The translations under genes and the position numbers were made by a program. 64,000 bases of DNA from Psammoneis japonica (lineage: Eukaryota): NCBI GenBank assembly GCA_008632985.1, contig QPGO01000014.1, positions 62,001-126,000 on the forward strand. Direction: 5' to 3'. Below the pieces are notes generated by a model that had not been told where the DNA came from, did no database searches, and saw only the letters and a program-made list of their open reading frames with translations. Shown here piece after piece: positions 1 to 64,000 of the stretch. Positions within the stretch are counted from its first letter, which is position 1, and each line of letters opens with the position of its first letter.

Positions 1-870
1 ATCCACTGGTTTGTTGTTGCATGTCACTTGACAGACCTGTGGTTGCCAAAACAGTGGCGTTTGCTCATTTGAAGCAAAAAATGAAGCACTCAGAGACCTC
101 GCACATGCTTTCATCAAGAAAAAATTTGAGCCATTTGTCTTTGTAAATTAGTTTGCGATTCGCAAATTTTGCGTTTCAGTGGCAAGGTGGCAGCATCCAT
201 TTCATGCCAGATTTGATTTTTGACATTGTGCCACCATCTTTCTTTTGTGATTTTGCGTTGATCTCACTCAAACAATTGTGGATGGGAGTGTCCTTGGGAG
301 GCACACGGGAATCACGGTGGCACACCGCCGACTGCTGCTGCGTCTCTTGCACAGCATCATCTCTGTCAAGAATCATGTTGATCTCATCTTGATCATCCAG
401 TGAACATGGTGCCACCACCAATCCAGGAACAGAGTGACAATTGCCTGGACATTCAAATGTGGCTTGAAGGGTGGGAACAGCTCACTGCCATGCCTCTTGA
501 CAGCACTTGTGGCATTTTTTGTTGGGGGCGAGAGATCATTGTCGGCGTGTCATCGAGTGTTCTGCTTTGCTGCCTCAAAAACAGGATGCAAAGCTCCCCT
601 TTTCTTTTTTTTGAATCTGCAAAGCTCTCAGCAGAAAATCCTGAAAAATCAAATCGCCGTGCCTTCACCCCTTTGTTCTGCGATTGCCTCAAACCCGGAT
701 GCACTGCGTTCAAAAACGCATTTGAAAATGGTCTGGCAGTCATGCGGTTGATGGGTCTCTCTTTTTCTGCACAGGCAAATGCGCACAATTCTCTAGAAAG
801 TCCCATCCTTCTTTCTCGTTTTCAAATGCTCCGCCCCCAGTTGAAAAACACCCGCCCATTGTGACGAGCT
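1..870. mobile_element. Degenerate repeat/transposon-like DNA depleted of TpA and CpG (runs off the window start)
   Basis: Same composition as the 25-51 kb TE block: almost no TA, and overlapping Tyr-free, Cys/His-rich ORFs. Family not identifiable. Confidence 0.5.
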
Positions 871-1162
871 TCACGCACCTTGAAGCAGTCGAAGCGATCG
901 ATCGACGGACGACGCACGCGCGCGATCGCGATCGACCATAGAGGGGTGGTCTGTCTGTGCACCCTGCGGGGCGCGATTGCCGAATAATCTCGAGCGGCTT
1001 GCGGCTTGCTATTTTTGCCGCAGAGGCCATGGCGGCGGCGGTGGGACTAGAATACCTCTTACCCCAAGTCTTACCCAAAACCGCGCTGATTTGCTACTTG
1101 CGTATTGCACAGCATTTTTTCCTCTACAAGATCAGCCCACGCTGTGCAAAGAACACGAAGAA

Positions 1163-2753
<1,591 letters not shown>

Positions 2754-2880
2754 ACTAGTTTCATGTATCTATTTTGTAAAATGTATCGTGTGTCGTTTCA
2801 GAAAATGACCACCGCAATGCTCCGAAGAGAACGGATAACGACGAAAACTCTGAATATGCGCAATCGATTCTCTGAGTATT

Positions 2881-3885
2881 CTACATTTCCAGAACTTGTT
2901 TACCAATCACCTTGCCGGATTCCTGGTTCACGTGGGCTTCTCTCAAAGCCTTCAAAGAAAACTTTTGGTGCTCAACGTTGGGAAGCTTGAGCAAGCCGTT
3001 GTCCACCAGGTCGGCCCCATTGTTTAAAATGTGATGCTGCTGAATCGGATCCGCCCCGGACATTGGACGCGTAAACATAAATTCCCAACTGAATGAGGCT
3101 CTCTTACTCATGAGCGGCGACATGTCCAGCGGTGTATCTGTCTCGACAATGGAAACAATCTTTCCGAGGGGCAGAATGATATCACAGTATTGACTCCAGT
3201 TGGCCTCCGTCTTGTAGGCGTTGAAGATGTAGTCGATCCCCGGCAGGCCTAGAGCAACCAATTGTTCCTTGAGTGGCTTGCGATGATTGATGACATAGTC
3301 GGCACCGAGTTCCTTCACGGCAGCCTCTGATTCAGGACGAGAAGCGGTTGCAACGACTGTCAAGCCGCATAACTTCTTGGCAAGCTGAATCACGATGGAT
3401 CCCACTCCACCTGCACCCGGAAGGATGAGCAGAGATTTACCAGCATTTGACGTATCAAAGGCCTTTAGACCAAGTTGCTCAAAAACACCCTCCCAAGCTG
3501 TCAACAACACAAGAGGTACAGCGGCAGCTTTGGCAGAGTCGATAGACTTGGGAGCCCGTCCAACAATTCGCTCGTCTACAGCCATGTATTCTGCGTTTGT
3601 TCCGTTCTTTCCCAAGACACCGGCGGTCCACACCTTGTCTCCAACTTTGAAGAGCGTTGCCTCCGATCCAAGCTTCTCAACTGTGCCAACACCATCATAG
3701 CCGAGGATGAGAGGCTTTTCCACATCTCCAGTCCAGGACCGCACCTTGTAGTCTACTGGATTCATCCCGCATGCTTGCATCTTGATGAGGACATCTTTCT
3801 CACCAAGTTCGGGAATCGGAACTTCCAGTTCCTCCAGACAGCTCGCGTCACCGCCCTTTGACTTGATTCCAATCGCTTTCATCAT
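2881..3885 (-). CDS. Medium-chain dehydrogenase/reductase, quinone-oxidoreductase-like (zinc-type ADH-like)
   Basis: 334 aa intronless ORF with NPVDYKVR, ILGYDGVG, GAGGVGS, ATASRPES and SWEFMFTR motifs. Confidence 0.9.
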   Translation of the reverse strand: MMKAIGIKSKGGDASCLEELEVPIPELGEKDVLIKMQACGMNPVDYKVRSWTGDVEKPLILGYDGVGTVEKLGSEATLFKVGDKVWTAGVLGKNGTNAEYMAVDERIVGRAPKSIDSAKAAAVPLVLLTAWEGVFEQLGLKAFDTSNAGKSLLILPGAGGVGSIVIQLAKKLCGLTVVATASRPESEAAVKELGADYVINHRKPLKEQLVALGLPGIDYIFNAYKTEANWSQYCDIILPLGKIVSIVETDTPLDMSPLMSKRASFSWEFMFTRPMSGADPIQQHHILNNGADLVDNGLLKLPNVEHQKFSLKALREAHVNQESGKVIGKQVLEM

Positions 3886-4618
3886 GTTAATCCGCTATCA
3901 AATGCCTTTTGTTATTTGAGTAGAACAGTCGGGTGTGGATGATGCCAACGCACAACCTTGGCGATCTTTTTGTTTTGTATCTTGCGATCTTTTTTCTTTT
4001 TTGTGTTACATACACAGTGTACCACCGTACTGGAGTACTAGTTGATCCTCCCGATACAATAGTCAATAGGCTTGCGTGCTATCACTCAAAACAACTTGTC
4101 CATCCATCCTTCCGTCGGCCGTCGGGAAACAACAGTTTCCAAGTACGGTAACCTTAGAGTATGTACGGTAGCTTCTTCTACCTCTACCGTACAGTACTCT
4201 CTACTCCAGGGCCCTAGTAGAGCTAGGACCAGCTCTCTAGCTAGAGGCCTAATCTGCTGCCACCGTGCCGTGTGCTTTTCATTCTGAGCTCGGCAGAAGT
4301 GATTGTTTCAGGTCTCGGGGTGACAGGATTGATTCGAGCCTCAGTTACGGCCGTAAGATAGGCCTCTAGAAAGTGCTCCAATCTCATTGCACAAAAGCTA
4401 GGAGAAAGACTCGTCGAACGCATTACGTTTTGCAGTTGCAGACCACTGGAAGTAGGAAGGAAGATTTTAATTTCAACAATTCCCCATTCTGACGAAAGAC
4501 GTGAACATTAAAGGAGAAGCCTGAAAACGATTCTATGCTCGTTATTTACTTCCTTCTCCTACCGCGCCCTGCACAAAGCATAAGCTTTCACCTGGCGAAA
4601 AGCCAGCGAACAAAACTT

Positions 4619-5263
4619 TCATTCCAAATCAGACTTGGGCAGCATTGTTTTTTCCTCCTCCTCTTCTTGCGCCACCTCCTCCTGCTCCTCCGGTTCAAGT
4701 TTCTCTGGTTTCATTTCCGCAGACTGATGGGCACGGATTTGATTCTTTACGATTTCATCTCGAGCTTGATAAAAGGCTTTCAATATTTGCTGATAATGCT
4801 CATTTTCACTACCGTCGGTGCCTAGCACGTCGAACACGTTCTGTCCAAACCGTTGGTATATTTTGCCCGTTTGCTTTTGAAGATACTCTTCACGAAACAC
4901 CGGAAGCGGAGTTCCGTCTTCATAAGTCACATCAACAGCACGATGACGATTGTCTTCCTCTGCCAAACGAAAACGAACTCTTTCCCCTTTCTTCAAAAAG
5001 GGATTTGCGGAGTTTACTGAACCCGGAACCGAACAATCAAAGTTGTTGCGATGGACAAACACGTCGTCGTCCGAACCATCCGGACGAACAAAGCCGTAGG
5101 CTCTGTGACGAGCATAAAATACCACGGTGCCAACTTTATAGTCCTGTTCAGATGAAAACAACCGTCGTGCAAGGCGAGAAGGAGCAGGGAGACAGGGTAG
5201 TCGGGAGAACGAAGCCTTCATCATGGTGGATGGAGAGCGGATTGTGGAAGCTACTGAAAGCAT
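4619..5263 (-). CDS. Cold-shock-domain protein, probable mitochondrial presequence (paralog 1)
   Basis: GTVVFY..RAYGFVRPD..DDVFVH (RNP1/RNP2). Arg/Ser-rich leader ending RRLFSS, acidic tail. First ATG at 5263. Confidence 0.85.
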   Translation of the reverse strand: MLSVASTIRSPSTMMKASFSRLPCLPAPSRLARRLFSSEQDYKVGTVVFYARHRAYGFVRPDGSDDDVFVHRNNFDCSVPGSVNSANPFLKKGERVRFRLAEEDNRHRAVDVTYEDGTPLPVFREEYLQKQTGKIYQRFGQNVFDVLGTDGSENEHYQQILKAFYQARDEIVKNQIRAHQSAEMKPEKLEPEEQEEVAQEEEEEKTMLPKSDLE

Positions 5264-5674
5264 TTTGGATCGAATGACGGATGACGGAACGACGGTGTCA
5301 AAATCTTTTGAAAGCAAAATGCGCGATCTTTCGTCGCGTAAGCTTCAGATGACAGTGACGATAGATAGTATGTAGATAAGCCAGTTCCTGCGGAAAGCGC
5401 TTCACTCTTATTCTATTTTAAGAAAGCAAGGCTAGCAATAGGGATACTAGTGGAAAACATCAGTTTTGCGGTTGCGGGCCACTGGAAGTAGGAAGGAAGA
5501 CTTCAGGTTCCACAATTTCATCATTCCAATTCCCATGCTCACATTCTCGACAAAAGACGTGAACATAAAAGAAATCTGATTGCTATCTTTCGCTAGATAT
5601 CTCCTTAATTCTAATGCGGCATCCATCGTCAAGCCTAGGCTTACATTTGGTAGTAAGCCAGCTGACACAATTTT

Positions 5675-6334
5675 TTACTCCAAATCAGCTTTGGGCAGCT
5701 TTGCTTTTTCCTCCTCGTCTTCTTGCGCAACCTCCTCCTGCTTGTCCGGTTCAAACCGCATTGTTTTCTCCTCGTCTTCTTGAGCCTCCTCCTCCTGCAC
5801 CTCAGGTTCAAGGGCCACTTGTGTTGTAGCTGCCGAACGCTTGGCACGGTTCTGATTCCTTACAATTTGATCGTTCGCTTGTTGATACGCGTACAATATT
5901 TGCTGAAAATGCTCATCCTCGCTACCATCCATGCTTAGCACATCAAACACGTTCTGTCCAAATCGATGGTATATTTTTTCCGTTTCCCTCTCAAGATACG
6001 CTTCACGAAACATGGGAAGCGGAGTTCCGTCTTCATACGTCACGTGAAAAGCGCGTTTGCGATCGTCTGTCTCGTCCAAAACAAACCGAATTCTCTCGCC
6101 TTTCTTCAAATATGGATTAGCTGGGTTTTCTGAAAATGGAACAGGACTCTCAATGTTCTTGCGATGGATAAACACGTCATCGTCGGAACCATCCGGACGA
6201 ACAAAACCGTAGGATCTGTGGCGAGCATAAAATTTCACAGTGCCAAATTTGTAGTCAGGTTCAGACGAAAAGAACCGTCGTACAATGCGAGAAGGATTAG
6301 GGAGACGCTGTAGCCGTGAGAACGAAGCCATCAT
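5675..6334 (-). CDS. Cold-shock-domain protein, probable mitochondrial presequence (paralog 2)
   Basis: GTVKFY..RSYGFVRPD..DDVFIH. Clearly homologous to 4619-5263, including flanking non-coding DNA. Confidence 0.85.
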   Translation of the reverse strand: MMASFSRLQRLPNPSRIVRRFFSSEPDYKFGTVKFYARHRSYGFVRPDGSDDDVFIHRKNIESPVPFSENPANPYLKKGERIRFVLDETDDRKRAFHVTYEDGTPLPMFREAYLERETEKIYHRFGQNVFDVLSMDGSEDEHFQQILYAYQQANDQIVRNQNRAKRSAATTQVALEPEVQEEEAQEDEEKTMRFEPDKQEEVAQEDEEEKAKLPKADLE

Positions 6335-6909
6335 GATGACGAGCCAGCTGTGGTGCGGATTTTAGGATTTGTGGCTTGTGATGGCTTCGCACTTCGCAAT
6401 CCAAAATCTGCAAATCCCCGTTCCTGCTTCGCTTTTCGCTTCTGTGTTCTCGGATCGAATGACGGACGGCGGCGCTCTAAGAACAGCCAGGGCGGCTCTG
6501 CATTTACGCAGATTTTGTGATACAATGGTCGTGGCATCATCATTCACGGCCCCGAACGAACGAGTTTGCTGGGATTCTACTTCGCAAACATAGGCCTAAG
6601 ACAGATGGCTTTATGTACAGTAGAGGATGTGTGTTCAGTGTGTCCCTCATTCCCTCATGGTGACCTTCGTGTTTCGTTCGCGCGCCACGCGAGTTGAAAA
6701 TTGAAAATTGGCGGGAAACACTGTCCAATCACGGATTTTGACATTTCCAGATATTAAAGCCTGTATATCATTTTAAAACAATCAATCGCGCGAAATTTGG
6801 AAATTCGCAAGTCGCAAGTCGTGCCTATCTGCGCATCTTTTGGGCGAAGGCGGCGACTGGCGAAGGAAGAAGCAGAAATCAGGTTCAAAGACGACAATTT
6901 GATAAAGCA

Positions 6910-8868
6910 ATGGCGACCAACGGCACCTGCGAAGCGGCAAATGCAACCATCTTAACGGGTGATCCCATACCCTTTGAAAATACTTTGGCAATCAAAAGGG
7001 CACACAATCTCTCCCCGCGTTTTGGTCACACAAAAGAAATTAATAATTTGATCAATGGCAGCAGCGACGAAGCAAAGGATTACGCAGTCGGTTTGTTCGC
7101 TGGGTCGATTGCCATGTTTTGCTTCTTTGCGCTATGGCTTGTGGCAATTCTTGTTCTAAAGTTCTTGGGACCGAAACGAGTAGGCTTCTTTTCGGGTCGG
7201 CAAGTGAGAATACCGAAACCACCGTCGTATGAAAGTACCTCAGAGAAAGAGGAGGAAGGAGATGAAAGAGAAAATTGTGAGAAAGACGGAGAAGTGAACG
7301 AGGAGATACATGAACAGGATGAAGGTGATCACAAGAAGGAGGATAAAAGAGACATGATTGTAAATACAGAGAAAGACACCAGTGTTGGATCTGAAAAAGA
7401 CTGTTTTGAAACGGTTGAAATGGCCCTGCATGAAAGCCATGTTCGTGAAGAGATCGAACCCGAGTTTCAAGACGAAGAGCGCGACACACAGTCACAAAGG
7501 GAGCAACTTCTGCAAGAGTGGGAGGAACAAGTGTCGAAAACCGAAACTCGTCTCAAAAGAATTCGTCTTACCGTTCTAGTTTGTGGGTTCTTTATCGTTG
7601 TCTGTGTGATTCTCTTTTGCAGTGTGGGGATCGCACACATTATTGATTCGCTCGACCACGGTCGCTCTGGACTACACAAAGCTGAGGATTTAACACAAGA
7701 AGGAATCGAGCTGATTGATGATTTCATCCAACGGCAAAATGTGACCATCGAGGAGGCGGCTGAACTCAGAGCGCAGGTGAATGGCTTTTGTCCGAACGTT
7801 CGTGAAGAAATATGTGCCAATAATACCGACAACACTGCAGGATCATGTGATGTTACCGACATACCATACGGTGAAGAGATTCTGGCTTTTTTAAACAGCA
7901 CTGGAAATTACATCTACGATGGGCTTGAAGGGTTACAGCAGGACTTGGGAGAGTTGATTGAAATATTTGAAAAAGCCGATGAGACTGCGGAAAGCTTTTA
8001 CTGGGCCTTTTATATCGCTTTGGCCTTTGCCGTGCTCTTGGCGATACTGACTCTCATCATCTGCTACGTTGTGATACTCGCTTGGAGGAAAGAGTTGTCA
8101 GAGGGCAACTACTGGTACCGGAGGATACGAGGCTGCTTTCTCAATGGGTTCGTTGTGCCACTCTTCATCTTTTTGGTGTTAATGAGTTGGATATTTTCCA
8201 TGGTCTTTGTCATTGGATCAACTGCTGCAGCAGATACATGTATCGACTCGCCTGATAGCAGGTTGGCAGAATTTCTTCTTGCGAGAGAAGAAAATTTTGT
8301 GTCGGTTATCTTTGAATACACGTTATACATTGTTTCGGGATGCCCAGAAGACGGTGTCATTACAGAATTGTTCAACCATGTTCAATCTATCCTTGTGTTT
8401 TTTGAAACCGTGTTCAATCTATTTGCCGCACTTTCCAGCAGTAAACCGGAAGAGTTTCAGGCAATCTGTGGAACCAATGCGACAATTGTTACTGCCCTTT
8501 CCTCGACTCTTTCTAATCAGGTTTGCGTGCTCGGAGCGACAATGGTTGACCTTCAACATTTCTTTTCTTGCCCGAACTGGCATCCTCTTTACGAGGTCAT
8601 AATGTACCAAGCAATTTGCTATGACGGCACGAAAGGTCTGGCATGGGTAGCAGGCACACAATTTACTATTGTCTTCCTCACCATGATTATGTTGACTCTT
8701 AGAGTTGCATTCTACGAATTGGTGTCGGAAGAAGACGAAGAAGCTACGGAAGAAGCGAGACGGAAGTGTTTGGCTAATTGTCGTACGCGATTCTGTTGTT
8801 CCCGTTGCAGGAAAGAAGATAGGGCGTCTGCTCACAACTCAATAATTGAAACTAGCGACTATAACTAA
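6910..8868 (+). CDS. Five-TM membrane protein, Tweety/prominin-like topology
   Basis: 652 aa with five hydrophobic segments, Cys-containing helical loops and an AAADTCIDSPD motif after TM4. Confidence 0.65.
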   Translation: MATNGTCEAANATILTGDPIPFENTLAIKRAHNLSPRFGHTKEINNLINGSSDEAKDYAVGLFAGSIAMFCFFALWLVAILVLKFLGPKRVGFFSGRQVRIPKPPSYESTSEKEEEGDERENCEKDGEVNEEIHEQDEGDHKKEDKRDMIVNTEKDTSVGSEKDCFETVEMALHESHVREEIEPEFQDEERDTQSQREQLLQEWEEQVSKTETRLKRIRLTVLVCGFFIVVCVILFCSVGIAHIIDSLDHGRSGLHKAEDLTQEGIELIDDFIQRQNVTIEEAAELRAQVNGFCPNVREEICANNTDNTAGSCDVTDIPYGEEILAFLNSTGNYIYDGLEGLQQDLGELIEIFEKADETAESFYWAFYIALAFAVLLAILTLIICYVVILAWRKELSEGNYWYRRIRGCFLNGFVVPLFIFLVLMSWIFSMVFVIGSTAAADTCIDSPDSRLAEFLLAREENFVSVIFEYTLYIVSGCPEDGVITELFNHVQSILVFFETVFNLFAALSSSKPEEFQAICGTNATIVTALSSTLSNQVCVLGATMVDLQHFFSCPNWHPLYEVIMYQAICYDGTKGLAWVAGTQFTIVFLTMIMLTLRVAFYELVSEEDEEATEEARRKCLANCRTRFCCSRCRKEDRASAHNSIIETSDYN

Positions 8869-8933
8869 AGTTTGCAAATGTTACCCATTCGAGGTCTTGA
8901 GACTAAATACTTCGACACTGACGCTGTGAATAT

Positions 8934-11567
8934 TTACTTTTTGGAGTTTGATTTGGAACTGGTATAGTTCAAAAGCACCCTGTCAGCTCCAGATTCTATC
9001 AGAGCCTTCCTCATTTCATCGTAGCTAGACTGCTGTCTGTTCAGTTTCTTTGGTGTGTACATTTTCGACAGTGTATTAACTTGTTTCTGGTTGTACTTCG
9101 TTGACGGGGCGACGCCGAGGAAGTTGAATATTCTTTCCCACTCGAATTTGCTACTGTCGAAGCCCAAAAGTTCAAGCTTAAGATGGGACACCTTGTGCTT
9201 ATCCAGCACTTCATCCACCTGATTCTCCCAGTCTACTTGTTCTCTTATCTTGTCCACGATGAAGCTGATAGGCAATGACAAATTCTGGTATCCAATGCAT
9301 CCTGTTTGGTTTTCTCTGCACGGCAATCCACCTAAATCTTTCGAGAACTCGAACGCTGAGATGGCTATATCCAGTGGACTTTGAAGAACGCGGATTATCT
9401 TAACAGGGGGGTTCATCGCACGCATCGAACGAAGTGCTTCCGTAAATCCACTCATTGTGAGAGATCCGGGGAAGGGGTTCCACTTCAAGCCAGCAAGAGG
9501 AGCATACGGAGCACCTGCCTGTGCTTTGCAAATCACATCGGCAAAATACGACCCGTCTGTATGGTTCTGAAAGAAAGCTTCCACCTGAGTCTTTTTGTTT
9601 CCAATGAAGGATGCAGGGAGGGCAAACTTTCCGGCGCGTGCAGTTAATGCCGTCCACACTGCAGTCGAAGCTGCGGAATGTTGAATTCCTGTAGGACTTT
9701 CTGATTCAGCGGACATGATAACTACAGGAACTGGACCATCGGGATCAGGACATGGCGCCGCATATTGGTCAGAAGAATAGTTCGCCTGGATCCACATAGT
9801 CTGATATTCATCCCGAAAAGTATTCACCACATCATATTTGGTGTTGTTATACCCATCACGTTTCCAGTCAGTGTCCGGTCCCAGGCGCATACGCTCGACG
9901 CGGTCTCTGATTCTATTGTAGCTTGGGAAGTGTATACCGCGCCCCGTATGATGATTATCGTGGTTGCAATCACAATATCCCATGCCTTGTGGGTGACGGC
10001 GTAGGCGATGATTATCTGGACTTTCTAGAAGATCGTTTGCTTTGAACCGGAAAAAGAGTTCATCATCTTCAGCGCCCCAGCCCCATACCTCGTTCGCGAA
10101 GCCGTTCACTAATCGCCAGTGTGCAAGAGAAGCAGTCACAACTCCTCCTGAATAGGTATCATAGGGAACGCCCCCTCCGAAGCACGGGATCTCGGAACAA
10201 ACGAGCTGCGGTTTTTCGCACCACGCGTAGTCGACGGTATCCAGGTTGGGCATCAAATCGACATCATGAATTACAACGCACGTCTCATTTGCCGTGAACT
10301 GTTTTGAAATCTCATGGAATCCAACGTTACCAAGCCAGCCTCTTCGAAAGAAGTCATCGTTCATCTGTTCCACAACAAAAACATGCAAATCAAAGTAATT
10401 CGCCTTTTGGCGTAGTCGTTGAATGTGAGCCATAAATTTTTGATAGTGGATTTTTCGGTCACGATACGGAATCAATATGACAATGGATTTTCGATGGTCC
10501 GTTTTGTTGAAGTGGGGCGGATAATGAGTTTCAAGTGAAACGACACGCTTCCTCGTAACATGCAACCACGAGGATCCATGCTCGTCGACAGTCTGGTTGA
10601 TCACATTGTAGAAGAGACTGTTAAGCCCATTATTCTTCCATTCATTGGACCCAGATGCTATACGCTCAATGCGATCAATGATTCTATGCTGATCTCCAGT
10701 GTGGAATTGATTCGCACCTTGATGAGTCCAGACGGATGCGGGAAGACAAATTGTTTTCCCGCTTCCACCGGGAGGGCGACGCAAAGTGCCCTCTTTTGTC
10801 AAAAGTTCATTCTGTTGGAAGCGCCAGTACATGTCCTCATCATCTCCCATCATGTCATACAACGAGTCTGTGAATCCGTTGATGGTTTCCCAGGCAGACA
10901 ATCTCGCCGCAATAATACCGCGAGAGAATTTCTCGTGCGGCAATGAGCCATTGTAGCACGAGAGTTCTGACGAGACAAGAGTCGGCTCATCACACCACGA
11001 CATGTAAGAAGCAGTATCAACACTACTTGGGAGCACATCCAAATCGTGAACCACAAAACAAGTATCGTTAGAGAAGCGCTTCCTAGCTTGTTGCAAAGCG
11101 ACATTCAGCAACCACGCCCTTCGATGATGACTGGCGTCTTCCTCGTTTACAACCACGGTATGGAATGCGACATCCTTCAGAGTATCATTCAATATCTGAA
11201 CTCGTTGTACCACCAAGTCGTAGTTTTCAGACGCTTCTTGGCGAAATGGAATTGCAATAACGACATTTTCTGAGGAAGCAGCTGGAGGCGTCCATGATGA
11301 CGGTGGCATCTCGAACGTTTCCAAATCATTCTGTGCTTTTCCCGATGCAAGTTTCCGGTCGTGTTTCTTTGAATTAGGTCGCCTGAGTTGAGTATTGAAA
11401 GAGCTACTTGCCGGAAATGGAGAAACGGCATTGTCGAGCTGAACGATCAGCAAGCTGAAGAAAGGGAAGAGGGTTACAACAACAAGACTGATCAGGAGAA
11501 CACCAGCGGTCACAACTAACTTGGTGCTGCGCCCTTTCTGATATTGGTTTCGCCGGCTCCGCGCCAT
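8934..11567 (-). CDS. Type II membrane protein with two GT7 (beta-1,4-galactosyltransferase-like) domains and a C-terminal sulfotransferase-like domain
   Basis: N-terminal TM. Domain 1: IPFR..LLNVA..HDLDVLP..NGF..GDDEDM. Domain 2: IPYRDR..NVG..HDVDLMP..NGF..WGWGAEDDEL. C-terminus has KIIRVLQSPLDIAIS. First in-frame ATG at 11567. Confidence 0.82.
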   Translation of the reverse strand: MARSRRNQYQKGRSTKLVVTAGVLLISLVVVTLFPFFSLLIVQLDNAVSPFPASSSFNTQLRRPNSKKHDRKLASGKAQNDLETFEMPPSSWTPPAASSENVVIAIPFRQEASENYDLVVQRVQILNDTLKDVAFHTVVVNEEDASHHRRAWLLNVALQQARKRFSNDTCFVVHDLDVLPSSVDTASYMSWCDEPTLVSSELSCYNGSLPHEKFSRGIIAARLSAWETINGFTDSLYDMMGDDEDMYWRFQQNELLTKEGTLRRPPGGSGKTICLPASVWTHQGANQFHTGDQHRIIDRIERIASGSNEWKNNGLNSLFYNVINQTVDEHGSSWLHVTRKRVVSLETHYPPHFNKTDHRKSIVILIPYRDRKIHYQKFMAHIQRLRQKANYFDLHVFVVEQMNDDFFRRGWLGNVGFHEISKQFTANETCVVIHDVDLMPNLDTVDYAWCEKPQLVCSEIPCFGGGVPYDTYSGGVVTASLAHWRLVNGFANEVWGWGAEDDELFFRFKANDLLESPDNHRLRRHPQGMGYCDCNHDNHHTGRGIHFPSYNRIRDRVERMRLGPDTDWKRDGYNNTKYDVVNTFRDEYQTMWIQANYSSDQYAAPCPDPDGPVPVVIMSAESESPTGIQHSAASTAVWTALTARAGKFALPASFIGNKKTQVEAFFQNHTDGSYFADVICKAQAGAPYAPLAGLKWNPFPGSLTMSGFTEALRSMRAMNPPVKIIRVLQSPLDIAISAFEFSKDLGGLPCRENQTGCIGYQNLSLPISFIVDKIREQVDWENQVDEVLDKHKVSHLKLELLGFDSSKFEWERIFNFLGVAPSTKYNQKQVNTLSKMYTPKKLNRQQSSYDEMRKALIESGADRVLLNYTSSKSNSKK

Positions 11568-11882
11568 CTTGAGGAGCTTCGACAAGCATTGAGGGCTGGG
11601 TTGTTAGAATAAACATCGAAAATAAGAAGTGGTTGGGAAGTACAGTGCAGAATGATAGCAATGTCAACACAACGCAAGTTGCATGATGTGAAAAATGTGA
11701 AGCGCAAAATCCTGCAAGCAAAATTTCAAAAATGCCAAGAAATTGAACAATCCAGAGTTTTCGCAAAAAGCATTGAAGTAAGGCCGCCTTATTGCGATGG
11801 TGCACGACAAGAATGTTTCAAGAGAGTGTCATACTGTATGTACACAAAAGGGCGACTGCACATCCAACCGTTATTCACACTG

Positions 11883-12766
11883 GTGAATAACGGTTGGATG
11901 TGCAGTCGCAAGTATATCCCTACTTATGCACAGATGGTCTCCAGAGACCATCTGTGCACTATCGCCTGCACAGATGGTCTCCAGAGACCATCTGTGCAGC
12001 TGCGTTAAATTCTACGTGTTTGTACCAGGAAAATGTACCTCCAACCTATCCGGCAGGCGTGAGTAATATTTTATGTACGAGAAAGAGTTCGTTGGGGCAG
12101 GCGAACAACATCACTCTACGATGCGACTGGTACAAAATCTACGTAAATGCACAGATACGCTCTGGAGCATGTCTGTGCAAATTCGAGCTCGTAAATAATA
12201 AGCAGGGATATATACGGTACCATAACACCCCCCTTCAAACTAATGTTCGGATGTTCACGAAGTACATTGGTTTGCATATTCAGAGGTAGATATTTTCTAG
12301 TTGTCAGTGTCTGGTGTACATGTTTGTATGTTTTCATTGTGTATTACAACTATCAGTGCAATCGCCGGAGAGGTGTCTCCTATACCTGTCAGTATACTTT
12401 ATATTATGTTTGTATTTATAGTTATATATTTTGTTGTTTGTGTTGTTGTGAAGGCTACTCTTTAGGCGTCTCGTACCCTATTGGCTTCTCGTACCCTGGT
12501 TGGAAGGCATGTTTTGTACGCTCCTCTTGCGCAGACATTTTCTGCATGTTAGTTTGGCTGTTTTATAGGCGTTTGCCCCCCTTCGTTGCCCTGAACTCTT
12601 CTGCATGAAATTCGAGGTGTCGAACCTGCGACCACTAGGGCCCTAGCCCTATGTATTCTCTGGGCTCTGGGCTGTACCACAGACCACAGAGGCAAGCGAA
12701 GCGATGCTCATAACCTGTCATATGTACACAAAAGGGCGACTGCACATCCAACCGTTATTCACACTG
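11883..12766. mobile_element. Non-autonomous TIR element (hAT-like CAGTG terminus) with rearranged left end
   Basis: GTGAATAACGGTTGGATGTGCAGTCGC (11883-11909) is the exact inverse of 12736-12762, and the right end reads ...TTATTCACACTG. Internal palindromes, no coding capacity. No clean TSD found. Confidence 0.65.
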
Positions 12767-13050
12767 GTGATATGAGAGAGAAAAAAGAAAAAAAAAGTAC
12801 CTAAGATAGATGCCCACTCCATCTACTCTCGTCTCTATAGTATTCTGTACTCTAGAGAGAGTAGTAGCAGCACAGGAGCAGGAGAGTAAAGAGCTAGAGT
12901 AGGGCCCTATCGTACTAAAAGCTGCCGTCAAGCTTGGAATAGAAAACAAAAGACTACTCTCAAGCCTACCTGTGTTGGCTTTGTAGGGATAGCTGGATAT
13001 CTCAGCAAGGGCCCTGTCATTGACAAACTTGCCACATACGTTGTCCCGTG

Positions 13051-15270
13051 TCATTCGGCAGGAAACAAGCACGACCTTCCAAACTCCACACCTTGCTTTG
13101 TCAAGAACAAATCCTCTTCCTCGAAAGCTGTTGCATCATTTATAGCAAATTCGTCACGCCTTTCGCCATATTGGAAAAGGCCGGACTTTCCTTGGCGAGA
13201 AATACCAATGAGGACAAGTGCTCGATTTCTGACCCCATCCTCTAGTTGCGGTAATTCCCAATTACGACAGACGTCACTGCTGATGGAGGTTTCCAATTCT
13301 CGAACTCTTGAGTACTCTTGAACAGACTCCACATCACGACCGACATAAGCTATTCGGACTGCCCATGACTCCCGTTCCATATTTCCAGGCATGAAGCTCC
13401 CCAGCAATTCACAGCTTGATTCGACGTTCGGAACTTCCGTCACGATTCGGACAGAGGCTTTCGGATTGTTAGTATTGAGAAACTTGAATGAATCACGTAC
13501 AATACGCTCCAAGAGTGCCGTGCCGTCCACTCCACCTCCAACCGCGTACAATGCAGGAGCTGTATGAGGATTGCAATGGAGCTTTTTCAGAGGTATTGCC
13601 ACAAAAGGAGGATTGGAGAGAATGCGATCGAACGTCAAGCTAGTAGCACCGTTCAAAAAGTTAGAAGTTGCACCAACAGGGCTTCCCTCCTGTGCTTTCC
13701 CACTAAAAGACAATGCTTCATACAAATCACTCCTCAGAACATGTACTTGCTTGGAATGGTCTTGATGCCTATATCCTCCGTCGCTAACACCGTTAAGAGC
13801 AAGATTTGCAACAACAAAATGAAGTGCACGTTCATTTACATCAGCAAGAACCATCTCATTGAATCCGCCCTCGCTAGAGGAGGGTGGATTGGAACAACAC
13901 CAAGCAAAGATGCCCTGAATGCCGCATCCGCAACACAAATCAAGCAGACGTTGATTGGCACCAGAATCGGCCGTACAATCCGCTGACAAGGCCATGAGCT
14001 CCAACGTGTCGTCGCCAACAGACATGATTGCATCCCGAGGCAGTCGTAGCGATTCCAGAGGCCAGTCTGTCATAAAAACGTAAGTATCTTCGTTCTCCGT
14101 GTCATATTCGTTGCTAATGCCAAAGAGATCTCGTTGACGGATAGGAAACACTTGAACTTCGCCCACAACATCTTTCGCGCAAGCAGGACTTGCAGTGACT
14201 AGTCCAGCCTCCTCAAGCACGCCCAACTGATCTCGACCAAGAACATTCTCGACAAGTTTTCTATTGACTGCCAGACCAAAAAGAAAAAGTCGTGCCAATA
14301 CTTGTAGTCCGTCAAAGCTATTCGAGTTTGAGGATTGTAGATTATCGGTTGCCAACTCAAGCCGGTATCGAAAGAACACATTTGCACTGAAGATACGCTC
14401 GGGATGGGATGCATTCTCGACCTCTCCATCACTGAGCAGGGATACCAAGATGGAACGACAGTTTCTATAGGTGTAGTCATGCTCTCGAAAAATGTTTCTT
14501 ACCATTTTTCCGGCTTTCCGAGCAGCCTCTGAAGCATGGTAGGACTCATTGCCGTTACTGGCGTTCCTCCATGGTCGTCGTTCAACCTGAAAAAACGCAC
14601 CAGTCGTTGGCAGATCGTCTAGGATAACGTTATTCCAAATGGTTGGTGTATAAGACCCATCTTTTTTGTGCAAACCCAACAAACGGACAGCATCTGTGAT
14701 TCGGTAGATGGGGCAAATTCTCATCCTCATCAGATTCGCGTAAAGACATTCTGACAAGTTGCTCGCTCGTTTGGTTGCAATCGCCCAGTCCAAGACAGAC
14801 TCCGCCAATTCATGAGCAAGCTCGTCGTCTAATTCGTCTAAGCGTTCACGAGAAAGTCCTTCCAACCAAACCGACAAATCGAATCCCAAATTACCAACAT
14901 CATCGACGAGCTGGTGTTGAAGGAGCTTGGAAAGAGCAATCCTCTTGTACATTTCGGCTATTTCTTCAAGAAGGCAGACTACTTGATCGGTGCTTTCGTC
15001 CTCTATCGCATTCTCTAGGAGCTTGACCAGGCTGCATAGATTGGCTAATGTTTCCTCATCATCCCTGCCGTACGAAGAATCAGCGCTCGCTTCTGACTGA
15101 CAAATTTTGTTTCGAAGAAAAGCAATGTTGCCCGAGTCTTCCATCTTATCGACTACATTCGAACTTTTCTGAGAGTCAGTACGAACATCTGACAAGGTTG
15201 AATGAATAAGTCGCCCCAGGAACTCGTTGTGTTGGCATTCGTCTGCTGTTTTGAGAGGTGTCATCGTCAT
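13051..15270 (-). CDS. Class I SAM-dependent N-methyltransferase (MTS/HemK-like) with long N-terminal extension
   Basis: 739 aa intronless ORF. Motif I LLDLCCGCGIQG, DVNERA, SDLY and motif IV FDRILSNPPF. Confidence 0.8.
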   Translation of the reverse strand: MTMTPLKTADECQHNEFLGRLIHSTLSDVRTDSQKSSNVVDKMEDSGNIAFLRNKICQSEASADSSYGRDDEETLANLCSLVKLLENAIEDESTDQVVCLLEEIAEMYKRIALSKLLQHQLVDDVGNLGFDLSVWLEGLSRERLDELDDELAHELAESVLDWAIATKRASNLSECLYANLMRMRICPIYRITDAVRLLGLHKKDGSYTPTIWNNVILDDLPTTGAFFQVERRPWRNASNGNESYHASEAARKAGKMVRNIFREHDYTYRNCRSILVSLLSDGEVENASHPERIFSANVFFRYRLELATDNLQSSNSNSFDGLQVLARLFLFGLAVNRKLVENVLGRDQLGVLEEAGLVTASPACAKDVVGEVQVFPIRQRDLFGISNEYDTENEDTYVFMTDWPLESLRLPRDAIMSVGDDTLELMALSADCTADSGANQRLLDLCCGCGIQGIFAWCCSNPPSSSEGGFNEMVLADVNERALHFVVANLALNGVSDGGYRHQDHSKQVHVLRSDLYEALSFSGKAQEGSPVGATSNFLNGATSLTFDRILSNPPFVAIPLKKLHCNPHTAPALYAVGGGVDGTALLERIVRDSFKFLNTNNPKASVRIVTEVPNVESSCELLGSFMPGNMERESWAVRIAYVGRDVESVQEYSRVRELETSISSDVCRNWELPQLEDGVRNRALVLIGISRQGKSGLFQYGERRDEFAINDATAFEEEDLFLTKQGVEFGRSCLFPAE

Positions 15271-15481
15271 CCATCACATACACAACACAAGCGCACTATT
15301 CGAACTACCGTATGCGTGGCGTGTGGCGTGTTTTTTGCAAGTTTGTGAGTCGTGGGTGGATCGCGAGTTCAGTCATGAGTCATCATCGTTTGACCAATTG
15401 ACCAGCTAGCTTTGCAACATCAGACGTGTCATTATCCTTAACTTAATTTCTACCGTAGAGCGCTTCGATTCCTTGGAGGTG

Positions 15482-16791
15482 TTAGATCTTATCCGTTGGT
15501 ACACTTGGTGGTGGCACAGGTACGATACTAATATTCTCAGCAGGAATAGGAATGGCATCTTCGTAAGCAACAGCTTGAGCAACGGGAGGTTCGGGTTCCG
15601 CCTCTGCCGGTGGCGCCGATGGTGATGTGTCTGGCGCAGAAGGCATTGGCGCAGAAGGCATTGGTGCATAGGCTGGTGGCCGGTCCATCTTTTCCAAAAG
15701 ACGACTCTTTCGTTGTTTAATGTAACCAATCAGCATAGGAACGCAAGCCAAAAAGATGACAATACCCCATGTGCGGTCCGATTTGACAGACACAGTCACA
15801 ATGTCGTCGTTGTCGGAAGATGCGGTAGCTTGGACTATAATGCATTCCATGTCATCGGTCTTAACCCGGCACGTGTTTGTATCGTCACAGGTCGTCAGAG
15901 GCACAAGACCCTCCAAGTTGTATGATGTGAGGTTCACGTCATAAGACACAACAGCTCTCCCACTTTTGGTGGACGCATTATCATAAATGACAACATACAT
16001 GTCCGTCTTTGGAACGGTATACGACAGGGATGCATTTTGATTGGCGCCAGCAAAACGCTGTAATATAGCCATCTTGTTCCGCTTTTGCTCATCTTCACGA
16101 TGCTCCCAAGACTGTAGTGTTTCCTCTCCGCGGAGCAACAGGAGTGTGAAGGAGCCCTTGGACTGCTCCATAGTTACGTTAATCGTCGAGCCCTTGTTAA
16201 GATAAAAGTAGTCGTACTGATAATCATGCCTCGACAATGAAATGTCAAAAGACTTTTTCAGGAATACTCGAGGTCCAGACAGTTTGGGGCATTTATGTTG
16301 CGACGCATACAAATTCACTCCATCATGATTCGAGTGAACTATCAATCGCTCAGTAAAGGCAGGTACCTTAATCCTGCGTGTTTCTCCATCATTGAGAGTC
16401 CAATCATCGTTCTTATGGGAAACAACCAACAGAATGACAAAGACGAAAACGGACAGAGCAATCCACTGTGCCATGCCGTACTTCCGTCCGAACAATGTGG
16501 CTGCCGCGCAACAGCAGCAGCAACAACACGTTGTTTTGAAGGTTTCGTCACAGCATTCCTCACAATCTTCATTCGAGTGGCTCTGATAATGATCATTGAA
16601 ACGCGGTCCATGCTGATACGACCCGGTATTCCAGCCACCACGGTTCGAATTCATCATTACGTGGTTTGTGTTGTCATACAGCCTGCTTCCTCCATGGTGG
16701 TTGTGGTGGTGATGACCTCCACCGCTAGGGCCCTAGAAGAAGACCATCCTCCTCCACCACCACCGTGATGGTGACCGCCACCGTGTACCAT
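15482..16791 (-). CDS. Two-TM protein with APD1-4-like lumenal domain; Gly/His-rich N-terminus separated by an 8-bp frameshifting insertion
   Basis: Main ORF 15482-16657 has YFYLNKGSTINV, two TMs and a Pro-rich tail. The upstream ATG at 16791 joins in frame if 8 bp at about 16726-16733 are removed. Confidence 0.7.
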
Positions 16792-18838
16792 GGTTCTTGT
16801 ATAATCCTCCTGCCGCTCTGAAACGTACCGTATTCTGAGCACCCACCACAGTATTCTTGGAAGAGTTCAGAGTGCGGAAGTGAGATCGAGAAAGGAGGTC
16901 AAGAGTAGAGCGAGGTCGTGGCCTTTTTTTATTTTGTACCCGCCCGACGCCTAATGGCGGATTCTTCGTGTCTGCCTGTCACCAGAAACTCCCTCCGACA
17001 CTAAATATAGATTTCTACGTGAACATATATTATCAAAACCCAGACGTTATCTCACCTCACAAAAATCGTGCGCTGAAGTGAAAAATGCAATCTTTTGTCC
17101 TGCTCGCAGTAGGTGTGTAGTGTGCCCAGTGTATGTTGTCCTTTCCGCTCGATCAAAGTTGTGTTTCATCAGTTGCAAGTACAGCATTGCAACGCGCTGA
17201 ACGAAAACTACTCGCATTGGAACGACAATATGGTTACATCTATCTAAACATGGAAGAACAAATTAATGCCATCAACTTTGTACTGGCCATGCTTGCAGAA
17301 AACGAGGGGAACGATATATGAAGCCTGTTGTCGTGGTGCTATTATGTCTTCTAGAGTAGCCTCCAAAGAAAGTTTTCGAGGGCAGTGCGAGGGAGATTGA
17401 CCAGAAAACTGGTGTGGCATGGCTCTCACGACTCACGAGAAATTGGACCTGCGCAGTTGTTTCTGACCAAAGCAAAATCGACCCATTGGAAAACGGAAAC
17501 ATCTCAAAATGATACACTTCATTGGAACCCATTGGTAACACACGATTCCAACTAAGCCCCTCCGTTGGAGACTTTCATGTGGTAAGGATCTGTCGATATC
17601 TAGCAGAATGCAACCAACAGCTCGAATATGGACTACGAGTATTTGGATAAGACATGGCTGGTGGCGCTCAGACCCCAGGTCCACGAGGAAAAGACTATAA
17701 GAAAAGATCTAAACGCGAATCCTGCGGATCCTGCTTAGAATCAAGCATGTGCAGCTTACGAGCTAATCACGTGGCTTACCGCTTACTGACCGCAATAGCG
17801 CGACACCACTCTCTCTAGAGAGAAGAAGAAACAAATTCTCCTCTCCAGAGGCGCACTCAGCTCCCTCCCTCTCTCTAGTTTCTACAATAGAGTCCTATCT
17901 TCAGACACTATAAGCGCACACAAGAAGTTGAAATCCCGATATCCAAAGCCTCCTCTATATTCCCCTATTATCCCTTTAGTCTTGTAGAAACCTAACCCTG
18001 CCGGCGTCCGCCAACTCTCAAAGTGCCTGGTCGTTTTCTCCAAGACATGCACAGAACTTCCCATCTCACTTCTCTGAGCCTTCTTTCTTGCTTTTCACCC
18101 CGTTAGTGATTCTGAAGACGAGAATCTGACGCTGCATCCAAGTCACAAAATGCTCACGACCATATCCCGCCTCAAATTGCCACTCGGTTCATTTTCCCAG
18201 TCACATTCCAGCTTTGAGTGGACTGGCTGTAGAAGACGGTTCCTTCTCCAATGTAGCACACGAGATGCCAAAAAGACTCTGGTAGTCGCAAGAACATATC
18301 GAGAATCTTGACCGCCGAATCACTCTCGTTCCCAAAAAGGACTCCCTTCTCATTTGGGAAGACGACAATGTTCATGTGGTTGCACCAATACAAACCTTTC
18401 TCCGCGTTTCGGAATTCCAAACGAAGTTCATGTTGTGATGGTCGTTGCCGCGAACACGACAAACCGAGCTTCGTCGCCAATGAGGCGGTTGAGAGCAAGG
18501 ATCGTCTCATCCTGGATACCCACGGCGTTCATCACGACTGTCGCACGGATGTTTTGGCTCGCCGTCATGTTCTTCACTACCTTGCTTCCGCTTTACCTTC
18601 AAAGTCTATTGATATGGCGAAAGGTCGCCACAAAAAGACAACAGCAACAACACTCAATCGATGCGATCTTTGCCGATTTTTGGTCATGCATTTGCTCGCA
18701 AACTCACATTTTTGGGAAACCTCGCGACCTCGCATGGGCAGAGCAGTGGAGTGCGCAGAATGCGGTGGACTTGGCAATGGCGCTGATATGCCTTGCTGAA
18801 GCGTTTAGTTGCGGTAGCAAAATCGACTGAACAACGCC

Positions 18839-19460
18839 ATGTTGTATGGGAGGAAAAATCTCAATATCCATAATCACCAGCCAAAATTACGAGGTAGAGG
18901 ATGCAATGAATGTTACCGACATGCTCAATGCCGCTACTTCGACGAACGAAACCATCAACAGCGCCGTGATCACCCCCATCACCACCGGCAGAATGATGAA
19001 CCTGAGTTAGAGCCTTTGACAGACTACTATGATACTCTGAATTCGTCGTCATATCAACGACAACAAGCAACAGAAGGGCAAACTCAAAGTCCTTCGAGCC
19101 GTCGACCAGAAGACAATTTAATAGCGTGTCTCTGCGTCGTCCTCATTCTCGTTGTGATATTGTTGGGCACCAGCGAACTTTGGATTGGTCTCCTGGTGGA
19201 GTTTGAAGCAGCGGGTCGAGCATTGGTTCCTCTTGTCCTGATTCTCTTTATGCTTTGTTGTGTCTTGTGTTGCACTAGACCTGAAGAACCTCAGCACAGG
19301 CAGAAACGACAAACACCCGACGCCGCCAACAAAATCAATCCACAAACACAGATACTACAGCTTCAATACCGGGAGTCATGTGTATTCCTCACAAGAAGGT
19401 ATTCAAAACGATGAATCCATCCCGTTTGCTGAAGCACAACTGATCAACCCAGCAATGTGA
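18839..19460 (+). CDS. Small two-TM hypothetical protein (possible frameshift near the 3' end)
   Basis: ORF 18839-19414 has two hydrophobic segments followed by a Cys cluster. An overlapping frame ends IPFAEAQLINPAM at 19460. Confidence 0.45.
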
Positions 19461-20165
19461 AACGTGAAACGAACCGTTTGTCTGGCAATCGCTACCATGG
19501 GCAGAGCATCATTAAGATAGAGCAACCTGATCTCAATAAAGAGAGAACAATGAAAGAATCGACGAGGTGGTCATATGATGGAAGACTTAGTGGTCCTACA
19601 TAAGAATGATGAGAACTCAAATGTGACCGCGAATCTTAACGTTTCTTCTTCATATTCGTGCTCCGTCATTGATTTAGGACGTCAAAGTCCAGCTTGTGAG
19701 GTTTTCGGTGAGATCGAGCTGAACTCCATGCTTTCCAATCGCCGACACTTCCTCGCGACGCCAGAGATCGCTCATCGCATCGGGATTCACTTTAGGAAGC
19801 AACCGCAGGAACTTTTTCACATTCTCTCGATTTTCAAGCATAAAGTCTAAAGCTGCTATTACTTAAGCATGACATTCACGGACTCTCGGAGCATTGACAG
19901 CGTGCGGCAACGTGTGCCATGTTGTTGCCACGATCATAATATCTGGACCTACAATAGTACGTTAAACCAGAAAAGCTCAAGAGCAAATTTGAAATTTTCA
20001 AAATTCTCCCTCCGACGTTGCCCTGTGTCCGCTTCGGAGATGAACGGACGTGGCGTGCGGTGGACGGGGACGCCGCCGCTCCCCTGCCCTCCTCGCTGCA
20101 ATACACTCTACAGGGTTAGCTTTATTGCATTGTTGTTTGTGTTTACCAAAGCAGGTTTAACAAAA

Positions 20166-21221
20166 ATGGCGGCTCTTGCAGCAGCCGATAAGGCCAAGGA
20201 AGAAATGGAAGCGGCAAGGGTTCAAGTTATGGAATGTGAGAAGGAAATTCAGGGAGTCAAAACGGCGCTCAGACAATTAGGCACCGGTGACGAAGGAGCC
20301 GCTCCCAACTCTCTCGAGTTTGCAGCCATCAAGGTATGTGTGCAGCACTGGCGAAAGTCTCATACGAATTTAAAAAGACTATTCTTTCTCACTCGCTCTT
20401 TGTTTTTGTTCACGTGCTCACGCAGACGGCAGGTTTTCCCACGGGCGCGCAGCCTTCGTTTGTGTTACAGCTGAGTTCACCCGTGGAGGAAGCAACCATT
20501 ACAGACGTCTTGGACGAAGATGACAAGGATCAAGAGGGTATAACGGTCACCTTTAATCAGGTGGAAATGTCGACTGCCACGATTGTCATGACAGCTAAGG
20601 ATATGGATATTCCAATGGGAGTCTCGACGGCTCATGATGTTGCAGCAATGTGTCCGTTTGACGCTATGAGCGCAAAGGAAGAGTATGTTTCAGAATACGA
20701 CGTAGAGTGCTTTGCAGAAGGAGGTGACGCAAAGAAAACGAATCAGAGCCAGAATCCAAGGAGGAAGATGCAACAAAGAAAAAGAGGAACCGGCAGAGGA
20801 AAAAGAGGAAGCATCTTCATCAAAGACCACCCCGCTTTGTACCGTCACGTTGCGTGTCACGTACAAACCATCCATCAAGGACAAACGCGAAGAACTCTAT
20901 GATGTTCTCAACAAGGCGAGTCAGCGCAAGGCACAAGCCATTGATCGACTACGAAAGAGCGCAACTGCCGTATCGCGTGCAGGACCGACGACGTCCACGG
21001 CGGTCACGACGACCTCCCGCAGTGGTCCCGCTGTCAAGTCTGGCTTTCTCAACAAGAAAAAGAAGCGCAGCAAGGCCATGGAGGTATATGATAGGACTTT
21101 GGGACCAAACTCGTTTATCCGCAGATTCGTTCCTGCTGCCAAGGACTACATTATCTTTTTCGGGGCTGCGGCATTCCTTCATTTCAAGGGTCACTTGTTG
21201 GCATTGCCTGCTCCCGTTTAA
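20166..21221 (+). CDS. Hypothetical coiled-coil, tail-anchored protein
   Basis: ATG at 20166, GT-AG intron 20334-20425. A continuous reading needs one extra A in each of two A-runs near 20731 and 20774 (probable assembly errors). C-terminal TM YIIFFGAAAFLHF. Confidence 0.7.
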
Positions 21222-21279
21222 GATGAAACATCACTCATCTGCATAAGTCACTAGAATGCATTTTTTTAATCAAAACCTT

Positions 21280-22305
21280 TATTTAGTAAGGGAACGATCC
21301 ATTGGGCCTTTCCCGTCCTGGCGGGAGCCATCCGATGTTGCTATGGCTTTGCCGCCCCACATTGCTTGTGCAAGTGCTGCGCCATTGTCGTCGTTTTCAC
21401 AGTCCTTGACCAGCCACCTGATGTCCGGGTGCAGAAGGCATGAGCTTGGACTCAGCCTGGGCTTCCACAGCCATTCTAGATGCAACAGGCAAACCAGTCT
21501 CAACTTGAAAGTCATTCTTGTTCCTCAGGAGCTTCAACGCACCCTTTGCCCACAAGCGGGGGTGGCCAACAACTGGTGGCAGCCCTTGTGACTTTGTTTG
21601 AACAACTGGCAAGGCAAGCCTGGCTCCAACTGGTGCTGCTGAATGTTCACTCTCAAGAGTTTGCTGGTGATGGCATTCTGTGGTGACTGCTGCAGGATTG
21701 CAGCAATGTGGTGTGGGCAGTGCACTTGCTTGTGGGAACAAGCTGCACATGCTGCGCCGAGCACTTGAAGTGATGTGGTGGGTCATCCACAGACCATGTT
21801 TTGCACCACATTCCCACAGATGCTTGCACCTGGGAGTCTGCTCTTGTTGAGCACTGGTGGTGCTGCTGTGCACTTGGCCTCATTCTCATTGTCAGAGCTG
21901 TCTGGGAGAGGCTTGAGAGGGTTTTCACAAGTGCAAGGCTTGTCCCCATGTGTCTTGCCAGCTGACAAGATGCCCCACTTTCTCACCTTTTGGAAGATGA
22001 GGTGTGAGCTTCAGCTGCGATCATTGAAGCACATGCGAGCAATTGTCAAAGAAGCAGCTGATGTGTTGTGCCCATTTTTTTGTCACTTTAGAGCTGAAAT
22101 GGAGCAACACTTTTGAGATGCCAAGCATGATTTGACACTTTTGTGATGCCAAACACAATTTGATTTGGATTGACGCTGTTTCAAGAGTGCATTTTTTGCA
22201 GACACATGGGCGTGCATTGAAGCGGTGGGTTCGGGGGTCAAAAACTCCAATGCGTGACCCCCAAGTGTTCCACCATCTCAAAGCATCAAAAATGCCCAAG
22301 TGCAC
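21280..22305 (-). mobile_element. Degenerate LINE (Ambal-like) fragment ending at the start of RNase H
   Basis: Minus-strand ...AQAMWGGKAIATSDGS.. resembles the RNase H 'AVSDGS' motif of diatom non-LTR elements. TpA/CpG depleted. Confidence 0.65.
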
Positions 22306-23236
22306 GTAGAGCTACTCTAGCTAGAGTAGACTGGCAGCTGTGGAAAGGGTGGTGCGCTCGGCACAGGACCCCTCTAAATGTGCTGAGAACATGCTCGCCG
22401 ATCGTGCGGATTAAGTACAGACGATTGTCGCGTTGATAACGGCTACCGTTAATGTCATGGCATCTGCCTTACGTAAAATAGGGCAACGTCATTAACAGGC
22501 AATTGCCCATCGTTTATAGAGGTACTTAATTTTTTATCTGGATACGAATAAGATTATGATTCTTAAAGAAAGCATTCCGAAGAAGCATTCTCTGATGGCC
22601 GTACTTAACATATAAGAATCCTTTCTCGTGTTGAAATCGGGTGCGAACTTCAAATGTCAAACACCTAATTAATTTTCTCGATTACGTTAAATTTTCTGCG
22701 ATCTCAACTTGATGAAGAATCCCAGAAAGATGAAGGCCTTTGGCCACGTCGCTTCAAACAAACTTACGTCAGGATGAATTTGCAAGTACAAAAAGGACGT
22801 ATGTTGGAATTGTACCAAGTTTTACGAGGACATTATTTAAGGGTATGTAGAATTGAATCGTTTCAATATTTACGTAGCCTTGTATGGAGCGCTATGTAGA
22901 ATTGACTCTTCTGATTGGGTCATGTCAGCTGGGGGGTTCTCTCATGAAAAAAATCCAACGGATAATTGATTCAAAAGAATCCATTCTTTAGAGTTCTATA
23001 AATTAACTGGGTTCTATTGTAGGCTAAATATCTATCATCACGCATACGTGGCGTGGCTCTTCATTCGTTTTGCGTTTCTCTGCGCGTGATTTTCGATGTA
23101 CCAGACGCAACGAGAGACCCACGTGAACCTCCTCTCAACGATCCTGCTCTTTCGTGAATCTCCTCAGATTTTCTCTCAATCGAAATCTCATCATCAAAAT
23201 CAACTGCTGTTACATATCTTTCTCTTGTCCAGGGCA

Positions 23237-24142
23237 ATGAATCGTCTATCCGCATCGACAGAGAATAACAGTAACAACAACCGTGTAAAAATGAGCAGAT
23301 GTTTGAAGGATGGTTGCCATCAAGTGAGCATGACCAATATGGAACTCGCTCGAGCAGCCGATGCCTCGTATGCCTTACACCACTCCGAGGACTCCATAGA
23401 CATCGATAAGCCTCATAAGAACCCACTCGGGGCAAGTGGTGTTCGATTTAACCTACGTAAGAGGAGTGTGACGTCCATCGACAGGCCAAAGGGGGCCATG
23501 TCGTCGGCATACAACTCCGCCTTTTTGTCGGGTCTTTTTGCTGATATCGCCAACGCTACTAACAACGAAGAGCAAGACCCTCGACTGAACGAGGGAGCAT
23601 CTATCAAGAAGAGCCGCACCTCCATGACGCGCTCGTTCAGCCGTTGCCACCAATCCTACCATAACCTCGCCGAAGTCATTTCACCACCCAACTCACCTGG
23701 CGCTGCCCCGTCTGCTGACACTGTGCGCGCTGAAGATGATGACGACCAGGTGGAACACACAATCTCAAGGGAAAACTCGCTGTCTTATCAACTACACTGT
23801 GTATCAAGCTCGTCGAGCGATGAAGACAGCGTCAAGGCAACTCCTACCACTGACTTTTGCAAGCTTGCATTTCCGAATCTGCCTGCGACCGTCAGTGATC
23901 AAGATCTAACTCGTATGCTCCATAGCCGGACCGCATCCGAAACTTCCAAAGAGACCTATGGTTGGTTTGTCGAGATGGACGCAGATGACGTTGACACCAA
24001 CACCAATGCGTACAAGTCGTCCGATGAGGACGATCTTGCCTTCTCTGCACCAACTGCCCCCAAGACCTCTACCATGGATGACCAAGTCGAATGGGCGAAA
24101 GCCGCCGACACGGTCGACGATGTGCTTGGAGACTTCTTCTAA
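23237..24142 (+). CDS. Hypothetical Ser-rich protein with YGWFVEMD motif
   Basis: Long open frame with normal codon usage ending WAKAADTVDDVLGDFF. Start codon uncertain (23096-23330). Confidence 0.7.
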   Translation: MNRLSASTENNSNNNRVKMSRCLKDGCHQVSMTNMELARAADASYALHHSEDSIDIDKPHKNPLGASGVRFNLRKRSVTSIDRPKGAMSSAYNSAFLSGLFADIANATNNEEQDPRLNEGASIKKSRTSMTRSFSRCHQSYHNLAEVISPPNSPGAAPSADTVRAEDDDDQVEHTISRENSLSYQLHCVSSSSSDEDSVKATPTTDFCKLAFPNLPATVSDQDLTRMLHSRTASETSKETYGWFVEMDADDVDTNTNAYKSSDEDDLAFSAPTAPKTSTMDDQVEWAKAADTVDDVLGDFF

Positions 24143-24949
24143 GCACAGTGCTATCGTATGTGTGATTTGGGATTCACACCTGAAGCACCGCTACATTTCC
24201 TTTATCTCTACACATTTCACATCTTCTACGAAAACCTACAAAAATTCCGCACTCTCTACCTCCACCAACGCTACATACCAAGAACACGCACCTTCATACA
24301 TAATTCCCCCCCATGGCTTATTTTGGGGGGGCGCTTTTCTTCAAGCAAGCATGCTTCCTACACTTACATGGAAGCCTACATTCTTGGCAAGTTCAATCAC
24401 TGTTTCCTTGACCGCCGATCAAAGGCCCTAAGACGGACTACCGTCACTTTACACATTATCTCTCAAGGGATTGCAAACATTGCAGCTACTCTAGATTGTT
24501 CTTGTCGACAACGCACTCGAGTTTTTATAACCCGAATGCAATTAAGTATTTAAATTTTGAATGCATTCTACAATACATAGCACGGTATTTATTTCTGACT
24601 AGTTCCTGTTGATTCGTCTTTAGTGCAAGGGCAAGGGTTAGTCACGTTTATGACTGGCAAAAAGGAACGTCCACTCTACTAGAGTAGAGTGCGGTATCGG
24701 GAAGAGACTTCTCGCCCTCGAATCGAATTCGTTTCAAAGTCAAGTTCAAAACTTAGCTCCTGCGAGTTAAGCCTAATAAGGCTTCCATTTCTGAACTAGC
24801 CCTACATCATCTTGGATTAAGCTTCGATTGACATTGCATTCCGAAGGAAGAACGAAACAGCTGCGTTATTTATGAAACTACGTGCGTCAGCATACGTGGC
24901 GCTGAAGCATTCCTTTCTTCGTCTCTGGACATGACATACGAAGAACACA

Positions 24950-26590
24950 CCGATTCGCGCAAAAAAATCGTTTTTGCGCGCGGGAAGGCCTCGAAAAGAT
25001 TGGACGTGGACTTGCAGCAAGTGCTGCGCTTGATTTCTCACACACTCAAGCTGTGCTGCTGAAGCTTGAGGGCTTCCAACTGGCAACTTTGTTCAATTGA
25101 AAATGGGTGCGGCGCTGCCACATTTGACCACTTGGCACCATGGCATCCCCCAGAAACCTCTGCAGAGACACCACACACCACAGCTCACAACTCTCACGCA
25201 ACGCAGCCAACCCAGTTAACTGCAGCCATCCTTGTCTCTCTTGTTGCCCCTGACCAGTCTGTTGGGTGCTGGTCATTGTGCTGCTGTTCATGCATGACCA
25301 AGCAGCCACAGATGTTTCCAACCACCAGTGCTCAAAAGAACCACAATTTGATTTGGGCTGGTTTTCGCCAATGTCGCAGCCCTTCACGTCATTCCAGTGA
25401 CACCAGCTGCTGCTCAAAGCGGTGGTTTGAGCTCAAAATTGCATTTCCTCCACACTGTTGACAACACAAGGATTTTCTCAAGACAATTCATGAAAAGCAA
25501 GCTGCTGCCACAATGAGCCTGGGCTGACCAACACATGCAGCGCGGTGCACCACACAATCATGCCATCTGCTGTCATTTCTTGCATTCTGTGAAATGAGAT
25601 GATGGCTTCCTCCCAATGCCAGTCAAACATGGGACAAACAAAGTCGTCTCTGGCACCCATGTTGTCACAGACAACATGAGCCTTGTTGTGTGCCTTGGGT
25701 GCCAATCGTGTGGTGCAAAGCGGCAAACCCACATTTGGCACATGTGCAAATGAAAATCCTTTCATTGCTGCAGCTTGGGCATGCCCAAGGCATCCAAAAA
25801 GAAAAAGCTGGGTGCAATCACAGTGGGCATTTTGACTTGGAATGGACTCTTTTTTAAAATTACATTGGCTTTGCTTTCACTCTTGACATGGTGGAGATTC
25901 TTTTTCCAACCAAGATGGGTGGAGCTTGAAGTTGCAGCCAAGCAAGGACAATCTTGATGAGTCCTCTTGCAGACTCTTCTTCTAGATTGATCTGGCTGCA
26001 GCCCCTCCCAGCCAAACCACATGCAAAATGCCAAGATGAAGAGCAGACAGACAGCAACAATGAACATGATGCCATGAGATGTGGCATTTGCCACACCTGT
26101 TGGAAGGCACCGCAAAGGCTTTCGTGACAACAAAGAATGTCGCAAAAGAAAAGATCTCCACCAAGAACCAACAAATGCAGCAGAGCGCAACTTGTCACAC
26201 CTTCTCATGCACTGCACATTGTTTTGAGGCCAGCACAATTCAAGTTCTTGCAAGCTGTCAATCTGAGCTCTCCCTTGAATGATTCCTTGCATTGTTTGCT
26301 GTGCATTGTCAGATTCCTCACATGAGATGAGTCAGTCACAAGGTGATCTCCATGCAATCATGTTGTGCACAAGTGCGTGTGTTGGCTGCACAAGGGCAAG
26401 TGCCACATGACTTCTGCAAAACAAGAAGAAGACTGGCCACCTGTGCCATTGTGTGTTTTGGCTGTTGTTGTCATCATTTCAATGTTGTGTGTTGCTTTGA
26501 CATTGCTGTTGTTGTCATCATTTCAATGTTGTGTGTTGTTTTGACATTGCATGTGCTGCAGAGCTGTCCACATTCAAACAACTTCCTTGC
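24950..26590. mobile_element. Unclassified degenerate TE-like DNA, TpA/CpG depleted
   Basis: Composition only; no recognisable domain. Confidence 0.45.
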
Positions 26591-27192
26591 ACCAACTTTA
26601 GAGCAAAGAAACTTGGGGTGCCAACTTTGGGGCAAAACTCAGCATGCCAAGATTGGGGCAAAACTTGGCATGCCAACTTTGGGCCAAAACTTGGCATGCC
26701 AACTTTGGGGTGAAACTCAGCATGCCAACTTTGGGGCAAAACTTGGCTTGCCATCTTTTTGGCAAAAAAAAACTTGGCGTGGGGGCAAAACTCGGCAAGC
26801 CAACTTTGGGCCAAAACTTGGTGCGCCAACTTGGCACAAAACTGGGCATGCCAACTTTGGCAAAAAAATTGGCGTGCCAACTTTGGGACAAAACTCAGCA
26901 AGCCAACTGACTTTGGGCCAAAACTTGGCACACCAACTTTGGGGCAAAACTTGGCATGCCAACTTTGGGCCAAAACTCGACATGCCAACTTTGGGGCAAA
27001 ACTTGGTGTGCCAACTTTGGCCCAAAACTCAGGCACAAAGCTCGGCCCAAGCCTCGGCACACCTGCTTTGGGGCAAAACTTGGCACGCCAACTTTGGGGC
27101 AAAACTTGGCACACCAACTTTGGCCCAAAACTTGGCATGCCAACTTTGGCGCAAAACTTGGCATGCCAACTTGGGGCAAAACCAACTTTGGG

Positions 27193-28906
27193 GAGAATTG
27201 CCAATGGAGTGGCGTACTTTCCAAAAGTGCGGTGCGCAGCACTCATCTACATGCGGACAAACAGTGCTAGACTCTACGCACCGAACACAACAAGATTTCA
27301 CTTCATTACGACAACAGCACGGGAAGTCCATCATGTCGGGTGCATCGACGTCATTGCGCTTCTTGCATGTGAAAAATACATCAATCCACTGACATTGCGC
27401 ATGCGAATTGGATGGGATGCAGGATCTTGCAAATCTGGTGAAAAAATCGTCCCCCCGTGCTTCACCGTGTTAAAAACCCCGTGCCAATCCTCCACAATGA
27501 ATGAAAATCCAACTTTTCGTCAAAATCTGTTGTCGCGTGCTTACTTCAGTGCTTCATCAATGCGATCGACCGAGAAAACACAAAATACACCCCAAAAAAA
27601 GTGAAAAACAACAGTCCCACCGCGGCCAAAACCTCTACGTGATTTCAGCACCAAGTTGTACGTGCCAAAAACCCTTCGTCACCAATGGCTCAACCAGCTC
27701 CCAAAACAACTCGATCATTGTCATTTGACATTGACATCTCATTTCTTATCATATCAGTTGTTGTCTCGGTGCATCATAACCTCCCAGTCCGCTGTCGTTG
27801 TTGTGTGCGTCCATTGCCGATGTCGCGGCGTCGTTGCCGTGATGTTTGTGTGTGAAGTGAATTCAAATAAACATCTCTACGAATTTGTAGTACATTTTTA
27901 CGTACGTATATTTTGTGTAGATCAGGTATGCGCACCGAATTTTTGAAAGTACGCCACTCCATTCCTCACCACGGAGATGCTCACCAAATGCTCACCACGA
28001 CTTTTTCGTTAAATGTGTTACGTCAGTCTCTCCGTCATATGCGAACTGCCACATCACTCTTTCACAAACCAAACACAATCCCCCCCCCCATCAAAACCGA
28101 CCAAAACTGACGGCAACGCCCAGAAAACAGAAAACAACACGCATCGACAACATGGTGGCACACAGAGCATGAAAATGATGGCCCGTAACGGCGTCAAATT
28201 TCAACCGTATGACAATAAAAAGAAGAGCAATCGAACCGTCGTGTGTTAATTAGTCTGTGAAGTTCATTTCTCTTTTGTCCAGTGCTGTGATCGTAGACTT
28301 ATGGAGTTTTTTCAGAAGCTGTCAATTGTCAAGTTTTAGATCCTTTTCTCGGGCCATTTCGACCCCTCAGTCTAAGATCAAACTACACAATAATAAGCCG
28401 ATTAAATCCTCCATGTTTAAGTTGGTCTTTAAGCTTATTGGTGCATCGTGTGGATCTAGTTTAGCTGCCTTATGCATTGAGTTTGTATGGTGCACGAACA
28501 ATCCTGTGAATACAACAAGTCTGTTTTAGCCATAAGTCCACACCATTTTGCCATTTTCTTCACCTGACATGATCATATAGACTTAATGTTATCGTATGGT
28601 GCTACTTCTATTGTTTTAAATCTGGAAGAAGTTGTGAGAAACGGCCGCAGACGACTTACACGAAAAACACATCAAGTCATCTCAGTAGATTTCTACATGC
28701 GGCTCAGTGCGTGACGTCTCAAATCGATCGCCGTTGCTCCACAGTACGCTGCAGCGCAGTGGAATTTTCGACTGAACGAAATTTGGGCGTCGATGAGGAA
28801 GGGTGTGAAGGGGGTCGGGTGGGGCGGGAAGCATTCGCGCGACTGACGCAAACAGACGTGGTGAGCATTTGGTGAGCATCTCCGTGGTGAGGAATTGGTG
28901 ATTCTC
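27193..28906. mobile_element. Non-autonomous TIR element with ~50-bp TIRs and 8-bp TSD (MULE/hAT-like)
   Basis: Left TIR GAGAATTGCCAAT+TCCTCACCACGGAGATGCTCACCAAATGCTCACCACG (split by the inner MITE) matches the inverse of 28857-28906. ACTTTGGG is duplicated at 27185-27192 and 28907-28914. Confidence 0.88.
27206..27960. mobile_element. 755-bp MITE with 2-bp AT TSD (ISL2EU/PHIS-like) inserted in the left TIR of the previous element
   Basis: Termini GGAGTGGCGTACTTTC...GAAAGTACGCCACTCC. The uninterrupted right TIR of the host element gives the empty site CCAATTCC, so the duplication is AT. Confidence 0.88.
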
Positions 28907-29829
28907 ACTTTGGGGCAAAACTTGGCACACCAACTTTGGCCCAAAACTTGGCATGCCAACTTTGGCGCAAAACTTGGCATGCCAACTTTGGGCCAAAACT
29001 TGGCATGCCAACTTTGGGCAAAACTTGGCACGCCAACTTTGGGGAAAAGCTTGGCGTGCCAACTTTGGGGCAAAACTTGGCATGCCAACTTTGGGCCAAA
29101 ACTTGGCATGCCAACTTTGGGGTGAAACTCGGCATGCCAACTTTCCGGCAATTGGCACACCAACTTTGGGGTGAAACTCAGCATGCCAACTTTGTGGCAA
29201 AACTTGGCATGCCAACTTTGGGCCAAAACTTGGTGCACCAACTTTGGCGTTAAACTGGGTGTGCCAACTTTGGGCCAAAACTTGGCATGCCAACTTTGAG
29301 GCAAAACTTGGCGTGCCAACTTTGGGGCAAAACTTGGTGCGCTGACTTTGTCGCAAAACTTGGCATGCCAACTTTGGGGCAAAACTCGGTGTGCCAACTT
29401 TGGGGCAAAACTTGGCATGCCAACTTTGGGGCAAAACTTGGCATGCCAACTTTGGGCCAAATCTTGGCACGCCAACTTTGGGGTGAAACTTGGTGTGCCA
29501 ACTTTGGGGCAAAACTGGGCACGCCAACTTTGGCACAAAACTTGGCAAGCCAACTTTGGGGCAAAACTTGGCACACCAACTTTGGGGCAAAACTCAGGCA
29601 CAAAACTTGGTGTGCCAACTTTGGGGCAAAACTTGGCATGCCAACTTTGGCACAAAACTCAGTGTGCCAGCTTTGGGCAAAACTCGGCATGCCAACTTTG
29701 GCACAAAACTCAGCATGCCAACTTTAGCACAAAACTTGGCATGCCAACTTTGGGACAAAACTCAGCATGCCAACTTTGGTGCAAAACTTGGCATGCCAAC
29801 TTTGGCACAAAACTTGGCACGCCAACTTT

Positions 29830-30398
29830 GGGTCTGCGGGAAATTGCCATTTTCACCACCTGCGTGTCAAAATTGATGGAATCGCGCCTGCCAGCACAAA
29901 ATCTGTCTGACAAGACAAATTTGTCACCGACACCACCTCGTAGAAAAGACATTTTTAGACACAACTTTTGATGCAAAAAAACTGTGTGAGACAAAGAAAA
30001 CTGTGTAAAGACCCGGATGTGCACAATTGAAAATGTCCCAAAGTTTGTGTTGTGCACGAATGTGCCAGGCTCCTGCACATGAAAGAACCCACACGCACAT
30101 TTTTCAAAATGTGTGACACAACTTTCAAAATGCACACCCGGGTTGCATTTTTTCGTGTGGATTTTGTGCTGGAAGTCTCGCAGGAATTCTAAAAACACCC
30201 GGGTGTGCATTTTTGAAACTGTGGCACAACTTTGATTTGTGTCAAAAGTTGTGTCAAAGTTGTGTCAAAGTTGTGTCTAAAACACGCGAGCTCGTCACGT
30301 AGAAAAAGCACGTGCGGCCACGCTGTTGGCATTGCAAACGGTCGAAACTCACAGAGACTCTCTGTTTTTTGCTCAAAAACACGATTTCCCGCAGAGCC
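29830..30398. mobile_element. 569-bp MITE with 3-bp TSD (PIF/Harbinger-like)
   Basis: Termini GGGTCTGCGGGAAAT...ATTTCCCGCAGAGCC, flanked by TTT on both sides. Internal inverted repeats around ACACCCGGGT. Confidence 0.78.
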
Positions 30399-31049
30399 TT
30401 TGCTCCAAAACTTGGCATGCCAACTTTGGGGCAAAACTTGGCATGCCAACTTTGTGCCAAAACTTGGCAAAAAAACTTTGGGGCGAAACTTGGCATGCCA
30501 ACTTTGGGGCAAAACTTGGCTTGCCAACTTTGGCACAAATTTGGCATGCCAACTTTGGATCAAAGACACTTGGCATGCCAACTTTGGGGCGAAACTCAGC
30601 ATGCCAACTTTTGGCAAAACTCGGCATGCCAACTTTGGCACACAAAACTCAGAGTGCCAACTTTGGACTTTGAAGCAAAACTTGGCATGCCAACTTTGTG
30701 GCAAAACTTCGTGTGCCAACTTCACTGCAAAAATGAGCACACCAACTTTGGGGCAAAACTTGGCTTGCCAACTTTGGCGCAAAACTTGGCACGCCAACTT
30801 TGTGGCAACACTTGGTGTGCCAGCTTTGTGGGGCAAAACTCAGCACGCCAACTTTGGCACAAAACTTGGCATGCCAACTTGGGGCAAAACTTGGCAAGCC
30901 AACTTTGGGGCATTGCTTGGCACTGGGATGAAACTCAGCCTTCCAACTTTTGGGCAAAACCCGGCATGCCAACTTTGGCACAAAACTCAGTGTGCCAACT
31001 TTGGACTTTGAAGCAAAGTGCGACATCCCAGCTTTGAGGTTAAACTTGG

Positions 31050-34000
31050 TGTGCAAACTCCAACACAAATGCAATGAAAGAGGGCAGCACAAAACTGAGC
31101 ACTCCACTCAATGTGAAGACAGGCACCTCTCTGGAGTTGCCCATGTCATTGAAATCAGCTGACACTGCACCAACTCTGACCATCACTCCATTTGTGGACA
31201 ACAACACAGGGAATCTAAACCAAAACAAAGATCTTCCACCTCGCCATTTCAGCTCTCACCCACTTCACTCCATTGGTGCTGGGAGCATGCCAAAATGAAC
31301 AAATTGCCCCAAGTTTGTCAAGCCATTGAAGTCATGCCAAGAGCCTCTGACCATCAACACATTTCAAGCTGTCTGCTCAATGCTGGCACAGACTTGCCGA
31401 AGTTGTCACTTTGCTGTTGACTCAAAACAGGAGAGTCTTTTTGTCCATGTTGGTTGCACCAAGGCAGCGTCAAAGGCAAGAACAAAAAAAACATTTCATC
31501 ATTTCCTGTTTCTTGCACACTTGCAAATGCAGCCAACCAGCTGTCAGTGCAGAAGCACAGTCCAGCGCCCAAACTGACCATTCGCAACTTGTCTGTTGAT
31601 GGACGCACCCACTGGAACCCATGTTGTCAATGCAAAGTTGTGACAGCACACCATTTCCTGACCAGCATGAGCTCCACACCAAAATCATTCTGGCAAGCTC
31701 CAAATGCAATGGGGCCACCCAAACTGATCACACCAAACATGCCATCTAAAGCTTGCCCAGTGAGTGTCTTTCCACATTTTCCCTGCAGCAACGTGTTTGC
31801 ATTGCCTTGAAAGATCTGAGCTGGCTCAGAACCACCACAAAGAATGTTTGCTTCTCATCCACAAAAGCACCCACAGAAAAAACACCTCTGGCATCTGACA
31901 CAGACATGGAAAAGCCAAAGCAATCTTCAGCAGCTTTTCTGTCAATGTCAGCCCCAAGATGGCCCCAGTGGTCAGCACTGGAGTTGCACCCAAAAAAGAC
32001 TTGAAAACACCTTGATCACTGCTGCCATCATCATCATCATCATCAAAATCTGCTCCAGCTGCAACAGCACTGCTGCTGACATTGAGAGACACAAACTTGC
32101 CAAAGCCTTGTCCACCCTCTTCTCATCTCACCAGCTCAAGACCATCTGCAACATGTTTCTGCACTGAACCAGAGCAATGCTTGTCAACAATTAAAAGTTC
32201 CACACCTTTGCCTGATGTTTCTGCCAATCTTCATTGCACATGAACATTGATTCTTGTCGTTGATGATGGCTGTCAATTCGCAAATCATTTGATTGATTTT
32301 TCTTGTTTTGAGTTGCCTGTTGTGCTTTTTGTGTGTGCGTTGTTAAACTTGTTAAGTTTGCATGCATTTCATCCCTTCTCTTTCCAATCGCAAGCTGTTT
32401 CCCTTCTGTTTTGCTCTGTTTCTGCCGGATCTGTCCTTTTTTCCCACTGCACACACCACAAGCCTCCTGCCAACCAAAAATCTGCCAACCACAATGGCAC
32501 ACCCCTGTTGCAATCCAATCTGTCCCAGTCAGATGTCTGACAACAATGACCAGTGTGCTCTCTGCCCACATTTCAAAGGTGTCCTCAGTGCGCTTCCTTC
32601 TTTTGTTGTGGCCTTGACAATGCATCTTCCTCTTGGTGCCTCCCAAGAACCATTCCCTTGATTCAAGCACCAAAGGATTCTTGTCCCTGTCTCTTCATGA
32701 TGGTGATCCATCCCACCTTTTTCCAGATGGCAGTGATCATGAGTTTCAGCCATCTGCCCACGGCAATCCCTCTTCCAATGAACTGCTGTCAAACCAACCA
32801 TGAAGATTGCGGAGGCTGCGGTGCTTCTCATCACTGCATTTCTGGCTAGCTTGCAAGGTGCATGGATGGATCCTCACCTCACACATGATGAGGCACTGCA
32901 GCATGGTGACTTTTCTGGGACTTCATAAGTCCAGAATCTCACCTGGCCTCTGAGGCACCTCAGATTGGAAAAATTCAGTTTCAGCCCCATGCACAGACAA
33001 CTGCTGCAAGGGATGTGGAAAGTGCTGCTGCACTGTTGCTCAGCTGGGTGAAGAAATCCAGCACAGCTGCTGTGAAGCACAGGAGTCCAAAGTGTTCACT
33101 TTTCAGAATGCAATGATTTCCAGAGCATTTCCATTCGATGATGATCAGAAACAGCCAATCCAAGAAAACACAATGCAGTGGGCATGTTGGGCATTTTGCT
33201 GCAAGGGAGTTGCTCAAGCAGCAACAACCTTTCAAGACATCAGCGCAATGCTTCACAGAGCATTTCTTTTAGAAGGAACCTGGGGTCAAGAGTTGCAGAA
33301 TAAAAACCCAGATTTTTCCAGAGCTGTGGTGAGTGCTCCTGTCATGCTGACAAAAAACAGCAGTGCTTCTAGTTGCAGCACAGTTGTCCCTGCTCTGGCC
33401 ATTTTTGCACTGCTCCTTGCCCTTGCTGTTCTCTGGTGGGCAGGCATTGTGAACATCCCAAAAGGATTCTTTGGTTTCCGTCACCTCTGACAGTGCATGT
33501 GCGGCATTTGTTTGACACCACTGATCCACAAAAGACACTGTTTGTGGTTCTTTTCACATTCAAAACTTCTCTGTTGGCAAAGGGACAGGCCAAGGGCATT
33601 CCACATCTCCTGCTTGCACCTCTTCCTCCATTTCTTTCATCATTTGGGTGTCTGCTTGGTCCAGGCATTTGTTGTGTTGCTGCTCAGCAATGGCGACATT
33701 TGAAACACACAATTCTTGTCACAACAAAAATCCTTCTGCTGTCAATCCTTTTGATCAAACCTCACCCACAGAATCAAAACAAGTGATTTGCAGGAAAGGA
33801 TTGACAATGGGGCAGCTGCAATGACCAAACAAACATTCATGAGATGAGAGAGACATTGGTGCAACATGACAAACAACACCGACATTTTGCAACTTGATCC
33901 TGGTCCTGAAACTCTGGTTTTCTTCCACACTGGCACCACACATTGCACGCCGGGATTGCATGCTTCTTTTTGTTGACTTTTTCTTCCATTTGGCTGGGCT

Positions 34001-37000
34001 TGGACAAGTTTGGCACATCATTGCTTGGTGACAGCAGCATTGCAACACACAGTTGTTGTCATCACAAAAACACTTTCTGCTGGCAATTGCTGTGACCAAA
34101 CCTCGCCAAGAGGAGCAGAACAAACAACTTGTTGAAAACAATTGTCAGCAGGACAGCCACAACAAGGTTGGCATGCAACAGACTGAAACAGAAATTTTCG
34201 CGGTGACAACACAAGAAGGGTTGCATTTCACTCACAAAAAATGCTCCATTGGATGGCCAAACAGACTTGCAGGGGGTCCATGTCAATTAAATGGGTCACC
34301 TGTGTGGCTCATTTTGTCCTCATTTTAATGCCAATCACATCAGATGCTCAACGCGCGATGTTGGAGTGACCCACATGTGGGCCACAAATTGGCCTTTTTC
34401 AATCACAACCCCACAAGAGGGGTTGTGATTGAAACTTGGGATGGCGCTGCACTCCGACATGGTGGGGATGGTTTGGCATTCAAACAACAATGACGGGCTG
34501 CCATTTCAGTTGCCTGTGTGGCTCACATTTTGTTCTCTTTTTAAACTCTCAAGAACAGCTTCATTTGTTTCCTTTTGCTTCCATTTTGGCTCAGCTCTCT
34601 GCCTTTGCTTTGCTCTGTCTCTGCTGCACCTGTCCCTTTTTTCCGCTGGATGCTGCACAACTCATCTTCCATGACAGGATTTGAACAAGATTTTAGTTCA
34701 TCACACACAATTGTGTGTGCTCCCAGTTCCACGCACGTCACACGATGCAATTTGCTTTTGAGCCACATGGCTCACAAGAACAATGACAGCAGCACCAACA
34801 TCACGAGACACCAGTCTTTCAGCTCCTGCAATGGTCTCTGCACGGAGACTCATCTGCTGTTTAGACAGCAACAAGGAGTCATTGTTTTCTTCCGCCCAGT
34901 CATCTTAAATTTCTGTCATTCCGATCTAACATCCACTGACAACAATGGCGTGCCCCTGTCACAATCCACTTTGTGTTGTCCTGGTTGGATGTGTGACAAT
35001 GACAACAACAACAACAACAACAAGCATGCTCTCCAAGACATTTTCAAAGGAATCTCTGGTGTTCTTTTTTTTTCATTCTGGCCTGAACCTTGACGATGAC
35101 TTTGGGAAGCACACCCTGCCCAGCGCTGCAGGAAGAGAAGCACTGGGGGCAGCAGGAAGAGCAGCTTAGATTTGAGCTTGCCAAGGCATGGTCTTTGCAT
35201 CTCATGAAGCAAGCAATGGCTCTGCTGCTTGGAAAGCCACTGCCAGATGACAGAGACTGGGAAGTTTGTTTCATCTTCACCATCACCACAAACAAAGACA
35301 ATGGCCAGAGTTCATCAGCCACACATCCTCAATTCCAAGGGGGTTCATTCTGGTGTTGAGTTTTGACAACATGTCTTGGTGTCTCCAGTTTGAGCAACAG
35401 GCTTGCCGGGTGGATGGTGCATGATGCACAGGCCAACGCCACTTAAGAAGCTAAAATGGAGAATGTGGTGGTGTCCCCATGTCCCAGCAAACATTTGCCA
35501 AATGCCAAGCCAGATCATCATCATCGCCACAAATGCACATTGGTTTTGAGTTGCTGCCTGCATGACATGCACCCCGAATGCACTCAGTCTGCATTTGTTA
35601 AATGGGTTGGCCCAATTGTGGTGTCTTTGCACTCTTGATTTGGGAAGCTCAAGCCTTGTCTTGGGCAGCAGCAGCGCCATTGCATGATTCCTCTACAAAC
35701 AAGAAGATGCCCAGATGCACAAGTTGTGGAAGCATGAGGCCCACAGATGTGGAAAAGGAGGTGCGCAGTTGTCTTGGGATGGCATTGGAAGACTCCAGTG
35801 GGTTGCCAGGGACATGCTGACAGCCATGGCTGGGGAGCAAATGCCTTGTCTTGTGTCAATGCAGCACCTTGTCTCTCTAACATGACTGGCTTTGGCCCAG
35901 CCAGCCAACCTGCAGAGACAAGAAAACCATCTGTGTGGTGACTGTGCAAGTGCTCCATTGTCTTGGGATGGCATTGGATGCAATGACAACAATGGTTGGG
36001 AAGTGAAGGCCTCGTCTAGTGTCAACACAGCACCCTGTCTTTTTGACATGACTGGGTTCTTTGGCCCAGCCACCCCACCTGCAAGGACAAGAAAACCATC
36101 TGTGTGACAGTGCAAGTGCTCCGTTGTCTTGAGATGGCATTGAATGACTCCATTGGGTCCCAGAGGATGCAATGAAAGCAATGGTTGGGAAGCAAAGGCC
36201 TTGTCCAGTGTCAACACAGCACCCTGTCTCTTTGACATGACTGGGCTCTTTGGCCCAGCCACCCCACCCACAGAGACAAGAAAACCATCTGTGTGACAGT
36301 GCAAGTGCTCCGTTGTCTTGGGATGGCTTTTGCTGACTCCGTTGGATCCCAGAGGAGCCAATGACAACAATGGTTGGGAAGAAAAGGCCTTGTCTTGTGT
36401 CAGCGCAGCACCTTGTCTCTCTGACATGACTGGGTTTGGCCCAGCCAAGAACCAATTTGCAAGAAAGACAAGGGAACCATCTGTGCAACAGCGCAAGTGC
36501 TCAGTTGTCTTGGGATGGCTTTTGGTGACTCCGTTGGATCCAAAAGGAGCCAACAACAACAATGGCTGGGAAGCAAAGGCCTTGTCTTGTGTCAATGCAG
36601 CACCTTGTTTCTCTGACATGACTGGGTTTGGCCCAGCCACCCCACCCACAGAGACAAGAAAACCATCTGTGCAACAGTGCAAGTGCTCAGTTGTCATGGG
36701 ATGGCTTTTGGTGACTCCTGGGGAACCATCTGTGTGACAGCACAAGCACTCAGTTGTCTTGAGATGGGCACAAGAGACTTCATTGGGTCCCTGAGGAGAC
36801 AAGAACAACAATGGTTGGGAAGAAAAAGCCTGGTCTTGGGCTGACGCAGCTCCTTTTCTGTCTGATGTGATTGGCTTGCTTTGGCCCAGCCACCTCACCT
36901 GCAGAGACAAGGGAGCTTTCTGCACTGTGTGACAGCGCAATTGTGCAGCTGTCTTTGGATGGCCTTGGGTGCCTCCATTGTGTCCCAAGGGAGCCAATGA

Positions 37001-39900
37001 CAACCAGGGCAGGGAGTCAGTGAATGGAAATTTATTGTGTTCCCTGTCAACCCACCTTCAAGTTGCACACTTTCTTTGCAAGGTTGGTCTCTAAAGTTGT
37101 CATTTCAGCAGCATGAAGGGTCTGTTTCTGAGCTTTCTGGAGAGAGGCAATTTTGTTTTTGGCAGTGGCAATTTTTCAATCGTGGGCTTGCACTTTTGCT
37201 GCAGCTGCTTGCACATCTTTTTGTTTTGTTGTTTTTTGCAAAGGCCATGCATCCACCAGCAAAACAACAGCCACATTCTGCATTCATTGCCAGATGTCAT
37301 TTTTGGGTTGATGGCGCAGGTGGCATGGTGTTTGGAGGCTTCAAGCAGCAAGGGAGTCTTGCAGGAAGGGACTTCATCATGCTCCTTGAGAAAATCAAGA
37401 TCTTCTTGTTGAACTGCAGGGGAGCAGCTGTCAGACACATCATCAAAGGCATTGGCTTCTTTGTTGGTGGAGGCTGCAGCAGCAGCAGCAGATCTTGGGT
37501 CACTGGCCAATGGAGCAGCTCCAGACAAAGAGCCTTGAGGTCACCAAGGGCTTGTCCTGGAGCCTTGCCTGGGCTGCCTGGGAGGAGGACCTCAACCTCA
37601 CACTTGAGCACCACAAGCACCACCTCAACCATGGCCACCGCCGATGGTGCTGGCATGACTGGATTGTTGCGGCCAGCACCTTGTGGGTTCTGCTTCTTCC
37701 TTTTTCTTGGCGACAAGGTCAATGAACACACCAAATGGCAAAAAGGCCAAATGGCAAAAAGGTGTTGATTGAACAACAATGGTTGGGAAGCAAAGAAAGA
37801 AAGGCTTTGTCTCATGTCAATGCAGCACCTTGTCTCTCTGACATCATGACTGGGTTTGGCCCAGTGCAAGCTGTTGCACAGATGAGACAAGAGAGCTTTC
37901 TGTGCTGTGTGACAGCGCAAGTGCCCAGTTGTCTTTGGATGGCCTTGGGTGCCTCCATTGTGCACCAGGGGAGCCAACAACAACCAGGGCAGGGAGTCAC
38001 TGAATGTAAATTCATGGCATTCCCTGTCTCTTGCTTGGATGTAAAACCAAGAGAGAACAGAAGAAGAGCAAGACCCACCTTTGAGTTGCCCACTTTCTTT
38101 GTGAGGTGGGTCTCCAAAGTTGTCATGTCACTGGCATGAAGGGTCTGTTTCTGAGCTTTCTCGAGAGAGGCAATTGTCTTGTTGGCAGTGGCAATTTTTG
38201 AACACACCAAATGGCAACCAAAAAGGTGTTGATTGAGGTCCTGGAGCTGGCAGTGTGTGTGGCATGAGTGTGAAATTTTCAATCTTAACAAGAACACATC
38301 AATGTGACAAAATCAAACTTGTTGAATGCATGTGCAACATTGTTGACTGAATGATTCATTGAGGTGATTTCAACTGATGGTCGGGCTTGCATTTTAGCCA
38401 AAACGCAAATTGTTGCTCCCTCACAAGACACAAAAAATGCAAACTCAAGTTGCAAGTGATGTGTGAATGTGAGAGTGGCAGTGACAGGCAGTGGCATTGC
38501 AGATGGGACAGAATGAAATGCAGGACACAAGGTGAGAAAGAGGAAACAAGTGGCAAAATGCATGGAGTTGGGGCACACAATGCAAATGACTGACACTTGT
38601 GCACATCTTTGCACACAGACATCTGGGCAGTGACCTGAGATGCAAAGGAAGACAGTGACCGGGAAGGGCACAAAGGTGAGCAAAAGCAGTGCATGAGACA
38701 AGATTGTGGGAAACACAAGGCATGTGTAAAAACTGATCATTGGCACAAAGTTTTCTCCAGTTGCATGCAACGCTTTGGCCAACCAAACAGAATGAATGTG
38801 AGAGACATCATTGGAGGATGACATCATTGCCTGGTTGTGCAAATGATCATGGAGAGAGCAAGAGTGGTTGCAAGGGAGGACACAGGGACCAAAACATCAC
38901 ACCCATTGTGTGAGAACTGCAAAGGACAACAGGAAGTGGTGGAATGCAGGAGAAAAAAAAAGGAAACAGGGAGCATTGTTTGGTGTGCAGTGCAGAAATG
39001 ACAAAATGGAAAAATCAAACAGAAGAGAACAGACAGCATGGAGCCAACCCACAAACAGGTTGTTGAGAAAACTGAACATCATCATTGTCAGAAATGAACA
39101 ATGAAAGAATGTTGTTGCAAAACCATGGTTGTTAAGATGGAAACAAAAGCAAGTGACAAGTTTTGTCAGCTGTCATTTCCCACTTGGAAGGTCAGTTTGG
39201 TTGCTGACGGATGCAAAAACAATGTTGAAACAAGCAGACACATGAAATTGTCAAGAGTGTGTGTGTGATGCAACTGATTTTCATCAAATGTTAAATCCCA
39301 CTTGGAAGGTCCTGATGATTGTTAGAAACTCTTTATCAACAATCATTGGGCAATTGTCAAGAGCACAGAATTCTCAACAAGAGAACGTGGATTCTGAACA
39401 AGAGCAAATGTGTTTTCCAGATGACCCACAGATGCCCACAATGAAGTGGGGTTGGCAGAGTTTGCATCTTGATCTGCTCGTGCTGCCACAAGACTTTCAT
39501 CACATGACAATGAGGCAGTGGCTGGTGCCACTTTGAACAGCACAGCTGACTTCGCTCACTGACAGTTGGCGGTGTGGGCCTGTTTGCACAGCTTGAGAAT
39601 GCTGGCCCAGTGGCGGGCTGTTTTCTGAGGTGGACATGAGGGTCTCTGCAAGTTGTGTTGGTTGTTGCCTTGGCAACAATGACAAAGAATGACTGCGCTG
39701 GTTGTTGGCAAAGACAGCAGCAATCAGGCTGGTCAAGCAAAAGCAGCAAGGGTGGCTGTTGGGAGGCAGACAGACTCTGGCGATCAACAGGTGTGTGTGG
39801 CACTTCTTTTTCAAATTCCCCATTCTGTGTGGCAACTCCAGCACTGCTTTGCACAGCACACAGGAGCTGACTCCAGCTCACTGACAGCTGGTGGCAGAAT
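31050..39900. mobile_element. Unclassified degenerate TE-like DNA with internal duplications
   Basis: TpA/CpG depleted. Related segments at about 32400-32620 and 34610-35090, and at 36800-37180 and 37770-38200. Confidence 0.5.
35640..37030 (+). repeat. Imperfect tandem repeat of ~170-190-bp units (about 7 copies)
   Basis: GACAAGAAAACCATCTGTG..GTTGTCTTGGGATGGC..CAATGGTTGGGAAG..GACATGACTGGG..TTTGGCCCAGCC recurs at about 35915, 36085, 36273, 36465, 36651 and 36904. Confidence 0.88.
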
Positions 39901-42507
39901 GCTGGTCCTCAGCTGGCAATGTTGCATGGGAGCTAAGACCCAAAGAACAAAATGGCTGCTCAGCTCATGAAGCACTGGTCTGTGTGCCTGTGCCTGCAAA
40001 CACACATGTGGTGCAAAAACTCCATGTTCTCACACATGCACGGGAATGTGTGAAATTGTTGGGGTGAGCCTCTGTTGTGATCATGGACCACACTCTCATT
40101 GCAGTTGAGTGATCTGAGTGTGCTGCACAGGCAGCACCAGACTGACTGGCTTTCTCACCTGATGCAGAGAACTTGCAAGAGAAGAGAGGGGCAGAGTGTG
40201 GACCCCAGCACCAGAACACCCACGTTGTGCACAGCCTTGTCTCAAAGCAAATTTGGTCTTGTTGGCAGTTGCAAATTTTGCACTGCCCTTCTGAGTTGTT
40301 TAAATGACAGCCACTTTTCTGTGCAAGACAGTGCTGGACTCACCTGCATGTTTCAACACCAGGCTTGCTGCAGAACACTCAACCAACCATGGCATCTTCT
40401 TCTGTCAATGATGGCAGCCATGCAGGCAACAACCCCATTGACGCCACTGTTTCTAATGATGTCACAGTTGACCAAGCATCCAATGAGCCTTCCTCGAAGC
40501 TGAAAAAGTTCAAGCATGAGGAGATCACTCTTTGGTGTTTGTCACATGTGGCCAGGAAGTCACATGCAAGCCCGGGACATCAGTCACCTCCTGCCTCCAA
40601 GTTTTGAAACAGACTCTGTGTTCATGTGTGGTTGGGAGTCCCAAGGTTAAGATTTTTGACAATGAGAGCCAATGGGCAACTGAGATCAAGGTTTCTGAGT
40701 GGGTGGCCATGCTCTGTCATGAACACCACTTTCAGATCAGATTTCTGCCATGCACAGTGGTGAATCTTGCTCTGCAACTCACCACACATGTGAAACAGAA
40801 TTCTTGCAATGACCCCTCTCCAAACATGCACATCAGCTGACACTGTGACTGATTTGTTTTTGAAAGATTGGGGTGACTTTCCTGTCAAGATGTGTCAATT
40901 CTGGCCGGCGCTGACCACTGTTTGAGCTGATGACACAAAAAGAAGGTGGCTCCAATTCATGTGGGGTTGTGGCTGCTTGCTGTTCAAGTCCTGCAGCCTG
41001 GGTTTCACAAAGGTGCTTCCAAGAAACATCCCGCTCATGTTGTGTTGGCTAAAATTTGTTGTCCTCCCCCCCCTCCCTTTCATGATTCCAGACACTTTCA
41101 AAGAATGTCAAAAGGCACCTTGCAGAAAGCCCAGGCAAAATGCAAACAAGTTGCTGCTGAGAGTGCTGCATGACATGAGAGGCTGGCTGAAAAGATTGCA
41201 ACATCAGAGCAAAATCTTTTGAACTGTGCACTTTGTTGGGGCTGTTTGCATGACCACTGGAAAGATGTTGTTAATGTCATGATTTTCAAAAAGCCAGGAA
41301 ACACTGCAATTCACCATTTGCATGTGACACACATGTGCAAAGCAGACTTTCAACTTGTCTCCAGTGTCAAGTGGTGTGCCTTGGTGGCACAGAACATGGA
41401 ACATTGCCAGTTGCACAACCCAGGCATTTGCTGCACTTTTCCTTTCTTGAGTGTCAATGCTCCAGTCTGTCTTGAAGAGCTGGCACCTGAAATTGGTCAA
41501 GCACATTGGAAAACAGCCATCCACAGTGATGATGATTGCACATCATGTTGTGACTGCAACATCCCAGCTTTGGCTGCACTCAAAAGTTGCAGCAATGTGT
41601 GCTCAAAGAGGTTGTGCAAGTGTCAAATGGCACACTCCATGGAGTGAAATGCTGACTGAAAACAGCTTTGTGGCTTTCTCAGTTGTCTTGTTCTCACTCT
41701 CAAAGGTGAGGCAGCAGAAATTCTCTTTTCTGCAAGAGCCAGACATGGTGCAACTGCTTTTGATCAACAGGCATTCAGAGCATTCTTTGAGACTCCTGAC
41801 CAATCTCTGTCCTTGCAACTGTTCAAGGATGCATTGATGATGCACCTGAGAAGAAGCAAATGACTTTTTTGCTTCCCCTCAACTGTCTGCTTTGGAATTG
41901 GCTCCAAGCACACTGCAGGAGGACAACCAACTTTAGCACACACCTTCTCAATGCAGCAGGTCATGAGCTTGGACCACCAAGCATTCCTTTCACTCCATTT
42001 GGTGGATGTTCTCTGATGATGGTGAACCCTGCATTGAAATGCACTTGGCAGATCAGCCCACCAAGCACCCAGCACCCAACTGTTGGCAGGTGCACTCTTC
42101 ACACAAGACACTTGGTCATTGCAAAACCATGATGGGAACTCAGAAGTTGAGCTTGCTTCCCTCAAGAAAAAGATTGATGACACAACATGGTTCCTCCGGC
42201 TGCACTCTTTTGATTGATGCAAGGTGTGGGCTCATCACCTTGCCTGCCATTTGTTGTTGGTCACATGTGTTCTTCCAAATGCTCGCTTCTCTAAAAAGAG
42301 CTTTTGGAGATCCAACAGAAAGCAATGCTGTCATTTTTGCTGAGTGTGGTTGCAGCTGCAATGCCAAGAGAGACACTCCACATGCCACCCACACTCTGGG
42401 GGCAGAGGCTTCCAATCATTGGATGCCAAGCATGGCATCACTCAAGTTCTGCAATTCCTTCAACACTGGCATTACACAGGCCAACCTCAAGTTTTGTCCC
42501 AAATCAT

Positions 42508-45500
42508 TGTTGGAGCATCTGGATTTGGGGTGTCAGAGTGTGGTCCAGTGAGTGATTTTGCATGAGGAGAGTCTTGCCATCATCTGTCCCTTGCCTTTGA
42601 TTTCCATCTCACTCTTTAGATTGAATCACTGGATTTGCACGATTTGTCATTCGGTGTCACTGGGCTCCAGTCATTGTGCAAATTTGAAGATTGCACTGAT
42701 GCCTTTGGCAACCCACAGTCATTGCAGATGACCAAGGCAAAAGTGTGTGAAGCAGCAAAGGAAGCCCAGCAGGGTTCCCTTTTGGCAACATTGACTTGCT
42801 GGCTCAACACCAACTTCAAAGAGTTGCTGGCATTGTGTTCAGTGCCTGCAGACACTGACCTGCACACAGTCAATTGAACACTGAACACCTGCACAACAAG
42901 CAGCAGAGGAGTTGGCAGAACAAATGACCAAGGCCACAGCTGTGGCATGGGTGACAAGAGTCACAGGTCCTCCAACCTGAAGAAGAAGACCAACACTGAG
43001 AAGCACTTTCAACCTGAGACAAAGTTTCATCCTCCACAACTGAACAGCGACACTTGCAATGCTGGATGTGAAGACATCAAGGAGAAGATCATCTGTTGCA
43101 TGCAAAAGGTGTGTGAACAAGGCACGCACATGGTGAGGTCTTTGGAAGACATGAAATGCAAGGATTTTAATTCCACAACACCTGCCTTTTTAAACAAAAA
43201 GTGCACACGGCAACCATGCCATCAGACACAACAACCATGGGATGCCAGAATGCACTGAAAAAGAAAGAGCACAAAGACAAGGAGCTGGAACATGAGCACA
43301 AAACAGAGCCAAGTGACTGCCACAAGAAAGCAAAGCAGTTCAAAGAGAACAAAACAACTGCACTCACCAAGATTTGTGTGGTTGCTGCACCAAGCAAATG
43401 AAGCAGAGAGTGCAAGCCAATCCCAGTTGCCCCAAAAATGGGGACACTGACCAGGTTGCTGAAGCTGATCCAGCCCCTTGCACTTGACTCAACAAAAGGT
43501 TGACACCCACTCCACACACTTGCCAAGGCACCCTGAAGAACATCCCAGATGTGAGGCAGCAAGAGCATGTAAGATGTTGAATGGTTGCCTGTCAAGATTC
43601 AAGAATCAGCAAGATGCTGCAAATGAAGGACTGGGAAACAGAGTGCAGGGCAGTTTCATCTCCAATGCCAAGGAGTGCCAGGAAGGAAGCACTGCACTTC
43701 ATGACAAACCACCCAAAGAAGTCAGTGTTGAAGAACTGGATGACATTTCTGTTTGTGAAGACCAGCAATGATTGCCGCTGCAAGAGCTTGAAGAAGAGCT
43801 TTGACCCATCCAAAGACCCTGGAGAAGGCATTGGATGCACTGCAGAACAACCTGAAAGACAACGATTCTTGCAACTGACACAAAAGGAAGATCTGACAAT
43901 GTGAAGGACCAGAGCCATGCCCAGAAGAGCAACCAGAATGATGCCACAGTGTGTCACTGCTGATGCAAATTAAAAGCAAGTCCCCAGACTGCAAGCATCA
44001 AAGCAACATTGTGCGCAACAGCTGGTTCAAGAACACTGAAAAAAACAGACATTGGGGGACAGAGTTCACACACAAGCCTGAGTTGGGAATGATGACCACT
44101 CATCAGTGGACAGTGACAACATGAGTGCCAACACTGCCAGATCCAACCAATCAACCTGCTCAGCCAAAGCAGGAAAGCTGCATGTGGACAAGATCATTCT
44201 CAACAATGGCTCTGCCCTCAGCACAACAGCAAGCCAGGGACCAGCACACAATGTGCGACTGGCCAAGATGAAGATTGATCAATCCATGAACACTGCTGGA
44301 TGAGGGGAAATGAAGCTTGGAGCAGAGAACATGATGGCAGACATCCTCAGTTTAAAGGATGTGAAGAGCAAGCACTGTGCAACATGTGACAGCAGAGTGG
44401 CAGACAAGCTCTGATTGCTGGACAAGAAGAGTGGCAAACAAGTCACAGTGTTCAGAGTCAATGACATCAGGCACTGTGTGCCTTTGTCCCAAGCCAGAGA
44501 TTCTTCAACCATGCCAAAGAACTCCAAGAAAGCAAGTCACATGTGAGCATGCTGTTGAAGAAAAAGAACAAGAGAGACAAGAAGCACAGGAGTGCATCTG
44601 GAACTGTGGCTCCAATGGTGGAACCAATTTCCATGGGCCACACCAAGAGGGAGGCAGCAAGTTCTGAGTGAGCACTCAGACTGTGCTGCAAGGCTGGAAC
44701 ACCCAGTGCAAGAAATTTCGTGCAATTTTTGCATTCAAATCAGATGAAGAACTTGTCCATCATGCCCAAAAGATGTAGACAGGATGCTGGCTAATTGGGG
44801 TCAACCAATGAGTGCATTGAAAGGAAAGACCAAGCATGCATGTTGGTCCCATGAGAGGAATGATGCCACAGCTGTCCTGTCTGAGACACATGAGAAGCAG
44901 AAAGAAGGTGTGATCCTTTGAATTGATGTTGCAGAAGTGTGCATGGTCAAGACACTTGATCAAGTTCTAGTTGAAAGTGGTGCTGAAGTCCAAGAAGCAT
45001 GTTGATTTGCACAATGCCCTGGACATGATTTTCTGACAGTGCAGCACAGCTTTGTTCAAAATTGACTTGTTGAGTGTGATCCCAAGTTCAAGGTTGAGCT
45101 GGTGGAAGTTGCTGACAGAGCATGCCATTGGAGCTGATGTTCACAATCACCAGTGACCACATTTCTGAGGTTGAAAGGAGCATTGAGACCATCAAGGAGC
45201 AAACTCAAGCTGCACTGCACACCATCTGCCATGCAAGATGACACCCAAGTTGATGTGTGAGCATGCCATGATCAAAAACACTGTCATGTCAAACATTCAC
45301 CCACAGAAAGAACAAGGAATTTCCCACACTTGCAGCCCGCACACTGTTGTGCAATGAAGGAGCCTTGACTGTGACAAGCACTTCATGTTTGCCTTTGGTG
45401 AGTTTGTCCTGTCTCATGTTGAGAGCAACCCAATGAACACCATGGGTGCACAAAGCACTGGCAACGCACATCTGTGACCATGTTTTGGTGTTCCCAAAAG

Positions 45501-48500
45501 GGCAGCCACTGCACCACAAGCCTGCACATGGGCAAGCTTCTTCTGAACCCCTGCAAGTGCGCCGCCACACCCCTGCCCAACATGCGCACAAGTGGTTGAG
45601 AAGATGGCCACAGCACAAGGCATCAAAGATTTTAAATTTGTGAGCAAATGCAAAGGCAACCCACATGGTGCCGACTTTGCTGCAGGATGGAGTGGAAAGT
45701 GATGAAGACTCGCAAAGATGCAACACCAGAAACATTGCAACCAACTCAAAAGATGACAACTGTGAAGATGAAGTGGGTTTGATGAAGAGCATGAAGAAGC
45801 AAATGAGATCCCAGCCAATGAAAGGTCTCCATCCCCAGTGTGCAATGTGCAGCCACTGACAAGAGTCAGTGCATCACGGCAACGTGTTGCAGCCTTTAAA
45901 TGTCACAAAGGGCGTGACAAAAATGACCTTTTGTCTGCATGCACACTGCATTGTGAATTCACAGCGGAGTGGTTCATCGCAACCATCAGGCAGGAGGCCA
46001 GGGGTTCGAAACCCTGAGAGGGAGTTGTCTGCAGCAACGTTGATCACTGTCGAACGCGCAAAACTCTGTGCAGTTCTGTGTGTTCCTTCGTGCGCACCCA
46101 CACTGTTCTGCCAAAACCGTGCAGTGTCAGCACACGTTGGTAAAGAGCCGCATGGACGCGTGACACATGGGGAGGAGTGCAACACACAGCCACCAACAAG
46201 AGTTGATGTGTCACGGCGACGTGTCACAGCCTTCAAATGTCACAAAGGGCGTGACAAAAATGACCTTTTGTCTGCATGCATGCTGCAAATGAACAGCGCG
46301 AGAACCAGCAAGTCAAGGATGAGCACTGTGATGGCTGCGAACATGCTGAAGAAGACCAGGACAGCAAAGAAACAGAAGAAGACAATGAGCACCAAGAAGA
46401 TGCAAGGTGAGAAGGAAGAAGACCAGAGGAAGAGGCAAGTGCCATGTCTGCCAGAACAGCCAAAGCTGGCAGAGCCTTCCAAGCCACCACAACACACACT
46501 CAGAAGCAAACACAAGAGCACCACATGCCAAGAGAAGAAAGTTTGATTTGCAGGAGCGGCACACCATGAATGCAGGCTCAAACACTGCCGCCATTTGTGA
46601 ACAAACAACATTCCCAACACAGAGGAAGATGCCAAGAAGCTCCACACAGAAACAGCAGCAGTGCTGGCACAAGTGATGTGCAAGATTGACAACTGACTCT
46701 GACCAGGGGAGGGCATCTCCTTTGCCCAGCAACATTTGCCACATGAAGGCCCAAAAGCATTGACCAGAAGGGGCATGGTGCCTCAGAGAAGGAGATTGAA
46801 CAACTCCACAACAGATTGTGCTTTGCACCAACATCAATTGAAGACATGGCTCTGAAAGATCCAATGCTGTGATTGCCTTGATGTTCCTGATGGAAAAGCA
46901 AGATGGTCATGTGAAAGGGCGAGTGGTTTGCAATGGAGAAAACAGACTGGAGAATGGTTGGACAAGGATGACCCAGACAGCCCAATGGCATCATTGGAAG
47001 GAATGATCCCTGTGGCCCAGAAATGTGTCCAGAACTTCAAGGTTTGACCAACCACAATTCCCATCATTGCCGTTTTTGTTCTTCCAGAACAGCCATTGAC
47101 CATGAGCTGGGAGATCAACAGTGCAGACAAGCCAAACAATGAGCTCAGCACCTGTGCATTGGGATTACAAAGCAGTGGCCACGGAGCTGCTGGCATGAGT
47201 TTGGGGACCTGGGAGATGTGTGAGAGAGATGCTCTTCACAAAAAAGATGTGCAACAGGAGTGGAGAGTGACTGCAGCAAATGGAGATGTGGTTGCAACAA
47301 CAGAAGGAATCCAGAACAAGGAACTCCAAACAGCAAACACTGACATGGCTTGATGGCTCAGAAGCAGGAACATAAAGAGCCAATGAGTGATGACCCAAAC
47401 ATCCATCATGTGATGTTTTAGATTTTGCATCAATTCATTGTTGATGCAAAGGTGGAGAGGGAGGGCCACATGTTTGCTTGCAGCAAGATCCCACCCCTTT
47501 GACCAAAATGGAGTGCCCCATGGAGTGTGAAAGTGCAGAGATGTGGAGCACACAAATGTGCGAGCATGTGTCCACTGCTGCAACGATGTTTTCCTTGCAC
47601 AATGAATGGAGCACATCAGTTGAATTTTAATCATGTGGTTGGAACAAACACATGACCAAGGAACATTGGCAGATCATCAGAAGCTGAGCCACAAGACAAG
47701 GCAAAGCATGTTTTCATGACTTCAGAGAGCACAATGCAAGCAGTGAGTGAGTTAAAGACAAGTGCATTGCTGGATCAGACAACAAGAGACAGGGATGTCA
47801 AGCTCTGTGGTTGGCCCCAGACAAACATGACATCAGACAATTGAGCAAAACATTGATGGTCAGTTGTTGTCCTGCCCGCCTGTGGCATGGACACTTCTGG
47901 GGTTTGTGGTCCCCTTGTGAAGCTCAGCACCAATCATTCCAAAGATCAGATGAGTCATTGTGGCAGGATGGGGACAGCATTGTCTGTGACTCAAAGAAGC
48001 TGGCATTGTTCTTCCACCATGATGTCAGTCGAGCCAAGCCCATGTTGGAATGGACTTGTCACCGGATGGAGTTCTTTGAGTTGATTCCTGAGGCAACCAA
48101 TGGTTGGGTCATGGACCCACTTGATGGTCCATGTGGCAGAGTTCCAAAGAAAAGGATCAGCCGCACCTGTGTTGGGTGTTTTGTGGAGAGTGTGCAAGGA
48201 ATTACAGACTCATTCAATGATGTGATTGACTTCTCCAATGAGGGATGATCTGCGCCATTCTGACTTGGAAGATGTCAGTGCTGAAGCAACAGAAGTGGCT
48301 GATGACAATCTGGTTGCCATTTCAAAAGGGTCCACGCATTCCTCAGTGCCCATCAGACCAAGCTCACATCAATGCAAGTGGCAGGAGTGTGTTGGAGCAT
48401 CCAGATTTGGGGCATCACAAGGTGCCCAGGCATGTTGAAGGAAAGACATTTTGACTCTTGATGTGGTCCACTGAGTGACTCTGTGTGTGAGGAGAGTCTC

Positions 48501-48726
48501 ACTGTCGTCTGCCCCTTGCCTTTTTTATCTCACTCTTTGGAGTGAATCATTTGGTTTGTGCCATTTGTCATTTGGTGTCAGCAGGTGCCTGTTGTCACAC
48601 AAATTGCAGTTTACATTGACATGTTCAGCAACCTGCAGCCATGCAGATGACCAAGGCAAGTGCATCAAACGGCACAGGAATCCCACCAGGATTCCTTTTT
48701 GGCAACATTGACTTGCCAGCTCAACA
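42508..48726 (+). mobile_element. Degenerate Ty1/Copia (CoDi-like) LTR retrotransposon
   Basis: LTRs 42508-42809 and 48390-48726 (TGTTGGAGCATC...GCTCAACA). 5-bp TSD ATCAT/ATTGT. Protease IILNNGSALS (44193), integrase HISEVERSIETIKEQ (~45158) and RT start LMFLMEKQDGHVKGRVVCNG (46878), in PR-IN-RT order. Confidence 0.88.
45841..46287 (+). mobile_element. TRIM-like mini LTR element (110-bp LTRs, 227-bp internal region)
   Basis: Direct repeats 45841-45950 and 46178-46287, both TG...CA. Polypurine tract GGGGAGGAG directly before the 3' repeat. Flanks AGTG/AATG (imperfect 4-bp TSD). Confidence 0.8.
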
Positions 48727-51700
48727 ATTGTGGTCACTTAGATTCAATTTTATCTGGGCACTGGCGTCAGTTTTCTGAAAATGGAAAACACACTCCAAGC
48801 AAGTTGCCTCATTCCAAGTCTCAATGACTCACGTCTCTTTGCCCCTTTTTGTCTTGCACAAATGATGCACACATCAATTTTGACAACACTGGTGTTCCTG
48901 TTTTGAGATTGAGAAGTGTGCTGGGTGAACTGTTGCCTTTCACATCTCCAAGTTGTCACCATGTCCAACATTGCTCCACCCAACGGTCATTCTGTGGACA
49001 GTCTCAAACTTGATGGCCAGCACTCTCACCTCAACAGCACTTCCTCTTTGAACCCTGTCAAGCAAGCATTTCCATCTGCTCATGCTTGGAAACAGTGGTG
49101 TCAAGCACATTCCTTGTTTTGCAAAGATGACACCTTGGAATTGCAGCATCCACTGGGTCAGTGGGCAGTGCCCACCACAAACAAGTGCATGTGTCCTTTT
49201 TGACACATGTTGCAAGAAGTCCAAAGAGCTTTTGCACATCAGGTTGAACACTGAAGTTGACATTTTCCCTCTCACAGATGGCACAGCAGACTCTGTGTCC
49301 CCTGGAGTCTGTTCTGGATCCTTCCCCATTGGCATCTCCAGGCATGGTTCTTGCCACAAGCAAAGTCTTCTGGCCAATTTGGTCTCCTGGTGCTCCAGTG
49401 TCTTTGCCACCAAATCTTCCTGTTCCCAACAATTTCTTTGAAATGTTGTCATCCTTGCCAAAGTGGGAGTCTTTCCTGATTGCCAATCTCACCTTGCATG
49501 TGTGAGCACTCAAAATTGCAGAATCCTTGTCTTTGTCAAGGGCTGTGGCAGGCAGTGATGGGTTGGTGATTCACTTCCACAGCACCTTTGGCTGGATGCT
49601 TGCCATTGATGGTTCTCTCCATTGGCTGATTGCACTGGTCCAGTTTTCAGGTTCTGTTCTTCTTCCTGTTGAGCTGAGGCAATTGGTTTCATGCCCTTTT
49701 TTCAGCTTCTGTTCAGACTGATGGGTTGTTGTCAGAGAGTGTTTGTCCCAGGAGTGGATCTGTGCCCATGACAACTCCTCATTGGTGCAGAATGTTTCTC
49801 ATTTTTAGGCTGCATCTCCCTCCTGGACAGTGCAGAGTTTTCAGATGCAGGCTGGGGCACTTCTGCTGTTGCAAGAAATTTGCCAGCTCCAGATTGGGGC
49901 ATGGCACACAAGACATTTCACTCATGTCAGCAGGTGCTGGAACTGGGAACTGCCATCTCTCCCTGCAAACTTGAAGCTTGAAGTTGAACATCTGAGCAGA
50001 CCAGCTGGTGAGGAATTGACAAAAGGCTCCTGCACTGGCATGACACTTTGTTTGCTTGCTCCTCCTGTCCCACACTGCTCTGCAAACTTGGTCTGATTCA
50101 ACATTTTTCTGTCACCTCCAAATTCAAGTTCACACTTCAGCATGACTTTTCCAGCCCCACATTGCAACAATGGTGCATGCAGGAGAAGTGTGGTTCTTGG
50201 TCATGTGAAGTTTTTGACTCTGTTGATTGGACTGTGCACTCCAAATTCATGTCTGGTGACTGGTGACATCAACAAGGGGAAATGAATCAGCACCATTGGG
50301 CTGGTGTGCACAACTTGTTGCCAATGAACAAGGCACTGTTCATTGCTGCAACCCAAGAACTCATCCAGACAGCTCTGTTCATTGTCTGCACCTGATGGAA
50401 GACAGAAGTCACATTCTTTGATCTTCCCACAATGAGACTTGGCACTGGCATTTCTTTGACTTCAGGGCCTTCACAAGAAATGCTGCAATGTTGACACATC
50501 ACCTTCCCCATGCAACTTCCTCTTGTTTGCTCTTGAGTTCTGGATTCACAATGAAGTTGTCCACCCCAGATGAGCTTCATCACACAGTGTTCTCACAGTC
50601 TTTTGTTCTCAGGACAACACTGGGCAGTGCCATCCTCTGTTTGGTGGTCACTTTTCTTCCTTGTGGAATGAAACTCAAACACCACATCTTCTGACTGGCA
50701 GCCCACATCACAGCTTTCCTCTGATGGCAAATGGCCAGATTGTCGGCCCCATGATCGGTGGTGGCTTTGTTTGGCCGCAATGATGGCAGGACCTGTGGGA
50801 TTCCCACAATGATGCCATTCATGGCCACAATTGTGAAACTCAGAAATCTTCTCAATGCCAAGATGCTTGGCTGTTTTCATTGCACACATGCTTTGACTTG
50901 TTGCTCAAGGGTTTCAGGCAAAAAGAAGGTGAAAGAATGCACCCTGCATTGCAGAGAGAGGAGTCGCTTTGTCAAAGCAACTCTTGCCTTTTTGTTTTGT
51001 TGCCAAATTTGGTGCACAGTGTGGCATCAAAATGACGTGCCTTCTGTCGTGATGGTTGCATCAAATGAGCAAAGCAGCATCACACTGAAAGTCTCATGGG
51101 GGCTTTTTGTTTGGGGCGGTGTTGGACAGAATGTCGTGACCATCACATTTTATTTGACGTCGTTGAATTGCGTTGAGCACAGCACAACACTGCTGTCAAC
51201 ACACTGATGGGTGTTTTGCACGCTGCCATAGACTACCTAGAAGTTACTTCCATGATTGACTGTCATCATTGCATGCTGTAGATGCTTGGACTTGTTGCCT
51301 AAGGGCTTCAGGCAAAAAGGTGAAAGAACACATCCTGCCGATTGACAGGTGGCTCTAGTCAGTCCACACAAAATGTGCCATGCTGGAAGTCACTTCCATA
51401 CTTAACTGTTTTCCAGCATGCTCAATCTTGTTACGAATGGGACAAAATTCTGACGAAGTCTGCAGACTGTTTTGGCTGCGTGGTGTTGGTAACAGCAAAA
51501 GAGCTGAGCTTCAAAAGAAGAATCTAGCTGCTGGGAAATAACATCTGTAAAGCTAGGAAATAATGTCTGTAAAGCCTCGTAAATTGAAAATGAGGTTTGT
51601 CCAATCCTTTCGCGGCAAAGACGCAGACGAGTCAGACATTGTTGATGCCGTTGGTAAATCCTTACGTTCAAAGTTGATGAAGTTAGTTGAAGTAGCTATA

Positions 51701-51782
51701 GAAAAGCGAGACTCTGGAGAGATGTTACTGTGGAAGTAATGAAAACTCCGGTACAAGATACTTCTATATACTGTAAGTACGC

Positions 51783-52586
51783 CTAAGAATCCCCAGCAGA
51801 CGCTGATTCAGCCTCAACTTCATCAATGACAGCTTGAGCCTCCGTCTGAGTCAAAATGTGATGAACACAATCACCACTATCATCCACCGTCATGCGGAAG
51901 AGTTCCATCTTTTCCGCAGCAGCCATGGTACCATCCATGGTTTTGTTTAGTACCTTGACTGCCAAACGGAGCGCTTCTGCCACTGTGGGCATGTTGGGCG
52001 AATCATCGTCATCTTCCTCCATGGCATCATCTCCACCGCTGCTCTTTCCGTATTCTGTCTTGAGCAGAGATTTGCCGGCTTGGTTGTTGGCTCCAATTAC
52101 AGTGGCCTTCCAACCACTGTAATTACCAGAAGGATCACTCTGATACAATTGGAATCCGTGTTCCGTATCATATCCCGCAAACAAAAAAGCCACACCAAAC
52201 GGCCTCAGTCCACCGTACTGCGTGTAACTTTGCTTGTAATTACAAACATGCTCCACCAATTGCTCCACGGGAATGTTTTCTTGATACTGATAATAGTACC
52301 GCCCGGCTCGTAGACGCGCTTGATCAATCAAAATATTAGCATCCGCCGTGAGACCCGCCACGTTGCAAGCCGCATGTGGACAGAGCTTGTAGGTTTTCTC
52401 GGACGACTTGGCGGGAGCCAGCAGCCCCGACGTGATGCGACGTTCGCTCGCCATGACGATACCGTCCTTGGCGAGAATGCCCACGCACGTACCGGCATTG
52501 TTAATGGCTTCAATCGCATACTCCACTTGATGGAGACGGCCTTCCGGTGAAAAGGTGGTGGTACTGGAATCGTAGCGACGTGCCAT
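51783..52586 (-). CDS. PSMA4: 20S proteasome subunit alpha type-4 (alpha3)
   Basis: MARRYDSSTTTFSPEGRLHQVEYA, YTQYGGLRPFGV, QLYQSDPSGNYSGWKA. Confidence 0.97.
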   Translation of the reverse strand: MARRYDSSTTTFSPEGRLHQVEYAIEAINNAGTCVGILAKDGIVMASERRITSGLLAPAKSSEKTYKLCPHAACNVAGLTADANILIDQARLRAGRYYYQYQENIPVEQLVEHVCNYKQSYTQYGGLRPFGVAFLFAGYDTEHGFQLYQSDPSGNYSGWKATVIGANNQAGKSLLKTEYGKSSGGDDAMEEDDDDSPNMPTVAEALRLAVKVLNKTMDGTMAAAEKMELFRMTVDDSGDCVHHILTQTEAQAVIDEVEAESASAGDS

Positions 52587-52945
52587 TGTCACTGATAATC
52601 TGTATGTTGTTGTGAACTGCTGAAGATCGTTGTCGACGAAATGACAAAAGATTTCAAAGCAAATCCTTATTCGAAACCTTTCCGTGACTATGCCAATTTT
52701 GACAATTTTCCTTATTCAAAATGAAACGAAGCACGGCGAACGAGGAAGAAAGTTCTCGGTGAATCGAATGGGTCCGGAGAGAATAGGGAGTCGAATGGGT
52801 CCAAAAATAATCGTCTCTCCTCCGGCCGCCCTTGCACATCGTTTCGACAGAAGATGATCTCCTCAACGCGACGATGACGTTGCCGACCTGTGTTTTCACA
52901 CAACATTAGCGAACGAACCACAATCTACAACAACTGCACCAGAAC

Positions 52946-54028
52946 ATGGGAAATAAGCCATCCTCTCCCTCATCAACATCCTTGTTGATGGAAGCTTGCA
53001 TGGCAAACGATGTCGACAAAGCAAAGGAAATTGTCGGATCGGCATGTGCAGCAGCCTCACAAAACAACAACAACAACCTTGTCGGCCACGTCGAAATGCC
53101 CGATGCCGAGCTTGTCCAATTTATAAACACGGCCGATCCATCCGGAAATACCGCTCTTCATGCGAGTGTCTTTCAGGGAAATTTGGAATTGGTTCAATTC
53201 TTGGTCGAGTCGTGCGGGGCATCCATCACGTTGAAGAATGCGTTGGGATGCAATTCGCTTTGGCTTGCGGCGGGATACAATCATGAAGACATATTGGAAT
53301 ATTTGCTTACTATACTGGATGATCCACTACAATTATTGGAAACGAATACTTCGGGTGATTCACCCATTCTTGCCGCGGCATCCAAAGGAAACGTGCAAGC
53401 TTGCAAACTGTTGATAGAGTATGCTCAAAAAGGGAGCAGTGACACGGAACGAAAAACGCTCGTCCATGACATGCTATTGCAAAAGAACAACAATAACGAT
53501 TCGCCACTGTCTGTGGCTGTGGCGGGAGGACACTTGTGTGGCTTGTCCGAAAGCAATGACGCCACCAGGGGACAATTGTTGGATTTGCTCTTGATTCCAA
53601 ATCACGCAAATCATGAATTGTTGAATGAGCCCAACAAACGGGGACTTACGCCCTTGCTGGTTTGTTGTGAACGCGACTGGCTCGATGTATTTGAAGAATT
53701 GTTGAAACGCGGTGCCTCCTTGAATGTACGAGATTCCCACGGATCCACTCCTCTGGCGGTGGCTGTCTTTTGCGGATCCAAAGACATTTGCAAGCATCTG
53801 TTACAATGTGAGGCGACCTTGTTGAATGTACCAAATGACAATGGTTGTACTCCACTGTGGCTTGCCGCTCGGACGGCACAGACAGACATGACGAGGCAAT
53901 TGCTGGATGCCGGGGCGGATGCAGAAATTGCAAACAAGGATGGGCTGACGCCTCTTGACATTGCCACCAAACATGAAAAGCAAGATGTAATGACTCTTTT
54001 GGAAGAGCATCAATCGAATAATAGTTAG
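52946..54028 (+). CDS. Ankyrin-repeat protein, possible N-myristoylation (MGNKPS)
   Basis: Repeated GNTALH, GDSPIL, GLTPLL, GSTPLA, GCTPLW and GLTPLD motifs. Confidence 0.92.
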   Translation: MGNKPSSPSSTSLLMEACMANDVDKAKEIVGSACAAASQNNNNNLVGHVEMPDAELVQFINTADPSGNTALHASVFQGNLELVQFLVESCGASITLKNALGCNSLWLAAGYNHEDILEYLLTILDDPLQLLETNTSGDSPILAAASKGNVQACKLLIEYAQKGSSDTERKTLVHDMLLQKNNNNDSPLSVAVAGGHLCGLSESNDATRGQLLDLLLIPNHANHELLNEPNKRGLTPLLVCCERDWLDVFEELLKRGASLNVRDSHGSTPLAVAVFCGSKDICKHLLQCEATLLNVPNDNGCTPLWLAARTAQTDMTRQLLDAGADAEIANKDGLTPLDIATKHEKQDVMTLLEEHQSNNS

Positions 54029-54609
54029 TATCTAAAGTTGTAAAAGTCAACAGTAGGGGCTACTAGTAGCTAGTAGTTGAGGAGCTGGGAGATCACTGTT
54101 CACTTCTTCCTCGCGTAGGGCCCTTTACCGTCGGCTTTGCTCCAACAGGCCAGGAACAACCAGGGTTCCATGCCGAGCAGAACAGCGCTGTTCAGTGCGG
54201 AAGCTGGGATCTTGCCCTGGTTATAGCCGACTTCTTGGACTCCGTTTCAGAAAGAAAAAGGCACAATGCAGTCAATCAATCAACACAACGATAAACAGTT
54301 AACACTACATGCATTGGCATTTCGTTAGTGTGTGTGATCTGGCTTAATCTATTGAGTGTAGCCTCCTCTTGCCAGCATTGCTGTGTGTCATCTCCATTGC
54401 CCCAACACGAGTTGATTCGTCGTTGTTGGTTGAAGACAGCAGCGCTGCCACCGATGGCAGCAGATCCGAAATGGGGATCATCTTCTGATCGCACATGTAC
54501 TAGCCCTAACACGCGCCAGCCACCGACAGTCGCTCTTGCCTGCCTTGTCCTTATGCATCCGTACCATACGTTTGGCAGCAGTGTGCCCCGGAGAAGTTAC
54601 ATGCACACG

Positions 54610-56802
54610 CTAGAGAAGGTTCTTGTCCTTCCGGATCATCTCTGGTATTGCAAGAAGCGCCAGATTTCGAAACGGGGAGAGAAGGTACCCAATGAGGTGA
54701 TACATCACGGCTTGGGCTTGACCGAAAAGTGCGGCGATTATGGCTGGTGTCATGGACGATCCCGTGACGGAGAACCCTAAGCGAGCCCACACTTTCCCAC
54801 TGCTTGGATCAATTTCGAAGCTCCACAGTCTCATGCTGCTGTTCAGCTGCATTAAGTCTTTCGCCACACCAGCCCGCATGCCTTCCTGAACATTTACTGG
54901 AGCCGCCGCGAAGCATAAAACCATCGCGCGTCGTTCCTTGATCACAAGACATGTCTCGAAACTAATTGGGTCTGCTTGAGGCGGTCTTACTTCAAGGGCG
55001 ACCGACACTTTTCGTTCGCAGTTGGAAGGGAACGGCTTCGAGATCGTACCACTAAGTCCGTGTTCAACCAGGTATCGCTTCACCACCCTCCATATGTTAG
55101 CCGACGTATAAATCGGCAACAAGCCTCTCCTGTCATCCTGAACAGGGGGAGTAGATTCCTCAGAGATGATTATTCGGGCAAAAATTGGCAAATAGGTTTT
55201 CATCAGGAGCACAGGGACGGCGATAAGAACGAAGACGTTCATAGATGACAGCTTCGTGTCTTGAACAAGACAAGCCGAACGAGAACGTACAGCCCCGTCC
55301 TCCAAATCAATTTCCATGCTCCCAAGACTTGAACTCGTCTTTAACAAAGTGTTTACGTGCATGAGGAACTGGGCCACTTCAGGTCGATGTGCTTCAGGTA
55401 TATTGATAGGAGCAGTGACAACACAGCCAGCGCATTCGTCATCTTGGGAGGCCCAAACCTTAAGCTTAAAAGATTCAAACTCCCCAGGCAGGGTTACGGA
55501 GTATTCCGCTTCGCCGTTCGGGCCATCCGGTAAGGATTCAAAGGATTTCGCAATTTCATTCAAACAAACTAACAATGAAAACAAAATTTCGACTCGAGGG
55601 CCACCTTTCAGCAAGAATCGGGAGGAGGTCGGTGGACACAATTTTCTTTCGCCGATAGGCGGCCCATTTGCTGAATGAAGCTCAAGAAAAGCGCTGCGAA
55701 TTATGTACGCAAGTGTGAGCGTCTGCTTTCTCTTCTGATCATCAAACTTGTCCATGAATGCATTATTCACAATCTGTTTGCACACTGCCATGTCTTTCCC
55801 GTTTGTGCACCGAATCTGATCAAAGAAGCTCAGTTCCATATGTAAATCCTTTATCCAATCTCCGGAACGAAGCTCAGAGGCAAAGAACAGAACAATTTCG
55901 TTTGGTTCTTTGTTCAACTCATCTGCCGTTAGTGGCTTGAGTTTATAGTTCGGAACTGCTTCCAAGAGTTCACCTGACCCCTTCTTTATCCGAATTGTGG
56001 GTTTTTGATTCAAAATGGTCAGAACTTTGGAAGAAGCTGGCTTGTCAAAATTGATCACCGCTGAATCCCCAGCCTCTGGGTCAAATTCTCTTATCACCTT
56101 CTCGTCATATTCCAGAATTGTGTCCATAAGGAATCGCATGGCTCGCTTGACATCAAAAGACTCGTAAGATAGATCAGTGCTCAGGTCCGTGGGAACTCCA
56201 GCTAGGCTCATGAAGTGGGTAACTGAAGTTGGGAGCAATTCTAGAATATTCCATTGAGAAAAAGTATGGGAAAACTCTGTCCCGTCGGCGATAATTCCAT
56301 CCCCAACAGTGTTTGACACTCGCTCATCGATGGCGCGAACGGCTGCCGAAGTAATGGGGATGCGAGTCATATAGGCAAAATACTCAGTCAGGCACCACCC
56401 TCGTTCGAAGTAGTCCGCAGCATTGACCACACGAAAGGACTCTGCCTCCATTTGAATGACTTGCATATTCTTGAGTGCTGTATCGAACAGCTTTTGCTCA
56501 TCTTCCGTTCGCGGTCGTTGAGGAAGGCAGCAGTAGTCAATCCAAACAAGTCCGTTAAGAGATTGAAGGTGACGGAGGAGCTCTCCTTCTTCGGTATCAC
56601 ACAGTTCGTCGTTGAGCCACCGGTGACTCAGAAAGCAAAAGGGTTGGTCAGAGTCAGAGGAGTAAACTACGAGGTCACTTTGTACGTCCTGAAATTGTTT
56701 CAATCGCGTCCACGTTACAGTATTGGAAACATCGATAAGGAATATGTAAGGCTCTTCACCCGGGCGAAGATATCCCAGCGGCTGTCGACTTGTTGACTCC
56801 AT
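54610..56802 (-). CDS. HET-like N-terminal domain plus two C-terminal YbjN-like domains
   Basis: 730 aa intronless ORF. FLSHRW..VWIDYCCLPQ..YFERGWCLTE is the HET signature. Two copies of P..(I/V)...R..VA..LM..N......EID...G.V..R resemble YbjN. Confidence 0.78.
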   Translation of the reverse strand: MESTSRQPLGYLRPGEEPYIFLIDVSNTVTWTRLKQFQDVQSDLVVYSSDSDQPFCFLSHRWLNDELCDTEEGELLRHLQSLNGLVWIDYCCLPQRPRTEDEQKLFDTALKNMQVIQMEAESFRVVNAADYFERGWCLTEYFAYMTRIPITSAAVRAIDERVSNTVGDGIIADGTEFSHTFSQWNILELLPTSVTHFMSLAGVPTDLSTDLSYESFDVKRAMRFLMDTILEYDEKVIREFDPEAGDSAVINFDKPASSKVLTILNQKPTIRIKKGSGELLEAVPNYKLKPLTADELNKEPNEIVLFFASELRSGDWIKDLHMELSFFDQIRCTNGKDMAVCKQIVNNAFMDKFDDQKRKQTLTLAYIIRSAFLELHSANGPPIGERKLCPPTSSRFLLKGGPRVEILFSLLVCLNEIAKSFESLPDGPNGEAEYSVTLPGEFESFKLKVWASQDDECAGCVVTAPINIPEAHRPEVAQFLMHVNTLLKTSSSLGSMEIDLEDGAVRSRSACLVQDTKLSSMNVFVLIAVPVLLMKTYLPIFARIIISEESTPPVQDDRRGLLPIYTSANIWRVVKRYLVEHGLSGTISKPFPSNCERKVSVALEVRPPQADPISFETCLVIKERRAMVLCFAAAPVNVQEGMRAGVAKDLMQLNSSMRLWSFEIDPSSGKVWARLGFSVTGSSMTPAIIAALFGQAQAVMYHLIGYLLSPFRNLALLAIPEMIRKDKNLL

Positions 56803-57065
56803 CGTTCATATCAGGTGGAAGGTTCTTTCTAAATTACAAGATGCAAGATGCAAGCCTTCCAAACTCAAAACACGATTTCGATTTCGCGACCTAATAATAT
56901 GTATTCGGGACTGCTTCGCGTGATGACGCGCGTTTGCGCTTCTCGTCGGTGTCAAGACTGTTGAGAGCGTCATCGGCGGCGGGTGTCATTGCATGCAAGA
57001 AGTGATGTGTGTCTTGGAAAAGTATGGTGTCACAATCTGCTGCTGATTCCAAACACAACAACACC

Positions 57066-58241
57066 ATGTCGGACGCTACCTTGACTTCACCGGAAACAAC
57101 CACGAGCGCTACCAAGACGGTATCGATACCGAAACCATCGGCAGCGAAACGTAAGTTCTTATTGGAGGGAGGAAATCGTTTTCAGAATTCTTTTTGAAAT
57201 TTCTAAAGTGATTTTCGTGCATGCTGCTCGTTCCAATTTTTTTAGCCGAATCTGCGCTCAAGAGTTTCCTATCGGGTGGTTTCGGAGGTGTCTGTATTGT
57301 TTTGGTGGGCCATCCGCTGGATTTAGTAAAGGTCCGAATGCAAACAGGTGCCGTCGGTGCTTCTTCTTCTGTCCTTGGCATGTTGGGCAACACCTTTCGT
57401 ACCGAAGGAATTCGTGGTTTATATCGCGGCGTATCGGCACCATTGGTAGCGGTCAGTCCCATGTTTGCCGTGAGTTTTTGGGGTTATGACATTGGAAAGC
57501 GTATTGTACGGTATTACGATGAATTCATGAACCGATCGACCTTTGATCCCCACCGACCCTTGACGATTCCAGAAATCTGTGTCGCGGGTGGATTGTCGGC
57601 AATCCCTACAACGGCTCTCATGGCTCCCAGTGAACGAATCAAGTGCTTGTTGCAAATTCAAGGACAAAGCAAGGGTCCACAGAAATATAGTGGCATGATG
57701 GATTGTGCCCGACAAGTCTACAAGGAGGGTGGCATCCGCAGTGTCTACAAGGGCACGGGTGCAACGCTGCTGAGGGATGTTCCCGGCAGTATTGCGTGGT
57801 TTGGAGTGTATGAAATTGTCAAGAAGGAACTCATGCACATTCAGGGAATTGACCCTGCCACGGGACAGTTGAGTCCGCTTGCCGTCTTGTCGGCGGGTGG
57901 ATTTGCGGGAATGGCGTGCTGGGCAGTGGCTATTCCGCCGGATGTCCTCAAGAGCCGCTTCCAGACGGCACCCGAGGGACAATACAAGGGGTTGTATGAC
58001 GTTTACAAACACCTCATGAAGGAAGAAGGACCCTCGGCGCTTGTCAAGGGTATGAGACCGGCTCTGGTGAGTACTAGAATTGTTTCTTTTAAATGTTACA
58101 CTGAAAGCAACGTGCAAGTCAATGCTAATGCATGTTTTTCTGTGCACACATTTCTCTCCACAGATCCGTGCTTTCCCTGCCAACGCCGCTTGCTTTTTTG
58201 GAATGGAGGTATCTCGAAAGTTTCTCGCCTTTATGGATTGA
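57066..58241 (+). CDS. SLC25A20: Mitochondrial carnitine/acylcarnitine carrier-like protein (SLC25)
   Basis: Exons 57066-57150, 57246-58066, 58164-58241. Motifs GHPLDLVKVRMQ, PSERIKCLLQ, PPDVLKSRFQ and IRAFPANAACF. Confidence 0.92.
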
Positions 58242-58501
58242 AACTGAACATGCAGCGTTGTAACTCTCTGGTGGATCTAGATTAATTATTAGAACCTTTT
58301 ATATCCTAATGCCTTATCGATTGGGTTTGTCAGTGCCGGTTACTGTATCCGTGCATTTGTCAGCACTTTCGATAGAATACCGCCACCCGAGAGCACGTTC
58401 CTACCCGCACGAGGAACAAACAAGCCTGCTCATTTCCTTCCAATCGCCATACACTTGTCAAAACACACATTCAATGAATCTATTTTCATAATCTCTTCTC
58501 A

Positions 58502-58732
58502 CTACTTTCGAAATCGTACAGACCGAAAGCATTCCTTGACGAGCGCAAACTCCTTTTCGCAACTCTTGTGTTCCAATGTGCCCTCATTGTGCATATTAAT
58601 GACACACGTTGAATATGCCTGGAGATGCTGTGGACACGTTTCCTTCATTTGAGCAAAGATACGTGTCAGACGGTTGGGTTGAGGCCCACGAAGGACGCTT
58701 TTGGCGGCTGCCGTCGTTGTTGTCGTCGTCAT
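58502..58732 (-). CDS. NDUFAF8: Twin CX9C protein, complex I assembly factor 8-like
   Basis: CPQHLQAYSTCV....SCEKEFALVKECF, 76 aa. Confidence 0.7.
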   Translation of the reverse strand: MTTTTTTAAAKSVLRGPQPNRLTRIFAQMKETCPQHLQAYSTCVINMHNEGTLEHKSCEKEFALVKECFRSVRFRK

Positions 58733-58977
58733 GGTCGGCCGAGTATTGTAAACGCACTGTGATGCCGTTCTTCTGAAGTGTTGAAAACCCATAACCCATT
58801 CAATTTTGGAATTTTGACGTTGGCTCGCGCGAGTGGCGTAGATTAGTACTGGAGGCTACGCGAAGAATCGTATCTTTCGCATCCCAAATCCCAACCTGAT
58901 GTGTGTATTCTGCAGAACCGAATTGAGTGTTGGATTTATTGTTCGTATCTTTGAGTTGAGTCAATCAACCAGGAACC

Positions 58978-60024
58978 ATGGCAACAGCTGCAAAGAATCC
59001 TACCGTCGTCGGAAGCAATCGCATGTCCGTCACGATCGCTGCCTCCCCGACACCAGAACAGGTGGCAGCGAGAGAGGCCCGGATCAAGCGAATCGTTTGG
59101 CGTGACTTTACCTTTCTGGTTTTCGCCGCGATTGGGGCTCACATGATGACCTATGTGGAGCTCAATGCCTCCAAGGCCGAGCTTCGTTATGGTGGTAAGG
59201 AATCGGACAGCGGCGTTGTGGATACAGGCTACATCCTGACTACTGGATTCTACGAGTTTTTGAAGGAGAACCGCAAGTGGAACGACATTTTTGCGGCTCT
59301 CAATTCGTTTGCTCTCTTCATTCCGGGTGTCTACACTGCCTACATTACTCTGTGGAAGGGAGACTTTGACTTGGCCTTTCGCTACTTTGCGACGCATCTT
59401 TTGCGTTCGTTTTGTGGATGGTTCACCTACCTTCCTCCCGATCCCGAGTATTTACCATCCAACTACGACTTTCCAGACATTTGGCAGTGTCTCTTGGTCA
59501 AGGACTGCACTCAGACGGTTGAAGCAGAAGTACTTCCCTTTGTTAGTTTCTTTTCAGGCCACGTCTCAACCATGGTGTGTACTGCCAACCACATGTACGT
59601 GCACGGGTACAAGAAACTTGGGGTCTTTTGTCATGTCATGAATGCTCTCCAGATTGTTCGTTTGTTGGCGACTCGTGGTCACTACTCCATCGACATGATC
59701 ATCGCGTGGTACGTGGCTGTCTATGTCAGCAACACGGCCGGTCGACTCGGCCGATACTATTCCAGAGGCAGGACCTTCTCCGATGCCGTGACTGGTGTGA
59801 CCCCCGTCGAGGCGTTTGAGAACCTTACGGGTGTTGCCGATGTCATTCAGGAACGACGCATTTCACGCCTCATGAAGAAACAAGACCTCGAGAAGGTCCT
59901 CAAGGAGATGGAAAATGATGAAGGTGAAATCATGGTGGAATCCACAACCGAGACGACTGCTACGCTCATGGCAGAGGAACTCGAACGTGTCGCTGCAACG
60001 CAGGGAACGAAAAAGGAGAATTAG
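58978..60024 (+). CDS. PDCT: Phosphatidylcholine:diacylglycerol cholinephosphotransferase-like (PAP2/SMS superfamily)
   Basis: DTGYILT, R..CG..TYLP, FFSGHV and RLLATRGHYSID motifs; several TM segments. Confidence 0.8.
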   Translation: MATAAKNPTVVGSNRMSVTIAASPTPEQVAAREARIKRIVWRDFTFLVFAAIGAHMMTYVELNASKAELRYGGKESDSGVVDTGYILTTGFYEFLKENRKWNDIFAALNSFALFIPGVYTAYITLWKGDFDLAFRYFATHLLRSFCGWFTYLPPDPEYLPSNYDFPDIWQCLLVKDCTQTVEAEVLPFVSFFSGHVSTMVCTANHMYVHGYKKLGVFCHVMNALQIVRLLATRGHYSIDMIIAWYVAVYVSNTAGRLGRYYSRGRTFSDAVTGVTPVEAFENLTGVADVIQERRISRLMKKQDLEKVLKEMENDEGEIMVESTTETTATLMAEELERVAATQGTKKEN

Positions 60025-60618
60025 ATGTTTGTCGGTTACTTTATTGTGTTGTGGTTATTGTTGTCGTTGTGTCGTGGGTTGGACCAATTAGTTAAGGAAC
60101 TCTTTTCCCTTGGCAGTAAGTCTGTAAGTCTTAATATAGTTGTCATCTATTTTTTGTATTCGAAGAAGAACTACAGTAAAATGCTCTCTAGTGCCAACTC
60201 GTTATCGCATTCTGTCGGGCAAGTGGCATGTCTATTGTATCAACAACTTTTACAACACGCGGCATGGTGCTTCATTTTTCTCCTTGATTCATCTTTGTAA
60301 AGGGATTTTGTCGTCCAGTTCGTTTTGGTGCCAGGCAAAAACCAAAAGCTTCCCTGCGCTCAAAAACTCAAAAAAGGCGCGAAAGTGAGCACCAATGACG
60401 TCATGAGATCCATAACATTCATGATATGAAAATATGGATATTTGTGAATCTCGTGTCATTTTCAATTTGTCATTCTCAGGTGTTTCTCTGTTTGTGCGCA
60501 GACGTTGAAGCAGGTTGCGCGGCATGGTCAAATGCGCCTTTGTTGAGCTGCCAAGCTGTAAAACAACAACTGCTTGATACATCTCATCCATATCAGCAGC
60601 AGCAGTAGTGGTGGGGGC

Positions 60619-61607
60619 ATGTTGGCGCCAACAACAAGGCGAAAGCTTAGCATGATGAAACAAAGAAAACAAAAGGAACAATTGCGACAATTCTGCGCGC
60701 TCGGTCTCTTGGCTGTCATGGTGTTGGTGTTTATTGTATCTCAAGTATCCTACTCTCGTTCGGCACGAGCAAGACGAACACAACCAAAAAAGCTTAGAGG
60801 AGGCAATAATGTTTGGGTGACAAAAGCGTCCAGCGTTTCAATGACAATTCAGTCGCAAGCTCCGCGACGCACTTGATTATGGTGGCCGGTCATGCTGTAA
60901 CGATTTCTTCCGGCAATTTGGAAAATGCAGAAACAGATGAAGGAGTGTGGTTTCTGTACGATTATCAAAAGGGCTCAGGTATACCACAAGCGATTGTTGC
61001 TCACATTCGAGCGGGAATTGAAGAAGCAGCGAAAGACCCGAATTCACTCTTGATCTTTTCGGGTGGAGAAACACGAGCTGCAACCGGACCCTTGACAGAG
61101 GGAAGTTCCTATTTTCGTGTAGCGGATGCCATGAATTTATGGCCCTCCAATGTCCGAGCACGGACTGTAACAGAAGAATACGCATCCGACTCGTTTGAGA
61201 ATCTCATGTTTTCCATTTGTCGCTTCAAAGAGGTTACGGGATCGTATCCCACCAAGATTACCGTCGTCTCCTTTACATTCAAGCAGCGGCGGTTTGAGGA
61301 GTTGCATGCCAAGGCTCTACATTGGCCGCTGGCAAGATTTAGCTATATTGGAGCGGACCCACCATCCACCAGCGGATTTGATTTGGAAAAGTCGTCACAG
61401 GGAGAAATGGAAAATGCGGCGCGACCCTTCGAGTCGGATCCGTATGGTTGTCACTCGACTGTATTGATTGAAAAGAGAAAGTCACGTAATCCTTTCCAAC
61501 GGACTCCGCCCTATGATTTGACCTGTCCTGACATGAAGGATCTTATGCATTACTGCGGTCCACAAATATTTCCTCTAAGCAGCGTGCCATGGAAAGATTT
61601 GAAGTAA
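60619..61607 (+). CDS. DUF218-family protein with N-terminal TM (one apparent frameshift at ~60815)
   Basis: LIMVAGH, LLIFSGGETR, EEYASDSFENLMFSICRF, FK..RF..LH and DPYG. The N-terminal frame joins if the GGG run at 60815 is GGGG. Confidence 0.8.
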
Positions 61608-62467
61608 TAAAAGGTAGAAAAAAATCGATTTCACCATTTTGATGTATTTCGTTGTTGATTGCTGAGTCACAAAGCAGAGTGGTACTGTAGCAAATGCATT
61701 CGAACAACACAGTGAGTTACTGGTGGAAACCTCCACCAACATACAAAGGAGACAAAGCTGCAGAGGCATTTAAGATGCTTGACACTTGTTGGCACCTTCG
61801 ATACTCAGGTGGCTGAAGAGAGGTCGCCGTAATCTTACGATACCATGAACGACAAGTTAAGACCGTTTTTGTCGTGTTTGGTTCATAATATGTAACAAGA
61901 GATCACGCTCTAGAAGTACGAAAGAAAGTGAAGTGGCCCACAACATTGCGGATTGAAGTGCGTGCGATAAGATGTGGCAGAGGCGGGTCAAGGTGGATGG
62001 ATTCAACATCCCGTGCTTTCGACGATCAATAACTCGTAGATACCCCCCCCCAATTTTTGAGACCAAGATCCAACAGCACCAAAAAGTGATCAATAGGCCT
62101 TGGTCTCTGAGTTCATAGGCAACACTGGGCATCCCAAAGAATCCAAAATCACTTGAAATCTTCAGGTAGACTACCGGTCTCGGTGCAGAAACGGAAAACC
62201 ATGCTACTAAAGAAATATGCAGTAGATGCTGCATCGTCACGGAAGGCTGCTCGTCAAATGTTCTGAGCTCACCAATCCGATTCCGTTGTTGAGAAACCAC
62301 AATGATGTCGCCACGTTTGTTGCATCTAGCCATGATTATTTCGTAAAGTTAGGAGTGTTACCTCCGCGCCTCATTAGGTTGCAGAGACGATGTCAACTGG
62401 GTATGTCGTATTCACATATAATGGCCAACAAGATCATCCAAACCAGAACCCAACCAAAAAAGACATT

Positions 62468-64000
62468 CTAGCGTCTACCTGCCGGTCCACGCCTACTGGA
62501 ACGGGCTCCTGATCGGTCTCCGTGTTGCTGTTGCTGACCAGAGGGCGCTTGCGAACCACGTTGAGATTGAAAGCTCCTATGCATCGGTGAGCCTCCACGC
62601 CCGCGGCCATCCGCGCCCTCCCTTATTCCTTCCCGATCCATTCTAGGGCGCTTCGTGGAAGGCGGCGCCTCGCGTTCGTTGTTCCAGCCGTCGCCAGTGG
62701 GATCAGACTCTCTAGCGGGGGATCTGCCTCTCTTCACTCCGGCTACAGCCTCACTCCGTTGCCAACGCCCTTCTAATCCAGCAGGTGCTCGTCCTCGCTG
62801 AGGCCCAGGAGGCCCTCGGTCTCCTCTCCGGTCATCCTGCACTTGTTGGCGGTCTCTGTCGCCCTCAGTTGGCCTGCCACGTGGCTCTTCCCTTCCCCGG
62901 CGGCCGGCGTCTCGTGACAAATCTGGATTACTCAATCGGTTGGGGGGCATGGTCACTCCTTTGGGTGGTTCGAAAACGGGGGCTCGAGGATTTAGAACCG
63001 GTGACTAAGATAAACCAAAGAAAGCGTTGGCGGTGTGAGCGACATCATCTTTCATGCACACATCTGCGCATGACCAAAACGGTTCAACATACCTGAACTC
63101 TGGAACCTCCTCCAACCCCTCGGGAAGGAGGTCGTCTCCTTGCGTCTCTTCTATCGTCCCTTCTGCCATCTCGTCGGTCATCCCTACCTCTCGTGTGGCT
63201 TTCTCCAATCTCTGCTGTGATATTCTCACTGTCCCGTTTCATTTCCGCCAACTGCTTCGCTGCTTTCTTCTTCCTTTCTGCAGTAGCTGCACGTTCTTTC
63301 TCTACTCTTGCTTTAGTCACGGAAGCATCCTCTTCCTTCCAAACACCGTCATCACGTGCCTTGGTGACTTGAAACCCGTAGGACTGTGCCATAGCCCTGA
63401 TGTCTTGAAGGGGGTTGCTTTCTTCCTGTAGGGGTACAAGGGAGTCCATAATCTTCTCTCCGAGGAAGGGACGGGTTGGGTACACATCCACGATTCGTGT
63501 AAGAACAATGAGGCAAGCGCGGTTATGCATGTATTCCGAAGACTTGAGGCAACCAAGCGCTGCCTGGCCAATCGTAGCATGCCATTTATTGTACAAGATC
63601 TTGAAGTCGTCGTGCGATGCAGCGATTGCTTCTTCCGCGTTCTCTCCGTCGGAAGACAAGACTGCTCTCTCAATAAATGTCCCCGGCTGTTGAACACCAT
63701 ATTTACCAATCATGGTGTAAGACGCAATGTCAGAGACACACGCCTTCGATAAAACAAAGCTTCAGAAGTTCACGTACCTTTCCTGCGACCTCGTCTTCAA
63801 AAGTGTCTTCGTCGTACCTCCAACGGCTAATTACTTTCCAGGTTTCCCAAAGTAGAATGGCCATGTTTGCAGCTTCACCTTCGGAAACGCAGTACAACGT
63901 TCCAGCTATCGCATCAATCAATCCATCAAGGTACTGGAGAGTGCCGAAACCAGGCACTTCCAATTCGTGGAGCACAAAGGCAAATCTGGCACAGTATAGG
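62468..64000 (-). CDS. THOC2: THO complex subunit 2, 3' part (5' end beyond the window)
   Basis: Introns 63687-63777 and 63005-63092. CLKSSEYMHNRACLIVLTRIVDVYP and an Arg/Asp/Gly-rich tail. Confidence 0.85.

What the first reader, a model, noticed from the sequence alone, without database searches (positions are those of the whole stretch)
24950..51225. Repeat-targeted TpA to TpG/CpA hypermutation alongside CpG decay: a candidate RIP-like genome defence
Seen: over ~26 kb both TA and CG are nearly absent and CA/TG dominate. Translated ORFs contain almost no Tyr in any frame, while flanking genes are normal. Conserved motifs give the direction of change. LINE RT IH(I/L)YEAD reads THMCKAD (aca cac atg tgc aaa, consistent with ata cac ata tac gaa; ~41327). 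Copia protease LDNGST reads LNNGSA (ctc aac ... tct gcc; ~44199). Copia RT LTEKRDG..VYNG reads LMEKQDG..VCNG (~46887). Known: 5mCpG deamination and fungal RIP give only C to T, and RIP creates TpA. Neither produces TAC to TGC, ATA to ACA/ATG or tA to tG. Inference: a second mutagenic pathway acts at TpA in silenced repeats, for example adenine modification/deamination or T to C mis-repair. I know of no named mechanism for this, but cannot exclude prior reports.
Basis: partly seen in the sequence, partly recalled or inferred. Interest (0 to 1): 0.93.

Follow-up and report, generated by a model that had tools for sequence, protein, structure and literature searches.

The report
TpA-erasing hypermutation in diatom repeats
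A 26-kb gene-free repeat block in a diatom genome has had almost every TA and most CG steps rewritten to CA or TG, which matches a TA-directed mutation process reported so far only in one unrelated alga.

Summary
In 24,938-27,214 and 28,746-51,150, TA observed/expected is about 0.05 and CG about 0.17. CA and TG are about 1.8, G+C is unchanged, and the edges are sharp. Contigs built independently from a public read set reproduce the block at the same depth as the flanking genes. One contig crosses the right edge, so this is not an assembly or base-calling artefact.

The direction TA/CG to CA/TG is supported by six lines:
- exact pyrimidine-purine mass balance;
- CA-versus-TG discordance between terminal-repeat pairs;
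- family-majority TA where this copy has TG;
- TA in copies outside the tract versus CA/TG inside;
- hypervariable residual TA sites;
- edge margins with TA 0 of 25 expected and CG 31 of 35 expected.

TA loss is therefore separable from CpG decay, and it follows a TAY >> TAG > TAA rule.

The closest known case is the TpA-to-TpG/CpA hypermutation of integrated viruses in Bigelowiella natans (2026 preprint). This is a second lineage, at saturation. The enzyme is unknown.

The parts
24938..27214 (.). Left TA-free tract. CG is also lost from about 25,030 to about 26,780.
   Evidence: TA and CG positions; 500-bp counts.
26609..27182 (.). 26-bp satellite array, natively TA-free. Its units vary as CG/TG/CA at fixed positions.
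   Evidence: Tandem Repeats Finder; repeat families D1-D6.
27215..28745 (.). Spared island of normal composition: 57 TA and 70 CG in 27,251-28,650.
   Evidence: It shares short inverted segments with both of its edges.
28746..51150 (.). Main TA-free tract. The CG-poor part runs from about 28,900 to about 50,740.
   Evidence: The 22 consecutive 1-kb windows from 29,001 to 51,000 have rho_TA <= 0.10 and rho_CA+TG >= 1.73.
28746..28906 (.). Edge margin with TA erased and CG kept: 0 TA against 6.1 expected, 14 CG against 8.5 expected.
   Evidence: The island copy of a shared segment has GTAC where this margin has GTGA.
28907..31004 (.). Two further arrays of the 26-bp satellite (28,907-29,832 and 30,406-31,004).
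35733..36892 (.). About 189-bp tandem array of 6 copies. Related segments lie at 36,803-37,179 and 37,771-38,202.
   Evidence: Copies differ as TG/CG/CA and TA/TG at the same columns.
42601..42809 (+). 5' long terminal repeat of a decayed element of about 6.1 kb.
   Evidence: Direct repeat with 48,522-48,726. Other genomic copies diverge exactly at 42,809 and 48,522 (table 7). Depth in 42.7-45.3 kb is 780-960 against about 60 for single copy.
48522..48726 (+). 3' long terminal repeat of the same element.
   Evidence: 209 aligned columns: 157 same, 35 transitions (25 in pyrimidine-purine steps), 13 transversions, 4 gap columns, 10 CA/TG discordant steps.
45840..46287 (+). High-copy small element nested in the LTR element. 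It has 111-bp terminal direct repeats around a core of about 226 bp. TA is erased and CG kept.
   Evidence: Depth 28,000-34,000 in the two bins 45,339-46,672. 2 TA and 21 CG. The repeats differ by 17 transitions, 0 transversions and 0 gaps. The family majority has A (giving TA) at 46,092 and 46,139 where the window has G.
50744..51150 (.). Right margin. CG returns (7) while TA is still absent (0 against 15.6 expected).
   Evidence: A read-derived contig spans 50,843-53,404 into the proteasome gene with 1 differing letter.
21477..22089 (.). Isolated small depleted tract in the gene-rich flank.
   Evidence: 612 bp without TA, 6 CG, 62 CA, 84 TG. The window 21,001-22,000 passes the published cluster thresholds.
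1..794 (.). Small TA-free tract cut by the window start. CG is partly kept.
   Evidence: The TA-free gap 149-794 holds 21 CG, 64 CA and 68 TG.

Best explanation
This is a gene-free block of old repeats in a diatom nuclear genome. It holds satellites, a tandem array, a decayed LTR element, a nested high-copy small element and now low-copy DNA. Two separable DNA-level mutation processes have acted on it after the sequences arrived.

(1) A locally targeted A:T-to-G:C transition process restricted to TpA (TpA to TpG on one strand, CpA on the other). It has run to saturation, prefers TAY over TAG over TAA, and stops within about 100 bp at the tract edges.

(2) Ordinary CpG-to-TpG/CpA decay of the kind expected from cytosine methylation of silenced repeats. 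It is slower, or covers a slightly narrower domain.

Process 1 is the same kind of event as the TpA hypermutation seen in mutation-accumulation lines of Bigelowiella natans.

Shown: the signature, its direction, that it is post-insertional and at the DNA level, and that it is independent of CpG loss.

Inferred: that it is enzymatic and guided by chromatin or by foreign-DNA recognition. The most likely chemistry is deamination of adenine to hypoxanthine in DNA by a TadA/ADAT-type deaminase. The natural tRNA substrates of these enzymes place a U directly 5' of the target A (U33-A34; recalled textbook knowledge).
For: Reality. Logan contigs of run X1 (depth about 60, longest contig 315 kb) match the core:
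- 39,397-42,801 with 12 other letters;
- 46,260-47,877 with 10;
- 48,530-50,701 with 11.
Their depth is 59-66, against 58-60 for the flank genes. One contig bridges 50,843-53,404.

Direction:
- Pyrimidine-purine steps make up 23.98% of flank and 24.00% of core. CA+TG rises by 7.87 points while TA falls 3.50 and CG falls 4.34.
- LTR pair: 10 CA/TG discordant steps, and 13 adjacent transition pairs against 5.8 in shuffles (21 of 20,000 reach the observed value). Small-element repeats: 7 discordant steps, 9 adjacent pairs against 2.45 (0 of 20,000), with 17 transitions, 0 transversions and 0 gaps.
- Family depth shows A, hence TA, at 46,092 (14,354 of 22,554) and 46,139 (19,114 of 24,255) where the window has TG.
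- The copy outside the tract (51,252-51,348) has TA twice where the inside copy has CA.
- 2 of 10 residual TA in the fully listed contig differ from the reads (OR 37.5, p=0.002). Core against flank differences are 33 of 7,195 vs 2 of 5,185 (p=2.6e-6).

Specificity:
- AA is unchanged.
- ATAT, GTAC, ATAC and ATAG total 0 in the core against 604 in the flank. TTAA is 25 against 73.

Independence from CpG: the three margins together have TA 0 against 25.1 expected and CG 31 against 34.7 expected.

Published parallel: doi 10.64898/2026.01.13.699255. All but 1 of 231 hypermutations are A-to-G or T-to-C, and all of these fall on TpA. Its cluster thresholds are met here by 22 consecutive 1-kb windows.
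Against: No de novo mutation was observed. Everything is inferred from one window, one read set and small paralogue sets.

The whole genome was not available. Intact copies of the families could therefore not be aligned, and no deaminase could be sought.

The library type of X1 is not on record, and X1 may be the sample the assembly came from.

Discordant CA/TG steps cannot tell an ancestral TA from an ancestral CG. In the small element their density (7 in 111 columns) is higher than typical TA or CG content alone would give.

Residual TA contexts could partly reflect how new TA arise rather than which TA are spared.

8 of the 23 listed letters that differ between window and reads in single-copy core are transitions outside TA/CG steps. 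The region may therefore also have a generally raised transition rate.

The spared island (27,215-28,745) is unexplained.
Confidence: 0.78

Rival explanations
1. The signature and targeting are the same, but the chemistry is on thymine. A TET/JBP-type dioxygenase marks T in TpA of silenced repeats as 5-hydroxymethyluracil or 5-formyluracil. Mispairing or faulty repair of that base then gives T-to-C. TpA decay would be the footprint of a T mark, as CpG decay is the footprint of a C mark.
For: In dinoflagellates 5hmU made by TET/JBP homologues is enriched on repeats and silences transposons. In Crypthecodinium cohnii it preferentially replaces T in TA and TC (PMC11572971, passages read). TC/GA is mildly low in the core (o/e 0.91/0.96 vs 1.15/1.11 in the flank).
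Against: No 5hmU is known to me in diatoms (recall). The flanks are coding, so the TC/GA difference may only reflect codon content. That 5hmU opposite A gives frequent T-to-C is recalled, not tested. Sequence alone cannot separate A-to-G from T-to-C at a palindromic step.
Confidence: 0.15
2. There is no dedicated system. The pattern is a passive by-product of late-replicating, methylated heterochromatin, for example error-prone patch repair around deaminated 5mC or biased mismatch repair, accumulated over a long time.
For: TA loss and CG loss largely coincide. The LTR pair is old: 13 transversions and 4 gap columns in 209.
Against: Polymerase-eta-type repair (recalled WA-to-WG signature) should also deplete AA, which is unchanged. 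GC-biased conversion should raise G+C, which is 0.479 vs 0.475. Two margins lose all TA (0 against 9.5 expected) with CG at or above expectation (24 against 13.2). The small element's repeats differ by 17 transitions and no transversion or gap, so the process outruns background mutation.
Confidence: 0.12
3. The composition is native. The block is foreign or specialised DNA that was always written without TA and CG.
For: The 26-bp satellite consensus has neither TA nor CG.
Against: Unrelated components share the pattern and the edges are sharp. Terminal repeats that should have been alike at insertion differ by CA/TG steps. The family majority has TA where this copy has TG. The mass balance is exact.
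Confidence: 0.03
4. It is a sequencing, base-calling or assembly artefact on modified DNA.
For: The platform of the assembly and of run X1 is not on record.
Against: An independent k-mer assembly of X1 reproduces 7.2 kb of single-copy core at about 99.5% identity and at the same depth as the flanking genes. It also bridges the edge. Contigs of up to 315 kb at word depth about 60 imply accurate reads (inference).
Confidence: 0.03
5. RNA editing (ADAR-like A-to-I) of retroelement transcripts, fixed by reverse transcription.
For: A recalled preference of ADAR for U 5' of the edited A.
Against: The two LTRs of one insertion differ at these steps, so the change came after integration. Satellites' neighbours, margins and low-copy DNA are also affected. 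CA and TG are near equal overall, 2,582 vs 2,424.
Confidence: 0.02

Closest known systems
TpA hypermutation of integrated giant-virus and virophage DNA in Bigelowiella natans (Mettrop et al., bioRxiv 2026, doi 10.64898/2026.01.13.699255; abstract, Results and Discussion read)
   Same: Transitions are A:T to G:C only at TpA, giving TpG or CpA. The process is confined to discrete tracts. Its long-term footprint is low TpA with high CpA+TpG in clustered 1-kb windows. Variant density inside the tract is raised, 27-fold there and about 12-fold here. That paper also finds TpA-poor genes enriched for reverse transcriptase and DDE domains.
   Different: The host here is a diatom (stramenopile), not a chlorarachniophyte. 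The footprint is saturated (rho_TA 0.00-0.10, against 0.45 for their virus region). The target is a repeat and satellite block with no recognisable viral or transposon protein. It is accompanied by CpG decay, which that paper does not mention (0 occurrences of 'CpG'). A 3' context rule (TAY >> TAG > TAA) is seen here. No de novo events were observed here.
Repeat-induced point mutation (RIP) of fungi
   Same: Saturating, transition-only inactivation of repeated or foreign DNA, with sharp borders.
   Different: RIP is C:G to T:A, creates TpA and lowers G+C (as stated in PMC2621366, abstract seen in listing). Here TpA is destroyed and G+C is unchanged. Dependence on duplication is not shown here.
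CpG decay by deamination of 5-methylcytosine in methylated transposons
   Same: It explains the CG-to-TG/CA half of the pattern (CG o/e 0.17). Diatoms methylate transposons, and many encode a RID-related DNMT4 of unknown function (PMC9998398, passages read).
   Different: It cannot touch TpA. At the margins and in the nested element TA is lost while CG is kept.
5-hydroxymethyluracil marking of transposons in dinoflagellates (PMC11572971)
   Same: A base modification on repeats in a related (SAR) lineage, with a reported preference for T in TA and TC.
   Different: It is an epigenetic mark, not a reported mutational footprint. It is not known in diatoms. It is a lead for mechanism only.

Membership tests
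TpA-directed hypermutation (Bigelowiella natans type) | Changes are A:T to G:C and fall on TpA only (TpA to TpG or CpA). | tested here: met
   Apart from CG, only TA is lost; AA is 1.20 vs 1.17. Polarised sites were found. Residual TA sites are variable, OR 37.5. The evidence comes from comparisons, not from observed new mutations.
TpA-directed hypermutation (Bigelowiella natans type) | [quoted passage not shown] | tested here: met
   25 of 64 windows pass, including 22 consecutive (29,001-51,000).
TpA-directed hypermutation (Bigelowiella natans type) | Mutation rate in the tract about 1000-fold above the rest of the genome, measured in mutation-accumulation lines and active in only some lines. 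| not testable with these tools
   Only a proxy is available: 33 differences in 7,195 bp of core against 2 in 5,185 bp of flank, between window and read contigs.
TpA-directed hypermutation (Bigelowiella natans type) | The target is foreign or selfish DNA (integrated virus or transposon). | tested here: inconclusive
   An LTR pair, a high-copy nested element and satellites are present. No viral or transposon protein domain was found in any frame.
Fungal RIP | C:G to T:A transitions that create TpA and lower G+C. | tested here: not met
   TA o/e is 0.05. G+C is 0.479 vs 0.475.
5mCpG deamination decay | CpG depleted, with matching gain of TpG/CpA. | tested here: met
   CG o/e is 0.17. Satellite and tandem copies show CG/TG/CA at the same columns.
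5mCpG deamination decay | The region carries cytosine methylation. | not testable with these tools
   No methylation data are available.
ADAR-type editing of retroelement RNA | Changes arise before integration, so both LTRs carry the same edits and non-retrotranscribed DNA is spared. | tested here: not met
   The LTRs differ at 15 pyrimidine-purine steps. The margins have no TA.
Polymerase-eta / non-canonical mismatch repair (WA to WG; recalled definition) | A after A is mutated as well as A after T. | tested here: not met
   AA/TT are not depleted (1.20/1.31 vs 1.17/1.15).
   42,601-42,809 and 48,522-48,726, 157 of 209 columns identical. Other copies break at the same ends.
   0 Pfam families at E <= 0.01. 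phmmer gave 1 hit, spurious.
   0 Pfam families in any frame of 38,001-51,304.

The most novel reading that the evidence does not exclude
TpA-directed A:T-to-G:C editing of DNA is an old genome defence shared by distant SAR lineages (diatoms and chlorarachniophytes). It is guided by chromatin or by foreign-DNA recognition. It is enzymatically separate from cytosine methylation and faster than methylation-driven CpG decay. It is probably carried out by a tRNA-adenosine-deaminase-derived enzyme, whose U-A-pyrimidine substrate preference shows here as TAY >> TAG > TAA. In this diatom it runs to completion, so that every silenced tract is marked by a TA-free footprint that can be read from sequence alone.
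Probability: 0.3. Interest if true: 0.88.

Novelty: new member of a known kind. Interest (0 to 1): 0.72.

Why it matters
Until a 2026 preprint, no natural process was known that specifically converts TpA to TpG/CpA in genomic DNA. That report rests on one chlorarachniophyte.

A saturated footprint of the same kind in a diatom would show three things. The process is not a curiosity of one species. It acts on ordinary repeat DNA as well as on integrated viruses. It can be separated from CpG methylation decay.

It also gives a context rule (TAY) that any candidate enzyme must explain. It gives a simple sequence criterion for mapping such tracts in other protist genomes. A natural DNA adenine-editing activity would also interest base-editing work.

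Practically, such tracts make transposons invisible to protein-based annotation, as happened here. Repeat content of diatom genomes may therefore be underestimated.

Tried and rejected
- The whole genome was not held. There was therefore no genome-wide scan, no family consensus and no search for deaminases.
- Earlier notes of this scan gave nothing for this genome or sequence. The one 'TpA depletion' note concerns a phage island and has no bearing.
- Pfam found no transposon or viral family. This covers 208 ORFs of 70 aa or more in 24.5-51.5 kb and six-frame read-through of 38,001-51,304 and 24,901-38,102. The only hits were low-complexity matches on satellite translations.
- phmmer of the 650-aa frame 43,899-45,848 against 1.84 billion representatives gave 1 hit at E <= 0.001, a HYR-repeat protein matched over 46 Cys-rich residues, which I judge spurious. 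The planned protein-level polarisation (Tyr to Cys/His and so on) could therefore not be done.
- Rfam gave 3 sub-threshold miRNA-family matches on the palindromic satellite (36 bits against gathering scores of 61-95), which I judge to be chance.
- ARAGORN found 0 tRNA genes in 24-52 kb. My tRNA-like reading of the nested element's core is therefore unsupported.
- 80 gene-centred metagenome loci of diatom-like carriers (317,504 bp, 1,150 windows of 500 bp) had 0 windows with rho_TA < 0.2 and rho_CA+TG > 1.5. These loci are gene-rich and short, so this says nothing about other diatoms.
- No RNA holder was listed for the stretch.
- Runs X2 and X3 added nothing on the core.
- Literature searches for the signature in diatoms or elsewhere found only the Bigelowiella preprint.
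- Strand-coordinated runs of CA or TG within one repeat copy were too few to judge.

Full report
**1. What the window is.** The flanks carry ordinary, intron-poor eukaryotic genes:
- a galactosyltransferase, a zinc alcohol dehydrogenase, an ankyrin protein, a mitochondrial carrier and a PAP2-type transferase;
- a proteasome alpha subunit at 51,783-52,592 and two cold-shock-domain genes.

The carrier's best relatives, at 60-69% identity, are diatom proteins from several orders. The organism is therefore a diatom without a close sequenced relative in that collection. No whole genome is held.

**2. The observation.** It is real and extreme.
- In 28,751-50,800 there are 76 TA (observed/expected 0.05) and 211 CG (0.17), against 2,582 CA (1.79) and 2,424 TG (1.86).
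- In the flanks the ratios are TA 0.56, CG 0.94, CA 1.20 and TG 1.18. G+C is 0.479 in the core and 0.475 in the flanks.
- None of 44 core windows of 500 bp has more than 4 TA. The mean of 73 flank windows is 19.0.
- Nothing else changes much: AA is 1.20 vs 1.17 and AT is 0.78 vs 0.93.
- The tract is interrupted by an island of normal composition, 27,215-28,745.
- Two further small tracts lie in the gene-rich flank, at 1-794 and 21,477-22,089.

**3. Not an artefact.** One public run (X1) holds 76% of the sampled 31-mers of 38,001-48,000. Its independently built contigs lie on the single-copy parts of the core:
- 39,397-42,801, with 12 other letters;
- 46,260-47,877, with 10;
- 48,530-50,701, with 11.

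Their depth is 59-66, the same as the flank genes at 58-60. One contig runs from inside the tract (50,843) into the proteasome gene (53,404) with one differing letter. Contigs of up to 315 kb at word depth about 60 imply accurate reads; this is my inference, because the library type is not on record. X1 may be the sample behind the assembly. It therefore excludes an assembler or polishing artefact, but it is not an independent isolate.

**4. What the block contains.**
- Arrays of a 26-bp satellite at 26,609-27,182, 28,907-29,832 and 30,406-31,004.
- A tandem array of about 189 bp at 35,733-36,892.
- A pair of 209-bp direct repeats 5.92 kb apart, 42,601-42,809 and 48,522-48,726. Other genomic copies break off at their ends, and depth in between is 780-960, roughly 13-15 copies. 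This is a decayed LTR element.
- Nested in that element, a 448-bp element at 45,840-46,287 with 111-bp terminal direct repeats. Its depth of 28,000-34,000 is of the order of 500 times single copy.
- The rest is near single copy at 80% likeness or more (depth 77-250).

No protein family is recognisable anywhere in the block:
- 0 transposon or viral families in 208 ORFs;
- 0 families in six-frame read-through of the whole block;

**5. Direction of change.** Six independent lines point from TA and CG to CA and TG.

(a) Transitions keep purine/pyrimidine class. Pyrimidine-purine steps are 23.98% of all steps in the flank and 24.00% in the core. The gain in CA+TG (+7.87 points) equals the loss of TA (3.50) plus CG (4.34).

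(b) Terminal repeats are alike at insertion. CA can only become TG by two changes, so a step that reads CA in one repeat and TG in the other marks an ancestral TA or CG that mutated independently in each repeat.
- The LTR pair has 10 such steps in 209 columns. Adjacent transition pairs number 13 against 5.8 in shuffles (21 of 20,000 shuffles reach this).
- The nested element has 7 such steps in 111 columns, with 9 adjacent pairs against 2.45 (0 of 20,000).
- The nested element's repeats differ by 17 transitions, no transversion and no gap. The process has therefore far outrun background mutation.

(c) For the nested family, most of the read depth carries A, and hence TA, at 46,092 (14,354 of 22,554) and 46,139 (19,114 of 24,255). 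A minority does so at 46,080 (19,268 of 83,334). At all three sites the window's copy has G, reading TG. Only 40 of 1,492 variant rows were shown, so this is a sample.

(d) A 90-bp segment is present both inside the tract (50,863-50,955) and outside it (51,252-51,348). It has TA twice in the outside copy where the inside copy has CA. A segment shared by the island and the margin has GTAC in the island and GTGA in the margin.

(e) In the one contig whose differences are all listed, 2 of the 10 remaining TA differ between window and reads. The comparison is 10 differences in the other roughly 3,385 bases (odds ratio 37.5, p=0.002). Overall, core and flank differ by 33 of 7,195 vs 2 of 5,185 (p=2.6e-6).

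(f) Copies of the tandem and satellite repeats show TG/CG/CA, and in places TA/TG, at the same columns.

**6. Two processes, not one.** At three edges the TA-free zone reaches beyond the CG-poor zone. The margins are 24,938-25,027, 28,746-28,906 and 50,744-51,150.
- In the three margins together there is no TA (25.1 expected, P about 1e-11) but 31 CG (34.7 expected).
- In the first two margins CG is above expectation (24 against 13.2).
- The nested element keeps 21 CG but only 2 TA in 448 bp.

TA loss therefore does not need CpG loss. It is either faster or spreads further.

**7. Specificity.**
- Residual TA are not random. ATAT, GTAC, ATAC and ATAG total 0 in the core against 604 in the flank.
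- Per-base ratios to the flank are: CTAC 0.03, ATAA 0.06, GTAA 0.10, CTAG 0.10, CTAA 0.39, TTAA 0.58.
- Read per strand, this is TAY >> TAG > TAA.
- Residual CG is highest in GCGC (0.45) and lowest in TCGA and ACGA (0.09). Part of this reflects the satellite.

**8. Mechanism.**

Shown: post-insertional, DNA-level, strand-symmetric overall, TpA-specific A:T-to-G:C change with sharp domain borders, acting on every sequence class inside the domain.

Rejected:
- Fungal RIP, which goes in the wrong direction.
- GC-biased conversion, because G+C is unchanged.
- Polymerase-eta-type WA-to-WG repair, because AA is untouched.
- Editing of retroelement RNA, because the LTRs differ and the margins and low-copy DNA are hit.
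- Native composition and artefact (sections 3 and 5).

Inferred: an enzyme recruited to silenced or foreign chromatin.
- My first choice is adenine deamination in DNA by a TadA/ADAT-type deaminase, as the Bigelowiella authors also propose. I add that the natural substrates of these enzymes have U33 directly 5' of A34, and that bacterial TadA reads U-A-C. Both points are recalled and were not tested here. They fit T-A-pyrimidine.
- The main alternative is oxidation of T in TpA to 5hmU or 5fU. Dinoflagellates mark transposons with 5hmU, and it prefers TA and TC in one species (PMC11572971, passages read).
- The CpG half is most simply ordinary decay of methylated CpG. Many diatoms also carry a RID-related DNMT4 of unknown function (PMC9998398, passages read).

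**9. Comparison with what is known.** Five full-text searches found one report of this signature: Mettrop et al., bioRxiv 2026 (abstract, Results and Discussion read).
- In mutation-accumulation lines of Bigelowiella natans, 231 of 302 new mutations fell in two integrated viral regions.
- All but one of the 231 were A-to-G or T-to-C, and all of those were on TpA.
- The rate was about 1000-fold above background and was seen in only some lines.
- That paper mentions neither diatoms nor CpG. Its mutation tables are in supplements I could not open.

The present case is therefore a second, phylogenetically distant member of a kind described only months ago. It is at saturation, lies on a repeat block rather than a recognisable virus, is accompanied by but separable from CpG decay, and has a 3' context rule.

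**10. Open points.**
- It is not shown whether targeting depends on repetition, chromatin or origin.
- The island at 27,215-28,745 is spared for reasons I could not determine.
- 80 gene-centred metagenome loci of diatom-like genes showed no such tract (0 of 1,150 windows). These loci are poor in repeats, so this is uninformative.
- All polarised evidence rests on small numbers from one window and one read set.

**Verdict.** The novelty class is a new member of a known kind. Interest is 0.72.

Noticed in passing
39,397-50,701 (sites 39477, 40500, 40723, 41002, 41108, 41451, 47186, 49651): Eight transitions between window and read contigs lie outside TA/CG steps. Read on the pyrimidine strand, all eight have a purine 5' and a pyrimidine 3'. 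Seven of the eight fit W-R-C/T-Y, which resembles the AID hot-spot motif as I recall it. This is post hoc and the sample is small. The corresponding trinucleotides are not depleted in the core.
   Followed up: partly
11,837-12,770: Perfect 50-bp direct repeats (11,837-11,886 and 12,721-12,770), with hairpin palindromes at 11,852-11,999, bracket a TA-rich stretch; rho_TA is 1.12 in 12,001-13,000. This may be a young small mobile element in the gene-rich flank that has not been TA-depleted.
   Followed up: no
26,609-31,004: The 26-bp satellite is nearly palindromic. Variants at its GCGCGCC-like core (GCATGCC, GCACGCC, GTGTGCC, GCACACC) read as independent CpG decay in each unit. It draws sub-threshold miRNA-family matches from Rfam, which look like chance.
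   Followed up: partly
core 28,751-50,800 against the flanks: TC/GA (o/e 0.91/0.96 vs 1.15/1.11) and AT (0.78 vs 0.93) are mildly low in the core. This could be a weaker second target, or only the difference between coding and non-coding composition.
   Followed up: no
4,619-6,334 (- strand): Two tandem paralogous cold-shock-domain genes. Their DNA is 79% identical over 584 bp.
   Followed up: no
13,051-15,270 (- strand): A 739-aa ORF with a small methyltransferase domain (MTS) and DUF7059 lies about 10 kb from the block. There is no evidence that it is connected to the mutation pattern.
   Followed up: no
27,187-28,923: The spared island shares short inverted segments with both of its borders: 27,203-27,251 with 27,916-27,963, and 27,961-28,006 with 28,850-28,895, the latter 96% identical. 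This suggests a rearrangement or an insertion within the satellite.
   Followed up: partly

Follow-up and report, generated by a model that had tools for sequence, protein, structure and literature searches.

Near-complete, flank-dependent loss of TpA alongside CpG decay in a non-coding, largely repeat-derived DNA island

The 64,000-nucleotide stretch of DNA analysed here (the window) contains an island from which nearly all TpA and most CpG dinucleotides have disappeared. We consider it probable, at roughly 0.7, that two locally confined transition processes have acted on non-coding, largely repeat-derived DNA, one specific for TpA and dependent on the flanking bases, the other a decay of CpG. 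The main island (28900..51225) has an observed/expected ratio (o/e) of 0.05 for TA and 0.16 for CG, and both of its edges are sharp to within about 100 bases. It encloses, and exceeds, the stretch 31050-51200 that had originally been noted. From about position 51229 rightward TA and CG are back to normal, and an ordinary proteasome alpha subunit gene lies just beyond the edge on the minus strand (51783..52592; Pfam Proteasome, 4.5e-48, and Proteasome_A_N, 3.6e-14). The window would belong to a eukaryote with few introns, and every named homologue among its closest is from a diatom, including the named top homologues of its mitochondrial carrier (61-69% identity). Over 29001-51200 the o/e values are 0.05 for TA, 0.16 for CG, 1.79 for CA and 1.86 for TG, compared with 0.54-0.58, 0.95-0.97 and 1.14-1.20 (CA/TG) in the genic DNA of the window. 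The combined loss of TA and CG (81.4 per kb) is balanced by the gain of TG and CA (82.1 per kb), and the GC content is 47.8% in the island and 47.3% in genic DNA; TpA and CpG were lost through transitions into TpG and CpA. TG and CA are about equally frequent throughout, with (TG-CA)/(TG+CA) between -0.22 and +0.09 per 1-kb island bin, and both strands were hit equally.

Within 31050-51200, 68 TA remain in 20,151 bases, where about 810 would be expected at the density of the window's genic DNA (40.3 TA/kb). YTAR contexts account for 49 of them (TTAA 23, TTAG 11, CTAA 11, CTAG 4) and the mixed contexts RTAR and YTAY for 19 (ATAA 3, GTAA 5, GTAG 1, TTAC 4, TTAT 5, CTAC 1), and RTAY is absent. 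The first-pass annotation had described several dozen remaining TA, mostly TTAA, TTAG, CTAA or CTAG, with no GTAC, ATAT, GTAT or ATAC. The complete count of TA in 31050-51200 bears out all of this, the mixed tetramers ATAG and CTAT being likewise at zero, and the example sites all exist (TTAA at 31040; CTAG at 32847, 36017 and 44968). We used genic DNA of the same window (35.5 kb; 447 RTAY, 734 mixed and 249 YTAR) as a stand-in for the ancestral composition of the island; at these proportions, 68 TpA would be divided into 21.3 RTAY, 34.9 mixed and 11.8 YTAR, far from what was observed (chi2 145, p = 3e-32). Two partly mutated elements with terminal inverted repeats (TIRs), described below, have a starting distribution of 27 RTAY, 35 mixed and 16 YTAR, which resembles this genic baseline. 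With the island's own flank base frequencies as the null, the probability of at least 49 YTAR among 68 is 5e-16 and that of no RTAY is 3e-9. A first-order Markov background gives o/e values of 0 for RTAY, 0.57 for mixed and 2.29 for YTAR in 31050-51200, and of 1.41, 1.03 and 0.62 in genic DNA, the reverse direction. Four other depleted stretches show the same pattern (14 YTAR, 5 mixed and no RTAY among 19 TpA). The YTAR bias among the remaining TpA is confirmed as real.

Survival relative to genic DNA over 28801-51200 was 0 for RTAY, 0.05 for mixed and 0.35 for YTAR, which is the order of depletion that had been predicted (RTAY > RTAR = YTAY > YTAR). Equal depletion of all NTAN contexts, the outcome that had been set against this prediction, is rejected (uniform loss rate: likelihood ratio 147, 3 df, p = 1e-31). 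Survival of the single tetramers was 0.53 for TTAA, 0.40 for TTAG, 0.36 for CTAA and 0.10 for CTAG, followed by GTAA (0.13), TTAT (0.09), TTAC (0.07), GTAG (0.05), ATAA (0.045) and CTAC (0.015) in the mixed class, and it was 0 for the remaining six. An additive half-site model with loss exponents of 0.22 for TAA, 0.99 for TAG, 2.40 for TAC and 2.98 for TAT fits these data (deviance 14.4, 12 df, p = 0.27). Both flanks of TpA act independently, and their effect is graded, not binary R versus Y; CTAG survives five times less than TTAA because of the different exponents of A and G. The context extends to the +2 position, where TAAA survives at 0.49 and TAAB at 0.12-0.15, TAGA survives at 0.21, and TACA makes up 11 of the 14 surviving TAC half-sites. 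Of the 154 surviving half-sites 59% carry A at +2, as do 754 of 2,860 genic ones, and the protected consensus is TYTARA. The proposal that TAY/RTA is the target therefore stands as to the order of classes, but not as a simple R/Y rule. When the count was repeated for NCGN as had been suggested, the result was unlike NTAN: survival varies only about 2-3 fold, with GCGC and ACGC best kept, and the context effect on CpG loss is only weak.

Depletion is also found elsewhere in the window. The second block (24940..27210), whose right part is a 26-bp satellite, has 5 TA (o/e 0.04) and 25 CG (o/e 0.22) in 25001-27000, and the TA of 25000-27200 are four YTAR, one mixed and no RTAY. The short third block (21345..22305) has TA only at 21477 and 22089, both YTAR, and CG is sparse. 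A TpA-only depleted block (1..935), cut on its left side by the window end, has o/e values of 0.08 for TA, 0.81 for CG, 1.54 for CA and 1.45 for TG over 1-1000, and the three TA in 1-900 are two YTAR and one mixed. The TpA and CpG losses are thus separable, since this block has lost its TA yet keeps CG at 0.81, and since the differences in both TIR elements are of the TA type although CG there is almost normal. A Pfam search of the depleted blocks, covering 138 stop-free segments of 78 aa or more (122 of them in 31-51.3 kb), detected no domain.

Arrays of the 26-bp satellite (unit AAACTTGGCATGCCAACTTTGGGGCA) lie at 26609..27182 (left part; TRF, 22 copies) and, with a spacer between them, at 28907..29832 and 30406..31004 (TRF, self-BLAST and unit profile); across 72 units the variable positions are CG<->TG/CA at unit positions 6-7 and 9-12. 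A MITE-like short element with 49-bp TIRs (27203..27963; 27203-27251 and 27916-27963, 85.7% identity) sits in the satellite and is partly TpA-mutated. It is adjoined by a second short element with 46-bp TIRs (27961..28895; 27961-28006 and 28850-28895, 95.7% identity), whose TA and CG content is close to that of genic DNA. A tandem repeat family of 166-189 bp occupies 35761..38202 (TRF, BLAST and alignment), with repeats at 35818-36718 and diverged units at 36724-37015 and 37771-38202. A possible LTR-element relic on the plus strand (42539..48726) is bracketed by a 270-bp direct repeat found by self-BLAST (42539-42809 and 48462-48726, 75.5% identity), and the plus strand is A-rich over 43-47 kb (AT skew +0.16 to +0.33); this identification is weak, because the read-through frames of 42.8-48.5 kb gave no Pfam match even across stops. 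Pfam recovered no domain of a transposase, a reverse transcriptase or a virus in the depleted blocks, including these read-through frames, so the label repeat-derived rests on the satellites, tandem repeats, TIR elements and summed word depth in the contigs of a public run (X1), which is not a copy number. Summed depth reaches 850-1600 over the 27203-27963 element and 750-3400 over 35.3-39.3 kb, against a baseline of 47-83, with only baseline depth at 24.7-26.7, 30.7-32.0 and 39.3-42.7 kb. X1 contigs span the island with a word depth of about 63-68x and differ from it little (one contig of 3,411 bases has 12 other letters), and the depletion is no assembly artefact; X1 may be the sample behind the assembly, so that it does not confirm the sequence independently.

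Copies of young repeats differ in ways that lend partly independent support to preferential loss at RTAY. Between the window and X1, 248 of 292 differing places are transitions. Among the best-supported 40 of 295 differences, 24 fall in 27262-28740, which covers both TIR elements, and 23 of these 24 are TA<->TG/CA. The sites hit in the two elements, among the same best-supported differences, are 11 of 27 RTAY, 10 of 35 mixed and 2 of 16 YTAR. The trend across classes has a one-sided p of 0.025 over the 23 sites with polarity assumed, and a chi2 taken over all three classes does not reach significance (p = 0.14). The TpA process thus appears to be ongoing in young repeats.

These observations, in which loss rates and chemistry are read from the end state of the locus, suggest the following explanation. 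A TpA-specific A:T->G:C process would convert TpA to TpG on one strand, read as TpA to CpA on the other, an event of the same kind as occurs de novo in Bigelowiella natans. It would be near completion in the island, with a rate strongly dependent on the surrounding bases: fastest at RTAY, intermediate at RTAR and YTAY, and slowest where T-rich 5' and A-rich 3' flanks surround the dinucleotide. The approximately 3 TA per kb left would then be the slowest substrates, or recent G->A or C->T arrivals persisting in slow contexts. The loss of CpG would be ordinary decay, most likely by deamination of 5-methylcytosine (5mC) in methylated repeats. Because a context effect of more than 50-fold is hard to obtain otherwise, the near-total conversion with its flank rule points to a sequence-reading enzyme mutating silenced DNA; the earlier preference for an enzyme over compositional drift gains from the size of this effect, and the enzyme itself is still inferred. 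Such an enzyme would read about 6 bp around TpA and would probably be targeted to silenced or repeated DNA, with deamination of adenine to inosine as the leading candidate chemistry.

The data fit A- and T-directed attack, and single-strand and duplex recognition, equally well. The claim that the A of TAY is attacked on its own strand goes further than the data: T of RTA, A of TAY and duplex recognition predict identical tetramer counts, and the ten polarisable mixed-context hits are divided into five on the strand whose A is followed by a pyrimidine and five on the other (P = 0.03 if 80% were expected on the TAY strand, a small sample with assumed polarity). A TET/JBP-type thymine hydroxylase attacking the T of 5'-R-T-A-3' on silenced repeats, with adenine not the target, is a possibility that we regard as unlikely but worth weighing. 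Its product, 5-hydroxymethyl- or 5-formyl-uracil (5hmU, 5fU), would mispair with G and give T->C, and the flank rule would have to be read as RTA along the strand under attack. In its favour, these data do not tell A->G on one strand from T->C on the opposite one, the symmetry g(x)=f(complement x) leaves the additive model unchanged, and the 5:5 split is accommodated; the overlap of 5hmU with 5mC on dinoflagellate repeats (PMC11572971) parallels the joint loss of TpA and CpG. Against it, we found no documentation of 5hmU in diatom DNA in the sources consulted, and the mispairing of 5hmU or 5fU with G is a premise of this reading. An attack on TpC as well would be expected to raise CC; TC does fall (o/e 1.15 in genic DNA, 0.91 in the island), but CC stays flat (0.89 versus 0.87-0.91). 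Coupling to 5mC is not obligatory either, as the block at 1-935 lost TA with little loss of CpG.

It is also conceivable, though very improbable, that removal was context-free and that most remaining TA are new arrivals, concentrated in YTAR and TYTARA because G->A and C->T create TA there. An equilibrium of creation and destruction is plausible given such complete loss, and CTAA at 35878 has TA in one of seven aligned repeat units and TGA in the other six, so that it looks like a new G->A change; at least this one remaining TA would then not be a survivor. The precursors argue otherwise. In 31050-51200 there are 1,100 RTGY+RCAY, 2,420 mixed and 1,091 YTGR+YCAR, a split of 24/52/24% (RTAY, mixed and YTAR type) against the observed 0/28/72%; precursor abundance (CA and TG) varies at most about 3-fold among well-populated half-site contexts, but the ratio TA/(CA+TG) varies more than 30-fold across contexts. 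The losses in the young TIR elements themselves also favour RTAY.

We give scarcely any credence to error-prone patch repair, in which a polymerase-eta-like enzyme and non-canonical mismatch repair would be drawn to T:G mismatches left by 5mC deamination, and the WA->WG errors of that enzyme would erase TpA in the neighbourhood of methylated CpG. In its favour, TpA and CpG are lost from the same blocks, in each case by transitions to TG/CA. The WA->WG signature of polymerase eta, however, predicts loss of ApA, and AA and TT are not below genic levels (o/e 1.20 and 1.31 in the island, 1.13-1.22 and 1.12-1.15 in genic DNA). The block at 1-935 and the TIR elements lost TA with little CpG loss, and the de novo changes of B. 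natans are almost exclusively at TpA, without C->T. ADAR-like A-to-I hyperediting of RNA with reverse transcription and re-insertion, a foreign element that is TA/CG-poor intrinsically or by selection, and a sequencing artefact are equally hard to credit, despite the sharp, insertion-like boundaries: satellites, tandem repeats, unique DNA and DNA-type TIR elements are all depleted in situ, copies differ at TA<->TG/CA, TG ~ CA implies no transcript-strand bias, the matching losses and gains indicate that the DNA was converted from a normal-like state, and accurate-read contigs reproduce the island. ADARs prefer a 3' G, but TAG is the second-most protected triplet here. The 5' U that they favour according to the preprint on B. 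natans (bioRxiv 10.64898/2026.01.13.699255) does agree with TpA.

The closest known case is B. natans, where integrated DNA of NCLDVs and virophages undergoes TpA-only hypermutation according to a 2026 preprint (Mettrop et al., bioRxiv 10.64898/2026.01.13.699255). Two viral inserts acquired 231 de novo mutations, of which 230 are A->G or T->C, every one of these on TpA, and 124 clusters are TpA-poor and CpA+TpG-rich. Exclusive TpA->TpG/CpA changes on both strands, confinement to discrete non-host-like regions, and long-term clusters with low TpA and raised CpA+TpG are common to both cases. The lineages differ (a diatom-like stramenopile here, a chlorarachniophyte rhizarian there), as do the targets (satellites, TIR elements and DNA of no assignable class, none with a recognisable viral gene, versus viral inserts) and the degree of depletion (o/e 0.05 versus Rho 0.45 in the NCLDV insert), and CpG is co-depleted here. 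Passages and a term search of the preprint yielded no flanking-context or CpG analysis, so that, to this extent, the flank hierarchy is not described for B. natans. Natural tRNA adenosine deaminases act on tRNA loops, and the target adenine of TadA/ADAT2, and of the base editors derived from them, is preceded by U or T (U33-A34); the native UAC site of bacterial TadA matches the fast TAY class, whereas TAT, the fastest context here, is not known as a natural A34 context. ADAT2 is the candidate enzyme in the preprint (bioRxiv 10.64898/2026.01.13.699255).

Dinoflagellate 5hmU, a product of TET/JBP homologues, takes the place of T with a preference for TA and TC; it is enriched on repeats, where it coincides with 5mC (PMC11572971, seen in part). 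It resembles our case in being T-directed with a preference for TA, in its repeats and 5mC overlap, and in belonging to the SAR supergroup, but in that source it is an epigenetic mark of undemonstrated mutagenicity, and the effect at TC is not evident here. In diatoms, CG methylation by DNMT5a falls mainly on transposable elements (PMC9998398, likewise in part). Methylation-driven decay resembles the CpG o/e of 0.16, the TpG/CpA excess in repeats and the CG<->TG/CA variation of the satellite; it explains the CpG half only and cannot remove TpA. RIP in Neurospora and other ascomycetes is likewise a defence-like local transition hypermutation of repeats in a dinucleotide context that renders elements unrecognisable. 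Its changes are C->T and fall mainly on CpA, so that new TpA arises and GC declines, whereas TpA is destroyed and GC conserved here. The ADAR and APOBEC footprints of animal retroelements likewise consist of clustered, deaminase-driven transitions that depend on neighbouring bases and have become fixed in the genomic copies of mobile elements. Those enzymes act on RNA or reverse-transcription intermediates and leave strand-biased changes; the changes described here are strand-symmetric and arose in situ, in DNA-type elements and satellites.

The G+C content is 47% across the whole window, and its dinucleotide content falls into two types. In about 35.5 kb of ordinary DNA, the observed/expected ratio (o/e) is 0.54-0.58 for TA and 0.95-0.97 for CG. 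Between positions 29001 and 51200, TA falls to an o/e of 0.05 (77 TA in 22.2 kb) and CG to 0.16, with CA at 1.79 and TG at 1.86, and the TA o/e stays at 0.00-0.10 in every 1-kb window from 29001 to 51000. Two smaller blocks, at ~24940-27210 and 21345-22305, share this island-like TA and CG content. Another block, at 1-935 and truncated at the window edge, is depleted of TpA only (TA o/e 0.08, CG o/e 0.81), and the TpA process may have reached it more recently; a dense CG cluster lies at 890-933, immediately inside its right edge. The edges at ~24940, 27210, 28900 and 51225 are sharp (within ~100 bases), and housekeeping genes lie beyond them. Compared with genic DNA, each kilobase of the island lacks 36.9 TA and 44.5 CG, 81.4 in total, and carries 82.1 additional TG and CA. 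Because the loss of TA raises G+C while the loss of CG lowers it, G+C holds steady (47.8% in the island versus 47.3% in genic DNA). The island is converted DNA, not an inborn composition. The same depletion spans a 26-bp satellite, a 166-189-bp tandem family (35.8-38.2 kb) and stretches without internal repeats, and the near-equality of TG and CA in all of its 1-kb bins indicates that both strands were hit alike. The island was reproduced by contigs from X1, the one public DNA run found to contain the locus and perhaps the assembly's own source, at ~63-68x word depth and with few differences (for example, 12 other letters and 6 gaps in a 3,411-base contig), which argues against a base-calling or assembly artefact. 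A nanopore base-calling artefact was rejected since exact-word contigs at ~63x depth give the same sequence, and a bisulfite-type artefact because bisulfite cannot turn TA into TG.

Only 68 TA are left in the interval 31050-51200. They are mostly YTAR (49; 23 TTAA, 11 TTAG, 11 CTAA and 4 CTAG), the remaining 19 belonging to the mixed classes RTAR and YTAY, and not one is RTAY (GTAC, ATAT, GTAT or ATAC). The first-pass annotation had described this pattern from a hand scan, and the counts bear it out, as they do its four examples at 31040, 32847, 36017 and 44968. Genic class proportions predict 11.8, 34.9 and 21.3 YTAR, mixed and RTAY sites against the observed 49, 19 and 0 (chi2 145, p = 3e-32), and with the island's own flank frequencies as the baseline, the probability of at least 49 YTAR is 5e-16. 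The first-order Markov o/e for the three classes is 2.29, 0.57 and 0 in the interval, the reverse of the genic 0.62, 1.03 and 1.41. The pattern is repeated in four depleted stretches beyond the interval, where 14 of 19 TA are YTAR, 5 are mixed and none is RTAY. The leftover TAs are evenly spaced, approximately one per 300 bases. The predicted depletion order of RTAY > RTAR = YTAY > YTAR holds, and equal depletion in all contexts is rejected (one common loss rate: likelihood ratio 147, p = 1e-31). The observation is thus real and highly significant. Ordinary DNA (1001-21300, 22400-24900 and 51300-64000) has the opposite NTAN bias, with YTAR rarest (o/e 0.41) and RTAY commonest (0.72), which is probably due to avoidance of the stop codons TAA and TAG on both strands of coding DNA. 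Retention of stop codons as the cause of the island's pattern was rejected, as the island carries no coding signal.

The second-order Markov normaliser N(aTA)N(TAb)/N(TA) cannot serve as a test of context, since the flank marginals are built into it. The agreement of the counts with this normaliser (TTAA 25 observed versus 28.7 expected, CTAG 4 versus 4.7, GTAC 0 versus 0.6) indicates instead that the two flanks, 5' and 3', have independent effects. An additive model, in which each adenine of a TA is lost at a rate fixed by its 3' base, accounts for the full set of 16 tetramers (deviance 14.4, 12 df, p = 0.27), with loss exponents of 0.22 for A, 0.99 for G, 2.40 for C and 2.98 for T. Tetramer survival is 0.53 for TTAA, 0.36-0.40 for TTAG and CTAA, and 0.10 for CTAG; this spread, together with that of the exponents, shows that the context effect is graded. 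The +2 base also differs, being A in 59% of the 154 surviving half-sites versus 754 of 2,860 genic ones. Half-site survival is 0.49 for TAAA, 0.21 for TAGA, 0.12-0.15 for TAAC, TAAG and TAAT, 0.10 for TAGC, 0.067 for TACA and 0 for TACT and TATA, which makes TYTARA the best-protected full site. Some of the leftover TAs probably arose anew by G->A or C->T, since at the CTAA at 35878 only one of seven aligned repeat units has TA, the other six having TGA. Transition precursors fall 24, 52 and 24% into the RTAY, mixed and YTAR classes. Half-site precursors vary at most ~3-fold among well-populated contexts, against a more than 30-fold range of TA/(CA+TG), so context-dependent loss is still needed despite new arrivals.

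We also looked at differences between copies. Two adjacent short elements with terminal inverted repeats (TIRs), at 27203-27963 (49-bp TIRs) and 27961-28895 (46-bp TIRs), are inserted into the satellite and still have near-genic TA and CG. Transitions account for 248 of 292 differences between the window and X1. Among the 40 listed of 295 differing places, 24 lie in 27262-28740, and 23 of these 24 are TA<->TG/CA, the window having TG/CA at 15 and TA at 8. Taking TA as the older state, an assumed polarity, 11 of 27 available RTAY sites (41%), 10 of 35 mixed sites (29%) and 2 of 16 YTAR sites (12.5%) were hit in the TIR elements (trend, one-sided p = 0.025; Fisher test of RTAY versus YTAR, p = 0.086; three-class chi2, p = 0.14). 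These hits lend modest support to the context order, in the same direction as the end-state counts and partly independent of them. Three loci matching a 21-base degenerate TIR motif in metagenome contigs (L001-L003) share only the motif with the window and were discarded as chance hits, not extra copies. A direct repeat over the right edge (50863-50947 and 51252-51338) gives an alignment too short and diverged to polarise changes. The summed X1 depth is 5 to 500 times the baseline over 27.3-30.7, 32-39.3 and 42.7-44 kb, which, while not a copy number, suggests that similar copies, including those of the TIR elements, are numerous in the sample. The highest summed word depth in the stretch compared, 32,310 versus a baseline of ~63, is at 34672-35338, possibly a short repeat of very high abundance. 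Reads are apparently cut at 34990-35031 and 32015-32054. In X2, another run of the same sample, the TIR elements and a gene at 24.0-24.5 kb are at high depth and the depleted island is almost without cover, an absence that is not evidence.

The recognisable content of the depleted blocks is satellite, tandem repeat and TIR elements. No Pfam family above chance was found in 138 stop-free segments (at least 78 aa) of these blocks, and reading through three frames of 42801-48502 and three of 46800-47701 (E up to 10) gave chance-level hits only. A resemblance to a Ty1/copia-like reverse transcriptase, seen by eye in frame 1 near 46890, found no support in the Pfam scan and was dropped. Scanning the window for Rfam families and tRNAs returned no matches. 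Since no protein domain is recoverable in the island, DNA of this kind will defeat repeat and gene annotation tools. In the ordinary DNA, by comparison, long intron-poor ORFs encode eukaryotic housekeeping proteins, among them a mitochondrial carrier (best named relatives all diatoms, 61-69% identity), ankyrin repeats, a GT7 galactosyltransferase, a zinc alcohol dehydrogenase, a proteasome alpha subunit, cold-shock domain proteins and a Tho2 fragment. The relatives of the carrier place the window in a diatom or something closely related, while the Protein Atlas resolves the taxa of that protein no further than 'Eukaryota'. A gene encoding a cold-shock domain (CSD) is duplicated in tandem on the minus strand (4409-5317 and 5446-6338), its copies sharing ~79.5% identity over 584 bases. 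An AT- and TA-rich intergenic stretch at 11837-12770 contains an exact 50-bp direct repeat (11837-11886 and 12721-12770) and short palindromes (11852-11999); the bin 12001-13000 is the only one with a TA o/e above 1 (1.11). A 739-aa ORF at 13051-15270 on the minus strand resembles a methyltransferase weakly (MTS, a small methyltransferase domain, 1.2e-5; DUF7059, 1.3e-4, below the Pfam cut-off), and we see no reason to tie it to the depletion.

CpG loss behaves differently. When NCGN was counted in the same way, as the first-pass annotation had proposed, context dependence was weak, unlike that of TpA (loss exponents: C 0.42, G 0.90, T 0.92, A 1.29), with GCGC and ACGC best kept and ACGA and TCGA worst. 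In the 26-bp satellite (26609-27182, 28907-29832 and 30406-31004), CG, TG and CA alternate at the variable unit positions 6-7 and 9-12, which indicates that the founding unit was probably CpG-rich (e.g. GGCGCGCC in place of the present GGCATGCC) and is now decaying by CpG transitions. Besides the low CG o/e and this alternation at fixed positions, CpG decay shows in the listed differences of the depleted blocks, about half of which are CG<->TG/CA. The different CpG context, the block at 1-935 that lost TA alone and the TIR-element differences confined to TA together indicate two separable processes. DNMT5a-dependent CG methylation in diatoms is directed mainly at transposable elements, and RID-like DNMT4 enzymes, whose function is unknown, occur in many diatoms (PMC9998398). 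By analogy with the former, methylation decay would be the natural reading for the CpG half of the loss.

The TpA loss is best explained by an enzyme whose sequence preference is extended; the first-pass annotation had suggested an enzyme rather than compositional drift. The order of contexts that it predicted holds, and its proposal that the target is the A of 5'-TAY-3' on one strand is one of three readings allowed by the data. An A->G change on one strand reads as T->C on the other, and the additive model is itself symmetric. Attack on the A of TAY, attack on the T of RTA and recognition of an RTAY duplex therefore fit the counts equally. Of the ten polarisable RTAR/YTAY hits, five are on the strand where a pyrimidine follows the A and five on the opposite strand (P = 0.03 if 80% is expected on the first), a split that, in a small sample with assumed polarity, leans against the strictly single-strand reading. 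Judged from sequence, the requirement for T-A and the preference for TAY would be consistent with a TadA/ADAT-like deaminase acting on DNA. Thymine hydroxylation by TET/JBP enzymes is a serious rival for the chemistry: dinoflagellate 5hmU, made by TET/JBP homologues, prefers TA and TC and occurs on repeats together with 5mC (PMC11572971). ADAR-type editing agrees with the 5' T found here and is disfavoured by the strand symmetry and by the 3' base. ADAR changes the transcribed strand only and favours a 3' G, which is here the second-most protective base (exponent 0.99 versus 2.4-3.0 for Y). The WA signature of polymerase eta, A->G at both TpA and ApA, is disfavoured as ApA is not depleted (AA o/e 1.20 and TT 1.31, not below genic). 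Repeat-induced point mutation (RIP), C->T at CpA yielding TpA, is excluded because it makes TpA, predicting a TpA excess and a drop in GC where TpA is at 0.05, CpA at 1.79 and GC at 47.8% versus 47.3%.

We tentatively propose, with a probability of about 0.3, that diatoms have a base-composition-neutral counterpart of RIP with two arms, one of them an ancient TpA enzyme with an identifying fingerprint. Silenced repeat DNA would be scrubbed of both self-complementary YR steps, TpA and CpG. The TpA arm would be a dedicated enzyme reading approximately a hexamer, fastest at RTAY and blocked at TYTARA, and the CpG arm would be methylation decay. The flank hierarchy (TAT >= TAC > TAG > TAA, a protective +2 A, independent flanks, both strands) could then be an enzymatic fingerprint precise enough for the enzyme to be recognised by it, and that enzyme may be the first natural example of a deaminase editing adenine in chromosomal DNA. 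The TpA arm may be the same ancient system as in a chlorarachniophyte, a DNA-editing innate defence that would be SAR-wide or older. Our results suggest that the TpA process operates in a diatom-like genome too, can reach near-completion on repeats and, alongside CpG decay, leaves the GC content unaltered, so that such islands would escape scans based on GC or RIP indices. With the flank hierarchy, the activity has its first quantitative substrate profile. This profile is testable biochemically, with GTAC or ATAT versus TTTAAA oligonucleotides, and helps in choosing among candidates, whether an ADAT2/TadA-like deaminase, a TET/JBP thymine hydroxylase or something else. Genome-defence biology and base-editing technology would both take an interest in a natural enzyme that edits A:T pairs in chromatin and has a defined motif.

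The only report to date of local TpA->TpG/CpA hypermutation is a 2026 preprint on the chlorarachniophyte Bigelowiella natans (bioRxiv 10.64898/2026.01.13.699255), and we found none for diatoms in the open-access literature searched. What is new here is the substrate profile and a new lineage for a phenomenon described once and very recently. In that preprint, 230 of 231 de novo mutations in NCLDV and virophage inserts are A->G or T->C, all on TpA, at ~6e-7 per site per generation (type range ~1e-7 to 1e-6, mutation-accumulation lines); the words 'context', 'flanking', 'trinucleotide' and 'CpG' are absent from its main text. The sequence-level features of the B. natans-type process are present in the window: changes are almost all TpA->TpG/CpA (23 of the 24 listed in 27262-28740, with polarity assumed), low TpA goes with raised CpA and TpG, and the depletion lies in discrete regions beside ordinary host DNA. 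The two cases differ in four respects, namely in lineage, in completeness, in the accompanying CpG decay and in their targets, which are integrated viral genomes (NCLDV and virophage) in B. natans, whereas satellites, tandem repeats and TIR elements are recognisable in the window.
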